From NCBI GenBank assembly GCA_963514005.1, contig OY740806.1, positions 24,056,001 through 24,120,000 of the forward strand: DNA of 64,000 nucleotides. The letters run 5' to 3'. The position numbers were made by a program, and so were the translations under genes. Below, piece by piece: positions 1-64,000 of this stretch; the first letter of the stretch is position 1, and each line of letters starts with the position of its first letter. Below the pieces are notes generated by a model. It was not told where the DNA came from. It made no database searches and saw only the letters and a list, made by a program, of their open reading frames with translations. Origin of the DNA: Raja brachyura. Lineage: Eukaryota.

Positions 1-2974
1 AGTAATTCATTGAACGTTCACAGGTCTCAAAAATTCAAGTCCTTATTTTGTCTATCTGACTATTGGAGAACTTGAGGATAAAGGGGTTGTGAAATTGTTC
101 AATGGTTGAACAACGATTGGAGCAGTAACCGAGCGTATTCTCACAATCCAATCTGGAAGAAGCTTACACCAAATGAAAGTTCTTACTTTAATAAAAGTAC
201 AAGATCCAAAATGGAATACTGTACAAAGTAAAGAAGAGACGGAACATTTATTTCTGATCATTAACTACTTCATTCCCTGAGCTTATTTCAACTGTGGTAT
301 GTTGGACTATTAAATTATATTGCTGAGCCCACCAAAATGTAATTCTCCAGGCACTGAAAGAGTTAAATTTCATGATCCTCCAGTATTTTTTCACTGATTT
401 CAAGCCATCCAGCAGGCTTTACTGAAATAAAATGCCAATGTTGCAGTGTTTGTAAACGTTGACTTCCTGATTTCAGCCCTTGGGATTTCTCTAGTTGGTA
501 TAGTATTTATTTTAAACCATTTTGTGGCAGAAGGACCACAACAACAAACCAAGGATGTAATAGTTCCTCATAAACTAAAAGTAATAATAAAAATAAAAAA
601 TAATAAAGGCACACATGTATCTTGTTAAAGAACATTTATTGACCTCTTCCAAAGATAAGTGCTTTTGCAGAGTAGGTTACTGTTGTAATACAAGAAGCAT
701 GATGATCCATATGCACGCACTAAGTATCCACATAACCATGGTGATGACTGGATAATCGGCAGTGGAGTTGTTGGTTGAGTTATAAATATTGGCCAGATCT
801 CCCTTGGTTCTCTTCAAAATGGTGCCAAGGAATTTGTTATTCTCACCCGAAAGGCAAGTGGAACAACTTGACATATTGGCATTTTGTGGTGATGTTCTGG
901 TATGTCTACTTTGATTATGGCTTCAATCATTGGAATGGGATGAAGCAATATTCAAAGCTAAACAAAATAAAAATAGAAACAAGTAATTGTCAAATTCTGC
1001 CTTTGTTGATTTTAATAGTTAAGGTATGGTTATTTTGTGAATTAATAGTTTCAGGAATTATTCCATTTGAGAGCAAAAGGATAATGTTTTTTCCTCTAGT
1101 CTAAAATGTGAGATGTGGATATCTCAATGAACAGAGGAGCTGAGCAGTGCACAGGAAGCAGATGGCAGGAACTCTATTGGATTCTTCTGTCATCATTGTC
1201 TGTTCTCAAGCATCTGTTGCATGTTGTTCTTAAAATTGTGTATTATCCTCTTCAGAGAAGCTGCCTAAGGATATATAGATGCTGGAAAACGATTCACAGA
1301 CATGTACTGTAGAAAAACTGGCCCATCGACACACTGTATACATTCCATTTATCCAGTACGAATACTATTTACCATCAACTGTTTCCCTGGCCTTTTATGC
1401 CTTAGCAATTCAAGTGTTTGGCTGATTCGAATACAAATGGATGTAGGCAAGTTGCTAACAAAATAAGAACATAGAATTGGAGGGACAAAGATTTCTAACT
1501 GTAACGTCATTCTATCTTGTTTTTTTTTCCAAATTTATCTTGTTTTTGTCTGATCGTTTTTCTTCTATTATTTTCACCATTCGTGCTGTCAGCATAGAGT
1601 GGAATGTTGTCAGTCTCTAGAATCCAGGTCCTTTTGGCGAGAGCTAGAAGGCTTTTAATTAGAGGTAAATTAGAGCCCAAATTGGCCAGTGTACACCACT
1701 GCCAGCAAGTGGACTTTTCAGTGGTTCATTCTTTTGTAAGAAATGTCTATATTGTGTAATATCCAGCAGAATAATTAATATACAAACTATTGTTAGGGGA
1801 ATAATGTTAACTTCACGCAACTTTAGGGAGCCATTATTTGTATTTATTCATTTTTTAGTGTATGGGCATTACCAGCAAGCCCAGCGTTTGCCTTGAGAAG
1901 ATGGCAGTGTGCCACTTCCTTAAACCGCTGCAATCTTCCTGGTGACTACTGCCACAGTGCTGCATCGAAGTTCCAGCATTTAGACAGAGGAGTGTTGAAG
2001 GAACAACAATCTATTTAAGTCATAGGAAATCAGAGAAATTGCAGATATTGGGAGAAACTATATCACGCATAGGGGGATATCTCTGTTCTTTACGGCCTCA
2101 ATCTTACACCAGAACCGGTTGCAAAAGACACAAGCAGGAATTTACTGTAGAGGTCTCAATTAGGAACAACATTTTTTATAGTGCTGATGATCTCATAAGA
2201 TTTATCAAGATGTTTCCTTGTAATTTAAGACATCTTCATTCCGCTAAGCTCTTGCTTTCAATCATACTCTGCCAAAACCTTTACATACAACTCTTGTATG
2301 TGCACACAAATTTATTCTACCTCCCCTCTGTTCTTTACCTATCTATTGTCATTGCTCCTCTGCTTGTACTTTCAGCCACTGTCCCTGGCTCTTTGTGTCT
2401 CCACCATGTCTTTGGTATTCTGCCATGATTCTACTACCGTTGCACTGCAGAGCTGCCTGTGTCTCTCTCCCTCTTCTCTGTCTTTCCTCCTCGTGGTGAC
2501 CGTCTCCTTATTTGTCACTTTTCCTGTATCTCTCTACCACACACCCAGTCAGTGCTCCATTCCCTTCTTCTGAACTTGTTGTTATGGAAGGTTTCAGGAC
2601 CTGCAAACAATACTGGTGCATCTCACAAAGGTGGCAGTGAGAGACTAGAAGCTACACAACAGGCGCAGGTCTCATAAACACAGTAGGGCTTTATATGTGG
2701 AATGGTGAAGGCGAGTTGTTAAGTAGACTGAACAGTGGGAAGCCTGGTTTGCCTGATTTGAGGTGCTGAAAGACACAAATAATCCTCCCCTTCTAGAACA
2801 GAATTTGTCAATAACCTCCCTAATGAAGTGTCAATCAGTAAACGGTAAGATGTGGCACATATCAAGAGCTACCACCTGTAATGATCTTTAGATAGGAAGT
2901 TGAGATGGGTCATTTTGATTTTTAATATGAGATCAATCCAGGCTTGTGTGTGAGTTTGTTTTCTTTTTAAATTT

Positions 2975-3642
2975 TACGAGATTATCCTATATAAAGTTAT
3001 TTTTCTAAAATACTTCAAATAAAATTGGACCCCGATACAGAATTTATTACTCTCGGTACGTCAGAAGCCTGTTTTGAGCTAACGTTATTTTAAAGACGTT
3101 TCCTTAATTATGGCCTGAAAACGGCAAAAGGACTAATACTTAAATTTTGGAAACATACATTAGTCCCTACTGTAAAGATGTGGATTACAAACATGTCCGA
3201 GACACTACATCTGGAAAATATTAGGCTTGGCTTTGCAGAAAAAACAGATCAATTTTTCAAGACATGGACACCTTTACCAAATTCTTACAAGGATAGTATG
3301 GTGCAATACAAATTTGGATTTAATCCAACGATGGGTTGGGTGAGGTGGGTGAGGTGGGCGGGGGGCGAGGGGCAGGTATATCTCCACTTTTTTCTTTTTT
3401 TCCCTTTCATTTTTTTCTCTTTTTTACTTTTCCTCATATCTTTATTCACTCTTTGGCCACACTACTTTGGTAGTCTGGGGGTTCTATTTTTTCACTTTTC
3501 ACTTTTTCTCTCCTTCTTTCTTATTTTCCTTCATTTTCAGGTTAAAAGATCAATCTATTGAAGCTGTACAATAATTGTATAATTTTACATGCCGAATGTT
3601 TTATTCTTGTACAATTGCTTGTAATAAAAATAATTAAAAAAA
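2975..3642 (+). mobile_element. 5'-truncated L1-clade LINE (ORF2 C-terminus, 3' UTR, A-rich tail)
   Basis: Translation ...AKGLILKFWKHTLVPTVKMWITNMSETLHLENIRLGFAEKTDQFFKTWTPL resembles the ORF2 C-terminus of fish L1. It is followed by a G-rich then T-rich UTR, and AATAAA plus an A-rich tail at ~3623-3642. Confidence 0.75.
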
Positions 3643-4679
3643 ATATATATACATATATTTTACGGATTAGAGTTCGCAACAATATCAGCCTTGTGGAAGT
3701 GTATTCTGTGCAAATATTGCTCCTTTGAGAAGTGGAGAAAAGAACATCGGTCCCATGTTTCCGGCTGGATGAAGTCTTCATTAGTGAGCCTTATATACAC
3801 TTGCAGTGTATTGCAGGGAAGCCTCTGTTGCAGGTCCATGCAATCTGTCAAAAGGAGCTTGTCGTTTAGATAAATCCTCATTGTTACAGACTTCAGAATG
3901 TCTCAGTCTTCAATGTAAGCAATGTGCAGAGTAAGTTGCCAGCCTGCACAAAATTGTGCAGCTGTCTGGCTATGAAAGTAGGTTGTTTGTAATTAATCTT
4001 TTAAATAGTGCTGTTTCTGAACAATAGGCATTCCTAAAAGCTGGTTGATTTGTGAGTGAATGATGACGGATGTTTTTTCAGATAAATGTGGTTGAAATCT
4101 CTCTAATGGAGACTCTTGGGCACTGCATTTATGTCATTTGACTGAATTTCACCATAGAAACAATGAGATCCACTGAATGTGAAGTTCTCATCTAAAAATG
4201 AGCAGGTACCCAGAAATGTGTAGAAAATTGTTTTATCTGGAATAACACAATTTATACCAGCAGAGTGCTTATTTTGATTTGAGTTGTGTGAATGAATTTT
4301 TAGTCCCATAGTGTTAGCTGCCATTGCAGTGATGAGTGTGTGTTGGACGCTAGGGTCTACCTTAGTCACTTTAACCTTTGTGCCAAATAAACCACAAAAC
4401 CACAAAAATGGGATTTAGGCATTCTTTCAGATATCTGTGGCTACAAATTATAAACTTGTATCAGCATAAGTAGGATTCTCACATAAATCCCTGTCCAAAA
4501 TATCTAATACCCCTTCCCTTTATAAAGCGATATTTATTGCCCATGAAATCTTTTCTGAATTTGCCATCAATGGCACCCACTGTTTGTCCCAAGTATTTCT
4601 AGTATTAGAAGTTGTGAAATTTGGTATACTTTGGAATTATTCTTCATTTACTATTTTTAAAATAAATCTTTGGTATTGT

Positions 4680-4780
4680 GGGGTGTGAGGAAGGGTCCCG
4701 ACCCAAAACGTCACCCATCCTTTTGCTCCAGAGATGCTGCCTGACCCGCTGAGTTACTTCAGCACTTTGTGTCTATCTTT
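4680..4780 (+). mobile_element. Penelope-derived terminal repeat with decayed hammerhead core
   Basis: gtgagga-agggtcccgaccc-aaaac-gtc followed by gagatgctgcctgacccgctgagttact; same family as 7555-7720 and 59425-59515. Confidence 0.65.
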
Positions 4781-5351
4781 GGTATTGTTCTTATTTCCAG
4801 GTGTTGAGTACATTCTGCACAGAGGAATTCCAACCAGTGTCATTTTGCTGTATAAAGAATTGCTGGTTGCCATGTTATTTCCCATTTTATCTTTGGGTCA
4901 GATTTGCCAGAAGCATCAGTGGTTGCTTTATAAGAAGCAGGAGATGTTTGTGCTAGATTGTGATTTAGCGCACTGGATTGTGCCTTGTACTGTCATATGT
5001 CAGTGTGAGTTGCAGCTTGTCTCCACCTGGAAGGTAGAAATATTTAGATGCCTGTCGGCCTCTAACAGTTTTGTGTCAACTTTGTAGACAACAAATAATG
5101 CACTGGCCCAGGGAGTTGTTAGGTTTTCAGTTTCTATTTAGATCAGCAAGTGCATTTTGCAACCAATGTATCTGGAAACTCTCACCAGAAAATAATTTTA
5201 CATAAATAAACCTGTCACATTTTTGATTGAATTTGGTACAATGCACTATAACTTGGATGCAAAACTTGTATTTCATCTTCTATATGCCATTCCCATCATC
5301 ACCAACAATAGGAGTCCATTCTGCATTCAGGCAGGTATCCATTGCATATTT

Positions 5352-6386
5352 TAGCAATGTTACAAAATTTTGAGATTTTAAAAATCAAGTCTGCAATTTA
5401 TCCCATCAGATAAAGCATAAAAAGAAGTTTAATTTGACACCTAATTTACTTTCATATCTTCAGTATTAAGAAAGTTATGGCCATTTTCATACTCGGAAAT
5501 GAGCATCTTGCTTCCCATTGCCTTTCAATTGACTTAACTCAAAAGCTGTGATCTGGAAAAGTTAAATGTCCATAACATTCTTAAAAATTAAGAGAACTCA
5601 ATGAAATTTTCAGTTATTATAGATTGAAGCATTCTGAAACAAATATTAAACAATCTTACTTGGATTACCTGAAATTAAAGCATATAATTAGTTAGTTATC
5701 TAATTGTAGCTAATTACAAAATTCAATGAGTAGATCTAAACATCTATCAATTTCTTAAGAAAAGATAAACTTTTTTTAAATTGCCTAAGTGTCCAAATAA
5801 CATTCACACAATAATCCACAATATAACATAATTTTTAAATCTCATTTTCATGAATTTCTGGGCCAAATGGAAGGAATTTAGTGTTTTATGCCTGTAAATT
5901 AATGGCCATTTAAATCAACTAGCGAGTGGGTTTTAGCGGAATGCGGTGGATTAGAACGTTGCGGTTAGCGGTGAAGTCGGGGGGAAAAATACTGGGGGTT
6001 CATACATTTTTTGGGGAACCCATTTCGCAACATAAAAATATTATTAATGCCTCCCGAAAAACCAACTTTTAATATAAAAATAAAGTATTTACCTTTTTTT
6101 CTTCCCTACGCAAAATGCTTCCGGTTGTCTGCGGTCACGGCTTTTGAAGGTGATTTTTAAATTACTCTAGTTAATAAATAATCTAGAGTAATTTAAAAAT
6201 ACCACCATTGATGAAATGTCGGAGCGATTTTTCTTCAGCAACCAAATCGCCCGACATTCATCGATTATCCAGGCCTGGGGAAAAACGGCACTTTAAGCCC
6301 GCCCCCCTCTGCAAGGCGCGAAAGTCGCGCACACGGGGAGCGGCAGAAGTGCAGCGCCGGTAAAGGTAAGTTTTGCAACATACCTA
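5352..6386. mobile_element. Non-autonomous DNA transposon with 16-bp imperfect TIRs and 7-bp TSD
   Basis: Left end tagcaatgttacaaaa versus reverse-complemented right end taggtatgttgcaaaa (13/16 match). The flanks carry a perfect direct repeat catattt (5345-5351 and 6387-6393). No ORF. Confidence 0.7.
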
Positions 6387-7554
6387 CATATTTGACAAGT
6401 GAAGGTGGAGTCTTTCATAGGCAGGGAAAGTGGAAACCTAAAGATCACTACTTCTCTTTTTGCAACAAAATTGTACTTTCCACATGGAGCCTTGTTCAAT
6501 GTTCCTTCAGCTGAGTTGTTATTGAGTTCCTGGCCCTAATCTACTGGGAAAGGAAAAAAAAACAAAGGAAACATCACCTTTATCACATCCCATATGCCTG
6601 CAGAGATGAATGGGTGTCTCAGAAAAAATGTTGTCAATGGTCAAAGGGTGTGCAATGCTTCCATCAAGATGTGTTCTAAATAATACTTATTTACATTAAT
6701 GACAAAAATGCTTAGGTTGTGAATTTTTCAATTAGAAAACAAACAAATCTTCAACTATAGTTTGTTCCCTCCCTTACAGCTCTTTCTGCTTGTCAAATTA
6801 GGGATTAGATAGTAGATTCGTATAACCATCCAGGGATGGTTGGGTCCCTTCCTCTCTTGATCTCCTATTTCGCTGTTCTCTTGCATAGGCATAGAACATT
6901 TCACTACTGAAGGAGCCCATATTGCCCATGCAAGCCAAAACAGTGTTATTTTGCCTAACTTTAGACGCCCATTTTGTAGAACTTTGTCTGTAGACCTATA
7001 GTGTAGCAATTCCAATGTTCATCCATTCAGATCATTTTAAAAACATTATTAGGGTTTCTGCCTTCATCTAGCATTTAGTACCAGACCTCCCGCTTTTCTT
7101 TACGTTAAAACATTGTCCCGCATTTTCCTCCAATCCATCTACTTTAAATTTATATTCTGTAGTTACCGGCCTTACTCCTAATCCTCTTATTTGATCAGCC
7201 TATGTGGTCCTTTCATAGTTGTATGCATCTGATCAAATCTTCCCGAAGCTTCTTTATTCTGTCTTTATAACGACGGTTCTCTGACGCTTGTAAGATCCTC
7301 ATAACTTTCTTTTGCATCCACTGTAATATTTTAACATCTTTTCAGAACTCTAATTCTAAAGCCAACTCGTATTTTCTATAATGATTACATGACCCCTGCC
7401 TGAGCAATAAAGGAATGTGCGCATTCTGACTTCTTAACAATCACATCTATTTCTAATTTCCAACAGAATTATGGTGGGCATGGGAAGGCTTCACCACAGT
7501 GAAGAGGTCTGAGGGGATATACATTCAAGCCAAAGAGGAGAACATTTTAAATTA

Positions 7555-7720
7555 GTGTAGGAAAGAACTGCAGCTGCTGGTTTAAATCGAAGGTAGAGAC
7601 AAAATGCTGGTGTAACTCAGCGGGCCAGGCAGCATTTCTGGAGAGAAGGAATAGGTGACGTTTCGGGTCGAGACCCTTCATCAGTCTGAAGAATGGTCTT
7701 AACCTGAAACATCACCCATT
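7555..7720. mobile_element. Back-to-back pair of Penelope-derived termini with hammerhead-like cores
   Basis: Minus strand 7684-7657 reads CTGATGA-A-GGGTC-TC-GACCC-GAAAC-GTC. Plus strand 7686-7713 reads CTGAAGA-atggtcttaacct-GAAAC-ATC. Confidence 0.75.
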
Positions 7721-7736
7721 TTAAATTAGTGTCTTA

Positions 7737-8708
7737 TCTATATAATTAAAAGTTTCATCTTGACCACTTCCTGTCTGCACAGTATATTGATTTTAGAAAA
7801 GAGCTACCCTGTATCGCTGTGATTTTTGGCCATCTTACTCACAGTCCTCCTCTGCTGAGCCAGCCCCGAGGATTTTTCCCATCAATGAAAAATAAAAAAG
7901 CTACGAGTGTTTAAAAAATACCTTGAGATCAGCTGATTGGTCCTCTTGCCTGTCAATCACCGCGGTGAAGGTAATGGCCCTTCCGGGGAGGGGGGGGGGC
8001 AGGACTATGAAACCCCGGATGCCTGCATGTGAGTCAGTCACTCTGCAAGCACGCGAAAGAGAGGCCGCGACTGTCATTCTAAGCTGTGAATCAACTGAAC
8101 TGTGAGTCTGCAATGTACTTGCAATAAATTATTTGTTAGCCCTTAATGATAATGCCATGAGTTGTTTGGCCTGCTGCCCTGTCTGTGCTTGAAAGCGCAA
8201 TGCTTAATTGGAAAATAAATGAAATGACAATGCCATGAGTTGTTTGGCCTGCTACCCTGCCTGTGCTTGAAACTGCAACACGTTATTAGGTCCAACTGTG
8301 TTTGGAAGGAATAAATGCTTTATTAGGTCCGACTGTGTTTAGTCCAAATGTCCTGCTCATTTTGTGACAACTGCTTCATGGACAGGTCGCTCTGATGGCA
8401 TAATTTCTGGTGAGTGCAGAGGTCGTACTGATGCGTAATTTCTGGTAAGTGCAGAGGTCACGCTGATTGTGGAAGTGCCGCTGACGGCGGAAGCCCCATA
8501 GTGGAGAGGCCGCGCTTAGCCGTGTGAGTAGATTCAAGAAAGTTTACTGTCATATATACGGTGCGTGAGTCAGTGAGTGTATGTATGTGAGTGAGTCTGT
8601 GTGTGTGTGGGTGGGTGTATATTGGAATTGGTGGAGAGGTGGAATATTGTGTTGGGGGACCAGCCCTCCTGTGTGAAGCTGGGACCCAACGGGTCCCACT
8701 TAGTATAG
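7737..8708 (+). mobile_element. Non-autonomous Helitron
   Basis: 5' end A|TCTATATAATTAAAAG. Subterminal hairpin tgggaccc-aac-gggtccca at 8680-8698. 3' end atag|T (CTAG with one substitution). No TSD; internal tandem duplications. Confidence 0.7.
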
Positions 8709-11700
8709 TAGAGTCTAAATATTGTAGATACGTGGCATTCAAAATTAAAAACCCAAATTCCTGCAAGTCCTCAAGAAATCCAGTTAGGCGATGGAGAGGT
8801 AAATAGAGTTTACATTCAGCTTACTGCATTAACTGGCACCGAAAGTTGTTAGCTTTTAGGCGAATCAGTGGGAGAATCTGTGATAGGGCAAAAGATGCTG
8901 CAAGGCAGACGTGATGGTAATAGGATTGGTATAGAAACAAAAGATGGTGTTGGAAAGACTGCAGACAGTTGCAACAGAAGTGCAGGGGAGGAAGCAGTAT
9001 CTATAATGGAATAAAGGTGGGGAGATCCCAGGAGCATGGACCACATGTCTGTTTAGTAGCAATAGTGGATGTTTGTTACAAGCACCAATCCACATCACAT
9101 CCATTTGTTCAATATTTAAATGAAGCTGTATTGACAACAGGCCTGCCTTGGTTCTCTGCAGTCTGGTATCAAAGTGATTAAGAAAAAGGATATGATGTTA
9201 GAAGCCGTTTTAATAACAACTCTAAGGAAATATTTGAAAATAATATTAATCCAATGTTTTTATTCTTTAAATTGTAGAATGATTAGTAAATTCGTTTTTG
9301 ATAATATCTTCCAAGTAAAAGAAAATTTTGGAATTCAAAAATGTGCTATAAATATATTTACATCCTGAAAGAAGTAACTGCTTTTTAACACTACAGTGTC
9401 TCATTTGCAGAAAAGCTCCCTTCTTCTGGGAATGGTGCCAAACACAAGCAATCTTCCTGGATGAATGTAGAAAGCTGCTGAGACTTGCAGCTTGCCGACA
9501 CTAGAAGCACCATCGTCAGCAGTACTGTGCTTCTGATTAATAAGGCAATACACTGCGTATCGTCCATTAGCATCCATTACATCTTCCATAGCAATCTGAT
9601 TAGGAGTTAGGTCACCATTTTTGGTGAAATAATCATTTCATTTCTCATATTCCATGACAATATGGACAATCGATTTACAACTTCCACGGTGCAACTGAAC
9701 TGTAAAATATTGTCCTATGAAAAAGATTTATAGTGAAATATTCAAAAATAACATTTTTTTATGAATTCCATTGATTTTAGGAGGACACTAAATGTAAACT
9801 TTCATTTTATGCTTTCAAAACCAAAACATTTAAGTGTGAATCAAGTGACCCACCTCGGCATGGAGGATCCTCCCCACTTGCACGATGCAGTCAAGGAATC
9901 TCACAACGCGGAGCTTAACTTAAAATTACATAGAATAACAGAGGTTGAAGAAACCAATTTACATGGCATTGCTGGTTTTATTTGAAATGGTGGAGGATGG
10001 AAATGAGTATCTGTGTGATACTGTGCTGAATTTGTGTTGGTGAAGGACCGTATATTTAAATGCCCGGAGTTGCAAATGATTGGTAAAAATGAATTAAAAT
10101 GATATTAGTTTTATTTTCTCCCTTCATAATATGCATTTGGTAAAGTTTTGCAAGTGTTTCATGTGATTGAAACTGAGAGACAGATGAGTAATCATGAAAG
10201 AAAATAGATTCTCATCAGAAGGATCATCTGATGTCCAATACAACTTGGCATAAATGCAGGACAAATTAAAGACATTCCAAATTGAACACACTGGGTTGTA
10301 AACTTGACCATGGACCCTGCTCACTTTGCTCCCCCTGCCTACCCCCCACCCTCCACTATCCACTCCAAATCACTTCCTTCTGCTTCAACTGGAACATTGA
10401 AGGCTACAACAACACCTCAGATGCAGCAACCTTGTATGAAAACACCTCACTGGAATAGGAGATGAAATGCAGAAATATGTGTTATTCAGTTCAACTAAAC
10501 AGCATTCCATCTGCTAAATGACTGTTTCTCTAGTTTGCGGATTGTTAGTGCTCACTAATCCCATCCTTACTCAGCAATATATTAGCATAAAATGTGCATA
10601 GGCTGTTTAGTTGAATGTATCTGTCAGTGCTTCGGAGTATATGTGTACAGTTTCACTACAGGAGATAAACTGTGAACCAGCTTTGAGCTGGCAATTGTGT
10701 CATTTTGGTTCAGGCCATTACGCTATCACTCAGATTTCTGGTGATCGCAATCTAAGAATTGGAACAGTTTGCATAAATGCTCCACGATGCGGTCAAATAT
10801 CTGATTGACTTGAGGTTTGCACTTAGCTACAATTTCAGGGATTTATAGTACCTAGAGAGGATGCAGTTCCCAGAGGGGGCACAGCACAGAACATACTCAG
10901 CAATTAACAGCAGCAAGAGAGTCAAGGATCAGTCTCACTCAGAAACTCTAACTAATTAACCCTTGGAACCTTTCTGAGCCTGTGAACGAAGAACAGTGAT
11001 TGAATGGTGGACTTAATCCTTTGGTAGCAAAAGTCAGATCTCTTCAGGATTGCCAACCAAATTTACAGAAAATGATACAATCCTGCTGAGTTTGGGAATA
11101 TCAACCGACACAACTTACTTTGAGAAATGTGATTGTTGAGGAAAGATGAAAAAAATTGAGGATTTATCTAGCAGGTAGAAGATGAAATAAAAGAAAGAAA
11201 GATAAATAGATTAGTTAACACTTTTGGTGTACAACTTCACCATATCTGATGATTATACATTCCAAACATTCATTTTTCTGTCCAGAAGCTGGAAAAACAC
11301 AATCATGTATTTTCATGACTTTCGGCCTATGACACAATTTTCATGGATTATTAAACATGTAAAACAATCCAGAGCAGCTAGAAATCAGCCAAAATATAAA
11401 CTATGGCTATGACAAATCAAGACTGACTAGTCAAAATATACTAAGAAAATAATACCAATTGGCAACTGTGGAACATGTAAAGGAGCACATATAAAATATG
11501 GGAAGCATGTAAAATATGGGAAACATGTAAAAGCACATTTAAAATATGGGAAGAAAGATGTTGAAAAATTCTAGTTCATTGTAAATGGATGTGGCAGATG
11601 TGTGCTGATCCTCCATTGCAGGGTGAACAGAGTGCTAATCCTCCATTGAAAATGTGACAGCCAGAATTCTTCTGAGACTTACATCAGAAAGTTGTCTACC

Positions 11701-11854
11701 TTAGGAGGAATCAGGCTGGTGCTGTCACTGGGAATGGTGAATGTGATTGAGGGAATTGGTGATGGTGGGAGGTGGCTGTTGATGACCAGCGAGCAGAACT
11801 TTCAAAGATGGCGATTCAGATTGGGGAAATCATGGTGTAATCGGAACACTTGGG

Positions 11855-12281
11855 TCTTGATCATCGTAACATCACACCCATCCTCACTCAGCTCCACTGG
11901 ATCCCTGTGCACCACCGGATTAACTACAAGATTTTACTGCTGACCTTCAAAGCCCTACACCACCTTGCTCCCCAATACCTCTCTGACCTGCTGCTACCAT
12001 ACACACCTTCACTCGTTCCTCCTCATCCATCACCTGGACATTATCGATCAATTCAAATCACAACTCAAAACACACCTGTGAAGATTAGCATAACTGACAT
12101 AACTTCCACCATGTTCACCCTGATTTTAATTACTTAAAATGTTTTGTGTATTTTTTGTTTTTTTTGTTTTTAATCAACTTGATTTTACTATTGATAATGT
12201 ATTGTGATTTTATGTCCTGTAAGGTGTCCTTGGGTGTCCAGAAAGGCACCAGCAAATACAATGCATTATTATTATTATTAT
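11855..12281 (+). mobile_element. L2-clade LINE 3' fragment
   Basis: Translation ITPILTQLHWIPVHHRINYKILLLTFKALHHLAPQYLSDLL is the typical L2 ORF2 C-terminal motif; ends in a (TTA)n tail. Confidence 0.8.
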
Positions 12282-12534
12282 CATCTGGTTGGTTATGGGA
12301 TTGAGCATTTTGTTGGGGGAATAGGGTTGCAGTCTTCAAAGCATGGAGGTTAGCAATTACTTGGCAGATATCGAAGTCTGGCATTGTCAGAGGAAGAGCC
12401 AGTTTTATTTTGCTGGGCTCAAGAATGAGAGCAGTCAACTTTATTTCAGTACTCTTGTCTCTGACAGGGATGGGTGTGAAGTGGATGTTTCCAGTCGTGG
12501 GAAAGTCCAGGACGAGAGTAAGAAAGAACTAAGC

Positions 12535-12645
12535 TGGTTTACACCAAAGATAGACACAAAATGCTGGTGTAACTCAGTGGGTCAGGCAACATCTCTGGAG
12601 AAAAGGAATTGGTGACATTTCGGTTCAAGACCCTTCTTCAGACCC
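12535..12645 (-). mobile_element. Penelope-derived terminal repeat with hammerhead-like core
   Basis: Reverse complement reads agggt-CTGAAGA-agggtcttgaacc-GAAA-t-GTC-acca; ggt/acc could form a short stem I. Confidence 0.65.
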
Positions 12646-13103
12646 TACAACAGATTGGCTTTACTAATTACCTGCTGTAACCTCAGTATTAGCTTTTTGT
12701 GAATTCAATACTGACCTATCCAGATTCATCTGCATCTCAGTTGTTCAAATGAATAGCTGCGGACTATGGGTGACGGAGGGGTGAATCCAACCAGTTTACT
12801 TGCTCCTGATTATTTTTAAACGTTGCTGCTGCAAAATGCACATTTATGGATGTCATAAATGTTTGTCTTGTCCGTAATTGGCACCATTAACTGGCAAAGT
12901 TTACATAAAGAATAGCCACTTGCATGAGTTGGCAAAGTGTATGTGGGACAGGGAGACTAAATCCCAGAAGAAATGTGTCATTTTAAAAGTTGAGAGGACA
13001 AAATTGTAATGATCAATGGCGTATCAATAAAATGAAGGGTAATATAAATTGAGTGATTGCGATGAATGTTATAGGTTGATGTCATCACATGAAATTTTAT
13101 ATT

Positions 13104-14661
13104 CAAGATAAATTAGATAAATGCAGCTGCTGTCAACGCGCATGCGCATTTTTCCACGAGGTACGTTACTCCACCCGCCCCCTGTTCTTCAAAAGGCACA
13201 GAAAGAACGCGAATGTTCTTCAGCAAAGATCCTAGAGCTGCACTCAGCTATGGGATCTTTGTTCTGCAGATCACTCACGCACTGAACAAGGTTCTCCTCA
13301 CTGTCGGCGCAGCTCGTGAACCCCTGCCGCTCCCATCCCCTGCGAGCTCATTCCAGCTGTGGGTTTCCAGAGAGTCAGAAGCCGCTTCTGTCACCGCATT
13401 TCGCAATGCACTAACTCGCCCGGCTCCCCACATCCCCCCACCCTCTCCTCTCCTCACCTCCTCTCGTCTCCTCCCTCCCTCTCTCCCCTCTCCTCTCTAC
13501 CCATCACAGGGGACGACCTCGTCTCCGGGGAGGCCCGATCGTCTATACATTTGGTCAATTATTTCTCGAGATATTTATTAAAATTTATAACCAAACTGAC
13601 ATTTAAAAAAAAATTAAGTTTGCCCAACTGCTGACGTCACAATGCCTCTGCACCTGGCCCAACTGTCTCCTGCCCCCCCACCTGCCTCCTGGCCCTCCCA
13701 GCCCCGCCCCCCCCAACCTACCAGGCTGTTGATCCCATTGTTTTTCATTGAATTTAATTTAATTATTTCTCACTTAACATCACTTATTCTTAACATTAAC
13801 TTTTAATTTCAAAGACAGTTTGGGGGGGGGGGGGGGTGGTTAGTGTGTGTGTGACGTGGCAGGCTCCTCTGCTGAATTCCATAGAGCTGCCGACAGCTTT
13901 CGTGCATGAGACACGCACGCTTCATTTCCAGAACATTCTGAATGCTTGACACNNNNNNNNNNNNNNNNNNNNNNNNNNNNNNNNNNNNNNNNNNNNNNNN
14001 NNNNNNNNNNNNNNNNNNNNNNNNNNNNNNNNNNNNNNNNNNNNNNNNNNNNNNNNNNNNNNNNNNNNNNNNNNNNNNNNNNNNNNNNNNNNNNNNNNNN
14101 NNNNNNNNNNNNNNNNNNNNNNNNNNNNNNNNNNNNNNNNNNNNNNNNNNNNNNNNNNNNNNNNNNNNNNNNNNNNNNNNNNNNNNNNNNNNNNNNNNNN
14201 NNNNNNNNNNNNNNNNNNNNNNNNNNNNNNNNNNNNNNNNNNNNNNNNNNNNNNNNCCTCTCTCCCTCTCCTCCCCTGTCCTCCCATCTCTCTCACACCT
14301 CCCCCTCCCCTCCACCCCCTCTCCCTCAGTCTCTTGCCCTGTCTCTACCCCTTTCTCTCTGTCTCTCCCCATTCTCTCTCTACCCTCACTCTCTTAACCC
14401 CCCCCCCCCTTCTCTAGACACACCTCCGAGTTGGGGGCTATGCATCAGTGGATAGGGCGTTATGGGGTAAAAGGAGCAAATTAATAATAGTAATATAATA
14501 TCAAGGGGGGTAGTTATCGTGTATGCGGGGGGGTAGTTAATGTGTTTAACTTTGCATGCCCCCCCCAGTCCCCCCCCAGTCCCCCCCCCCCCCCCCCAGC
14601 CTCCCGTCCCCTGTAACCGCACGTTGGGGGAACAGACTCAACGGGTCTGCACATGGTCTAG
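13104..14661 (+). mobile_element. Probable non-autonomous Helitron spanning the gap (5' boundary uncertain)
   Basis: 3' end cagactc-aac-gggtctg hairpin followed by cacatggtCTAG|T (14658-14661), same architecture as the 7737-8708 element. GC/CpG-rich interior with C- and CT-rich tracts. Confidence 0.5.
13953..14256. other. Assembly gap (304 N)
   Basis: Run of N, followed by CT-rich low-complexity sequence. Confidence 1.
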
Positions 14662-15560
14662 TATTGTTTAAAATAAGACATGCTCTTGGTTGATTTTAGA
14701 ACAAAGTATATTAGATAAATGTTGGGCTGAATTAATCTCATGTCAATGATCTTATGAGAGTAATTTATATAAAATTTATAAGAAGAAATTACAGAACATC
14801 AAGACTACATTGAATACTCTGATCAAAGTTCTACTAAATTTAACTTTTCACTTCAATAATTTGAACAGTCTAAAAACTTTGGTACAGCTAGTAGAGCTAT
14901 TGCCTCACAGTTCCAGTGACTGGGGTTCAATCCTGATTTCTGGTACTGTCTATGGAATTTGCATGTTCTTCATACAAATATGCTCTGGATTATCCTGCTT
15001 ATCCCATATGTTGATAGGTCAATTGGTCACTGAAAATTGCCCCCGAATGTGTGGGTGTGCAGTGGAATCTGGGGAGAGCCGATAGGAATATGAGGGGAAA
15101 TAAAATAATATTAATGTAAAAGGAAGATTGATGATTGACACCAACTGGGTCACCTGCAGTGCCTGATTCTCTACTGTATAACTCTGACTTTTTGACTGTT
15201 CATTATAAATTGGCTTTGTGTTGCACTCATTCTCAGTTAATCCTTCAAAAAGAAATCAGAGCACAAATCAAATATTACATTCTTAAAATGCAATTGAAGT
15301 GAAAAATGTTTTTATACTATCGAATTTCTGGGTTTTTGACTCCAGACATAAGTAAAAGTGTAATTCATGGTAATCAAATTATAACATGGCACTGACAATG
15401 TGCTATGTAAATTATCTCTACCCCGATAAATATTATGTGGATCACTGGTGTTAATGGGAAATTGCCTGTTTGTAGTATCTAATATTATCTGGAACTCAAT
15501 CGTTTCCATCGTAGTAAATAAGAATCTACTGTGCTCACTTGACTCAAGTGTTTTCACTCT

Positions 15561-15691
15561 TACATAGAAACATAGAAAATAGGTGCAGGAGTAGGCCATT
15601 CGGCCCTTCGAGCCAGCACCGCCATTCAATATGATCATGGCTGATCATCCAAAATCAGTACCCCGTTTCCTGCTTTCTCCCCATATCCCTT
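15561..15691 (-). mobile_element. CR1/HER1-type LINE extreme 3' end
   Basis: catagaaa tandem tail plus aggtgcaggagtaggccattcggcccttcgagcc; near-identical to 36296 and 37954. Confidence 0.75.
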
Positions 15692-16314
15692 GTTTACTAT
15701 AAACACATTTTCATTCCAATCACATTTCCACAAACTAGGGGGCAAAATACAGTTACCAATTAACCTATCAACGCAATGCAGGGAAAAGACGGAGCACCCA
15801 GAGGAAGCCCAATGGTCAAACAAAGCACATACAACTCCACGTGGACTGCACCAGAGGCCAGGATTGAACTCCGGGAATGTAACCATAAGTGGGTTGACAT
15901 TTCAAGGCATAACTAAAGATGAACTGTCAAAGCTGCTATCCTTTGGATGAGGTCTTAAACTGTGTTGTCTTACTGTTTTATTGTTTTTGATGGACCATGC
16001 ATTTCCTTGTTTAGCTGAATCATGATTTCACCACCAAAACAGGTTAATTGGTCATTTATCTCCGTGACTGCGAGTATAGTGTTTTACTTAGAATAGGCTG
16101 TACTTATGTCTCCACACAGCTCACTGATGTTTGAAAGCTATTGATTGAGTGAAATATTGAGCTAAGATGCTGAATGGATAGGAGGATTTATTAATTACTT
16201 CACCCTGTCAAAGCAGAAAGTGAGCAAGGAAAGTATAAATATCGTCTGTGGAATTATTTTTTGAAATAGGGGATAAACATTGCAATTACTTTTATTTGTC
16301 TCTTTGTAATGTTT

Positions 16315-16890
16315 GAGAATTATTTGAATATGGATGGAGGAGCTATGATCAGTAAAATTGCAAGATGATGCAAAGAATGGTGGAGTTCTTGATAGTCTTA
16401 GACTACAGGTTGATATTGATGTATTGGTGAAATGGACTGAGAAGTGGCAGACGGAGTTTAATCCCGATAAATGTGAGATGAGGCATTTTGAGAGCACGAA
16501 TGAGGCTGAAAGATACAGTATGAATAGTAAGTTCCCAGGGGATATTGAGGTGTAAGTCAAATGATCCGTGAAAGTGGCAACAGATGGATGACATAGCAAA
16601 GAAGGAATATGGTATACAGACCTTCATTAGTCAGGGCATTGAGTACAAGAGCAAGGAAGTTAGACCACATCTGGAGTATTGCATGCAGTTCTGGTCACTG
16701 CTACAAGTAAGAACTTCATTGTTCCATTGTCGGTACAGATGGCAATTAAACACTTGAACTATAGGAAAGATGTGATAGCTTTGATGAGAGGATGCAGAGG
16801 AGATTCAGTTGTGAGGAGAAACTATATATTTTTTTCCCTGAGTGGAGGAGGTTACTACTGGACATTATAGAGGTATATAAAATTATGAGA
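16315..16890 (+). mobile_element. Decayed CR1 LINE RT fragment
   Basis: Translation QDDAKNGG...LQVDIDVLVKWTEKWQTEFNPDKCEMRHF matches the CR1 RT region around and after the FADD motif; the LINE continues after the SINE to ~17530. Confidence 0.8.
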
Positions 16891-17208
16891 GGGTGGCGTA
16901 TCTGGTAGAGCTGCGCCTCACAGGACCAGATACCCGGGTTTGATTTCTACCTCGTGTACTGTCTGTGCAGAGTTTGCACTTTCTCCATGTGACTGTGTGC
17001 GTTTCCTCCGGATGCTCCGGTTTCCTCCCACATTCTAAAAATGTACAGGTTTGTAGGTTGTAGGGCCTCTGTAAATTGCCCCACAGTATGTAGGGAGTGG
17101 CAAAGTGGGATAATATAGAACTAGTGTGAAGGGGTGATTGATGATTGGCGTGGACTCGTTGGGAAAGGGTCTGTGTCTATGCTCTATCTTCAAACTAAAG
17201 TAAACTAA
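16891..17208 (+). mobile_element. HE1-type tRNA-derived SINE
   Basis: tRNA-like head (ggtagagctgcgcctcacag...cccgggtttgat), conserved body, taaac-type tail. Confidence 0.75.
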
Positions 17209-17568
17209 CCTAAGTATAAATAAAATAGATGACAGGAAACATTCCATATTAGAGGTAGATGAAATTGGAAAACATAGATTTTAGGGAAACCGTAAGTGGT
17301 AAGGGGATCTGAGGGGTTCAATATTACTCAGAGAATTGTGAGTGCTGTGAATGCACTGCTGGGGAGAGTAATGGAAGTAGAGTTGCTGATGGCATTTAAA
17401 TGTTTAGATGAGCATTTAAAATCACCTCTGCATAAAAGGCTATTGGCCAGATACTGGAAGATGGGATTAATACAGATGGGTGCCCATTGGTTGGTGTGTA
17501 CGTGTGGGCCTGTTTTCATGCTGTATGACTAATATGAATAACTACTTTATCGTTCCCTCTTCTTGCAG

Positions 17569-17628
17569 GCACAGAAACGAATAGAGATCTTAGATTTAAT
17601 CAAGAAACAGAGGGAGGAAAGAATAAAG
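17569..17628 (+). CDS. HOATZ: HOATZ (C11orf88) internal coding exon, AQKRIEILDLIKKQREERIK
   Basis: ttgcag| acceptor and |gtaaga donor; 60 nt, phase 0-0. Matches recalled human [20 protein letters not shown]; syntenic upstream of LAYN. Confidence 0.85.
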
Positions 17629-20600
17629 GTAAGAGAAATGATAGATTGATGTAGGGTCTTTTGGAATACATGAAATAGTCAATAGTCAATATTCAAAATG
17701 CAGAAGCCAGGCTGGATGTTGTTGTGGACAGCTCTAAACAAATCCTCAGTCACAATATGTTTCGCAAAAATAACATAAAACTACAACAGTAAATGCTGCA
17801 CCCCACAGCACCCGGATTCAGGGTTGAATTCTGACCTGGAATGCTCACTGTGATATTGGCACATCCTCTCTGTGATCGCATGGGCTCCAGCATCCTCCCA
17901 CATCACAAAGATATGCTGGTAGGTTAATCACTACTGCAAGTTATCCCTTAACTGACAGCAAACAAAAAAATAATAAAATAGTTAGGTATGTGTGAGAGAG
18001 AATAGATTGCATGATTACAACAAGCATGAGAAGGAATGGGATTGCTTCATTGGTAGCTAACCTGACCTGATGGGCTGAATCACCTCTTATATTGTTATGA
18101 TTATAAGAAAAATATCAGTTTAATCAGCATTATTTTTATTGACGTCTTAAAAATATATTTTTGGCCAATGTTCAGCACCCAATTACACATGTTAGTTAAA
18201 ATCATACAAATGTTAAGTCCAATGTTCCCTGCTGCACGAGACCGACAATATCCCATATTCGCATAGCCGGATAAACAATGGTGCAATCTGTTGTCATTAT
18301 ATCACCATACTGTACAGGATCACTTAGAATTAGAAGCAGCTATGATTAGGGTATACCTCAGACTTATATACCACTCCCTGCACCATTTTATCACTACTCT
18401 GCCTAGACCAATTTTCATTCTATTTCAAAATAATGTATTGCTGGATTTAAAACTCTCCTCAATTCTTCTCTTGCTCTTTATTAAAAGCAAAATAATAGTT
18501 ATGATGGATAAATGTAGCATATGTCTCACAAGTAAAAAGGATAATTTAGCAACCATATCAAGCTACTTCAGTGAAATCATGAGATTGCAGTGGGTATTTC
18601 TGGTGCAGAGCATGTTTTATTATTTTGTGAAAACAATGTATGACAGCGTTCTAGAGTGGCCTTCAAACAAGATTCTGCTTGGATTTGTGACCATAATAAT
18701 AGGTTTACATAATATGGCATATGGTACAAGTGCCTTTTCTTTTTTTTTTAAATTAGATGACAATGCTGGAGTTGATCCTGCCCATACGAGGCCTGACAAT
18801 GTCTGGTATCATCAGTTTGGTGTCAATCAGCCTTGCACACTTTTGAGAATACATTAGTGGAAGATTTTTGATTTCACACAATTGTCATGCAATTCAATAA
18901 TCCTGATAGACAGGTATACAAGTGAGCTAGAGAGACTTGAAGGTTCCATATACAATTGATGTCCATTTTTAATTGTCTTGTTTTATCGAGTATGCCTATT
19001 ATTCTCCCACTAACCAGAATGATCATGCTTGATGGCTGATTAATAATTTAGTATTATTTGTAGAGGCTCAATCTATTATGTTGCCTGTGCAGTTGATTAT
19101 TCTGACAACGTACATGAGTGATAGCCATTTAAGAGCTGTTCGATGATCGGAACATGAGCTCTATCATTTGTGGCATCTGCAAGAAAGCAAACTAAGGAAA
19201 TAAAGATCTAAATACTAATTTCTTGATATACCAGTTGGAGAGAAAGATGAAATAGAAGAGAAATAATCTTCAACATAAAAGCAATTGCATTGAAGTATGA
19301 GTTGGCTCTCAGGCATTGTCAGCACTTTATTGAACATCAAGATTTAGTGCAGTGATTCAGAATCACGGTTTTAAAAAAACCTGAGCGAAACAGTTACAGT
19401 ATTGAAAAATCAATGAATGTAATTTTCTTGAAGAAATCTTTGATTGTCATTCTTTAAAAAAAATGTAATTTTTCATTCAGCATTTACTTCATGTGTACTT
19501 TTTGCTGCTTACAGCAAAAATGAAGGCAATGTTGAAAATTAATACTATAATGTACAGGAGTATTTTAACTGCTCTTCCAATTGCGCTCATTGGCTAGGTA
19601 AAGCCCTTCTGACTGAAAATATGAGGACAAACAGCCACCACAGCTCTGTGAATACACTGTTTACAGCCACAAAGCTTGTGAATGTATGTTCATATGTTAT
19701 GTAGACCCTATAACTAAATAAGCATTATGTGATACACATAATAATGCAGCCTCAAAAGCTGTAGTAATATTGGGGTGCATAATTTATAATTTGCTCTGGT
19801 GCAAAAATATTTCATACATTTGAATTACAAGAAGCTGTGGAAATGCATAATGTACCATTTTGTTGTAAATAAAACATGATTATTTATACACACTTCTTAA
19901 ATCTGTATTAATATTTTGGGGAGAGTTTGTCCTGGCTGTGAGTAATTTTTGGGGGATTTTTACTTTGTTGGTTTTCCAGAATTCCCCTTTAGTCTCCTCA
20001 ATTTCATTCAAAATTAGTTCCAAAATAACCAAACTCGTACAATCCCATCACATTTTCTTACTTCCATTAGCTTCCTGTACCACTCTGGTCCTATTTGAAA
20101 ACCCTCATTTCAAATTTCTCATTTGAGTTCTCGCTTCCATGCAGAATGGAGCCTTTTCTCTTCCTCCACTCTTTGCTCTATCAGCTATTATACTGTATAC
20201 ATCAGCTATCTTCACATGAGCCAAATTAGCCCTTGCATCCATCTGAGTCTCCCATTCTGCCAGTTGTCCAGTACCTATTGGTCACTTTCCCTTTATCACC
20301 TTCCAACTTCTTGGAAGTTTCTCCTTGGAAACACCTTTGTAAATTTCTTTATTTAAAAAAACCCTTCAAAATAGTAAGAGCGGGCCATTTGATCTTCCAA
20401 CCCTGCTCTACTATTAATTACCCCGGCTGACCTACCTCAATTTCCTCTTTAGGCTTTATTATTCCTTACTAATTACTACTGCTGCTATTCAGTATCTGTA
20501 AAAAGGAAAATGTGGTCAATTTCAATCAGGAGTTATTTATAATCTGTGCCCTGAATTTTGTGTATGGGACGTGTCATTCCATTTCTACACCCAATGAGTC

Positions 20601-20790
20601 CATTGTCATATTGTCCCCATACCCTCGGGCTCAGGAGCACATTACCATACATTTTTATGTCTATCCAGTTAAAGACTACCTCAAAAGCATCATGTGGTCA
20701 ACTTACCACCTTTGTCTTTAATTCTGACAATTAATATTGCATTAATAATTGTGTCACAAAATGGCTTCAAATGGTGTTAAAATGTGCATA

Positions 20791-21420
20791 CAGTGGCTTG
20801 CAAATGTTTTCATACCCCTTGAACTTTTCCACATTTTGTCACGTTACAACCACAAACGTAAATGTATTTTATTGGGATTTTATGTGATAGACCAACACAA
20901 AGTGGAGTATAATTGTGAAGTGGAAGGAAAATGATATATGGTTTTCCAATTTTTTTACAAATAACAATTTGAAAAGTGTGGTGTGCAAAAGTATTCAGTA
21001 TTACGCTGATACCCCTAAATAAAATCCAGTGCAACCAATTGCCTTCAGAAGTCACCTAATTAGTAAATAGAGTCCACTTGTGTGTAATCTAATCTCAGTA
21101 TAAATACAGCTGTTCTGTGAAGGCATTAGAGGTTTGTTAGAGAACATTAGTGAACAAACAGCATCACAAAGCCCAAGGAACACACCAGACAGGTCAGGGA
21201 TTAAGTTGTGGAGAAGTTTAAAGCAGGGTTAGGTTATGAAAAAATATCCCAGGCTTTGAACATCTCACGGAGCACTGTTCAATCCATCATCTGAAAAATG
21301 GAAAGAGTATGGCACAACTGCAAACCTAAACTGACAGGCCGGGCTGTTGATCAGAGAAGCAGCTAAGAGGCCCATGGTAACTCTGGAGGAGCTGCAGAGA
21401 TCCACAGCTGCAAGCCACTG
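20791..21420 (+). mobile_element. Internally deleted Tc1/mariner transposon
   Basis: TA|cagtggcttgca ... tgcaagccactg|TA. Disrupted transposase N-terminus KPKEHTRQVRD*VVEKFKAGLGYEKISQALNISRSTVQSII (paired-like HTH). Confidence 0.9.
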
Positions 21421-21469
21421 TATATGTCATTCTAGGAATGTTTACAAAAATGGTAAAAGAGGCTTACAA

Positions 21470-21937
21470 AAAAGAGGTTTACAAAAATAATTCCAGGAAT
21501 GAGTGGGTTAACATATAATGAGCGTTTGACAGCACTGGGCCTCTACTCGCTGGAGTTTAGAAGGATGAAGGGGGCACCTCATTGAAACTTACCGATTAGT
21601 GAAAGGAGTGGATGTAGAGAGGATGTTTCTACTAATTGAAGAATCTCGGACCAGAGGTCGTAGCCTCAGAATAAATGGATGTTCCTTTAGGAAGGAGATG
21701 AGGAGGAATTTCTTTAGTCAGCGGGTGGTGAATCTGTGGAATTCATTGCATCAGAAGGCTGTGGAGACAGTCAATGAGTTTTTAATGCAGAGATAAATAG
21801 ATTCCTGATTAGTACGGGTGTCACGGGTTATGGGGAGAAGGCAGGAGAATGGGGTTAAGATCAGCCAGAATGGCTGAGTAGACTTGATGGGCCAAATGGC
21901 CTAATTCTGCTCCTATCACTTATCAACTTATGAACCT
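21470..21937 (+). mobile_element. CR1 LINE 3' fragment
   Basis: Translation ESRTRGRSLRINGCSFRKEMRRNFFSQRVVNLWNSL is the CR1 ORF2 C-terminus; followed by the 3' UTR. Confidence 0.85.
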
Positions 21938-22098
21938 ATGTAACGCTGGTTGCTCAATACAAGAAGGCAGGGCTATAATGAAATTTGCCTTCACTTAATG
22001 ATCCCCACCCATTATTCTGATGAAGCATCAGATTATTGGTCTTTCTGCAGAGGGTTGGACACGAGTGGCTCAAAACATTTAATCATTTTCTTTTCCAG

Positions 22099-22151
22099 AA
22101 AGAACTAGTGGCTCTTCCATACAAACCAAAGAAAATCATGCAATCGCAACC
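22099..22151 (+). CDS. HOATZ: HOATZ coding exon, KELVALPYKPKKIMQSQ(P)
   Basis: ttttccag| acceptor and |gtaagt donor; 53 nt, phase 0-2. Matches recalled human KELISLPYKPK. Confidence 0.88.
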
Positions 22152-24459
22152 GTAAGTGTATATTGATGTTACAATAAATAAACATTTAATTGATTTAATT
22201 CCATTGTGCTGTCACTGGTATTGACAAATTAGATATTTATTCAGTTCATTTTACATCCCATTTCATTTGAGAAGAAAGAAGACAGTAGTTGGAAGTTCAT
22301 CCTCGAATGCTTGTACATGCATGTAATGTAGCAGTGTTTCCACATTGTTCTGCGCTGAAATTCAGTTCTGTTGATTACAGTGGAAGTGCAGTTCAAGAGT
22401 ACCACACCGTTACCACAATATTATGCATTCTGTGCTAAAAAATGAGGATGTATTTCTTCCCCAGAATGTTTCTTTACCATCTCAAATCGCAAAATATTTT
22501 CCTATCAGTTGATAATGGTCATCATATGGAAACGTATGTTTGCTGAACCATTGTGCTATAATCTCACTGAACTTAAAAAAAAAAGTAATCATCCAATTCC
22601 CACCTGATTTCATCTTCACATAATCCATCTCTGACTCTTCTTTTCCTTTCCATGACTTTCAATCACCAGCTACAGTGTCCATCCACCTATTAAAGGTACT
22701 GCAAGATCGCATCCACGCTGAGTTACTAATTATTCTTCTCCACCTTCTCCACCAATTTGCTATCCTCTTTCTATGGCAGCTTATCGTGCAACCATTGGAG
22801 ATGCAACACATTTTCCCTCCTTCTCTTCCTTTCCCACTGTCCACAGGCTCAAATATGTTTTACAAGTAGGGCAGCAGTTTATAGATATTCTCTGTGCTGT
22901 ATGCACTTATTTCTACGTCAGTCCATATTTCTGAATCTGTGTCAGTGTGAACAGATCACCATCTCAGTGTTAATGTGCATCGTCCTCTGTGCTTATTGCT
23001 CTCCTTGCCTGCACCTCTCCATCTGATTTTCCGTTACTCTACCCATCTGAAGATTTTCACTGCTATGATGCTTCATTCTGACAATTGGTTTTAATCTGCC
23101 AAATCACAACATGCATAAACTGTTAATATCAGGTTGCCAGCCAGTCCTCTGCAACTGCTTTCACTTGTTTACACGATATTGTGAGATCAGGCAGCCTTTT
23201 TATGGGGTACCCAGAAAAATGGGTGAGTTGAATTCAAGGCCTTCCATTTGAATGGGAAATGATGATTGCCTAATCCTTTGCCAATCTCTCTGTTTTTGGA
23301 GCCTGCGAAGAATGGCTAATTAGATTTTTTTTAAATATTTCCATTTTCCTTTTCAGAGGAATGTACTCATAAGGAGAATGTCAGAATTGCTTTATAAACC
23401 TGCAGTTACTAATGTTTCAGAGAATAGCTTTGCACATTCCATTAATTTAATTAGTATGCCAAATAAACTCAGTTCAATAATTCCCTAAGAATGAGTCTCA
23501 GGTGAACATTAGTATTTGCACCAGGTCCCATTGAAAGAGCAGCTTTGGGATTCTCAACTCTCCCATGAGCATTATATATCTTCAATCAGATGCAGGAACG
23601 GCAGACTCGACTAAGCAGACCAAATATCTAATAGCATTAGCTTTTTAAAAGGCCCCAGTGGGTAAATGTAGCAGTGTGTGCTATGAAATGACTCAAAACA
23701 CAATTCCTCCTTTTGTTTCCTTGCCCAGTGCTTATTTCAATTGACGTATCATGAGGAACACCATGCCTAGCCTCGACCTCAGCACTGAACAGAGAATAAA
23801 CCAGATGAGGTTATTGATTTTTCTTGAATGACCCATGATGAAAAATTAATGTGTATACATCAGACCATAAACAATTCAGAACACATCCATCATAAGTTCC
23901 ATGGGTAGTCCAGGCACCTCATGTCAAGTAAATTCATATAAAGCAACTAGCTAGATACAAAACATATAAATATGAATATCATCTTACCTTTCACTAACTC
24001 TGCACCGGCCTGGCTTGGCCATGGATCAGAAACCACATTGAATCGACAGTGTGATTGATATACCTAGGGTAGCGGTGAGCTTTTTTCAGTAGTGACAGTT
24101 TTACACTGATTAAAATCATGATTGTCTGTGGTTAGATTTTTCTATAGATTTGCTATGGATTCTCTCTGCAGCCTTCACCAGAGATATAAATTGTAACAAT
24201 TTTTGTTTCGTTTCACCGTCTTTCCTGAAAGGTGTGGATCAATCACCTCACGGTTGTTATTACATCTCAAGTATCCTAACCAGGAAGGAGTTATAATTAA
24301 ACATGGTTGCCCGGACAAGCTATTTTAATTAGTAAACTAATCTACCCACCTCCATTCCCAATGTAGGAGAAAAATTCAAATTCCCTCCCTTAATTGGGAA
24401 TGGTCAATTGTTGGATGAATTGTTAGTCGAATAGCATGAGATTCTGCGCCTTAGAATTG

Positions 24460-24728
24460 TTTAGAGATACAGCATGGAAACAGGCCGTTGAGCCCACCGA
24501 GTCCGTGCTGATCAACGATCACCCGTGCACTAGTTCTATGTTATTCCTGGGGCAATTTACAGAAGCCAATTAACCAATCTTTGAAATGTGGGAGGAAACC
24601 CAAGCACCTGGAGAAAACCCACGCACTCACAGGGAGAACATACCAACTCTGTACAGACAGCACCCGAGGTCAGGATCGAACACGAGTCTCTGGCGTTGTA
24701 AGGCAGCAACTTTACCATGCGCCACCCA
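24460..24728 (-). mobile_element. HE1-type SINE
   Basis: Reverse complement of the tRNA-like head and body seen at 16891 and 50387. Confidence 0.75.
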
Positions 24729-25394
24729 TCTTGTAGAGGGAGATAGACAATAATGCTGGAGAAACTCAGCGGGTGAGGCAGCATCTATGGAGCGAAGGAA
24801 ATAGGTAACATTTCGGGCCGAAACCCTTCTAGAGGGGGCTGTTGTTTTCCAGGCCTTATAGCCATCTTCAAAAATGTGTGTCAATTTTTCTATAATATAT
24901 TGTTAGGGAAATGTATGGTTTAGAACTGTGTAACATAATATTGCACACTCTCACAGTAAAGGTGATTGATAAGGGGCAGGCAGTCTCTGCTTTCCACAAG
25001 GATTTTAGTCAGGCATTTGATGAAGTCACTCATGCTAAGGATCTATATGTTTATGATGCATGAGATCTATGGTGACTTGCATTCAGAACTGACTTACTCA
25101 TAGAAAACAGAGTGTTGTGGTGCAAGTGTGTTATTCTGGCTGGTGGTCTGTTGCCAGTGGAGTTCTGCAGGGACCTCTAATGGGGCCTGTGTTATATTGT
25201 GATATATAGTATATAAGCAACGTGAACGTAAATATAGAGAGGCTGGTTAGTAGGTTTGCACAAAACAAAATTGGTGTAGTTGCCGAGTGGAAAAAGTTGT
25301 CTATGTATACAGCAGGATATATATAAGCTACAGAAGCAGGAGAGAAACGGTGGATGAAGTTTAATCTGAGCAAGTGTGCAGTGTTGCACTTGGA

Positions 25395-25617
25395 GGCCTG
25401 TCCCACTTGGGCATCATTTGCGCGTCACGCAATGTGGTGTGCGAAGATTTTGTGAATCCCCAAATCCTAGGGCGCCGCGCGTCACTGCTTACGTCACCAC
25501 GCACCATGCTCGCATTATGCACGCCATGCCCGCATCACGTGTGCGTCATGCGTCGTGACGCGTAATTGATGTCCCGTAAATGATGTTGCGTAAATGACGC
25601 ACAAGTGTGACAGGCCC
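25395..25617. mobile_element. PIF/Harbinger-like MITE
   Basis: TIRs ggcctgtcccacttg and caagtgtgacaggcc(c); right flank TTA; CpG-rich semi-palindromic interior; inserted into the CR1. Confidence 0.7.
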
Positions 25618-26085
25618 TTAAGAGGCAAGATATAGAAAATGGCCGGACCCTTAACAGCATTGATCAACAGAGGGATCTTGATGTCTTAGTCCGTATCTGC
25701 CTGTAAGTGGCAACACAAGTAGATAGGGTGGTAAAGTAGGTGTATGGTATGCTTGCCTTCATCGGTCGGGGCATTGAGTATAAGAGTCAGGAAGTCATGT
25801 GCAGTTTTGCAAAACTTTGTTAGGCCACGTTTGGAGTATTGTTCTGATCATCCCATTGCAAGAAGGATGCGAAAGCTTTGGAGAGCGTACAGAAGAGGTT
25901 TACCAGAATGCTGCCTGGATTGAAAGACATTCGCTATAAGGAGAGGTTGGTGAAACATGCATTGTTTTCTTTGGAGTGGTGGAGGGGCGAACTAATAAAT
26001 GTTTATCAAATTATGAGACATAGATAGGATTGATGGTACCTTTTTCACAGCATGAAAGTGTCAAAGGCGGCCGGGCTTTAAGCTT

Positions 26086-26412
26086 GGCGGCACAGTGGCA
26101 CAGCTGGTAGAGCTCTTGCCTCACAGCTCCACACACTTCGGTTCAATCTTTACCTTGAGTGCTGCCAGTGGGGATTTTGACCTTCTCTCTGTGACTGGAT
26201 GGGTTTCCTCCAGGTGCTCTGCTTTCATCCCACATCCGAAGGACTTACGGGTTTGGAGGTTAATTGGTCTCTGTAAATTGCCTCATGGAGAAAGTAGATA
26301 CGAAAGTGGGATAACAGACCTGGTATGAACAAGTGATCAACGATCAGCGTGGACTCAGTGGACAAAAAGGGCTTGTTTCCATGCAATATCTCTTAAACGA
26401 AAATCTAAACTA
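26086..26412 (+). mobile_element. HE1-type SINE
   Basis: ggcggcacagtggcacagctggtagagctcttgcctcacag head; taaac tail. Confidence 0.75.
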
Positions 26413-26813
26413 ATACTAGATGAGAGGGGAAAAGTTTAAAGATGTGTGGACAGGTGTTTTATACAGAGCATGGTGGATGCCTGGAATATGCTGAGGGGAT
26501 GGTGGTCAGGGCAGATACAATGGTGGCATTTAAGAAGCTTTTAAACAAGCGTGGACGTGCAGGGAATGAAGGGACGTGGATCATGTGTAGACAGAGGAGA
26601 TTATCTTAACTTGGCATCACATTTGGCACGAACATTGTGGGCCGAAAGGCCTGTTGATGCACTGTATTGTTCTATGGTCTATTTTTCCCAATATCAGTGT
26701 GAGGGGCAAGAGATACAGAACTGCACATTGGACAGATGATGGGCCCAGGCAGAAAACCAATTAAGTACAGAACCCGCACAATTGTTTTACGATCCATATT
26801 TGTTTATTTCCAG

Positions 26814-26883
26814 AGAGCCTGCCAGTCCAGATTTCAGCAACGAGGCTCAGGAGACTTACCAAGCCCTGAGGCAGTTTGACTGA
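26814..26883 (+). CDS. HOATZ: HOATZ terminal coding exon, (P)EPASPDFSNEAQETYQALRQFD*
   Basis: tttatttccag| acceptor; phase 2 joins the previous exon in frame. Ends like recalled human EDQEEVKTLD*; AATAAA 66 nt after the stop. Confidence 0.75.
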
Positions 26884-26948
26884 ATATTAAGAAAATCCTT
26901 TGGAAACACAGAAACCTTTGCGAAAAGATGAATAACTTACTTGGAGTC

Positions 26949-26954
26949 AATAAA
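26949..26954 (+). terminator. Candidate polyadenylation signal of HOATZ
   Basis: AATAAA followed by T-rich downstream sequence. Confidence 0.55.
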
Positions 26955-27145
26955 TTATTGTTTCCTTAACCTATACCTACTTTGTCTTTTTAATTCTCTA
27001 TTTTGTAACTTTTCTACAGTCGGCAATTCCTATTTTCATTTGCCGAGCGGGTGATGCAGTGATATTTATGTCTGAGTAAATTATATGATTTATTGAAGCC
27101 TACTGTTTCCAGAGGTCGGTCAACACGGCCTATAAATCAGATCAG

Positions 27146-27217
27146 ATTGTGCAATCGTCACGTGCAAGTTTAATATAAATATAGTTTCCCACGTGAGATT
27201 ATCAACAGCTTGAGTCA
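27146..27217. promoter_or_regulatory. Candidate enhancer motif cluster (C/EBP, two E-boxes, AP-1)
   Basis: ATTGTGCAAT at 27146-27155; CACGTG at 27159 and 27190; TGAGTCA at 27211-27217; in sequence not recognised as repeat. Confidence 0.4.
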
Positions 27218-28594
27218 TGCATGTAATGTCATCACGGGTCTTGTGTCATGCATTTCATTCAAATTTGAGCTTTTGGGCATTTTATATGATCATTGATAAT
27301 CACTCACAAAAACATTAGGAATGCATGTCTCAGCAAGGAGTCTCAGGCCCTGCACTATGTCATGGATGTATTTTACGAAAGGACATTAGTTATTAACCCT
27401 TTGAGCCTGGTCCACCATTGAACAAATTCATGGCTGAGATTCTACTTTTCCACCACTACCCCCATCCCCTTTGATACGCTTAATGTCCAGAAATCTTATC
27501 AATCTCTTTTGAATGAACACAACGACTGGCAAATTCTGTGTGGTTCTGACTCATTTTTCAGTGGTCAGCATGTGATATTTATGTCAGCGATGGTCACTTG
27601 AGTGTTTACAGTCTTTCTTTGGAAATTATATCTGAGCCACAAACTGCAATCACAGCAAATTTGCATTTATTTCACATGACTATTAATCCTTACTTACATT
27701 CCATGGTTTGCCATCTATATCTATCCATTGAACTAATGACACAGCAGTGCACCTCAAGGTGTGAAACCTAGTTTTATGTCTCCAAAGCAGTGTGTAAGAA
27801 AGTTATTTAAAAATATGTGTTTGGTTGGACTTGCTGCAATGTCTGTTTCCAATCGGGCTGTAAACAGTCCGATTATGTTTCCAGCTGATTACGTTTCCAG
27901 CTTGGGGTGAAAAATGATGTAGCATTTTTAACTTCATATCCAGGTCTACTCAGTGAAGCTCTGAGTCATTTTTTAGTACCAATTGATTAAGAATGAATAA
28001 GTTTATTGGCCAAGTATGTACAGACACAAAGAATTTGCCTTGGTGCTCCACTTGCAAGTAACAACACGACATACAGTAAACCATTAAGAATAAAATATTA
28101 TAGTTTAAACATGTTAATGAAATAAAATACCAGAGCAAAATGAATGTGGAACTTTGGAGAAGTGTTTTATTTTAAGAGCTGGTATTGCTTTCTGGAAATC
28201 TACAAGGAAAATTGCAGCTCTCTCCTTACAATGCTTGGAGAACATATTAATAACCCTAAGGAAAGACCCAGGGATTGATAGCTAACAACATTTGAGATTT
28301 AACTCCCAAGAGCTGGCAGATCATGAATAATAAGAGCAAGGATAATGTCACTGAATTACAAAATATTTAAAATATTTGTGATCCTTTAATTGGATTTCAG
28401 TTTATAACTGACATCCAGGTGTGTGGATATGATTCAGTGGTTCATTACCCACCTCTGAGGGAGTAAAGTGGCAGATTTGAGATTGTTTTAGAACTTGATT
28501 GCATAATTTAGACTCCCCCTCAGTGCAGTACCGTGGGAGTGTTAAAGATGCCAACTTTAAGCTGTCAAATTCTGCCTCCTGGATGAAAGCCACT

Positions 28595-28643
28595 CTGACC
28601 ATCAAGTCTGACCATCTGACCATTCTGACCACTCTGGCCATCT
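28595..28643. repeat. Short tandem repeat (tctgacca-like units)
   Basis: About five copies of tctgacca/tctggcca. Confidence 0.7.
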
Positions 28644-29189
28644 GTTCATTTTGTGATTGTAGAACATACTGGAACATCTTCAATATGATAGTATTTAAAT
28701 TCCTGTCTATATCTCTTGATAGATACCTTTATCAGTCGGAATTCATTTCTCAACCAACACCGATATTAAAATCAATTGCTATTCAGTTATCACCCGGGAC
28801 AATCCCATGTTCAAATTGACAGCCATGTTCACCTACTTAACAACATCTTTTGTTCTTGAAAGCAGCTCACTGTGTTGCTTTGGGATGTTTCTGAAAGATG
28901 GCAACAGAGCTGTATAAACATTTTTTTCCTTTCTGATCTGCTCTCAAATAATCTTAAGTTTCCCAGGACACCCATTCAGTAAGTCTCTCGCCGTTGATAG
29001 TGCTGCAGCCTTTGTTGGTTCTACAAAACAGATGTTCTCAAGCGGGATACATTAGTCATACAAAAACCAAGCCATAATTACAGATATAATTACATCTTAA
29101 TTTACAGCTGGGAACAAAAACCTTTTGGAAAGCCTGCCAATCATGAAATGCACTGGGGAGCAGTCAGAGGCGGTTGGAGGCACGTTTAA

Positions 29190-29375
29190 CTGGAGATGCT
29201 GGAATCTTGAGCAAAACACAGAGTGATGGAGAAACTCAGTGGGTCAGGCAGCATCTGTGAAGGGAATGAACAGACAACATTTCTAGTCAGTACCCTTCTT
29301 GAAGGATCTCAACCTGAAATGTCGTCTGTCTATTCCCTTCACAGATGCTGCCTGACCTGCTGAGTTCCACCAACA
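29190..29375. mobile_element. Fold-back pair of Penelope-derived termini
   Basis: ggtcaggcagcatctgtgaagggaat ... attcccttcacagatgctgcctgacc inverted arms with decayed cores at the centre. Confidence 0.7.
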
Positions 29376-32064
29376 ATTGAATTTGAATTGTGAACATAGA
29401 TAGGGTGGCAGATATATTTGAACACATTCGTTGCATTTCTGAATTTCCAAAACTGAATAAGCTTCAAAATGCAAGGTGAAAGATAATGTTCAATTCCTGG
29501 ACTTATGAGTCCAAGTTCCTGGACGACCATCTCAAACCAAATGAATGGTGGAAAATAACTGAGGCATAATTGAAATTACCATCAGATAGTTGCAAACCAC
29601 AAAGGAGAATATTAAACGTGTTATTAAAATGATGAGGGTACAATATCTGGCACAAGAGACTGCAGATGCAGGAGTCTGTGACACAAAATGTCGACTATCC
29701 ATTTCATTCATGGCATTCACCTGTACATTCCCCTCCAGAGATGCTGCTTAATCTGTGGGGTTTTCCAGCAACTCTCTATTTTTTTCCATGGATAACATAC
29801 CTGCCATTTTATGTACCATTCAGCCAAAATTAAATTCCTATTCCTGCTTCGCTTTTTTGACAGCAACAGTACTATTCCATTCACGGCGCAGAAACCAATT
29901 CACATTAGTTGTTCGACATGAATTATAATTGCCTACTGTATCACTTTTTCACAAAATTAGGGAGGAACAAGAAATGCTGTCCATGTCAGAAGCACTCCCA
30001 CCTGTGAATGAACAGAGAGGGTGGTTGAGGCAAATGAACTAGCAATATTCAGAAGGGAAATTGTTAAATATATAAAGGAGCACCATTTTCAAAGTATGGG
30101 GATAGAATTGAGCAACATATTTAATAGGTTTATAAATGAGCCACCACAGACACATTAATCTGTATAGCTTTCTCCTGCATCATAACATTCTAATTGAGAG
30201 GGTGCAAGTACCTTTGTGTGAAATCTGGTGATTACCCTGTATATAACATGGACCTGGTTATCAATCTGTAACACTTTCGAGTTATTAGCTGTAATCAGCC
30301 ATCATGTGTACAACATGCATTTAGTTATCAGCTGCTCTATGAAAAAATGCATCTGACTATAGATTATATTATTTGGATATTGTTTATCTGTATATAGTAT
30401 GCATCGAGCTATCAGTTGTCCTGTATGTAGTATATATCTTGTTATTGGTTATCTCGGGTATAAGCAGAAGAGGTAGATTGTTATCTTGAACGTAATGCTC
30501 CCAGTTCTGAGCAAGGTTTGTTGCAGAGACCTTCAATGGGATGTCCCCAAATGTACAGTGTAAGTTCCCGGGGAACAGTATCCAACTGGGAAAGAAGGAC
30601 ACTTTTTATGAGCTCCCTTCTTTTGGAAAGAATTTGGAGTGACCATTTGGAGTGGGGAAAGGAATTAGTAAACAAAAATATGTTGTGCGTACTAATGAGT
30701 ACAAGTTTTCAAACAGAGAGACCACAGTTGGTAGCAGATTCTGCCTGGGAAGTGCACTTGCCTACCACTTGCTGAAATGATATGTTGCATCTTCCTATTC
30801 TGGTAGCACTGCCAATCAAAGTGGAAACTAATGGTAGCATTTGGAGAGGATCCATAAACATCTGGACTGCTCGGCATGTTAGTAAGATTTCTTTCCATTC
30901 TCTGGGGACAGTGCTATAAAGCACAGAGCTTATGCAAGCAGATTAAGCTCCAGTTGCATCGTAATAATTAAATATTACACTCATTCCATCAATGAAGTAC
31001 AACAGTTTAATTAGATTTATGCACAGTGTTCCCAAGAGGAACATTCTAAAACATCACTCAAAAACATAAATATATAAACGCGTACACAAATGTGAAATAC
31101 CCACTGGACCCATTTATAGTATTTAACATGAATGTTTAAAGCAAAGTTTGCAAGCCATTTTGGGAATAACAAATATCCAAGAGGGGATCACTAAGAAATA
31201 TCCAGGAGTCACTTGCTTAATATGGCACAGAGGGAGACCATTTGGCCCAGGACAGCACTCAATTGAGAAATCCCATTTGTCCCACTGCCCATCTTATTTC
31301 CCTGAAATTATTCTCTCTCAAATGCCGCTTGATTCTTTGGTCACAAATCCATACCTAAGGGGCAACTAATACATCTTTTGGACACAGGAAATAACATGAA
31401 ATCCTATGCAATTGACAATGAGGTAGAGCAAAATCCCTGGATCTTAAAGGCAGAAGCATCGTTTGCTTCTCTGCTGTGTCATGGTTATTTGCAGACTGAT
31501 CTATATCATAGAAATAGTCACACGTAGTAGAATAATTAAAACGGTGTCACAATAGACTGACTGATAACCACGAAAGAGCAAAATGGATTGAATAATCCAT
31601 ACCCAGTGAAGTTGCATATAGAATAATCACAAGAGAGTGGGTCACTCATACAGAAAATTATAGTCATATGTTGAATAGCCTATAACCAGGAAAGAGCCAT
31701 ATACAGAAGAACTAATAACCAGAGATAGTTTTGGAGGCAGGGATCACACAATATGATCATGCATTGCGTAACCTTAACTGGGAGATACACTGTAGATGGT
31801 GATCGTCAGAATCACTAAAAGGTTAATTAATAGTCGGGTGAGTGCCACTGACACTAAATAGTCAACCAGTGTGATAGTGCATGAGAGTCTAAATCACACT
31901 GGACAGTGCATAATCTAATCCTAGATAAGGAGAAATGGAAGAACAAGAATACAGAAGAGGTAGGAATAGACTATATGAGCTCTCCATCTGCTTTGTTATT
32001 AAATAAGAGCATAAAAGATCCTCTGACACACCCTCTTTCCTTTATCTCGACATCTTGTTGGTTC

Positions 32065-32400
32065 AAAGATTGACACAAAAAGCTGGAGTAACTCAGCGGG
32101 TCAGACAGCAACTGGAGAAAAGGAATTGGTGACGTTTTTGGTCGAGATCCTTTATCACAGACAGCATCCGTAGTCAGGATTGAACCCAGGTCTCCGGTGC
32201 TGTATTGCAGCAACTGTACCGCTGTGCCACTGTGCCACCCATTTGCTTGCTATCAAAATTCACAGAGTCTGATGAAGGGTCTCGAGCCGACTCGTCACCC
32301 ATTCCTTTTCTCCTGAGATGCTGTCTGACCCGCTGAGCTACTCCAGCTTTTTGCGTCTATCTTCGGTTTAAACCAGCATCTGCAGTTCCGTCCTACACAT
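32065..32400. mobile_element. Fold-back Penelope-derived termini interrupted by a SINE head
   Basis: Minus-strand copy at 32065-32152, HE1 head fragment at ~32155-32240, plus-strand copy CTGATGA-agggtctcgagcc-gactc-GTC from 32269. Confidence 0.65.
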
Positions 32401-32455
32401 CTTGTAGGTTCAAAACTCTATTGCTCTCTGTCTTCAAGATGGAGTATCTGAAGTT

Positions 32456-32508
32456 TGGTGAAGAAAAATTGGTGAAGAAAAATTCAAGTTGGTGAAGAAA
32501 AATTCAAA
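32456..32508. repeat. Tandem repeat ttggtgaagaaaaa x3
   Basis: Three direct copies visible. Confidence 0.8.
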
Positions 32509-33661
32509 GATTCGCAGTTCTCAAGCAAGACAAGATAACTTAATTGTTATATGTCCCAACAATGGAACAATGAAATTCTTAATTGCTATAGTTTAATAGG
32601 CCTGTAAATACACTGGCAATAATACACTGATAATATTTCATAAAAATATAATAATCATAACACTAGGTGACCATAAAAGCACAAAAACTGAAGTATGTAG
32701 TGCAGCCCAAATCAGTGCATAGACTACAGTCCATCAGATCTGAAGAAGGGTCTCCTTCGCTCCTTAGATGCTGCTGCACCCGCTGAGTTTCTCCAGCCTT
32801 TTGTGTACCGTTCATCAGATCATAGTTGCTGAGGTTAGTGTTGTGCAGTGTTCAAGTGCCTGATGGTTGCTGGAGAAAAAGCTGTTCTTCAACCGGGTGT
32901 TCTTCCTATCCAGGCGATATGTCTGCCTCTCTTTTCGGTGATTGACCCTCTAGACTGTTCTACTTGAGAAACAGTTCCTGAGGATAGATGACCAAAAATG
33001 TCATGAATATTTATGGTGCAATTTAAGAGGAGGAGAGGGATTTTGAGGGAACGTATTCGAAGCTTGCGCTTAGACAGCTGTAGGGAGGAGGGCCGGGATC
33101 GCAGAAGATTGCAAAGCGAAGGAGGTTTTGTAAATCCGAAAGAGAATTTTAGAATGAAGGTATGTGAAGTCAGGGAACCCGAAGTAGGGGCATTGTGGGA
33201 TGATGCTCTATGCGATTTAGGAAATGGAAGATAGAGTTTTGGATGATTTTAAGTTTATGGAGGGTTTACAGATGAAAGATCTTCTAAAGAACATTTTGGT
33301 TATTGTCTGCTTGCCTCTCGGGGGATTGTTCAGTATATCTCATCACCAACACATTTATTTTTCACTTGCTTGGCCAATGTATTATGATGTTAAAGGTTCC
33401 GGACATTACACCATCAATTAGACAACAAGGCAAGAGTAGGACTGATAAGAGTCCAAAAAAACAACGTGCTTGAACACAGCAGACCAGACAGCACCTGTAG
33501 AGGGAAAGGATCCCGAAGTCTGAAGGAGGATCCCAACCTGAAGCGTTGTTGTCCATTTCTCTCCACATTTCCCCCCAAAACTTGCTGAGTTCATCCAGCA
33601 CATTGTATTTTGCTCAAGATTCCAGTATCTATGATCGCTCGTGTATTTAATGATCTGCATG

Positions 33662-33945
33662 TTTAGTTTATAGATACAATGTGGAAACAGGTCCTTCAGC
33701 CCATCGAGTCTGCACCGACCAGCGATCACCCATACACCCATACACTTCTATCATACACACTAGGGACAATTTACAGAGGCCAATTTGCCTACAAACCTGC
33801 ACATCTTTGGAATGGGGAGGAAACCAGAGCATCCGGAGAAACCCCATGTGGTCACAGGGAAAACATATAAACTCTACACAGTATCTGTGGTCAGGATTGA
33901 ACCCGGATCTCTGGTGCTGTAAGACTGCAACTGTACTGCTGTGTC
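33662..33945 (-). mobile_element. HE1-type SINE
   Basis: Reverse-complement copy of the family. Confidence 0.75.
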
Positions 33946-35097
33946 CTATTGCATGCTATAAAATGTTCATAGAGTACATGGCAAATGATCCATATGGATT
34001 GAAATTAACAATTGAAGAAGATGCTGATAGATGGAAAGTGTTTTGCCTAACATTAAATAATCAATACTCCTCCCCCTTTTCCAGCATTCTCCTCCCTACT
34101 ACAATCAGTGTGGAGAAGGGTCCCAACCCAAAACATCACCTGTCTATGTCCTCCAGAGATGATGCCTGACCTGCTGAGTTACTCCAGGACTTTGTGTTCT
34201 GAGGCTTTTCCCTTCTTTTCAGTGGCGTGAGCAAGATGGGGAAGGGTATGATATTAGAGCACAGAGCAGGACAATGCACCATCCCTCAGACTGGCAGTAA
34301 AAGCATTACCATTGCTGGTGATGTGAAGCAATGTGGGTAGATAACAAATAAAATACATTCATTATCTTCAGGGATACTTGAACAAATTGCATTGATCGAA
34401 TGAGATACAGCAGACAGATTTTAACGTGGATAAACATTAGCTCATGCTTAAAGGGATGTATTACTTTCTGGCTTCAGGACTATGAACATGTTTAAAATGA
34501 GATTCATAGAGGTAAAGAAAGGAATATATTATATTTATTTTGAACTTTTACATCTTCGACATATTCTAATGTGCTTCAAAGCCAATTTTCAAAATGTAAT
34601 TAATTTGAGCATATATATTGATTTGTAGGTGAGCACAGTGGCCAACTGTGGACAGCAAGGCCCCACAAGTAAGTGTAAGATTACAGAATGAAACAATTGT
34701 TACAGTGCAAATTGACATCATTCAACCTATTGAATTTATTATGTAAGATGAAGTTTAATGTGGATGTTTTTCTAGGAAAAATGAGAAAAAGCAAATGTAT
34801 ACTCTTCTAAAAAGGGTGTAGATCTAGAGGGAACTGGGGCACATCGTTGATAGAACTGAGAAAATAATATACTGAGTATAAAATCAAGGATATCTTGGTG
34901 AACCTTTAGAAAATATGGATGCTGGAATATGGTGTTCAAGTTTGATCGCCTCTTTAAGAGGATGTGAAGATATTAGAGAGACCCATTTACAAGAATGAAT
35001 TCCAGGATTTGGACTACACTTACGAGAATGGATGGAGATACTTGGGCTGTTTTCTTTGGAGAAGGCGGAGGGGAGATTTGATAGAAGCATAGAAGAT

Positions 35098-35373
35098 AGG
35101 GCTGCATTGTGGCACATTGGTGGAGCTGCTGAATTATAGTGCCAGAGACCTGGGTTCAGAGTTTGTACATTCTCCCTGTGATCAAGCTGGTTTTCACTGG
35201 GTGCTCCAGTTTTCTCCCATATTCCAAAGACGTGCAGGTTTATAAGTTAGTTGGCTTCTGTAAATTGCCCCCAGTGTGTAGGATAGAACTAGTGCGTAAG
35301 GGTGATCGTTGGTTGGCGGGGACTCAGTGTGCCGAAGGGCCTGTTTCCACGCCATGTCCCAAAACTAAACTAA
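35098..35373 (+). mobile_element. HE1-type SINE nested in a decayed CR1
   Basis: Head, body and aactaaactaaac tail; CR1 motifs on both sides (e.g. DMRRNFFTQ). Confidence 0.7.
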
Positions 35374-36295
35374 ACATATAAAATGAAGAGGGGTCGGTAC
35401 AGAGTGGATACTAGAAAGTTGTTCCCTTTGGGTCCAAGACTAGGGGACAGATATATAAAGAGAAAGACGTGTGACATGAGAAGAAACTTTTTCACTCAAT
35501 GTTTGGTTGGTCTCTGGAATGTACAGCCTTCAGATATGGTCAAGTGGGGTTCAATTCAAGAGGGATAAATATATGGTGAGGAAAATGTTGCAAAGTTACA
35601 AAGATAAGGTTTGAAGTCTGGCATTAGTTCGCTCCTCCGGAAGAGAACCAGTGCAGTCACCATGGGTTGAATGGCCTCCTTCTGTGCAATAACCATTCTA
35701 CGTTTCCTTAATTCTTTTACCCTTAGCCTTTGGATGCCTGTCCAATTCCCTATTGAAAAGCCAAGTAATCTGCGTCAGTGAAGTTGATTTACCATTAAAT
35801 ATTAGTGGGGGAATGGAGTTGCTTTGCAAGATGGCATGGATTTGATGGGCCAAATGGCATCCTTCTCTATTGCAAGGAATGTTTCAAAATTGGCCAGATG
35901 TTGAGGTGAATTCTTCTATGAATAGACCTGTGGGATCATTTGTGAACAGTGACTCTCCGATTTACAATAACTGAGGGTACTGTCAACAGTGCAGCACCTC
36001 CATACCACAAAAATCCTTGTGAGGGGTTTATAAGGCCTGATGACTTATCAGGGGTGTGAGTCTTAACCAAGTCCCTTCCAACCTCCAGTTGCATTTTTAA
36101 GCAGGATAATCCTTTCCCATACACATTCCTTTTAAAGGGACCAACAAAAGCTAAGAGGGAATGATCCTCTGACCCCAACCAACAATAGGAAGACCATATC
36201 CTGAAGAGTAATGTACGGGTACAGAATCATGACAGCATCTAGTTCAGATCCATTTAGAAGTATTGTAAAATATTTTAATTAATATTTCTTGAGAA

Positions 36296-36802
36296 GCATA
36301 GAAACATAGAAACATAGAAATTAGGTGCAGGAGTAGGCCATTTGGACCTTCGAGCCTGCACCGCCATTCAATATGATCATGGCTGATCATCCAACTCAGT
36401 ATCCTGTACCTGCCTTCTCTCCATACCCTCTGATCCCCTTAGCTTCAAGGGCCACATCTAACTCCCTCTTAAATATAGCCAATGAACTGGCCTCAACTAC
36501 CCTCTGTGGCAGAGAGTTCCAGAGACTCACCACTCTCTGTGTGAAAAAAGTCTTTCTCATCTCGGTCTTAGAGGATTTCCCCCTTATCCTTAAGCTGTGA
36601 CCCCTTGTCCTGGACTTCCCCAACATCGGGAACAATCTTCCTGCATCTAGCCTATCCAGCCCCTTAAGAATTTTGTAAGTTTCTATAAGATCCCCTCTCA
36701 ATCTCCTAAATTCCAGAGAGTATAAACCAAGTCTATGCAGTCTTTCTTCATAAGACAGTCCTGACGTCCCAGAAATCAGTCTGGTGAACCTTCTCTGCAC
36801 TC
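36296..36802 (-). mobile_element. Well-preserved CR1/HER1-type LINE 3' fragment
   Basis: Open frame QRRFTRLISGTSGLSYEERLHRLGLYSLEFRRLRGDLIETYKILKG...RVVSLWNSLP; (tttctatg)n 8-bp tail. Confidence 0.92.
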
Positions 36803-37953
36803 CAAGGATTACAAAAATGATAACAGAATTACTCGATCATTTCCGCAAAGAAGGCAAAGACATTCCGTTGCATTTGTATAAATTTGGTGGTAAAATGGGT
36901 GGAAAACCCTTAAGGAACGAGATTAATGACTCAAATGGTTTTTTGCTGACTCCACACTTCCTTATTTTGCCGCTGCGTTTTCTAGTTTCGGAGGAAGAAT
37001 AAGAAACTGGTGACTCTGTTGAGATTTGGCACATGATAGTTCAGAGTTCAACGCATCCCCAAAATCCACAGTGGTTTACGATACCGCCGTGTACTTAATT
37101 AAATAAATACGTTGCTTATACGTAATGACTTTTGTAATCTCAGATCTCAGCAAAGCTCTTTGAAAGTAACTTTTAAAATGTGTATTCAATGCTGCAGCAG
37201 CTGATTTGTACATTGCAGGCTCCCACAAAAAGCAATGCGATCGGATTATGTTTTTGTGATGTTATCCGAGATAAATATTAGTCTGGAAATAGAGAATAAT
37301 GATCTTCTTCAAATGGAGCCATGACATTTTTTTATGTCCAGCTGAAGGCAGTTTCATTTTTCTTGGCCCAATGGGTATGACTGAACCTTTTGTCTGTGAC
37401 AGATCTGCTGATTGTTCTATTTTTCACTTCCTTCATGGCCGAATCATGTCCAGGAGTTTGACAGCAAACAACTGATGCCTTGTTATGTGGATGGCAAGCC
37501 TTTACATCAGCTCCTGAACATTTCGGTCTTCCTGCAGGAAGAGCTTTGTTTATTTTAGCCTTTGGCCGGAAGGAAATTAAATCCTGAATGCTTTCCAAGT
37601 GACGCAATGATAACAAAGAGGGCAAAAATGATAAATTGTGGAAATAGGTCTGGAATATGCAATTCAGACTACAGTTTATGCTCATGAGGAGGGTATTTGA
37701 GAGAATGGGTTGATTTGCACAAAGTGTCTGTTCGTCCTGTTCCTGTGCATTATGAAGGATCAGAGCATATCTCTCAGAAACATCCCAGTTATTCAACATG
37801 AAGAGCAAGACTACCGTGGAAGCACATAACAAGTTCCCCAACCACAACAGTTAGGTAAAAGACCAGCAAAGCTATTTTGGAATAGACATTAACCAGGGAG
37901 GTTCCCTGTTTACTGACTGGCAACATGCAATCTGTATCAGCCAAATCTCAATA

Positions 37954-38082
37954 AAACATAGAAACATAGAAATTAGGTGCAGGAGTAGGCCATTCGGCCC
38001 TTCGAGCCTGCACCGCCATTCAATATGATCATGGCTGATCATCCAACTCAGTATCCCGTACCTGCCTTCTCTCCATACCCTC
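37954..38082 (-). mobile_element. CR1 LINE extreme 3' end
   Basis: Near-identical to 36296-36430. Confidence 0.8.
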
Positions 38083-38693
38083 TGAGACATGCAACATAAA
38101 GGGTAACAGCTCTGTCAGCATTAGTACTTGCTCCACTGTGCTGGGTTGGCTGATGCGAGGTATCTCAATGGGAATGACTGATTTAGGCATCATTTATCTG
38201 TTGAATGACCTCTGGTGTCTGTCAATTTGGAGTCCAGCAAAAAACAAACCTGCATCAGATTTATGATTGCATCAAGGGATCATCATTGTGCTTCTTGCAG
38301 AGTTAATATTTGTGGAAAGATTTGTAAAGAGAACTTGGTGTATTGATATGGTAACTATGAGAGTGGTGTGGAAGAAAGGTAGGATCAGGAGGGGAGACGT
38401 GTAAAGGAATAAGGAAACGGGTGCGGAAATGAGAGACAAGTGTCCACCGCACTAATCAAAGTCGAGGGACTAAAATACTCTGTATATTAAAACAAAGGAG
38501 AATTTCCTGCAACACTGCACTGCTCTCCAAGTAAACCTGCAGTCTTTCAACATCCATTATATGTTTACATAGAATTGTACTCACATTCCCATAGACCCAA
38601 CAGTTTAAAAGTTTGTTTCACAGCAGAGTTTTCAGTAGCACAGTGTACAGGCAGCTGCTTCATACCTGCAGTAACCCCAGATTCAATCCTGAC

Positions 38694-38998
38694 TTTAGAC
38701 TTTACTTTAGAGATACAGCATGGAAACAGGCCCTTCGGCTCACTGAGTCCACGCCGACCAGCGATAAATCCCTACACTAGCACTATCCTACACACTAGGG
38801 ATAAATCACAATTTACAGAAGCCAATTACAACCTGTACATCTTTGGAATCTAGGAGGAAATTGGAGCACCTGGAAAAAACCCACGCGGTCACAGGGAAAA
38901 CGTACAAACTCCATACAGACAGCACTAAGGGTCAGGTTCGAACCTGGTTCTCTGGCACTGTAAGGCAGCAACTCTGCCGCTGCGCCACTGTGCCACCC
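38694..38998 (-). mobile_element. HE1-type SINE
   Basis: Nearly full-length reverse copy ending in tgcgccactgtgccaccc. Confidence 0.8.
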
Positions 38999-40104
38999 CA
39001 CTGTGACCTCCAATGTAGACCTTGTTTGCACACCCTTCCTCTGACCTCTTAGTTTTCTTTGGGTGATCTGGTGTCCTCTCATATTTCAAAGTCCTGCTGG
39101 TTAATTGACTCCTGTAAATTATCCTCAGTGTTGGTGGCTGTTGGGAGAATCACAGAGGAGTCGATGCGCATATGAGAGAATATGTTACAAGGAAATGTGG
39201 GCAAATATCATTAACGGGAATATTCAGAGAGCCAACGCAGATTCGATCAACTGAATGGCCTCATTCCATGTCATAGGGAAATACGAAAATAAGATAAAAC
39301 TCACCCTGTTATCATTGAACCATACAGCACTGTGGGGTTATTTAGCTCATTGAGCCAACTCTGTGAAAAACTTCAACCCACACCAGTTCTCTTTCTTTGT
39401 AGCCATGCAGATTTTAAATATTCACATTTATATGCTCGGCTCTTTTGAAAATTACTATTGAATCTGTTTCCATTGCCCTTTCAGGCAGTGAATTTCAGCT
39501 CATAACAACGGTATATAAGACTATTCCCCAGTCTCTTCTCTTTTCCTTCCCAATAATCATAAATCTTTTTACTATTCGATAACTAATCCTCTTGCCAGTG
39601 GAAAGAAATGTCTCCCTTTGTTTCTCCCAGGCTAAAGAGTAAAATAAACAAAGCTCTTCCTGCAGGAAGACAAATGTTCAGGAGATGAGGTAAAGGGTTG
39701 TCATGCACGTAACAAGGTTCGGAACATGTCCAAAGCTTACCATTTATCTTATCCCCTCTCCCCACTTTAAACGAGCAGGCAGTGTTGCCAAACTGGCTCC
39801 CAACAATTTTAAATATGATAATAATTTCTGAGTTCTTTAGCATATCTATATTTTATTGCAGTTCCTATTGGTTTGGGGATCTAGCTACTGAATTTTGGTT
39901 TGCTTTAACCATTTTCACAAATGTGAACCTCTATAAATTAATACAGTTAATATATTGGGAAGCGACTTACATTTTTGGGTGGTATTTTTAAACTGTTCTC
40001 TGGTTAATTGGTTTATTGATCAGACTCCCTCTGCTGTTCCTTCTGTAATGGTTAAAAAGTGCTGATCTTTAGGAACAGCTGGTTTCCTGCAGTCCCACTG
40101 CACC

Positions 40105-40430
40105 AGAGACAGAAATACACAGAGAGGGAGAGAGAGGGAGAGTGAGAGTGGGAGAGAGAGAGAGAGTGAGTGAATGAATCAGAGAGAGGGGGGAGATAAA
40201 GAGACGGATAGAGAGAGGAAAAGATAGATTAAGAAGATAGAAAGTGAAATTGTGGGACACAAGCAGATAAGGAGATAGACAAGCAAGCACCAGAAAGGGG
40301 AGGAGATTGAAAGAGAGGGGGTAGACAGGGGGTAAAGGGTTCGAGGGAAAGAGAGTGGGAGAGTGGCGTGGAAGCAGACCCTTTAGAAGGGAACGGAGAG
40401 AAAGAGAGTGTGTGTGGGAGAGCGAGGGGG
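40105..40430. repeat. GA-rich polypurine low-complexity tract upstream of LAYN
   Basis: Sequence dominated by gaga/ggga units. Confidence 0.75.
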
Positions 40431-40900
40431 AGCGAGTCTCACCATCTCCTCACGGCTTCCTGCTCGGATTTGCTGCATTTTCTTCCCGGCGGAGGCGAGA
40501 TGGAGACTCCGGGTGCACGAAGCTGCCCAAAGTGCTGAGATGCTGCTTTCTCCCGGCGCTTTGCAGGCGATGTTGTGGGGGACATGGAGCCCAAGGCATT
40601 ACTGACGGTGATGGTACTCTGTCTACTGCGCTGCAGCATCGCCTTCAAACTCCTGAGCGGTGAGTTGGGGGGAAGGTGCACAACTCCCGGCACATGTAAC
40701 GCTGTGTTTCTTACAATCCTGGTTTCCGAAAAAACTTTTTATTGCTGATATTGGATCGGAGCTAAGTACATTTTCAGGCCAGAACTTGTCCGAGCTTGCA
40801 CCCACTTTTCTCTCGGCGTCGCCACAACCAATCACTAGATATTTAGCTTTTAAAAAGGAAAGGGAAAGTTCGCAGATGAACGTCTTTGGGTGATTAGAAT
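40340..40900 (+). promoter_or_regulatory. CpG-enriched promoter/first-exon region of LAYN
   Basis: Locally raised GC and CpG content around the LAYN start codon, against a CpG-poor background. Confidence 0.55.
40584..40659 (+). CDS. LAYN: Layilin exon 1 (signal peptide MEPKALLTVMVLCLLRCSIAFKLLS)
   Basis: gacATGG Kozak context; hydrophobic leader ending KLLS-G like human RLLSG; |gtgagt donor; 76 nt, phase 1. Confidence 0.85.
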
Positions 40901-42189
40901 TACCACAGAGCTTTACGGTGTTTAGCAAAACAAAAAGCGAACGCTATTGACAACTCCGCGAATTGGTGACATATTATAATTTTCGCAGTACTACTTCTGA
41001 AAACTAATATGTTTAATGTGGTTGAGCATATTGAATGTTCTGGATGACGGGGGTGGTAATTACAGAATGTAGTGAGTTCAGCTTCTGTAACATAGTCATT
41101 CTCCAGACATCTGCCGCCGGTCAGTTGGGAGCGAAAACCAGTCGATATCACTTGGTTTAACAGCAATCCGATTTAATCCTATGGATGGTGGGTGATGTCA
41201 AGACACGGCGGTGTGAAGGCAGTTTTATTGGATATTGCTATCTATCTCCCTCTCTCCCCCCATCTCCCCCCCCCCCCCCCTCTATACCTCTATCTCTCTA
41301 ACATCCATTCCTACCCGAGGCTTCCTGACAACTGTCACGAGTGAAGTGCTGCAGTTAGCAGATAAACTATACCACAGCAGAATGTATTTTACTGAGCTTT
41401 CCAAAATTAAGAAAGATTTAAACATAAGAAAAATCTGCAGATGCTGTTTTTTTACCAAAGGAAGACACAAATTGCTGGATTCACTCAGCGGGTCAGGCAG
41501 CATCTCTGTAGAAAATGGATGAAATAATTCTGGTTGGGACCCTTCTTCAGCCCACTTTTCTTTATAGGGGATAGTTGCCAGTGGGATGATATCCAGTGAG
41601 TACTGCAGTGTGTTCTGATTTGGAGTACCTGGAAATGTGGCTGTGTTTTTCTCTATTTGGATGCTGCCTGACCCCTTGAGTACGTCCAACACTTTCTGTT
41701 CTCTTACAGATTCATGGTTAATGGCAAAACGACCCAGGATGGCTTGCGGAAAAACTATTTAATGTGTGGTCAGGATTTGGAATATATTGCCAGATAATTG
41801 TGAGCACAAAGATTTCATGATAGTCCAGAAAGGAACTGAATAAATGCTTAAGGGATAAACATTGCAAGTGAAAGAGTGGGTTAGTGAAACGGATTGAATA
41901 TAACTTTGAGGAGCTGATAGACATCCTGTAATATTATAAAAATAGCAAATGCTGGTGATGCTCAGCAGTCAGGCTGCATATGTGGGAAAAGAAACATTTC
42001 AGATTGAAGACTCTTTATCAGAACTGGGAAGGAGACAAAAAAAGCTTGTTAAACAGCAGGAGGGCGAGAGCAAGGAATGGCTCCAGGGTGGCCATGGGGA
42101 TAAGATGGAAACAAGGTTATCTGATTAATGAATGAATGGGAACTGTCAGAGAGGTGAACATAGACGGCACAGTGGCCTGGTAGATCTTC

Positions 42190-42580
42190 TGGGGAGAAAG
42201 CAGGAACGGGGTATGAATTTTGGATGATCAGCCATGATCATATTGAATGTTGGTGCTGGCTCAAAGGGCCGAATGGCCTACTCCTGCACCGATATTCTAT
42301 GTTTCTACCTCACAGTGCCAGAGACTCTGGTTTAATCCTGACCTCGGGTACTATCTGTACGGTGATCTCACGTTCTCCCTGGGCTTCTTCAGGTGCTCTG
42401 GATTTATCCCACATCCTAAAGACGTGCAGCTTTGTAGGTTAATTAGCCTCTTTATATTGCCCCTCGTGTGTAGGGAGTTGATGAGGAAGTTGGATAACAT
42501 AGAATTAGTGTGAACAGATGATCGATGGTCAGCGTGGACTCGGTGGGCCAAAGGGCCTGTTTCCATGCTGTATCTTTCAA
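42190..42580 (+). mobile_element. CR1 3' end fused to a HE1-type SINE
   Basis: gatcagccatgatcatattgaat...ctatgtttcta directly followed by cctcacagtgccagagac SINE sequence. Confidence 0.65.
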
Positions 42581-45500
42581 TGGACAAACCAGGGAGCAAG
42601 ATGCTCCCCAGCAAGAAAGGCTGTGCATGTCCTTCACTCCCAGAGGAAACATAAAGGGGGGAAAAAAGCGAACAATCTGAGCAAACATCATAGAAGAACG
42701 ACTGATACATATGGAGAAATCAAGTTACCTGAAGTTGTAGACGTCAGTAATGAGTCCAGAACCCTGCCACGTGACCAGGCAGAAGATGAGGTGCTGTTGC
42801 TTGAGCTTCAATTGGGACTCATTGTAACACTGTGGGAGGCCAGAGACTGATAGATCAGAGTGGGATGGAGACCTCTTGTATGCTAGATAATTCTATTCAA
42901 CTATATGACAATCATAGACACAACTTTTGTTTCCATGAGGGTTGATTATTATGTGGTGAGCAAATTGAGGTGTTTTAAAATGACTAGAAGATTTGCAGAA
43001 GGGTCTCGACCCGTAACGTCACCTATTCCTTCGCTCCATAGATGCTGCCTCTCCCGCTGAGTTTCTCCAGCATTTTTGTCTACAGAAGATTTGACAGGGT
43101 AAATCGGTTATTGTCTTTGGTGACAAGAGTCCAAGGTGAATCAGCCTCAATCCTGATCGAGCCTGTAATGTGGTCAGAAAGCACTTCTCCATACAAAGGA
43201 ACTGGAAATTTAAAACTATATCTTCACAATACGTTGTTGAGCCTGAATGAAATATCAGGATTAAAAATGATAGTCTTTTGTTCCGCAAGGGTTGTGGATT
43301 CCTATTTATCCCTGGAACTTGATTGTTTTTGCCCCAGTTGTAATGAGAAATGGCAGATCTTTAATTGCGATCTTACAAAGTGCCATCTGGTTTAGCAATT
43401 GTGTGTTAGAGTAGTGAATCACAAATATAACTTTGGTATTAAAGATCAGTGAGAGAGAGAGACCAAGATATTACACATCCGTTCGCCTCATATATGTTGT
43501 GGAGAACTTTTTGAGTCAGAATTACTGTGATTTAGCCCATTGAGACCAATGTTATGTTCATAAGTAATAGGAGCAGTATTAGGCCATTCGGCCCATCAAG
43601 TTTACTCCGTCATTCAATCATGGCTGATCTAATTCACCCTCCTAACCCCATTCTTCTGAGTTTTTCCCATAACCCCTGACATCCATACTAATCAAGAATC
43701 TATCTATCTATGCCTTAAAAATATCCATTGATGTCCTCCACAGCCTTCTGTCACAAAGAATTCCAATTCAACTTAGGTGATGTACAATAAACATAATTGA
43801 TTTTTTTTTTTGGGCGGATATAAGTAAATAAGTAGACACAGGAAATCCAGTGGAAGGCATTTGATATGTTTCCACCCTGCAGATTGGTGAAAGTAATTAA
43901 GGTTCTTGGGAAAGGATGGAAATGAATGATTGTGATTATTATATAAGCAGTGGAAGGCAGAGTGTAGGGATAATGGGTAACTCCTCAATGTGGGAAGAAA
44001 TAAAGCACACTGCCTCACTTATGAGGAGACCTCAATTATTATATCTATTTTTGATTTGTAATATAGTAAAAAGGCAAATAGTTACATTTATTATAACACA
44101 ATGATTGGTGGCTGGGCAGAGCTGGGAACATAACATTACATGAAGACTGATCAATTAATTGCCAAAGTGGCAGATTGATGTCAATGTAGATAATGGTGAG
44201 GTAATCCATTCTGCGCAGAAGAAAAATGAGCTCAGCATTATTCAAATAGTGAAAATCGTTAATGCTGAAGATACAGTAGTTAGTTATGAATATTAATGAA
44301 CTGGATAACAATGTTGTTGACACGATCAGTAAGTTTGTAGTTGACACTAAAATGTGTTGTACAGGACAGTAAAGAATATTATGAAGAGAGTTAGATTTAG
44401 CTCTTGGGACTAATGGAATCAAGGGATATGGGGAAAAAGCAGGAACGAGGTACTGATTTTGGATGATCAGCCATGATCATATTGACTCGAAGTGCTGAAT
44501 GGCTTACTCCTGCACCTATTTTCTATGTTATCTAAGATTATAACATGATCTAGATGAACCGAGGAAGTGGGCCAAGTAATGGCAGATAGAATTTAACTTG
44601 GACAAGTGCAAGGTGTGAGGACAAGTACGACGTCTGGAATGCTTGCCTTCGTGGGTCAGGACGGTGAGTATAGGACATCATGATGAAACTGGATAAGTTG
44701 TTGGTCAGACCGCACTTGGAGTACTGTGTGCAGTTCTGGTCAGCAGCTATAGGAAGGATGTAATTAAACTTGAGGAGGTGCAAAACAAAATTTTGAGTGT
44801 GTTACCAGATCTGGAGGGTTTGAGTATGGAGAGGCTGGAAAGATGCTGTTTTTTACCTGGAGCAAAGGACATTAAGGGGTGACTCTATCCCTGATGCTGA
44901 GATGTGTGCGCCGGCAAAAGAGATTCTGTGAATTCACCTTGTCCACATAGACTGACTGTGAGCAGCGGGGGCTTGGAAATGAGATCAGTATGATCAAGGC
45001 CTCTTGTTGGGAACTCTGGAGAACACTTAGTCCAAAGAGGATGAATGATCTTGGCACAAGGTCACCGAATGAACTAATGAAGCACAAAAACGTGTGGCGA
45101 AGAATTCGTTTATTAGAATGATTATAGCACATTTATAGAAGAATAGAAAGATCTGCCACACATACCAAGTCCTGGTTAGATGACAACAGTTCTGAGCATC
45201 ACACCCGAGAAAGGTTAAGCTAGCCTTGGAATGCATGAGTAATTCCTATAATGTTCAACGTGTTCGACCATGCAGAGACTTTACATCAATTCGAATGGTG
45301 TTCCAGGGCTACGGAAAATGATTTAAGTTTTCCAAGTTAAAAAGTAATGTTTTAGGAAGTTTTATGAACTTTCTGTTCCAGTGGTGGAATCTAACAAAAG
45401 TCGAGACAACCATAAATCCAGACTTCGACCATTGATGAGTCTCCCCTTGTGTTCTTGCGTGACCTGTTACTTGCTTTGTATCACATATCCCAGTAATATG

Positions 45501-45734
45501 CAGTTATCTGTCAGCCTCTGCAGTTACCTGCCTGTCTCACACTAACCACAGTAACTATCTCACACGTCTTGGTTAATGCAGTGTCTTATCCCTGAAGGGG
45601 GCTGTTCTAAGCACCAGCAGCTTTGGGAGGTCAATGCCAGGAATTCAGTCCCAGGGGTCAAGATGTGGTGATACAAATAACTTATTAAGTGTGGTCAAGT
45701 TCATTAATTTTATTTTATTTTCTTATTCATTTAC

Positions 45735-46605
45735 AGGATATGTCACAGGAGCAGAATTAGGCTATTCGGCCCATTGAATCTACTCCATCATTCGTTCATG
45801 GTTGATCTATTTTTCCCACTCAATCCCATTTTCCTGCCATGTCCCTGTAACCTTTGATGCCCTCTCTAATCAACAACCTGTCAATCTCCACTTTAAAAAT
45901 ACCCAGTGACTTGGCCTCCACAGCCATCAGTGGCGATGAATTCCACAGATTCACCACCCTCTGGCTAAAGAAATTCCTCCTCATCTCCATACTAAAGATA
46001 TGTCTATTTACTCTGGTCTCGGATTCTCCCACCATTGGAAATATCCGCTCATTATTCAGTAGGTTTCAATGAAATTCCCGCTCATCCTTCTAAACTCCAG
46101 CGACGCAGATCAATCAAATGCTCCTCATACGTTAACCCAATCATTCCCAGGATCATTTGCGTAAACCTCTTCTGCACTCTCCAACACCAACACATCCCTC
46201 TTTACATATGGGGGCAGAACTGCTCACAGTATTCTAAACGTGGCCTGACCAGTGCCTTATAGAGTCTTAGCATTACATCCTGGCTTTTATATTCTAGTCC
46301 TCTCAAAGTGAACGGCAACATTGCATTTTCCTTCCTTACCACTGACTCCTCTGCAAATTAACCTTTGGAGAATCCTGCGTGAGCACTTTCAAGACCCTCC
46401 ACACCTCCGATTTCTGAATCTGCTCCCCATTTAGAAAATGATATATACCTTTATTCCTTCTACCAAAGTGCATGACCATACTCTGCTACACTGCATTCCA
46501 TTTGCCACTTCTTTGCCCACTCTCCCAACCTGTCAAAGTCCTTCTGCAGACTCCCTGCTTCCTCAACATTATCTGCCCCTCCACCTACCTTCGTATCATC
46601 CGCAA
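45735..46605 (-). mobile_element. CR1 LINE fragment
   Basis: Translation EMRRNFFSQRVVNLWNSSPLMAVEAKSLGIFKVEIDRLLI. Confidence 0.85.
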
Positions 46606-47669
46606 ACTTCCGAAGTGTTCCTATGTGTTTGCCACTCTTATCCTTGTTGGTAGTGCTGGCTGTGGTTTCTGGAAATCATTTTGGAATAGACTAGATAAAG
46701 AATTTTGTAGTTTGTATACACTACAGCTATGGTGCACTGGCATTGGAAGCAAAGATCCTCCAGAGTTGTCCTCGCAGTGAAAGCAATGTTTGAGGACACC
46801 TACTGTAAGTGCTTCGCTCTGTTGATGGCAGAAATGTTTACATAGATGATGATGGCAGGCAGCAGATTGATCAGCATCTGCGACTAGTTTTGAACCGCGC
46901 GCAAAAAACAGAGTAGAATGCAGAAAAATCGAGGTCACGTTGTTTGAAACTGGCCTGACCAATCCTCTGTTCCTTTTCACCTTTGGAACCGACTACCTGG
47001 AGATGCTGTGAATGTGATTCAGAAGAGCTGGGGCACAGACCATGAACCAGGTGGAGCACACAGCCAAGGTGAAGCAGAATCTGGAAATGAGGCGACAGTG
47101 TTTTCTTTGGATTTCGTGAGAGGATCTGGTCACCTGGTGGGACATGGTTTTGATGTTCCAGTGCATGCTGTGGATGTGGCCCATATCCTGCTTCTGCCCA
47201 TGGCTGTCAATATGGGCATCTTCCATTTCATTTGAACACCCATATCATGGATCATATCCACAGGTATGCCATGTCCAAATCTACAAGCATATTCAACATA
47301 GCCCTCATCACTTGTGTCTGTGTCAAGTTGTATGTAAATACTGTATACACATACTCGATGCAGGTCGAGTTTATTGTCATTTGCACAAGTACGGTGATGT
47401 ACAGGTACAATTAAATTATTGCTGCTCTAGTGTTGTGAAGGATGAGACTGGCCAAATTACTGAAGAACATTCTTTTCACTTGGACCATGACACAATCCCT
47501 CACAGAATATTTGTGCAAAACAAAAACCAACTTTGACCACATCAACCTGCCAACTGTCTGCACAGAAGGTCCTGCAGCAGAAGACAGCAGATCCTATCAC
47601 ATGGTTCTCTGAGCAAATCATCAAATCACGTGAGGAATGCAACATTGCTAAATCCTTCTAAACTCTTGC

Positions 47670-48205
47670 TTGGCTGGTGGCAAGAAGAGGCTATCCTGTC
47701 AGAGCATACTGACTAGTTGCAACACAGCCTGGTTTAGTAATTTGAATGCCCAAGAACAAAAGAGGTCACAGCAAGTGGTAGCCTGGTCCATCACGGACAT
47801 TGATCTCTCCAGTAGGGAATCTACAGAGAGCACTGCCTCCAAAAGGCAGCTAACATCATCAAAGACCCACACCTGACTACACTTTCATCTGGCTGCTACC
47901 ATTAGGGAGAAGATACTGGAGCCTGAGAACCATGACCTCCAGTTTCAAGAACTGCTCTTTCCCAATACCATCAGACTCTTGAACCCTACACAACACTAAC
48001 CAGAAACCTACCACCACAACGATCCACTATGTTTAGGTTTGTGTGACGTATATCAGTTTGTACTATTATGGTCTGCTTACCAAGCATAGGAATTGATTAT
48101 TGTATTTTTATTTGTTGTGTTGTTGCATTAAGATGCATGTAAAGCCACAACAAGTCAGAATTGTTCTGTTGCTGGTGCACATGAGAATTAAATCCTCTTG
48201 ACTCT
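47670..48205 (+). mobile_element. Rex1/Babar LINE 3' fragment
   Basis: Translation QSILTSCNTAWFSNLNAQEQKRSQQVV...KAANIIKDP is typical of the Rex1/Babar C-terminus; tcttgac-type tail. Confidence 0.7.
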
Positions 48206-48314
48206 TGAGACCCTTCAAGCACAGAGTGCCAGTCCCACTGCACACTGGAGTCAAGGTTGCTGCAGTATGCATGAGACAATTGTCCACCTCCTCGTGGACT
48301 GTTTCCCAAGAAAG

Positions 48315-48770
48315 TCATAGAGTTTTACAGCATGGAAACGGGCCCATCAGCCCAACTTGCCCACACCGACCAGTATGTCCAACCTGCACTAGTCCCACCT
48401 ACCTGTATTTGGCCAATATCCCTCTAAACCTGTCCTATTCATGTACCTGTCTAAATGTACCTGCTTCAACTCATTCCATACACCCACCACCCTTTATGTG
48501 AAAAAGTTACCCCTCGGCTTCCTAGTAAATTTTTTCCTTCCTCACCTATGTCCTATGGTTTTCGATTCCCCTACTCTGGACAAGAGACTCTGTGCATCTA
48601 CCTGATCTATTCCTCTCATAATTTTATACACCTCTAAAAGATCACACCACATCCTCCTGCGCTCCAAGGAATAGAGTCTGAGCCTGCTCAACCTCTCCTT
48701 TAAGCTCAGACCCTCAAATTCTGGCAACATCTTCGTAAATCTACTGTGTACCCTTTCCATGTTGACAATA
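48315..48770 (-). mobile_element. CR1 LINE 3' fragment
   Basis: Translation ERVHSRFTKMLPEFEGLSLKERLSRLRLYSLERRRM. Confidence 0.8.
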
Positions 48771-49021
48771 TCAAGGGAGGCTGTGCAGTTGAATGCTGGA
48801 CTCGGAGAAATATGGTTGGGACTGGACAAGATTTGGACGTGGATATTGATCAGTTATTTTGATATGGGCCTGTAAAGAGCTGTATTAAAATGTGCAGACA
48901 AACTTAAAACATCTTTGTAAATATATTTCCAGACTGGATGCCATTGCCAGGAGTTTATGAGTAAGTAACATAATGGATGCAGTGGATGAAATCGTGTCTT
49001 GTGTTTGAGGTAGATCATTTA

Positions 49022-49310
49022 CGGCGGCACGCTGACGCAGAGGGAGTTGCCACCTTACAGTGCCAGAGACCCGGGTTCAATCCTGACTATGAGTACTGTT
49101 TGCACGTTCTCCCTGTGACCGCATGGGTTTACCCTGGGTACTCCATTTCCCTCCCACACTCTAAAGATGTACAGTTAATCTTTAGGTTAATTGGCTTTGG
49201 TAAAGGTTGTAAATTGTCCCTGGTGTGCAGGATCGTGCTAGAGTGTAGGGATCGCTGGTCAGCATGAACTCAGTGGGCCGAAGGGCCTGTTTCTGCGCTG
49301 CACCTCTCTA
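49022..49310 (+). mobile_element. HE1-type SINE
   Basis: ggcggcacg...gccagagacccgggttcaatcctgac head. Confidence 0.75.
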
Positions 49311-50386
49311 AGCACCAAATTTGGGGGAATAAAGTAACAATTTCATTTGGGGAGAATAAATAAGTGAATGAAAAGCAGAGGGATTTGAGGCTTTGGAATT
49401 TCAACAGATTATATGCAGCATTTGGTATGCCATAATTAAAACTATTGGAACTCTGAAATGTTGAAGTGAAAATATCAAAATGTGCATCCGTACCAAATCA
49501 TATGGTTACAGTTAGAAGATCATATGCATTTAGGGATATCACAATATTGATTGAAAGATAATTTCAATTTATCTTTGGCCCACCGAGTCCATGCCGACCA
49601 TCGATTACCTATTCACACTAGTTCTGTTATCCTAATTTTGTATATATTCTCTACACACTGGTGACAATTTACAGAGGCCAGTTAACCTATAAATCTACCT
49701 TCGATTTAAACCAGCAATCTGCAGTTATTTCTTACACACCCTATAAACCCACACGTCTTTGGGATATGGGAGGAAACCGGAGCACCTGGAGGAAACCCAC
49801 CCGGTCGTAGGGATACGTGCAAACTCCACTCAGACAGCTCAGTGTCGGAAGGAATCAGAGGGTATTCTGCACATTCACTGCGCTACTGTGAGAAATGTAA
49901 AGCAAGATTCTGTTTTTGTTTCACTCAACGAGATTGTGGAGTTTCTTTTAGATGTGTGTACCTTTACGACAGATTGGTTAAAAATCAAATTCTCTTATGA
50001 TTTAGATGCAGAAATATGGAACTGAGAGCATGAGAATTGCACAATTCTAGACTAAAGAGACATTATTGAAGAATAGCTTGGTACGATTAGGATTCTGTTT
50101 GTGTGGAGGTGAATGCATGTTAATTCGACAACATTTTGTGTTGCAATTTCTGAGCATGTCTATCATATTTAGATCCCATCCTCTTTGAAGTAGATGAAGC
50201 TTTAATAGAATGGAGTGTGTACCTTGTGGCCCCTTGTTGGCACTGCACTTAGAATGAAAGACTTTTAAAACACTAACATTAATATTTGTGCCAAACATTA
50301 GACCATTTGCTAATGGGCAGAGCCACCAACAGGTGAGCATTGGCACTGCAATTCCTGAAGGCAACATCTATGGGAAGAGAAACAGA

Positions 50387-50680
50387 GGGCGGCACAGTGA
50401 CGCAGCGGTAGAGTTGCTGCCTTAAAGTGCCAGAGATCCTAACTATGGGTACTGTCTGTACGGAATTTATACATTCTCCCGGTGACCGCGTGGGTTTTCC
50501 CCGGGTGCACCCGTTTCCTCACACACTCCAAAGACGTACAGGTTTGTAGGTTAATTGGCTTCAGTAAAGATTGTAAACTGTCCCGAGTGTGTGTAAGATA
50601 GTGTTAGTGTATGGGGATTGCTAGTCAGTGCAGACTCAGTGGGCCGAAGGGCCTGTTTCTGTACTGTATCTCTAAACTAA
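50387..50680 (+). mobile_element. HE1-type SINE immediately preceding the inverted duplication
   Basis: gggcggcacagtgacgcagcggtagagttgctgcc head; tctaaactaa tail. Confidence 0.8.
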
Positions 50681-52184
50681 CAGCTGGGGGAAACCGATGC
50701 AGGCACAGGGGAAGAGTGAAAACTCCACACACACAGCACCCAAGGTCAGGATTGAACCCAGGTCAATGGAGCTGTGAAAGAACAGTTTCATTAGTTGCAC
50801 TGCTGTAAAATTCAGGAAAATATCTTAAAGATCTAGGATCCTTTCTGACCAATTTCACTCTTTGATGCATCTGATGAAACAGAAAGGAGGCCTGTTATAG
50901 CAAAGTTGTATTAAATGTGATGATCATAAAGAGAATGGATTAGTTGGCATGCGCAGGTTGGGCCCTGCATCCGTGCTATATGATTCAATGACTCTATTCG
51001 AAACAGAGATTAAACCTCTTTCTTCCTGCCCATCTTCTCAACTTGGAGAGGTGATGGATACACATGGAAGTATGTTCAACTAATTGATTTTGTTTAGTGA
51101 AATATTATTCTTCAGTTTAGAGCCAGCATTCGAACCCTATCTTCGCATTCGGAAGTTACTGGGTGGAGAAATAGGAAACGTCTGCTTTAATTCCTTTTCA
51201 TTTTTCAAAATAATGCACTTATTGTTAAGTTTCCGAGAAATATGTAGAAATATACTAGGCCCAGGAGCTCAGTTACTGCACATCCCCCACTACCAAAATG
51301 AATTCAGTGCCTTCCCAATCCCATGTAACTCCTGGCGAGTGCCTTCCCAATCCCATGTAACTCCTACGAGTCACTGTTTCAGGTCGAAGATTCTTTGTTT
51401 TGTGTGGGATGACCTGCAGAGTATTTTCAACATTATCTGTTTTCATTTTAGATTTCCAGCATCTGCAGATTTTGTTTTGGATTTTCAAATTTCTGAAGAC
51501 ACCAGCCTGGAATCATCTGAACTACTCGCCAGGAGTTACATGGGATTGGGAAGGCACTGAATTCATTTTGGTAGTGGGGGATGTGCAGTAACTGAGCTCC
51601 TGGGCCTAGTATATTTCTACATATTTCTCGGAAACTTAACAATAAGTGCATTATTTTGAAAAATGAAAAGGAATTAAAGCAGACGTTTCCTATTTCTCCA
51701 CCCAGTAACTTCCGAATGCGAAGATAGGGTTCGAATGCTGGCTCTAAACTGAAGAATAATATTTCACTAAACAAAATCAATTAGTTGAACATACTTCCAT
51801 GTGTATCCATCACCTCTCCAAGTTGAGAAGATGGGCAGGAAGAAAGAGGTTTAATCTCTGTTTCGAATAGAGTCATTGAATCATATAGCACGGATGCAGG
51901 GCCCAACCTGCGCATGCCAACTAATCCATTCTCTTTATGATCATCACATTTAATACAACTTTGCTATAACAGGCCTCCTTTCTGTTTCATCAGATGCATC
52001 AAAGAGTGAAATTGGTCAGAAAGGATCCTAGATCTTTAAGATATTTTCCTGAATTTTACAGCAGTGCAACTAATGAAACTGTTCTTTCACAGCTCCATTG
52101 ACCTGGGTTCAATCCTGACCTTGGGTGCTGTGTGTGTGGAGTTTTCACTCTTCCCCTGTGCCTGCATCGGTTTCCCCCAGCTGT
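50680..52184. repeat. 661-bp inverted repeat (arms 50680-51340 and 51524-52184, 183-bp spacer)
   Basis: The arms read as exact reverse complements wherever checked. The ORF track gives the same peptide from 51084(+) and 51780(-), and all symmetric coordinates sum to 102864. Confidence 0.97.
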
Positions 52185-52563
52185 GGCTGTTTTCTCCCAC
52201 CTCAAAGAAAAGCGTGTGTGTTTGATTAATTGGCCTTTATAAAATGCCCAGACATGCGGGTGAGGGGATGAATCTGGGGGGGAATCTATGGGAAAGTGGG
52301 ATCAATATTGGGTTAGTGTAAATAGGTGCTTGATATCATTGTGGACTAGGTGGGCAGAGGAGTCTATTTCTGTGCTTATACCTGTCGGTTTAAGTAGGGA
52401 TACAATTGATAATTTGTTTACGTTCAGAGAAGGTTGGTCAACACATTTTGGTTAATCGTCTTTCCGTCAGGTGCTTGGGAAATTGCAAATATGATGAAAT
52501 TGCTCTATAAATGCAAGCTGTTATTTGGCCAACTTTAACTGACTCTGTTTTTTCTCTGCGCAG

Positions 52564-52861
52564 GCCAGAGAGTGTGTCGCAGGGGAATTGAGCGACCATG
52601 TTACAAAATTGCCTACTATAAAGATGCGTCACGCAGGTTGGGGTTCAAGGAGGCGGAACATGCATGTCAAAGCGATGGCGGGGTCCTGCTCAGCATTGAG
52701 TCAGAAAATGAGCAGCAGCTCGTTGAGAAGCTGATCCAAGGCTTGTCTGCTGGTGACGGAGATTTCTGGATTGGACTCTCGCGGAGAGAGAATGGCAGCG
52801 AGAGCTCAGCAGGTTGTCCAAGCCTGTACCAGTGGCTGGATGGGAGCGATGCAAAGTTTAG
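52564..52861 (+). CDS. LAYN: Layilin exon 2 (C-type lectin domain, N-terminal half)
   Basis: gcgcag| acceptor and |gtgggc donor; 298 nt; GQRVCRRGIERPCYKIAYYKDASRRLGFKEAEHACQSDGGVLLSIESENEQ...GDFWIGL...DGSDAKFR. Confidence 0.96.
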
Positions 52862-52936
52862 GTGGGCATCCTTCTACTGTTCATGGCAGCAAATATTGGA
52901 GTTATTATCAACCTTGACACTGCTATGTTCCACCAT

Positions 52937-53243
52937 GTTTAGTTTAATTTTGTTTGGAGATGCAACATACACACATACCCTTCGGCACACCGAGTCCACT
53001 TCGGACACCGTTTACCCGTTCCCACTAATTCCATTTTATCCCGATTTCTCACTCCCAACACATTAGGGGCAATTTACAGAGGCCAATTAACCTACAAATG
53101 TGCACGTCTTTGGGATATGGGAGGAAACTGGAGCACCCGGAGGAAACCTACAGGGTAAACGTGCAAACTCTGCACAGACAGCAGCTGAGGTCAGGATCAA
53201 ACACAGGTCTCTGGCGCTACCAGCTGCACCACTGTGCCGCCCA
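52937..53243 (-). mobile_element. HE1-type SINE in LAYN intron 2
   Basis: Reverse copy ending in gcaccactgtgccgccc. Confidence 0.78.
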
Positions 53244-53699
53244 TTTGCCAGCATATTATGTTCTTTATTCGTTCTTGGGAGCAAGTGTCTCTGGCAGTGC
53301 CAGCATTTATTGTACAATCTCAGTTACCCTGAGAAGTTGGTGGTGGGTCTTAAACTGAGTGGTTCTTGGCTGAACATTGCAATTATAGCTGGCCCTCACA
53401 TTTGGTTCTCTTCAGTCTCTGGGTTTTGCTCATTCACTAGCTCACTGAGTCCGTCTTGTGATGGTGGACAAGTATAGGTCTGAGCATTTAATTATTGTAC
53501 CTAAGAACAAAGAAACAAGTCATCATAACACAACAGAAAGTAAGCCCAGCTCCCACTGTCATTAGACCCAGGAACTGTTTGACTGGGAATTAGAATCAGA
53601 GAGGGGAAGATAGAAACCGTGTGCTCTCAATCTAAGATGACATTCCCATTGTTGCCCATTGTCAAATTGCCATTAGTTGACAACTGTTGTTTCTTTTAG

Positions 53700-53857
53700 G
53701 AACTGGTATGTGGACGAGCCATCATGTGGCAGTGAAGTGTGTGTTGTGATGTATCACCAACCCTCTGCATCTTCCGGCATGGGAGGCCCGTACTTGTATC
53801 AATGGAATGATGATCGATGCAACATGAAAAACAACTTCATCTGCAAGTATGCACCAG
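53700..53857 (+). CDS. LAYN: Layilin exon 3 (C-type lectin domain, C-terminal half)
   Basis: cttttag| acceptor and |gtaatc donor; 158 nt; RNWYVDEPSCGSEVCVVMYHQPSASSGMGGPYLYQWNDDRCNMKNNFICKYAP, nearly identical to recalled human layilin. Confidence 0.97.
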
Positions 53858-54837
53858 GTAATCCTGCATGCTTGGGGAAACGTTCAGCCAAGAGATCCGA
53901 ATTCAGAGCTGCCTGTAGGTCCCAGGCTGTACGAGCAGCTAGCATGTCCATGTGTAGTTGCTGGCAAGAAGTTCTCTCTCCTGTGACCAGATTTGGTACA
54001 CAGCGCTGGCCCAGCTCTGGAGGGAGATCAGGCCTGTGGTGGAAGAAGCTTAAGGCAGTTCTAGGGAGGGCGTTTTGTCTTTGGTGGTGGTTGGCACAAG
54101 AGTTGGGCTGGGACAAGTGGAACCACCCCTCTTTAATTTCTGGCATGGAGATGGGGAGATGAAACGGCAGTGGTGGGGGAGGTTGGATCAGAGCTGGGAG
54201 TGTGACAGGACTGCCAGTTCCTCTCCAGATCACACACCATCCTGACTGATATATACTCCCAATCCTTCATCAAGGACTAAGGAGGGGGTTGACCTCTCTC
54301 AGCATTGCTGTGCCTGGGAGCATCTCACAGAGTCAGCTGTAGAAGGGGCTAATCCAAGGTTCACAGAGGTTTGGGGTGGTCTTGAGAGTGGGTGGCTGGA
54401 AATTACGGGCTGAGCTCTGGGGGTGGAGAGCCTTGGCTGGGAAAGGGATTTTCACCTGCTGATCTCTGATGCCAACTATATGTACATTTTTCAATTCTGA
54501 GTTGTGAGTATCACTGGCAAGGCTGGTATTTATTTCTCATCCCTAATTGCCCTTGAGTGAATGATATTGGGCCAAACTTTAGATCCACTGTAGTCCTTCC
54601 GGTAAACATACTCCCACAGCTGACTTGGGAGGCCCAGGATTTAGACCGGTGATGATGAAGGTTTAGTAATATAGTTCAGAATCAGGATGGTGTGTAATTT
54701 GGAAAGGAGCCTGCAGGTGGTGGTGTTGCTATGTGCCTGCTGCTCCTGTCCTCGGTCGATGAGTGTGCAGGTTAGTGAGGCACTGTTGGAAAAGCCACAG
54801 CCCATAACTGCGGTTTCCGTGTGTTTTTTGCTCCTAG

Positions 54838-54924
54838 TTCGAGTTTCTACAATTCCGAGTCCAACCCTGACTCCTTCCCTGAATCGGACCCTAATTCCCT
54901 CTGGAGATAATAGATCTGATGCAG
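54838..54924 (+). CDS. LAYN: Layilin exon 4 (S/T/P-rich stalk, VRVSTIPSPTLTPSLNRTLIPSGDNRSDA)
   Basis: ttttttgctcctag| acceptor and CAG|gtaatt donor; 87 nt, phase 1-1, open and in frame. Low sequence similarity to mammals. Confidence 0.7.
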
Positions 54925-54927
54925 GTA

Positions 54928-55283
54928 ATTATTATTATTATTATAAATTATAAATACTTTATTGATCCCCTCAGGGAAATTCAGATGTCCAGAAGCCCAT
55001 AACCAACAAACCCACACATTCAAAACGAACGCAGCCAGAAAATACATAAAATACAATGTGGGCACTACCTGAGAGCAATAAATACTTAAAAAGACCAATA
55101 ATTAACAATAAAAAAATTAAAACATGCAAAAATGCATCCCCCTACAGCTTAGCGGCTCATATTATAAAATCTAATGGCTGCAGGGGTGAAGGATCCCCTG
55201 AACCGCTCCGTTCTACAGGGCGGGGAGAGGAGCCAGTTGTTGTTCTGAGTGCTCTTTTGACACTCCAGAATTACATGGAGGGG
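54928..55283 (-). mobile_element. Rex1/Babar-like LINE 3' end
   Basis: (tta)n tail followed by atactttattgatcccc...gggaaatt, the reverse complement of a Rex1/Babar-type 3' terminus. Confidence 0.6.
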
Positions 55284-55474
55284 AGTCAATGTATTCACTG
55301 GCTGAGCGAAAGGGTTGGCGGGTGTGATTGGTTGAGGAACAAGGGAATGGCATGGGGGTGAAAGGTTGTCAGTGGAGGAGGTGGGTGAGCTGACACGTCC
55401 CTAATGGTGAAAGGTTTCGTCTATGAATATGTTGAGTGCAGGTATTGGGTCACGGTTAATTATTGTCAGACTAA

Positions 55475-55692
55475 ATACTGGGGTGACTCAGTGGGACAGG
55501 CAGCATCTCTGGAGAAAAGGAATAGGTGACATTTCGGGTCACAAACCTTCTTCAATGGTTCTGAGTCTGGAGAAGGGTTCCGACCCAAAACTTCACCTAT
55601 TCCTTTTCTCCAGAGGTGGTGCCTTAACCACTGAGTTACTCCAGCATTTTGTGTCCATCTTCAGTATAAACCAGCACCTGCAGTTCCTTCCT
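55475..55692. mobile_element. Fold-back pair of Penelope-derived termini
   Basis: ctctggagaaaaggaataggtga ... tcacctattccttttctccagag inverted arms. Confidence 0.7.
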
Positions 55693-56814
55693 AGAAATTT
55701 ATTATTGTCATGCATACCAGGATACAGTGAAACTCTTGTTTTGCAAGGTGTCCAGCAGGTTATACTATGCATGAGTACAGTCATGCTATTTGTGAGTACA
55801 CATAGACGGAGATTTGAAAGAATGGAACAAATGTTGTGGATATATGTAAATCCTTTGAGGCCAGCATGCAAAGAGTCGCCATGCCCCAATGCTATCTTAA
55901 ACAAGGGCCATAGATAGTTAGGTAAATCTTGTTTATCATGATTTTGTCATATAGATTCTGATCATGTAGACTTTGAATGAGTGAAGTATTTCCCGTTTGG
56001 AATATTAAGTGGTGATGTGAACGCAGCACATCTATGGGTGACATTACAAACTGATTTAACTCCTCCATCTCCTTTGCACCTTCACAAATCCACAGATGTG
56101 ACATGAAAGTTGCTCCCATTGTAAGTGGATTGCTTCTCCGTAGAGTGGTAAAATGATGAAAACCCAATCCCGTCACATTGTGGAACAGGATAGCACACGA
56201 ATGGAAATACTTAGTAGGATATGCTAAAGCTTCAGATCACAATGTCCAGGAGCAGACTTGCATGGAGATGCTGCCTGTCCTGCTGAGTTACTCCAGCATT
56301 TTGTGTCTACCTTGCATGGGCAGTTGGAGGCAAACGGTTTGATGTTGTGTCTTAATTTTCTTGCCGGGGAAGATCTGTCCAATTTCTGACCAGTAGCCTG
56401 CATTGTTTCCATTGGGTACTGAGATCTCTCAGGATTAGATGACCCAGAACTGAAACGTTACAGGCATCAGTAACCTTCATAGATTACCCCAGATTTTCTG
56501 TCAATTATGTCCCAGATTTTGTCCCAATTAGTGATTAAGAAGTTTAACTGATTTTGAGCATAATCTAAATTTACAAGATTATGCGAAGCATTGGCAAAGT
56601 TGTGGTAACTGGTTATCTGGGTGCAGAGTTGCTACACCAAGGCATACAAGTTGCCAGCAAATCCTGAAACTGAAATGGTGGAAACACTCACCAGACCAAA
56701 CAGCGTCCGTGGAAAGGGAAACAAGAGTTAACATTTCAGGTTGAAACTCCTTCTTCACAACTGAAAAGTGAGAAAATACAAAGAGCGATGTAAAGGTTGT
56801 GAAATACAAATCAC

Positions 56815-57060
56815 ACCTGTCCATGCCGACCAACGATCACCCGTACACAGTTCTATCTTACACACTGGGGACAATTTTCAGAAGCCAATTAACCTACAAC
56901 CCCGCATATCTGTAGAGTGTGTGAGGAAACCAGAGCACCCTGAGAAAACCCACGTGGTCACAGGGAGAACCTACAAACTCCATACAGACAGTACCCATAG
57001 TCAGATCGAACCCGGGTCTCAGGCGCTGAAAGGTAGCATCTCTACCGTTGCACCACTGTC
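56815..57060 (-). mobile_element. HE1-type SINE
   Basis: Reverse copy of the family. Confidence 0.72.
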
Positions 57061-57764
57061 TCATCATCTGAACAGAAACAAATGAATTGAGGGACTGGGA
57101 GAGTGGAATGGAGTCCTTACAGAAAGCATAGTGGGTGATAGTATAGTTGAGACAGCTGTGTGTGTCTATTTGCTTGCAATGGAAATTCACTGTTAACATT
57201 TCTCCTGAAATGGATAAAGAGGGAAACAAAGAATCAGGGATGAATTCAACCAGCTGTAATATTAACCTTTTTTTCCTATTTTCATGGACACTCTATGAGC
57301 TGCTGGGCATGGCCAACATTGTCCTTTTAATTTCAGTTCTCTACAAAAGCTCTGACCAACAGTACACCCTGTTTACTCGCTCTCTTGCCCTCATTAATTT
57401 ACCAATACCTCCTCCACCCTCTCTGCAACGTTTACCTACCTGGACTGTTCTTGTGGGTTTTGTTTCACATTTTCAGTTCTGATGCAGCATCTGTCTCTCG
57501 TTCCATATCCATAGATGCTGCCTGACCTGCTGAGTATTTCCAGCATTTCCAGCTTTATTTTGGATTTTCAGCATCTGGAGTCTTTTGATCTTAGTGCAAT
57601 TTAGCAATCAACAAAGCAATAAGAGGGAGAAATCTTTCCAAACCTTTACATATGAAGTAATGGGAGAGAAAAGTCTGAGCAACAGCGCGAGAATGGTAAT
57701 TTATTCACTGCGGGAATGGCAATTTAAAGAAGGGTTCTGAGCTGAAACGTCACCTATTCCTTTA

Positions 57765-57890
57765 GTAACGGCCAGGTTCAGGAATAGCTACTTCCCTGCA
57801 GCCATCAGGCTATTAAACACTACAACCTCATATAAGCTCTGAGCTACAATAGACTATTATTATGAATGCACTATTATTGTTTGTTTTTTG

Positions 57891-57930
<40 letters not shown>

Positions 57931-58085
57931 GTGTGTGTGTACTTGTGAGTATGTGTATATATACACTCTGAACTTTCTCTCGAATCATACTATGTTTACA
58001 TGTTCTGTTGTGCTGCAGGAAGTAAGAATCTCATTGTTCTATCTGGGACATATGACAATAAAACACTCTTGACTCTTGACTTGAC
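57765..58085 (+). mobile_element. Rex1/Babar 3' end with embedded (TG)n(TA)n microsatellite
   Basis: aggttcaggaatagctacttccctgcagccatcaggctattaaac; tcttgac-type tail; dinucleotide runs at 57892-57940. Confidence 0.6.
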
Positions 58086-58404
58086 CCTTCTAAACCAACA
58101 TCTGCAGTTCCTTCCTACACATGGTAGTTATTAATCCCACAAACCTCTAAGTTTCACAGTAAATCACGAGCATCGACTAACCTTTTTCCAACCCCTCTGT
58201 ATGTGTCAGTCAACTACACACCAGAGTACATGTTGCATTTAGCAAGCAGTAATATCTAGCTGATGCACAAAGGTGGCTAGGACTGTGGCAGGGAGTACAG
58301 CAGCCTTAAGAAGCAACCAACTTCCTCATCTTTAAATACTGAGCCCTAACTGAGCAAGGATAATGGCAGAACCTACATTTATTTGCATTTAACATTGTTT
58401 CTAG

Positions 58405-58470
58405 ATGAATCGGGAGTTCCAGTTACTGAGGGCGAGAAGGATTCACCTGTAACTATTGGCAAATCAGAAG
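58405..58470 (+). CDS. LAYN: Layilin exon 5 (stalk, DESGVPVTEGEKDSPVTIGKSE)
   Basis: gtttctag| acceptor and AAG|gtaatt donor; 66 nt, phase 1-1, in frame. Confidence 0.72.
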
Positions 58471-58949
58471 GTAATTATGGAAATACTGAGCAGCATGGGA
58501 TGTAAATCATCCTCCACTGCATGCTCTAAATATGTGATACGATGGCATAACCTACTGTACTGATTTTTGGAATTTAAGTGCAGTGCGCACACAGTATCTT
58601 ACTGGGCTACAGGCTTCTGCCTCCTGTGTCTATTTCTGACCAATACCAAGTTTTGCTGCACCAATCCCGTGAAGCCCTTATCAATGGAAGGTGTCACCAA
58701 CCTGTGGTGGAAGTAACTCGTGGTCCATGGACATTTGTCATCTGTCCAGCTGTTCGTTTTTAAACACTTTTTCAATTAATAAGCCATTTCATCAATGCTA
58801 CTCTCCCTGCTATCGGAAGGTATTGACACTAAAATTGGGTTCAAACCCTAAAATTGGGCGACAAAGACCAAAGGCACGGATTCCTGTCGCGGCACAGGTC
58901 CCCTCCTCAGCTAAAAATGCCGATTTTCATTGGACTTGAGTCTTCATCT

Positions 58950-59515
58950 CTGTTGGACTCACAGATGTAAACCCTGTCCCACTCACCTCCATCTGAGGAC
59001 CCCAGCAGTCCGTCCAGGGGAGGCAGAGGTACACGTGCACCTCTTCTATCCTGAAATATTGCATCCAGTGTTCCCAATGTGGCTTACTGTACATTGGCAA
59101 GACCAAGAGTAGACTGTACTCAGTCTGCCAAGACCTACTGGATCTCCTGGTTGCTAACCATTTTAACTTCTCTTCCCATTCCCATACTGACTTTTGTGTC
59201 CTGGAACTCCTCCACTGCCAGAGTGAGGCCAGTCACAAACTGGAGAATCACCTTGGGTAGCTTACAACCCAATGGTATGAACATAGATTTCTCCAATTAT
59301 CCTCTTATCTCTGGCCTATGTTCCAACCACCCACCTATACAAAATCCTCCTTGCCTTTGTCAACCTATTATCTGCCACGCTTTGAACTGCCTCTCCCCTT
59401 TTCCAACCCCCCCCCCCCCAACAAACAGTCTGAAGAAGGGTCTTAGCCGAAACATCACCTATCCATGTTCTCCAGAGATGCTGCCAGATCAGCTGAGTTA
59501 CTCCAGCCTTGTGTC
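58950..59515 (+). mobile_element. Penelope-like element remnant (GIY-YIG endonuclease plus terminal repeat with hammerhead core)
   Basis: Frameshifted translation TCTSSILKYCIQCSQCGLLYIGKTKSRL...VANHFN...LGSLQPNGMNIDFSN, then CTGAAGA-agggtcttagcc-GAAAC-ATC at 59430-59456. Confidence 0.85.
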
Positions 59516-59964
59516 CTTCCCTGCATATCAAGTTGCCTATTCAAATACCAGTACCATTTCTGCATCCACCCTCGCCCCAGCATCATGTTCCAGGCACAGC
59601 ACTCTCTGTGTAAAATGCCCCTTTCATCTTTTTTTCAAAAGAAACTCGGTTCACTTCTTGCTGGAAGGAACCAGCCCACCTTGAACTGTGGTTCTTTGAC
59701 TATCTGATGCCCTCCTATAACTCGTACATGCCCGGTCACGGTCAAAGGATTTCACAACTGATTTGAATTATGTTGCAGCCTGAAGCCCAAATCCGGAGAT
59801 TGATTATGGAATGTTGCAGGAATCCTGAATGGTTTTTTTTTTTTTGCTCCTTAATCTGACATTCCTGAAGATAGTTCAAGAGACCTTTTCAAAACCCCGA
59901 CAACTAGCTGAGTTCAGTTAGCTCAGCATGAACCCCAAACCATCTTTCTAAAGCAATATTGAAT

Positions 59965-60535
59965 GTTTCCTTTATTGGCTGAGGCAAGGTTGATAAGGGC
60001 GGAGAACAAATGCTGGATCGATAAACAGTAACAGTTAAACCACGGCCTGTGTACTGTGTAGAGTTGTGGTCGCCACATAAGAATAAAGAGGTGGTTGACC
60101 TGGAGGGGCTGCAGAGAAGGTTTAAGGGGACATTGCCAAGTCTGGACAATTGCAGCTGTCAGGAAAGACTGGGTGAGCTGGGGATGGGGGTGGGTGGGGT
60201 TCCTTGGGTTTGGATTGTGAAGCCTGAGGGGCAGATGTAAAATTATTTCAAGTAAATGGGAAGGACCTGTTTTCCTGAGCAAGGGTGATTCGTGGGATAA
60301 TTGAAAGAAGGATTTTGTGGAAGTTTTATTGTACAAAAGGAGGTGGGGGTCCAGAACTCACTGCCTGGAAAAGCGGTCGAGATAGTGAACTTCACTATTA
60401 AAAAGTACACCGATTATACTGGAAGACCTGTGACCAGCAGGGCTGTGGGTCAATTACTAGAGGGTGGCGTTAGTTTGGGATAGTTATTTCAGACATGATG
60501 GGCCAAGTGACTCCCCATGTGTACAAACATTTCTA
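59965..60535 (+). mobile_element. Decayed CR1 LINE fragment
   Basis: Translation YCVELWSPHKNKEVVDLEGLQRRFKGTLPSL. Confidence 0.7.
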
Positions 60536-60646
60536 AAGTTCACTTTCATTTGGAATATGTCAAACAAGATGCACATGCTCTATCCTGCTCACTAGGTTTC
60601 AAAATGTCAAATTTATCTTTGTAATTGGACCATTTATTTTCTGCAG

Positions 60647-60749
60647 GCAATTCTCTCAACATCATCTACATTATCATTCCAACGATCCCCCTGCTCCTCC
60701 TGTTGCTGGTCTCCAGTGCAGTCTTTTGTTTCCGTTTCTTTGTGAGAAG
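60647..60749 (+). CDS. LAYN: Layilin exon 6 (transmembrane, GNSLNIIYIIIPTIPLLLLLLVSSAVFCFRFFVRR)
   Basis: ttttctgcag| acceptor and AG|gtaagt donor; 103 nt. Matches human LNLAYILIPSIPLLLLLV. Confidence 0.95.
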
Positions 60750-60789
60750 GTAAGTTGGAAATGACAGGTGGCCCAGACATTGGCAGATC

Positions 60790-61285
60790 ACCATTCCACG
60801 GTGAAAACCCACCTAACGTCAGGGTGACGGACCCCTGATGTCATGGTGACACACCACCCAATGTCACAGTGACAGACCACCCAACCCGACGGTGATGGAT
60901 CCATCTAATGTCATGGTGACAGACCTCCCCCCCCACTAACCCCGTGGTGAAAGACCACCCAACCACATGGCGACAGAGCTCCCAACACCATGTGATGGAC
61001 CACCCAACGTCATGGTGATAATCCACCCGACCTTACGATGACAGAGCCCCCCCAACCCCGTGATGACAGAGCCCCCCAACCCCATGGTGGCGGAGCCCCC
61101 AACCCCACGTTGATGGATCACCCAACATCACATTGACAACCCACCCCACCCCACAGCATCAGACCACCCAACCGCACAGTGACAGCCCACCCAATGTCAC
61201 AGCAACAGACCACCCAATGTCTCGGTGACGATCCACCCAAGTCTACAGATGATGGACCCTCCAACCTAACCATGAGGGACAATCC
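60790..61285. repeat. Degenerate minisatellite (~23-bp unit, ggtgacagaccacccaacgtca-like)
   Basis: About 20 imperfect copies filling most of LAYN intron 6. Confidence 0.8.
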
Positions 61286-61450
61286 AACGTCAACATCGGT
61301 GTGAATTCACATTGCTTCATGCACTCACCACCCCAGCTTCTCCCTCCCTTCCTTTCCCACTGGGAGGGGCAACTCAGTGTGAGAGAGGGAAATGTGATCC
61401 AAATTTGTCTCAGTCTGGCCGGCAATTCAAGTCAATGATTTTATTTTAAG

Positions 61451-61781
61451 GAGGAAGGAAAGGAGTGAAAATGTTGTGAAAGAGCACAGCTTCTGGATGG
61501 AGCCGGTCAGAACCCAGTCGCCAAACCTGGAGATTTACAACATCATCAGAAAGCAGTCAGAGGCAGACCTGACTGGAACTCATCCTCACATTAACACCAC
61601 GTCCTTCCGCACCACTGCAGCTAATCGAGGCTTGCACAGTCTCTCTGGAGAGTATGATAACGTCGACAGCCACTGCTCTGAGAGCGGCTTTGTGACTAAT
61701 GATATTTATGAGTCTTGCAGTGACCAAGCATCAAGAAGCAGAGAATCGGGTTGGGTCGAAAACGGGATCTATGGCTACTAG
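61451..61781 (+). CDS. LAYN: Layilin exon 7 (cytoplasmic tail to stop)
   Basis: ttttaag| acceptor; SPNLEIYNIIRKQSEADL...SESGFVTNDIYE...RESGWVENGIYGY*. The seven exons sum to 1119 nt (372 aa plus stop). Confidence 0.97.
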
Positions 61782-63224
61782 GAGTCTGCAGGGTCCAGTT
61801 GTGAAGACCAGATTTTCCAGGGACCGTTTCCCCTCGAGGAGGTGACACATTCCTCGCTGGACAAAATACTCTCTTCCTTTTGCTTCCACGCAACAGGACA
61901 CAGAGGGGAAACACCCGATGAAACGGGGATGATGAAAGGTGACACGACAACCAGCAAGACTATCAGTGAACAATTGAACACGAGGGCTCCAACCCATTCG
62001 CACGTCAACAGCGCCCCAGGGCTGTTCCAGAGAGGCGGCTGAGTGTGAGTGAGGGAGATGTGGTCCCATGGTCTTATTCATGTCAGCATGTAAACACTTT
62101 CTCCTTTCGTCCCCAGCATATCACTGAATGTGTCCCCGCTCTCTCGGCAGGGAAAGCATGATTCAAGTCCACCACCGCATATTGCCTGACACAATATCCA
62201 CACAAAGTGCATTTTAAAGTCCATCAATACAAATGTTGACCAGAGCTCTCTCTGAACTTTGTCCACCGTGTTAAATGCTAGAACTCTCCTCAAATGCACA
62301 GAACCTCTTCTGGAGCACCTCAAGACTGACCTTCAACCTGTGAGAGGAAGTCACAGCATGTTGTTAATTCCTCATGAACTGAAGTATTTTCCAGATTTTT
62401 AACTTGCCTGTTCCAGTTATAAATCGTAGTGTTTGCCACTGCAAATGTGTCTGTGATTTCTGCAAACCCAATGCATTCTGCTCATATCTTGCCAAATAGA
62501 AAATTATTCTCAAAATCAGCTTGTCTAGTCATGCAGATTGATTGTGGTGGAAGATCAAAAGATCTTTGGGTCTTCAGAGCTCAACTTTCTGACACATCGG
62601 ACCAATTTGGCTGTGTGTGGTGGGCACTTGCCCATAGATTCTGTTTGGTATGTTCTGCAGGTTATTGTAATGATCATGGCATCTTGCACAGGGCTTGAAT
62701 GAGCCAGATCACCAGCACTGTGTCTCCTTAACCAGTTACTGAAGGATCACGAATGAGCAGCACAAAGTCTCAAAGTGTAAATGTAAGAATATTTGATGCA
62801 GTCAAATCGGATACTTTTAAAATATTTTTGTGGGATATATATATTCCATATAAGGCCATCATGTAATGATGCCCTTCTTCAAACTGCCCTTGAGAAAGGG
62901 ATGATGAAATGCTGCCTTCATTTTCGTAGTCTGTGTGGTGAATTTCACTGCAGTTGTCTGCAACTGTGTGGCTCGCTGGGTAATTTCAGATATTGATCAG
63001 GAATCATATATAGGCCAGACCATATAAGGAAGGCGGGTATCTTTCCTAGTCTTCAGAGAACCATATGGACTTTTATGACACTTCTAATACTTACCCTGAA
63101 TGATTTTATCTACTAATTCCACATCCTTCTATTAATTAAATTCAAGCTCTCCAGGTGCCTGTGGGATTTTAACACCTTCTGATTATGAGCCCAGTAATTT
63201 AAAACTAAAGCACCAAACACTGAA

Positions 63225-63230
63225 AATAAA
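63225..63230 (+). terminator. Candidate LAYN polyadenylation signal
   Basis: First AATAAA I noticed after the stop (~1.45 kb 3' UTR); ATTAAA also occurs near 63135. Confidence 0.3.
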
Positions 63231-63577
63231 AGGATAAGGGCAAGACAGTGTGAAGAAAAAGCACCAGAAGAAAAAGTAAAGCAATTTTTTTTTTGAAAAA
63301 TTTAAGAAATATCTCCAATGATAATTAGAACCTGAAAGAATGGGACTCCATACAGATGTTTCAATGCCAAGTGAACGAGATATCAAATTTTGCGCAATGA
63401 ATATTAGACTGGGGTAGACAAATCCTAACTTCCTATGGCAAGTTTAATTTGTATCTATATAATCACACAGTGCTGTAAATATGAAGTGTGTAGTCTGAGA
63501 TATTATTTTTGAGCAATTTATGCTGAAATAATGCACCTCTTTAACACACACTTTTCACAATCACAATAATACTTTGG

Positions 63578-63780
63578 CAGATAAAAATGCTGGAGAAACT
63601 CAGTGGGTGAGGCAGCATCTATGGAGCAAAGGAAATAGGCAACGTTTTGGGCCAAAACCCTTCTTCAGCCCGAAATGTTGCCTATTTCCTTCGCTCCATA
63701 AATGCTGCCTCACCCGCTGAGTTTCTCCAGCATTTTTGTCTACCTTTGATTTTCCAGCGCCTGCAGTTCCTTCTTAAACA
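63578..63780. mobile_element. Fold-back pair of Penelope-derived termini
   Basis: aaaaatgctggagaaactcag...ggaaataggcaac / gttgcctatttcc...ctgagtttctccagcattttt inverted arms around acccttcttcag. Confidence 0.78.
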
Positions 63781-64000
63781 CAATAATACTTTATTAGCCA
63801 AGTATGTTTTGCATCATACGAGAAATTTCACTTGCCAAGTCAGTCATGCAAGTAAAAAGCATTGGGACAAACACATTTTAACATAAACATCCATCACAGT
63901 AACTCCACAGAGACTGCAGGCTCCCAATGTAAAGTCCCAGGCAAGGGATCGACTCCAATGTAAGTCCATGCCCCACGGTGAGGCCCAAGGTCAGGCCAAG

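What the first reader, a model, noticed from the sequence alone, without database searches (positions are those of the whole stretch)
7555..63780. Dispersed family of short fold-back elements built from two inverted hammerhead-bearing Penelope termini
Seen: the same ~100-130-nt unit recurs at least a dozen times (4680, 7555, 12535, 24745, 29190, 32065, 33480, 34105, 41430, 42995, 55475, 57725, 59425, 63578). At 7555, 29190, 32065, 55475 and 63578 it occurs as inverted pairs joined at the ribozyme end, giving a MITE-like hairpin with no coding sequence. Inference: these may be a non-autonomous, retrozyme-like retroelement mobilised by Penelope RT, or the repeated product of inverted pseudo-LTR formation during Penelope integration. 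Several copies lie in HOATZ and LAYN introns, where they could add hairpins or cleavage sites to pre-mRNA.
Basis: partly seen in the sequence, partly recalled or inferred. Interest (0 to 1): 0.7.

Follow-up and report, generated by a model that had tools for sequence, protein, structure and literature searches.

The report
Truncated fold-back Penelope retrotransposon insertions
These short DNA hairpins are real, but they look like ordinary dead stubs left one at a time by a known kind of jumping gene (Penelope-like elements), each with its own junction, rather than one new mobile hairpin element.

Summary
The repeat is real: 28 arms in the window, none in a reversed control, and 7 head-to-head pairs against 0.39 expected. 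It is a Penelope-like element (PLE) terminus: one copy sits downstream of a decayed GIY-YIG endonuclease whose relatives are RT+endonuclease ORFs. The six close pairs have six different junctions and come from at least three subfamilies. Four of the six are bounded as a whole by 9–16-nt target-site duplications. In those four, one arm ends at about +125 (with a ~35-nt tail) and the other is shorter. This matches the published PLE pattern of an inverted 5'-truncated copy plus tail. Public contigs show 265 joints; the 10 shown that cross the hairpin centre all differ. Only 1 of 14 scorable hammerhead cores is intact, and it lies antisense to the host genes. No head-to-tail hammerhead pair occurs, so a retrozyme is not supported; a MITE is not supported either. 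One thing stays unexplained: 17 of 22 arms start at the hammerhead's 5' edge, which may mark a short leader RNA. This scan has reported the same pattern in two other genomes (unchecked AI notes).

The parts
7543..7732 (.). Fold-back insertion: tailed arm 7559-7684 (-, the only intact minimal hammerhead core) joined to a ~30-nt arm 7686-7716 (+); 16-nt TSD at 7543-7558 and 7717-7732
29188..29378 (.). Fold-back of an older subfamily: tailed arm (-) and tail-less arm (+), both clipped inside the CUGANGA box; no TSD found
32050..32405 (.). Fold-back: arm 32060-32160 (-, ends +101) and tailed arm 32261-32397 (+), with the 5' head of a tRNA-type SINE between them; 9-nt TSD at 32050-32058 and 32397-32405
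33461..33620 (.). Old, decayed fold-back (arm identity 63% over 46 columns); no TSD found
55459..55710 (.). Fold-back in a LAYN-like intron: tail-less arm (-, ends +86) and tailed arm (+, ends +133), ~11-nt spacer; 10-nt TSD at 55459-55468 and 55701-55710
63562..63792 (.). Best-preserved fold-back, 1.8 kb past the LAYN-like stop: tail-less arm (-, ends +91) and tailed arm (+, starts +17, ends +125); 14-nt TSD at 63562-63575 and 63779-63792
4667..4788 (+). Solo tail-less arm (-5 to +90), 13-nt TSD
12519..12653 (-). Solo tailed arm; its 5' flank (12643-12653) resembles an inverted piece of the element's own upstream sequence; no TSD found
24739..24834 (-). Solo tail-less arm in a HOATZ-like intron, abutting a SINE; no significant TSD
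32732..32821 (+). Solo tail-less arm with an internal deletion, 9-nt TSD
34050..34199 (+). Arm with retained upstream pyrimidine tract and CAG (longer 3'-UTR/pLTR piece)
41424..41705 (.). Tailed arm (-) at 41424-41557 and an older fragment (+) at 41660-41705, head-to-head 103 nt apart; no TSD, may be two separate insertions
41947..42871 (-). Probable old longer copy: endonuclease C-terminal remnant 42871-42728, interrupted by other repeats, ending in arm 42022-41947
42986..43093 (+). Solo tail-less arm (about +3 to +90), 10-nt TSD
56257..56319 (+). Solo fragment (about +45 to +91), 9-nt TSD
56673..57583 (.). Possible long, old fold-back: arm 56759-56673 (-), SINE, RT-thumb remnant 57259-57089 (-), then UTR and tailed arm 57508-57583 (+); no bounding TSD found
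57721..57763 (+). Short arm (hammerhead part only)
58982..59525 (+). Longer 5'-truncated Penelope-like copy: decayed GIY-YIG endonuclease 58982-59300 (stop and frameshift), 3' UTR with pyrimidine tract and CAG, then arm 59430-59525
17569..26883 (+). Host context: HOATZ-like exons (one Pfam PF17664 hit at 17542-17646; exons 22099-22151 and 26814-26883 by recalled resemblance)
40584..61781 (+).

Best explanation
The hairpins are very short, dead insertions of endonuclease-positive Penelope-like elements (probably Neptune clade), each made in one integration event. Shown here: the unit is a PLE terminus, whole pairs are bounded by one TSD, 3' ends fall in two classes about 35 nt apart, junctions differ, and cores have decayed. 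Inferred: the GIY-YIG endonuclease makes staggered nicks 9-16 nt apart. Each nicked 3' end primes reverse transcription on Penelope RNA, one at about +125 (tail included) and one usually near +90. Both cDNAs stop early, most often at the hammerhead's 5' edge, and their ends are joined by short homologies or filler, giving a head-to-head unit. Priming from one nick gives a solo arm. The fold-back is a product of integration and is not itself amplified. The hairpin buries the hammerhead, and the copies then decay.
For: GIY-YIG remnant directly upstream of the 59425 arm (Pfam E 0.004, below the curated cut-off; phmmer 158 hits at E<=0.001, best 3e-14; Pfam calls GIY-YIG in 7 of 8 of these hits tested and RT in 4 of 8; tblastn back to the window down to 5e-23). 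TSD-like repeats of >=9 nt in 10 of 23 loci tested against 41 of 2968 random windows and 6 of 500 cross-locus pairings; 4 of 6 close pairs are bounded (16, 9, 10, 14 nt). Of 12 TSD-defined 3' ends, 6 lie at +86 to +93, 4 at +125 to +133 (all four in pairs, one per pair), and 2 elsewhere (+79, +101). Six of six junctions differ. The two arms of a pair share subfamily letters, and these differ between pairs. In public contigs, 10 of the 15 joints shown (265 in all) cross the hairpin centre, all at different places, at depth 0-20 in X6 against 8.8 for the flank. Literature: inverted pLTR, overlapping and shorter, 31-bp tail on one arm, 8-10-bp TSD (PMC3846280); inverted 5'-truncated copy and 30-40-bp tail as a general PLE trait (PMC8557442); both strands cleaved and extended, two RT start sites that define the tail (PMC11167929).
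Against: 17 of 22 arms that include the hammerhead start within a few bases of C3 (judged by eye from upstream sequence). Random 5' truncation does not predict this. One joint of unlisted kind (63661/63629) has depth 326 in X6, 335 in X8 and 109 in X4, about 37 times the X6 flank, so some junctions may be shared by many loci (table 5c). 250 of 265 joints were not shown. Two of six pairs have no TSD. No empty site was seen: X6 and X8 run to 63603 and X1 to 63596. Twin priming is my inference; a search for Penelope with 'twin priming' listed 3 papers, none on PLEs by title (listing only).
Confidence: 0.85

Rival explanations
1. A short non-autonomous RNA (about 95-135 nt, starting at the hammerhead's 5' edge; either the 5' leader of the Penelope mRNA or a separate SINE-like transcript) is the usual template. 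Solo arms and fold-backs are its single- and double-primed insertions. This is compatible with variable junctions and differs from the best explanation only in why the cDNAs are short.
For: 17 of 22 arms start near C3. Loose ends at the C3 position lose agreement within about 10 letters in the DNA runs (agreement 0.37-0.38). Summed contig depth over the hairpin is 1.8-3.5 million against 8.8 on the flank (not a copy number). In vitro the anole PLE primes 111-118 nt into its ORF on an RNA spanning the pLTR-ORF junction (PMC11167929). Four long copies have a pyrimidine tract and CAG just before C3, as where the D. virilis intron ends at helix I (PMC4209133).
Against: At least 4 arms continue upstream into UTR, one of them into the endonuclease. 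The plurality loose end continues into intron-side sequence rather than a spliced exon. RT stalling at the hammerhead or the C-rich tract would give the same clustering. No RNA ends could be observed, since all runs laid were contigs.
Confidence: 0.2
2. The hairpin is one mobile unit: a retrozyme-like RNA cut out by its hammerheads, perhaps circularised, and re-inserted by Penelope RT.
For: TSDs bound whole hairpins. One joint at about 37 times flank depth is shared by three runs, but its kind is not given. Animal retrozymes are reported to derive from pLTRs (bioRxiv 10.64898/2026.07.22.740005).
Against: Six of six junctions differ and come from at least three subfamilies. The hammerheads lie on opposite strands, so one transcript carries only one; tandem arms number 0 of 28. 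1 of 14 scorable cores is intact. Freeing that core costs 18.7 kcal/mol in the hairpin against 4.0 for the arm alone. Ends do not sit at the cleavage site.
Confidence: 0.04
3. The hairpins are MITEs moved by a DNA transposase.
For: Short, non-coding, hairpin-forming and TSD-bounded.
Against: TSD lengths vary (9, 10, 14, 16 nt), termini are asymmetric (tail on one side only), lengths vary from 158 to 338 nt, solo arms have their own TSDs, and the sequence is a retroelement terminus.
Confidence: 0.02
4. Fold-backs arise after or apart from integration: a second copy inserts into an existing one (Penelope targets its own pLTR), or a solo arm is duplicated by snap-back repair.
For: The anole PLE cleaves its own ORF-pLTR junction in vitro (PMC11167929). 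A within-pair partner is the best match for only 4 of 12 arms. The 7555 arms differ at 7 of 35 columns, with the short arm more decayed. A short palindrome spans C3.
Against: One TSD bounds both arms in 4 of 6 pairs. Arms match by subfamily, with variants found in no other window arm shared inside the 29190 and 32065 pairs. Snap-back copying would give a zero-mismatch loop junction, whereas junctions carry spacers or deletions.
Confidence: 0.08

Closest known systems
Complex insertions of EN+ Penelope-like elements: pLTR, adjacent inverted 5'-truncated pLTR, optional 30-40-bp tail (Arkhipova 2013 PMC3846280; Craig 2021 PMC8557442)
   Same: Inverted copy joined at the 5' side, tail on one arm only, TSD around the whole unit, hammerhead in the pLTR, link to a GIY-YIG ORF end.
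   Different: Here the body is reduced to nothing, so only the two pLTR ends remain; density is high (28 arms in 64 kb); 5' ends pile up at the hammerhead.
Poseidon PAc of Anolis, internal RT initiation (Frangieh 2024 PMC11167929)
   Same: Minimal hammerhead followed by two 3' end classes about 35 nt apart; the outer end here (+125 from C3) is close to PAc's start (111-118 nt past stem II, about +119 to +126 by my conversion).
   Different: PAc is Poseidon clade; relatives of the fragment here carry the Cys-rich linker of Neptune. The text I read does not explain inverted copies.
Minimal type I hammerheads of metazoan PLEs (Cervera and de la Pena 2014 PMC4209133)
   Same: CUGANGA box, extra base before stem II, GAAA, palindromic helix III remnant; that paper already notes dual motifs 100-700 bp apart on opposite strands and many single motifs from truncated PLEs.
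   Different: Stem II is 4 bp here and the opposite-strand pairs are directly joined; no cartilaginous fish is named in the two of four parts I read.
Non-LTR retrozymes (Cervera and de la Pena 2020 PMC7229834; Li 2026 bioRxiv 10.64898/2026.07.22.740005)
   Same: Non-coding, pLTR-derived, type I hammerhead, TSDs longer than 4 bp.
   Different: Retrozymes are head-to-tail repeats with a hammerhead in each unit and give circular RNA; these are head-to-head or solo, with mostly broken cores.

Membership tests
EN+ Penelope-like element insertion | Terminus attached to a C-terminal GIY-YIG endonuclease of an RT-EN ORF | tested here: met
   58982-59300 directly upstream of the 59425 arm. Shown for one copy, probable for a second (42871-42728).
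EN+ Penelope-like element insertion | Minimal type I hammerhead in the pLTR | tested here: met
   Core boxes recognisable across arms; fully intact in 1 of 14 scorable arms. Rfam gave no hammerhead hit at E<=1.
EN+ Penelope-like element insertion | Inverted 5'-truncated copy adjacent at the 5' end | tested here: met
   7 head-to-head pairs, 0 tail-to-tail; junctions.
EN+ Penelope-like element insertion | Optional 30-40-nt tail on one end | tested here: met
   3' ends at +86 to +93 (6 of 12) and +125 to +133 (4 of 12).
EN+ Penelope-like element insertion | Variable-length TSD around the whole insertion | tested here: met
   4 of 6 pairs; 10 of 23 loci with >=9 nt against 1.4% in the null.
EN+ Penelope-like element insertion | Full-length master with PLE-type RT in the same genome | not testable with these tools
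   No genome held; only an RT-thumb remnant at 57259-57089.
Neptune clade | [quoted passage not shown] | tested here: inconclusive
   Cys-rich linker visible in 4 of 5 homologues printed; the window fragment starts just after it; no tree built.
Non-LTR retrozyme | Head-to-tail tandem with a complete hammerhead in consecutive units | tested here: not met
   0 tandem arms among 28; TRF found no array of the unit. Some tandem-type joints exist elsewhere in the genomes.
Non-LTR retrozyme | Unit delimited by hammerhead cleavage sites | tested here: not met
   5' ends cluster near C3, about 28 nt upstream of the cleavage site.
Non-LTR retrozyme | Monomeric linear and circular RNA | not testable with these tools
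   No run on record as RNA; only contigs were laid.
MITE | Symmetric terminal inverted repeats, fixed-length TSD, uniform size | tested here: not met
   Asymmetric ends, TSD 9-16 nt, variable length.

The most novel reading that the evidence does not exclude
The sharp 5' stop at the hammerhead marks the true 5' end of a short Penelope leader RNA (set by the transcription start or by the splice acceptor just before C3). The RT dimer primes on this leader from both nicks at its two start sites, so this lineage mass-produced a SINE-like, leader-only Penelope derivative, and a few fold-back junctions were then re-amplified as units. The very large number of copies would be a natural record from which the unexplained origin of inverted pLTRs and tails could be read.
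Probability: 0.15. Interest if true: 0.55.

Novelty: new member of a known kind. Interest (0 to 1): 0.2.

Why it matters
As a class of element it adds little: the inverted-copy-plus-tail structure is in print for PLEs. Its use is as data. How PLEs form inverted pLTRs is still called unresolved (PMC8557442), and a genome this dense in minimal, TSD-bounded copies allows a direct test of twin priming (tail on one arm, two 3' end classes, junction homologies). For annotation, these hairpins mimic MITEs and miRNA precursors (Rfam hits all far below gathering scores) and should be labelled as Penelope. The 63578 hairpin may lie in the LAYN-like 3' UTR and could be a dsRNA or editing substrate; that is only a hint.

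Tried and rejected
Whole-genome census: no genome is held for this window. Rfam at E<=1: 10 matches, 9 miRNA-precursor models and NRON, 8 of them on two hairpins, all miRNA scores far below gathering, no hammerhead family. The search for homologous proteins with the 87-aa endonuclease piece, longer proteins: 14 candidates, none at E<=0.001; the HMMER-wide search then found relatives. Sequencing runs: no RNA holder listed; this is no evidence on expression. The 61300-61390 bin has no cover in X1 and X4, recorded here only. Pfam on 144 charged + strand ORFs of >=38 aa (of 261) found no HOATZ hit; a shorter ORF then hit; HOATZ exons for profile positions 1-111 were not located. Idea that short arms are retrocopies of spliced RNA: weakened, because the plurality loose end runs into intron-side sequence and the upstream G-run of 12535 may be a micro-inversion (2 mismatches in 11 to the 34105 upstream sequence, post hoc). 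No TSD around 56673-57583, 29190, 33480, 12535, 24745, 34105, 41430, 41947, 57725 or 59425. The 9-nt matches at 51410 and 57508 were left out of the 3'-end count as doubtful, and the 7555 short arm (+30) was not in that table. Paper searches that found no description of short Penelope fold-backs in cartilaginous fish: (listings only, apart from papers read); Repbase, Dfam and most subscription journals were not searchable, so this is not evidence of novelty.
Full report
OBSERVATION. The unit is present at all 14 listed positions. A profile from 11 window arms gave 33 hits at E<=1, 28 at E<0.01, and none on the reversed window. Seven arm pairs lie head-to-head within 120 nt, against a null mean of 0.39 and a maximum of 4 in 5000 placements; none is tail-to-tail or tandem. 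Six are close pairs: 7555, 29190, 32065, 33480, 55475 and 63578. Four fold strongly (z -11 to -24 on the + strand) and two weakly. Positions below are counted from hammerhead base C3. That the host is a cartilaginous fish is my recollection from the repeat types; no call named the organism.

IT IS A PENELOPE TERMINUS. The 59425 arm is preceded by about 130 nt of UTR and a decayed GIY-YIG endonuclease at 58982-59300. Pfam gives GIY-YIG at E 0.004, below the curated cut-off. A search of 1.84 billion proteins gave 158 hits at E<=0.001. Of 8 hits scanned, 7 carry GIY-YIG and 4 also RT; four are 816-883 aa long. They map back to the window at E down to 5e-23 and reveal two more remnants, 42871-42728 (endonuclease end) and 57259-57089 (RT thumb). 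Four of five homologues printed have a Cys-rich linker before the endonuclease, the mark of Neptune-like PLEs (PMC3846280); I built no tree. The arm begins with a minimal type I hammerhead of the kind described for PLE pLTRs (PMC4209133), although Rfam does not detect it.

EACH FOLD-BACK IS ONE INSERTION WITH ITS OWN JUNCTION. Direct repeats of 9 nt or more flank 10 of 23 loci tested, against 41 of 2968 random windows and 6 of 500 cross-locus pairings. Four of the six pairs are bounded as a whole (16, 9, 10 and 14 nt); the two oldest are not. Of 12 TSD-defined 3' ends, six fall at +86 to +93, four at +125 to +133, and two elsewhere. All four long ends are in pairs, one per pair, while the TSD-bounded solo copies in that table are tail-less. 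The six junctions all differ: a single base (7555), clipping of both boxes (29190), a SINE head (32065), a deletion (33480), an ~11-nt spacer (55475), and an overlap into stem II (63578). The arms of a pair share subfamily letters that differ between pairs, so at least three subfamilies made fold-backs. Arm-to-arm identity is 63-88%, and the partner is the best match for only 4 of 12 arms, so nothing suggests that pairing is being maintained.

BEYOND THE WINDOW. No genome is held. I laid contigs of 4 of the 11 listed runs on 61300-64000 at 80% likeness. About 59,600 contigs of X6 were laid; summed depth over the hairpin is 1.8-3.5 million against 8.8 on the flank (not a copy number, but a very large family). 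Of 265 joints, 15 were shown. Ten cross the hairpin centre, all at different places (left arm stopping at +0 to +52, right arm starting at +32 to +97), at X6 depth 0-20 and X8 depth up to 62. The other five read as tandem or tail-to-tail arrangements. Against my reading: one joint of unlisted kind (63661/63629) has depth 326, 335 and 109 in X6, X8 and X4; 250 joints were not shown; and joints at low likeness can be alignment artefacts. No empty site was seen: flank contigs run into the left arm in X6, X8 (to 63603) and X1 (to 63596), so organisms A, C and D share the insertion.

THE RIBOZYME IS MOSTLY DEAD AND BURIED. Fourteen of 28 arms could be scored over all core columns; one is intact (7556-7690, minus strand). 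Opening that core costs 18.7 kcal/mol inside the hairpin against 4.0 for the arm alone; for 63578 the figure is 11.2, but that core is mutated anyway. The two hammerheads of a pair lie on opposite strands, so a transcript carries only one, and minimal hammerheads are thought to need a dimer or protein (PMC4209133; PMC11167929). Both host genes are on the + strand, and no + arm has an intact core.

HOST CONTEXT. A HOATZ-like exon is confirmed by Pfam at 17542-17646; exons at 22099-22151 and 26814-26883 rest on recalled resemblance. Only 55475 of the five named hairpins is demonstrably intronic. X1 and X4 contigs begin at the last-exon acceptor (61450 and 61448, the latter with 42 unlaid letters), and a second X1 contig reaches 63596. 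That is a weak hint that the 63578 hairpin is in the 3' UTR of a relative; the tool marks X1 as probably DNA, and contigs show no single transcript.

MECHANISM. Shown: PLE origin, TSDs, two 3' end classes, one tail per pair, variable junctions, decay. From the literature: the anole PLE protein cleaves and extends both strands, is predicted to dimerise, and starts RT at two internal sites that define the tail (PMC11167929). Inferred: two nicks prime two cDNAs at the two sites, both stop early, and their ends are joined, giving a head-to-head unit inside one TSD. Whether one or two RNA molecules are used is open.

WHAT IS LEFT UNEXPLAINED. Of 22 arms that include the hammerhead, 17 start within a few bases of C3, 4 continue into a pyrimidine tract ending in CAG, and 1 starts at +17 (by eye). 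The stop is not at the cleavage site. It may mark the 5' end of a leader RNA, a splice acceptor as in D. virilis, or an RT pause. The plurality loose end favours unspliced sequence for a few more bases.

COMPARISON AND VERDICT. The structure is the published PLE insertion pattern (PMC3846280; PMC8557442) with the body reduced to nothing. Opposite-strand hammerhead pairs were already noted in 2014. Retrozyme tests (tandem units, cleavage-defined ends) and MITE tests (symmetric ends, fixed TSD) were not met. Two earlier notes of this scan report the same pattern in other genomes; I had recorded my reading before seeing them, and they are not independent support. Verdict: real, a new member of a known kind, interest 0.2.

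PAPERS, WHAT I SAW. PMC4209133: parts 1-2 of 4. PMC11167929: parts 1-2 of 4. PMC3846280: parts 1-3 of 5. bioRxiv 10.64898/2026.07.22.740005: parts 1-2 of 5 plus passages; its supplements are closed and may list chondrichthyan families that bear on novelty. PMC8557442, PMC8969392, PMC2377424, PMC7229834: passages only. No supplements were read. All others: search listings only. Repbase and Dfam could not be searched and may already hold these families.

Noticed in passing
window 50680-52184: A 661-nt, 100% identical inverted repeat with a 183-nt spacer inside the first LAYN-like intron; the spacer holds an old Penelope arm (51410-51473). Either a very recent inverted duplication or an assembly artefact.
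   Followed up: no
window 32157-32240: Only the 5' head (about 84 nt) of a tRNA-type SINE sits between the arms of the 32065 pair, joined to the left arm in the same orientation. Could be a template-switch chimera or a SINE insertion later deleted.
   Followed up: partly
window 34090-34109, 42022-42050, 56759-56790, 57455-57482, 59400-59429: Long copies have a pyrimidine tract and CAG just before the hammerhead, and the endonuclease remnant at 42728 ends in a donor-like sequence, suggesting an intron spanning the UTR.
   Followed up: partly
window 12643-12653: The 5' flank of the 12535 arm resembles an inverted 11-nt piece of the element's own upstream sequence, as classical twin priming would leave (post hoc, 2 mismatches).
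   Followed up: partly
window 61451-63596: Contigs of run X1 start at the last-exon acceptor and reach into the 63578 hairpin, a weak hint of a long 3' UTR that contains the hairpin.
   Followed up: partly
window 16885-17208, 24459-24731, 26089-26409, 33662-33932, 35154-35352, 38701-38998, 42301-42580, 49023-49295, 50387-50680, 52939-53216, 56819-57064: A second dispersed family of about 280 nt with a tRNA-like head, a SINE; family name not determined.
   Followed up: no
window 15562-15695, 36298-36476, 37951-38085, 42190-42307, 44376-44534: A third, younger repeat of about 130 nt, 78-97% identical between copies; not identified.
   Followed up: no
window 60797-61248: Minisatellite with a 23-nt period in the last LAYN-like intron.
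   Followed up: no
window 13953-14256: Assembly gap of 304 N.
   Followed up: no
window 63790-63960: Another multi-copy repeat begins right after the 63578 TSD (raised contig depth in all four runs).
   Followed up: no

Follow-up and report, generated by a model that had tools for sequence, protein, structure and literature searches.

Intron 1 of the layilin gene in the DNA analyzed here, a single stretch of 64,000 nucleotides (the window, to which positions refer unless a sampled locus is named), carries a perfect inverted repeat whose left arm appears to be a copy of 661 bases, inserted 158 bases from its source. Our preferred reading, to which we assign a probability of about 0.7, is a repair-mediated duplication produced in one event by fold-back synthesis at a germ-line break; the copy would likely be functionless, and the duplex that it forms in the pre-mRNA would be edited and then degraded. 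A search of the literature found no paper on this layilin-intron locus.

The inverted repeat and its host gene

Self-BLAST of the window aligned a left arm (50680 to 51340, minus strand) with a right arm (51524 to 52184, plus strand), each 661 nt long, as exact reverse complements with 0 mismatches across a 183-nt gap. Complementarity ends sharply at both margins, and the longest of the other inverted pairs in the window's listing measures 133 nt at 85% identity. The perfect 661-bp inverted duplication described in the first-pass annotation was thus confirmed. The 183-bp spacer that it reported is right in length, but the first 25 nt, positions 51341 to 51365 on the plus strand, are re-copied arm sequence that had been overlooked: they form a direct repeat of 51309 to 51333 (28 nt if the common AGT is included), and this start of the nominal spacer is therefore part of the new junction. 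The older spacer (51366 to 51523, plus strand), which is the predicted loop of the hairpin, contains a short repeat at about 51403 to 51497.

Two plus-strand elements that we take to be SINE-like flank or overlap the arms. The tail end of the first (50388 to 50680), a high-copy element identified by self-BLAST, is the landing site of the left arm; the loose ends of other copies continue the tail past 50680. The second (52064 to 52244; families D17 and D2, delimited by the coverage of sampled loci) has its first ~120 nt inside the right arm, and these were copied with it. About 19% of the arm is such repeated DNA, and only this SINE-like part has copies elsewhere. The unique portion of the arm (50780 to 51340, 561 nt) found no counterpart in the 2.70-Gb genome (G000) besides the two arms themselves, in a search that skips very common words. 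This agrees with the earlier view of the arms as local intronic DNA and not transposon terminal inverted repeats (TIRs), the unique part being single-locus and one arm ancestral host sequence. A DNA transposon or MITE with TIRs was rejected on these two grounds and because the outer ends have no target-site duplication.

The host gene is an intact layilin gene on the plus strand. Among the best 14 protein matches to exon 2, 13 are shark or ray layilin or layilin-like proteins (73 to 86% identity), and the top match, at 95%, carries no name. The ranking of these matches points to a cartilaginous fish, probably a ray or a skate, as the host. This top-match protein mapped onto the window as six plus-strand exons, from 40575 to 61778, with no internal stop; the exon for its residues 236 to 261 was not recovered in this mapping. 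Exon 1 (40584 to 40659, plus strand) encodes the ATG and signal peptide, as judged from translation, a GT donor at 40660, and tblastn of residues 1 to 29 of P0001; an additional in-frame start upstream is possible. It is followed by intron 1 (40660 to 52563, 11,904 nt, plus strand), which carries the repeat, then by exon 2 (52564 to 52861, plus strand; translation and protein matches), which encodes the first part of the C-type lectin domain, and exon 3 (53700 to 53857, plus strand; translation and protein mapping). The acceptor AG ends at 52563, so that the distance from the right arm to exon 2 is 379 nt, as previously noted. Solved-structure and atlas searches returned generic C-type lectin matches only. 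An optional 8-residue micro-exon that lies between exons 1 and 2 in mammalian and ray-finned fish layilins is present in none of the 14 top matches, and no look-alike was found among the 30 AG-24nt-GT candidates in intron 1 (40660 to 52563). A degenerate 23-nt tandem array occupies 60823 to 61251, immediately 5' of the last layilin exon.

Direction of copying, junctions, and proposed mechanism

Eight of 20 listed sequencing runs were examined as Logan contigs (X1, X2, X3, X4, X7, X8, X10, and X13). The listing included no RNA run with this locus; three runs guessed to be RNA are from other organisms and have small shares. X1 and X2 come from the same sample of organism A, and X13 from another sample of organism A; X3 represents organism B and X7 organism C, and X3, X4, X7, X8, and X10 together cover organisms B, C, and D. 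Arm depth is 1.09x that of the flanks in B (X3) and 1.17x in C (X7), as for single-copy sequence, compared with 1.93x in X1, and all five runs from relatives (X3, X7, X4, X8, and X10) contain one contig in which the right end of the spacer continues into the arm. The right arm is therefore the ancestral donor and the left arm was inserted. In organisms B, C, and D, the right arm is continuous with the spacer, and in the window it is continuous with the SINE-like element inside which it ends; no alternative donor for the left arm was found in G000, so that donor and copy lie 183 nt apart. A contig joining the SINE tail directly to the spacer, which would represent the empty site, was absent from the contig tables shown.

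At the outer junction (50679/50680), where repeat copies flood the contig tables and the position follows only from the shape of the graph, there is 1 nt of microhomology, base 50680 being common to the SINE tail and the new arm. The inner junction consists of the 25-nt templated filler, entered through a 3-nt slip at AGT. One base further is CGAGT (51367 to 51371, plus strand), a 5-nt inverted match to ACTCG at 51524 to 51528, which we propose as the fold-back primer. With the bottom strand folded as DNA, the probability of this fold-back pairing is 0.14 to 0.21; the observed end is among the 3 of 75 tested positions at which pairing reaches at least 0.15, and the 5-mer has a frequency of 0.9% in random local 11-nt windows. 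Neither a poly(A/T) tail nor a target-site duplication occurs at the junction sequences, and on these grounds retroposition of the pre-mRNA was rejected. The state of the junction before insertion can be approached through depth in X7, where the surplus over the bin 51317 to 51387 equals 18 to 21 bases and suggests that the ancestral sequence starts near 51367 to 51370; the left start of the older spacer is placed accordingly. Since the surplus is 18 to 21 bases and not 47, this indirect evidence makes the 25-nt piece look new, and it speaks against an older inverted repeat of ~31 bp, or a MITE, having stood at the ends of the spacer beforehand. By the X7 bin arithmetic, the 5-nt match may itself be ancestral.

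These junctions can be read as the trace of fold-back repair. Near 50680, where the SINE-like element has its tail, a break would have occurred, and the right-hand end would have been resected; its 3' strand would then have folded back on itself, 51367 to 51371 pairing with 51524 to 51528 across a loop of ~152 nt. The first synthesis would have aborted after about 25 to 28 nt, and re-priming at the same place through three common bases would have left the re-copy at 51341 to 51365. A second round may then have produced 661 nt; once displaced, this strand would have been attached to the left end by end joining that used 1 nt of microhomology. No contig yielded the allele as it was before the insertion, and both the ancestry of the primer and any deletion at the break are conjectural.

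The same product might have been reached by a replication template switch (four-point TSM or FoSTeS) or by strand invasion of the sister chromatid, in which synthesis would have set out from the left end, where the SINE tail lies, and copied 661 nt backwards, with a stutter on return; such a copy would also be neutral. Template switches give perfect reverse-complement copies in one step (PMC8794818), repair duplications have been ascribed to SDSA (PMC2671141), and the direction of synthesis cannot be read from the sequence alone. Nevertheless, the outer junction offers 1 nt of homology, whereas the 5 nt and the aborted re-copy at the inner one would better fit a priming site, and we regard this route as unlikely. 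Template-switch hairpins resemble the layilin-intron repeat in that one event leaves a perfect stem, but the stems described are of a few to tens of bases (PMC8794818).

Fold-back repair at a germ-line break, our preferred reading, has its closest described counterpart in the repair-mediated duplications of vertebrate genomes, of which 824 proximal cases have been reported in human, with a mean length of 162 bp, a maximum of 619 bp, and microhomology and filler at the junctions (PMC2671141). As defined there (Pace 2009, PMC2671141), these are lineage-specific germ-line copies of at least 50 bp with a donor less than 5 kb away and no poly(A), and an inverted intronic example is described. The layilin-intron copy is likewise longer than 50 bp, has its donor within 5 kb, is absent in relatives, shows microhomology and filler at its breakpoints, and was not retroposed. 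It differs in that its 661 bp exceed the human maximum of 619 bp, which counts against our reading, and in that its donor is unusually close (the mean in that study is 1.2 kb); furthermore, the cases of Pace 2009 interrupt a transposon, whereas this copy lands at a transposon tail, and the species listed there include no cartilaginous fish (PMC2671141). We conclude that it is probably a long-tail member of this known class and probably neutral, although neutrality is a matter of judgment here and the copy looks homozygous in the X1 individual.

For the route itself, the nearest parallel is the local fold-back inversion of yeast (Yu 2024, PMC11724301). In it, one side of a break is the source of an inverted copy, whose synthesis is primed at an inverted microhomology on the far side of a loop; the copy is displaced, its junction with the other end shows 0 to 5 nt of microhomology, and the inverted repeat ends up longer than before. 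The 1-nt outer microhomology falls within this range. The yeast events follow an induced break, depend on Pol delta and end-joining, and involve tracts of 2 to 150 nt, a 41-nt loop, and an imperfect 10-nt microhomology (PMC11724301), whereas the layilin-intron copy has 661 nt, a ~152-nt loop, 5 nt of matching sequence, and an extra aborted first round. The length of the tract, well above the ~150 nt seen in yeast, also counts against our reading, and because of it we say that the copy works like a fold-back inversion and is not a member of that class as defined in yeast.

Large human inverted duplications with a disomic spacer (Hermetz-type fold-back) offer a further parallel. They share with the present repeat a single-copy spacer, 2 to 8 nt of inverted microhomology, and, in some cases, junction insertions, but are of megabase scale, with spacers of 766 to 70,466 bp, a terminal deletion, and a dicentric intermediate, none of which applies here (PMC3907307).

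Any claim of rarity for the structure would be overstated, as young inverted copies of this kind, though shorter, turn up repeatedly in the genome. We sampled 176 stretches of 10 kb at round positions on 40 large contigs of G000 (1.76 Mb). No inverted repeat of at least 200 bp at 95% identity or more was found in the 176 stretches (upper bound, 2.0 per Mb), and inverted pairs of at least 300 bp at 90% or more were present in 8, nearly all of them repeat-derived. Ten shorter pairs were inspected, "local" being judged against the 1.76-Mb sample only: four look like young local inverted copies, three are older and decayed, and three are ordinary family copies. The young copies are L161:8518-9598 (140 bp, 100%, with a spacer of 801, in a TA microsatellite), L164:3231-3977 (147 bp, 99.3%; best other copy, 82 to 85%), L106:5632-6867 (121 bp, 98.3%; best other, about 80%), and L130:1427-5902 (117 bp, 97.4%; unique in the sample). 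At the inner junction of L161 there is a 9-nt re-copy of the arm end, the same signature as in the layilin-intron repeat. The older copies (L166:689-1231, L106:2827-3260, and L184:2085-4159) have decayed to 82 to 89%, and L047, L122, and L030 were dropped as local copies because other family members match equally well (96 to 100%). A candidate older analogue, L074:1516-3881 (1043 bp, 94%, spacer 286), proved to be an opposite-orientation pair of a ~1-kb high-copy element, for which all 40 scored candidates reached at least 97%. Four young copies in 1.76 Mb, a count that leaves out L051 and the spacer-less palindromic hits L123, L146, and L142, correspond to ~2.3 per Mb (Poisson interval about 0.6 to 5.8, by hand arithmetic) and hence to thousands of local inverted copies genome-wide. 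With four shorter copies of 117 to 147 bp at 97 to 100%, one of them with a junction re-copy, the layilin-intron repeat belongs to the long tail of a common class. Some two young local inverted copies per Mb in a slow-evolving genome would merit a genome-wide count. The layilin-intron repeat by itself answers no open question; it illustrates cleanly, in nature, a class of mutation that is already known, and its length is a little above that of the longest case published for human (619 bp), and a readable junction (aborted priming, re-priming, and end-joining) together with close relatives that lack the copy gives it unusual clarity.

Age of the copy and soundness of the assembly

Between organisms A and B, 15 of 1726 sites differ (0.87%), and between A and C, 44 of 1682 (2.6%). 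As the arms show no differences (0 of 661), their divergence is at most 0.45%, roughly half of what separates A from B. Position 50949 in the window is unlike that in either B or C, and both arms carry the A-specific change, so copying or homogenization took place after that change. Sharks accumulate mutations slowly, the rate in the epaulette shark being 7e-10 per base per generation (PMC10587355); by hand arithmetic with this other species' rate, 0.45% would correspond to up to about 3 million generations. The copy can be called young, as had been proposed, and lineage-specific, but "very recent" is not established, as 0 of 661 limits its age no more tightly than to roughly half of the divergence that separates it from the nearest relative.

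A wide age window of this kind, together with the gene conversion known between palindrome arms (PMC7999016), would also suit an older duplication in lineage A whose arms have been kept identical by conversion. We find this highly improbable: the copy is absent from B at 0.87% divergence, identity reaches the exact ends of the arms with no decayed margins, and older local copies in the same genome do decay (82 to 89%).

The inverted repeat is real with high probability. In X1, the arm forms one contig at a depth of 25.6, against 13.1 to 13.7 for single-copy and flank contigs; depth over the arms is thus not halved, as it would be in an artefact, but raised by the factor of 1.93 given above. 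A 155-nt contig of this run (51311 to 51465) crosses the new inner junction, including the re-copy, with no differences and at a depth of 11.3 (ratio, 0.85), and another contig carries the old inner junction from spacer to right arm. The X1 depths of arm, spacer, and reversed arm fit two copies on both chromosomes. The second, low-depth run from the same sample, X2, yielded one unbranched 834-nt contig through both arm ends at a depth of 4.14, which would suit a single copy, or else two copies that are each represented by ~2.3 molecules and have had their branches pruned; direct support for two copies comes from X1 alone, which may be the source of the assembly. Gaps in contig cover at 51341 to 51425 (X2, X4, X8, and X10), 51341 to 51387 (X3), and 50820 to 51387 (X13, depth about 3) carry no evidential weight.

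An artefact of the assembly or of a single library would explain why X2 gives one unbranched contig over both arm ends and why the second junction is seen in X1 only. Yet random chimeric molecules would not double the depth of the arm or bring both inner junctions to about flank depth, the 25-nt re-copy seems unlike the product of an assembler's fold-back error, and at ~2.3 molecules per copy contigs lose branches. Misassembly, raised earlier as a real alternative, is therefore unlikely given the doubled depth and the junction contig in X1, even though X2 does not confirm them, and we place the chance of any such artefact very low. In X13, 2 of 250 bases differ from the window over 50021 to 50270, and the allele at 50063 is common with B and C, which indicates another haplotype, with errors possible at depth 3.

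The predicted hairpin in pre-mRNA and DNA

A long double-stranded RNA hairpin in the pre-mRNA had been proposed, and folding agrees, predicting a duplex of ~660 bp. The sense-strand fold of 50685 to 52180 has a predicted energy of -1320.5 kcal/mol (no shuffle control), with every arm base paired, which follows trivially from the exact complementarity of the arms. Intron 1 contains just two further inverted pairs (126 nt at 78% and 49 nt at 82%), making this duplex by far the strongest structure of the intron. Nuclear ADAR editing is expected for a duplex of such length. Editing of the predicted duplex is accordingly plausible, and the most likely course for the ~660-bp structure would be editing by nuclear ADAR, followed by removal in splicing and breakdown along with the intron. 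As a rule, a retained intron reaches the cytosol only when splicing is disturbed (PMC8313407), so that dicing or cytosolic sensing by MDA5 or PKR is unlikely. The acceptor region lies outside the duplex, which ends 379 nt before the acceptor, and the new arm contains no match to three simple splice-site patterns and no AATAAA, though two ATTAAA motifs are present. Effects of the predicted intronic hairpin through siRNA, MDA5, or splicing thus seem unlikely.

It is against this background that a nascent functional locus has to be weighed. A single event younger than the split at 0.9% could in principle mark the birth of a vertebrate hairpin-RNA (hpRNA) gene, yielding endo-siRNAs (including some against the SINE-like family, from the outer ~110 bp) or retuning layilin splicing or output, and could have spread for that reason. 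The predicted -1320 kcal/mol duplex, the sense transcription that follows from its intronic position, and the apparent homozygosity of the copy in X1 would suit such a locus, and in flies hpRNAs of recent origin can have strong functions (PMC10317233). Like them, the layilin-intron repeat would form a long intramolecular duplex from a local inverted duplication; the Drosophila hpRNAs described are, however, mRNA-like, capped, polyadenylated, and Dicer-2 dependent, with complementary target genes (PMC10317233), whereas the duplex here is intronic and predicted from the DNA, and its unique arm portion, 50780 to 51340, has no other match in G000 that might serve as a target. The confinement of retained introns and the 379 nt between duplex and acceptor also speak against this idea, as do the inverted transposon pairs of at least 300 bp at 90% or more in 8 of 176 stretches, which make long near-duplex sequence nothing new to the genome. 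We consider a functional origin of this kind highly improbable; if it were true, the locus would be one among local inverted copies that may number in the thousands. Whatever its fate in the cell, the layilin-intron repeat lends itself, through comparison of alleles or of sister species, to testing what a vertebrate does with a new perfect intronic duplex in editing, small RNAs, and splicing.

At the DNA level, the instability expected of a near-palindrome had been overstated. In eukaryotic cells, a spacer of 52 bp was already enough to abolish the frequent stalling of forks, and in wild-type yeast a repeat with a 280-bp spacer was stable (PMC7999016); by analogy, any instability with the 183-nt spacer should be modest. 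Elsewhere in the window, at 63576 to 63744, 77-nt arms that are 91% complementary across a 15-nt gap lie in a dispersed repeat family that seemingly has built-in inverted arms.
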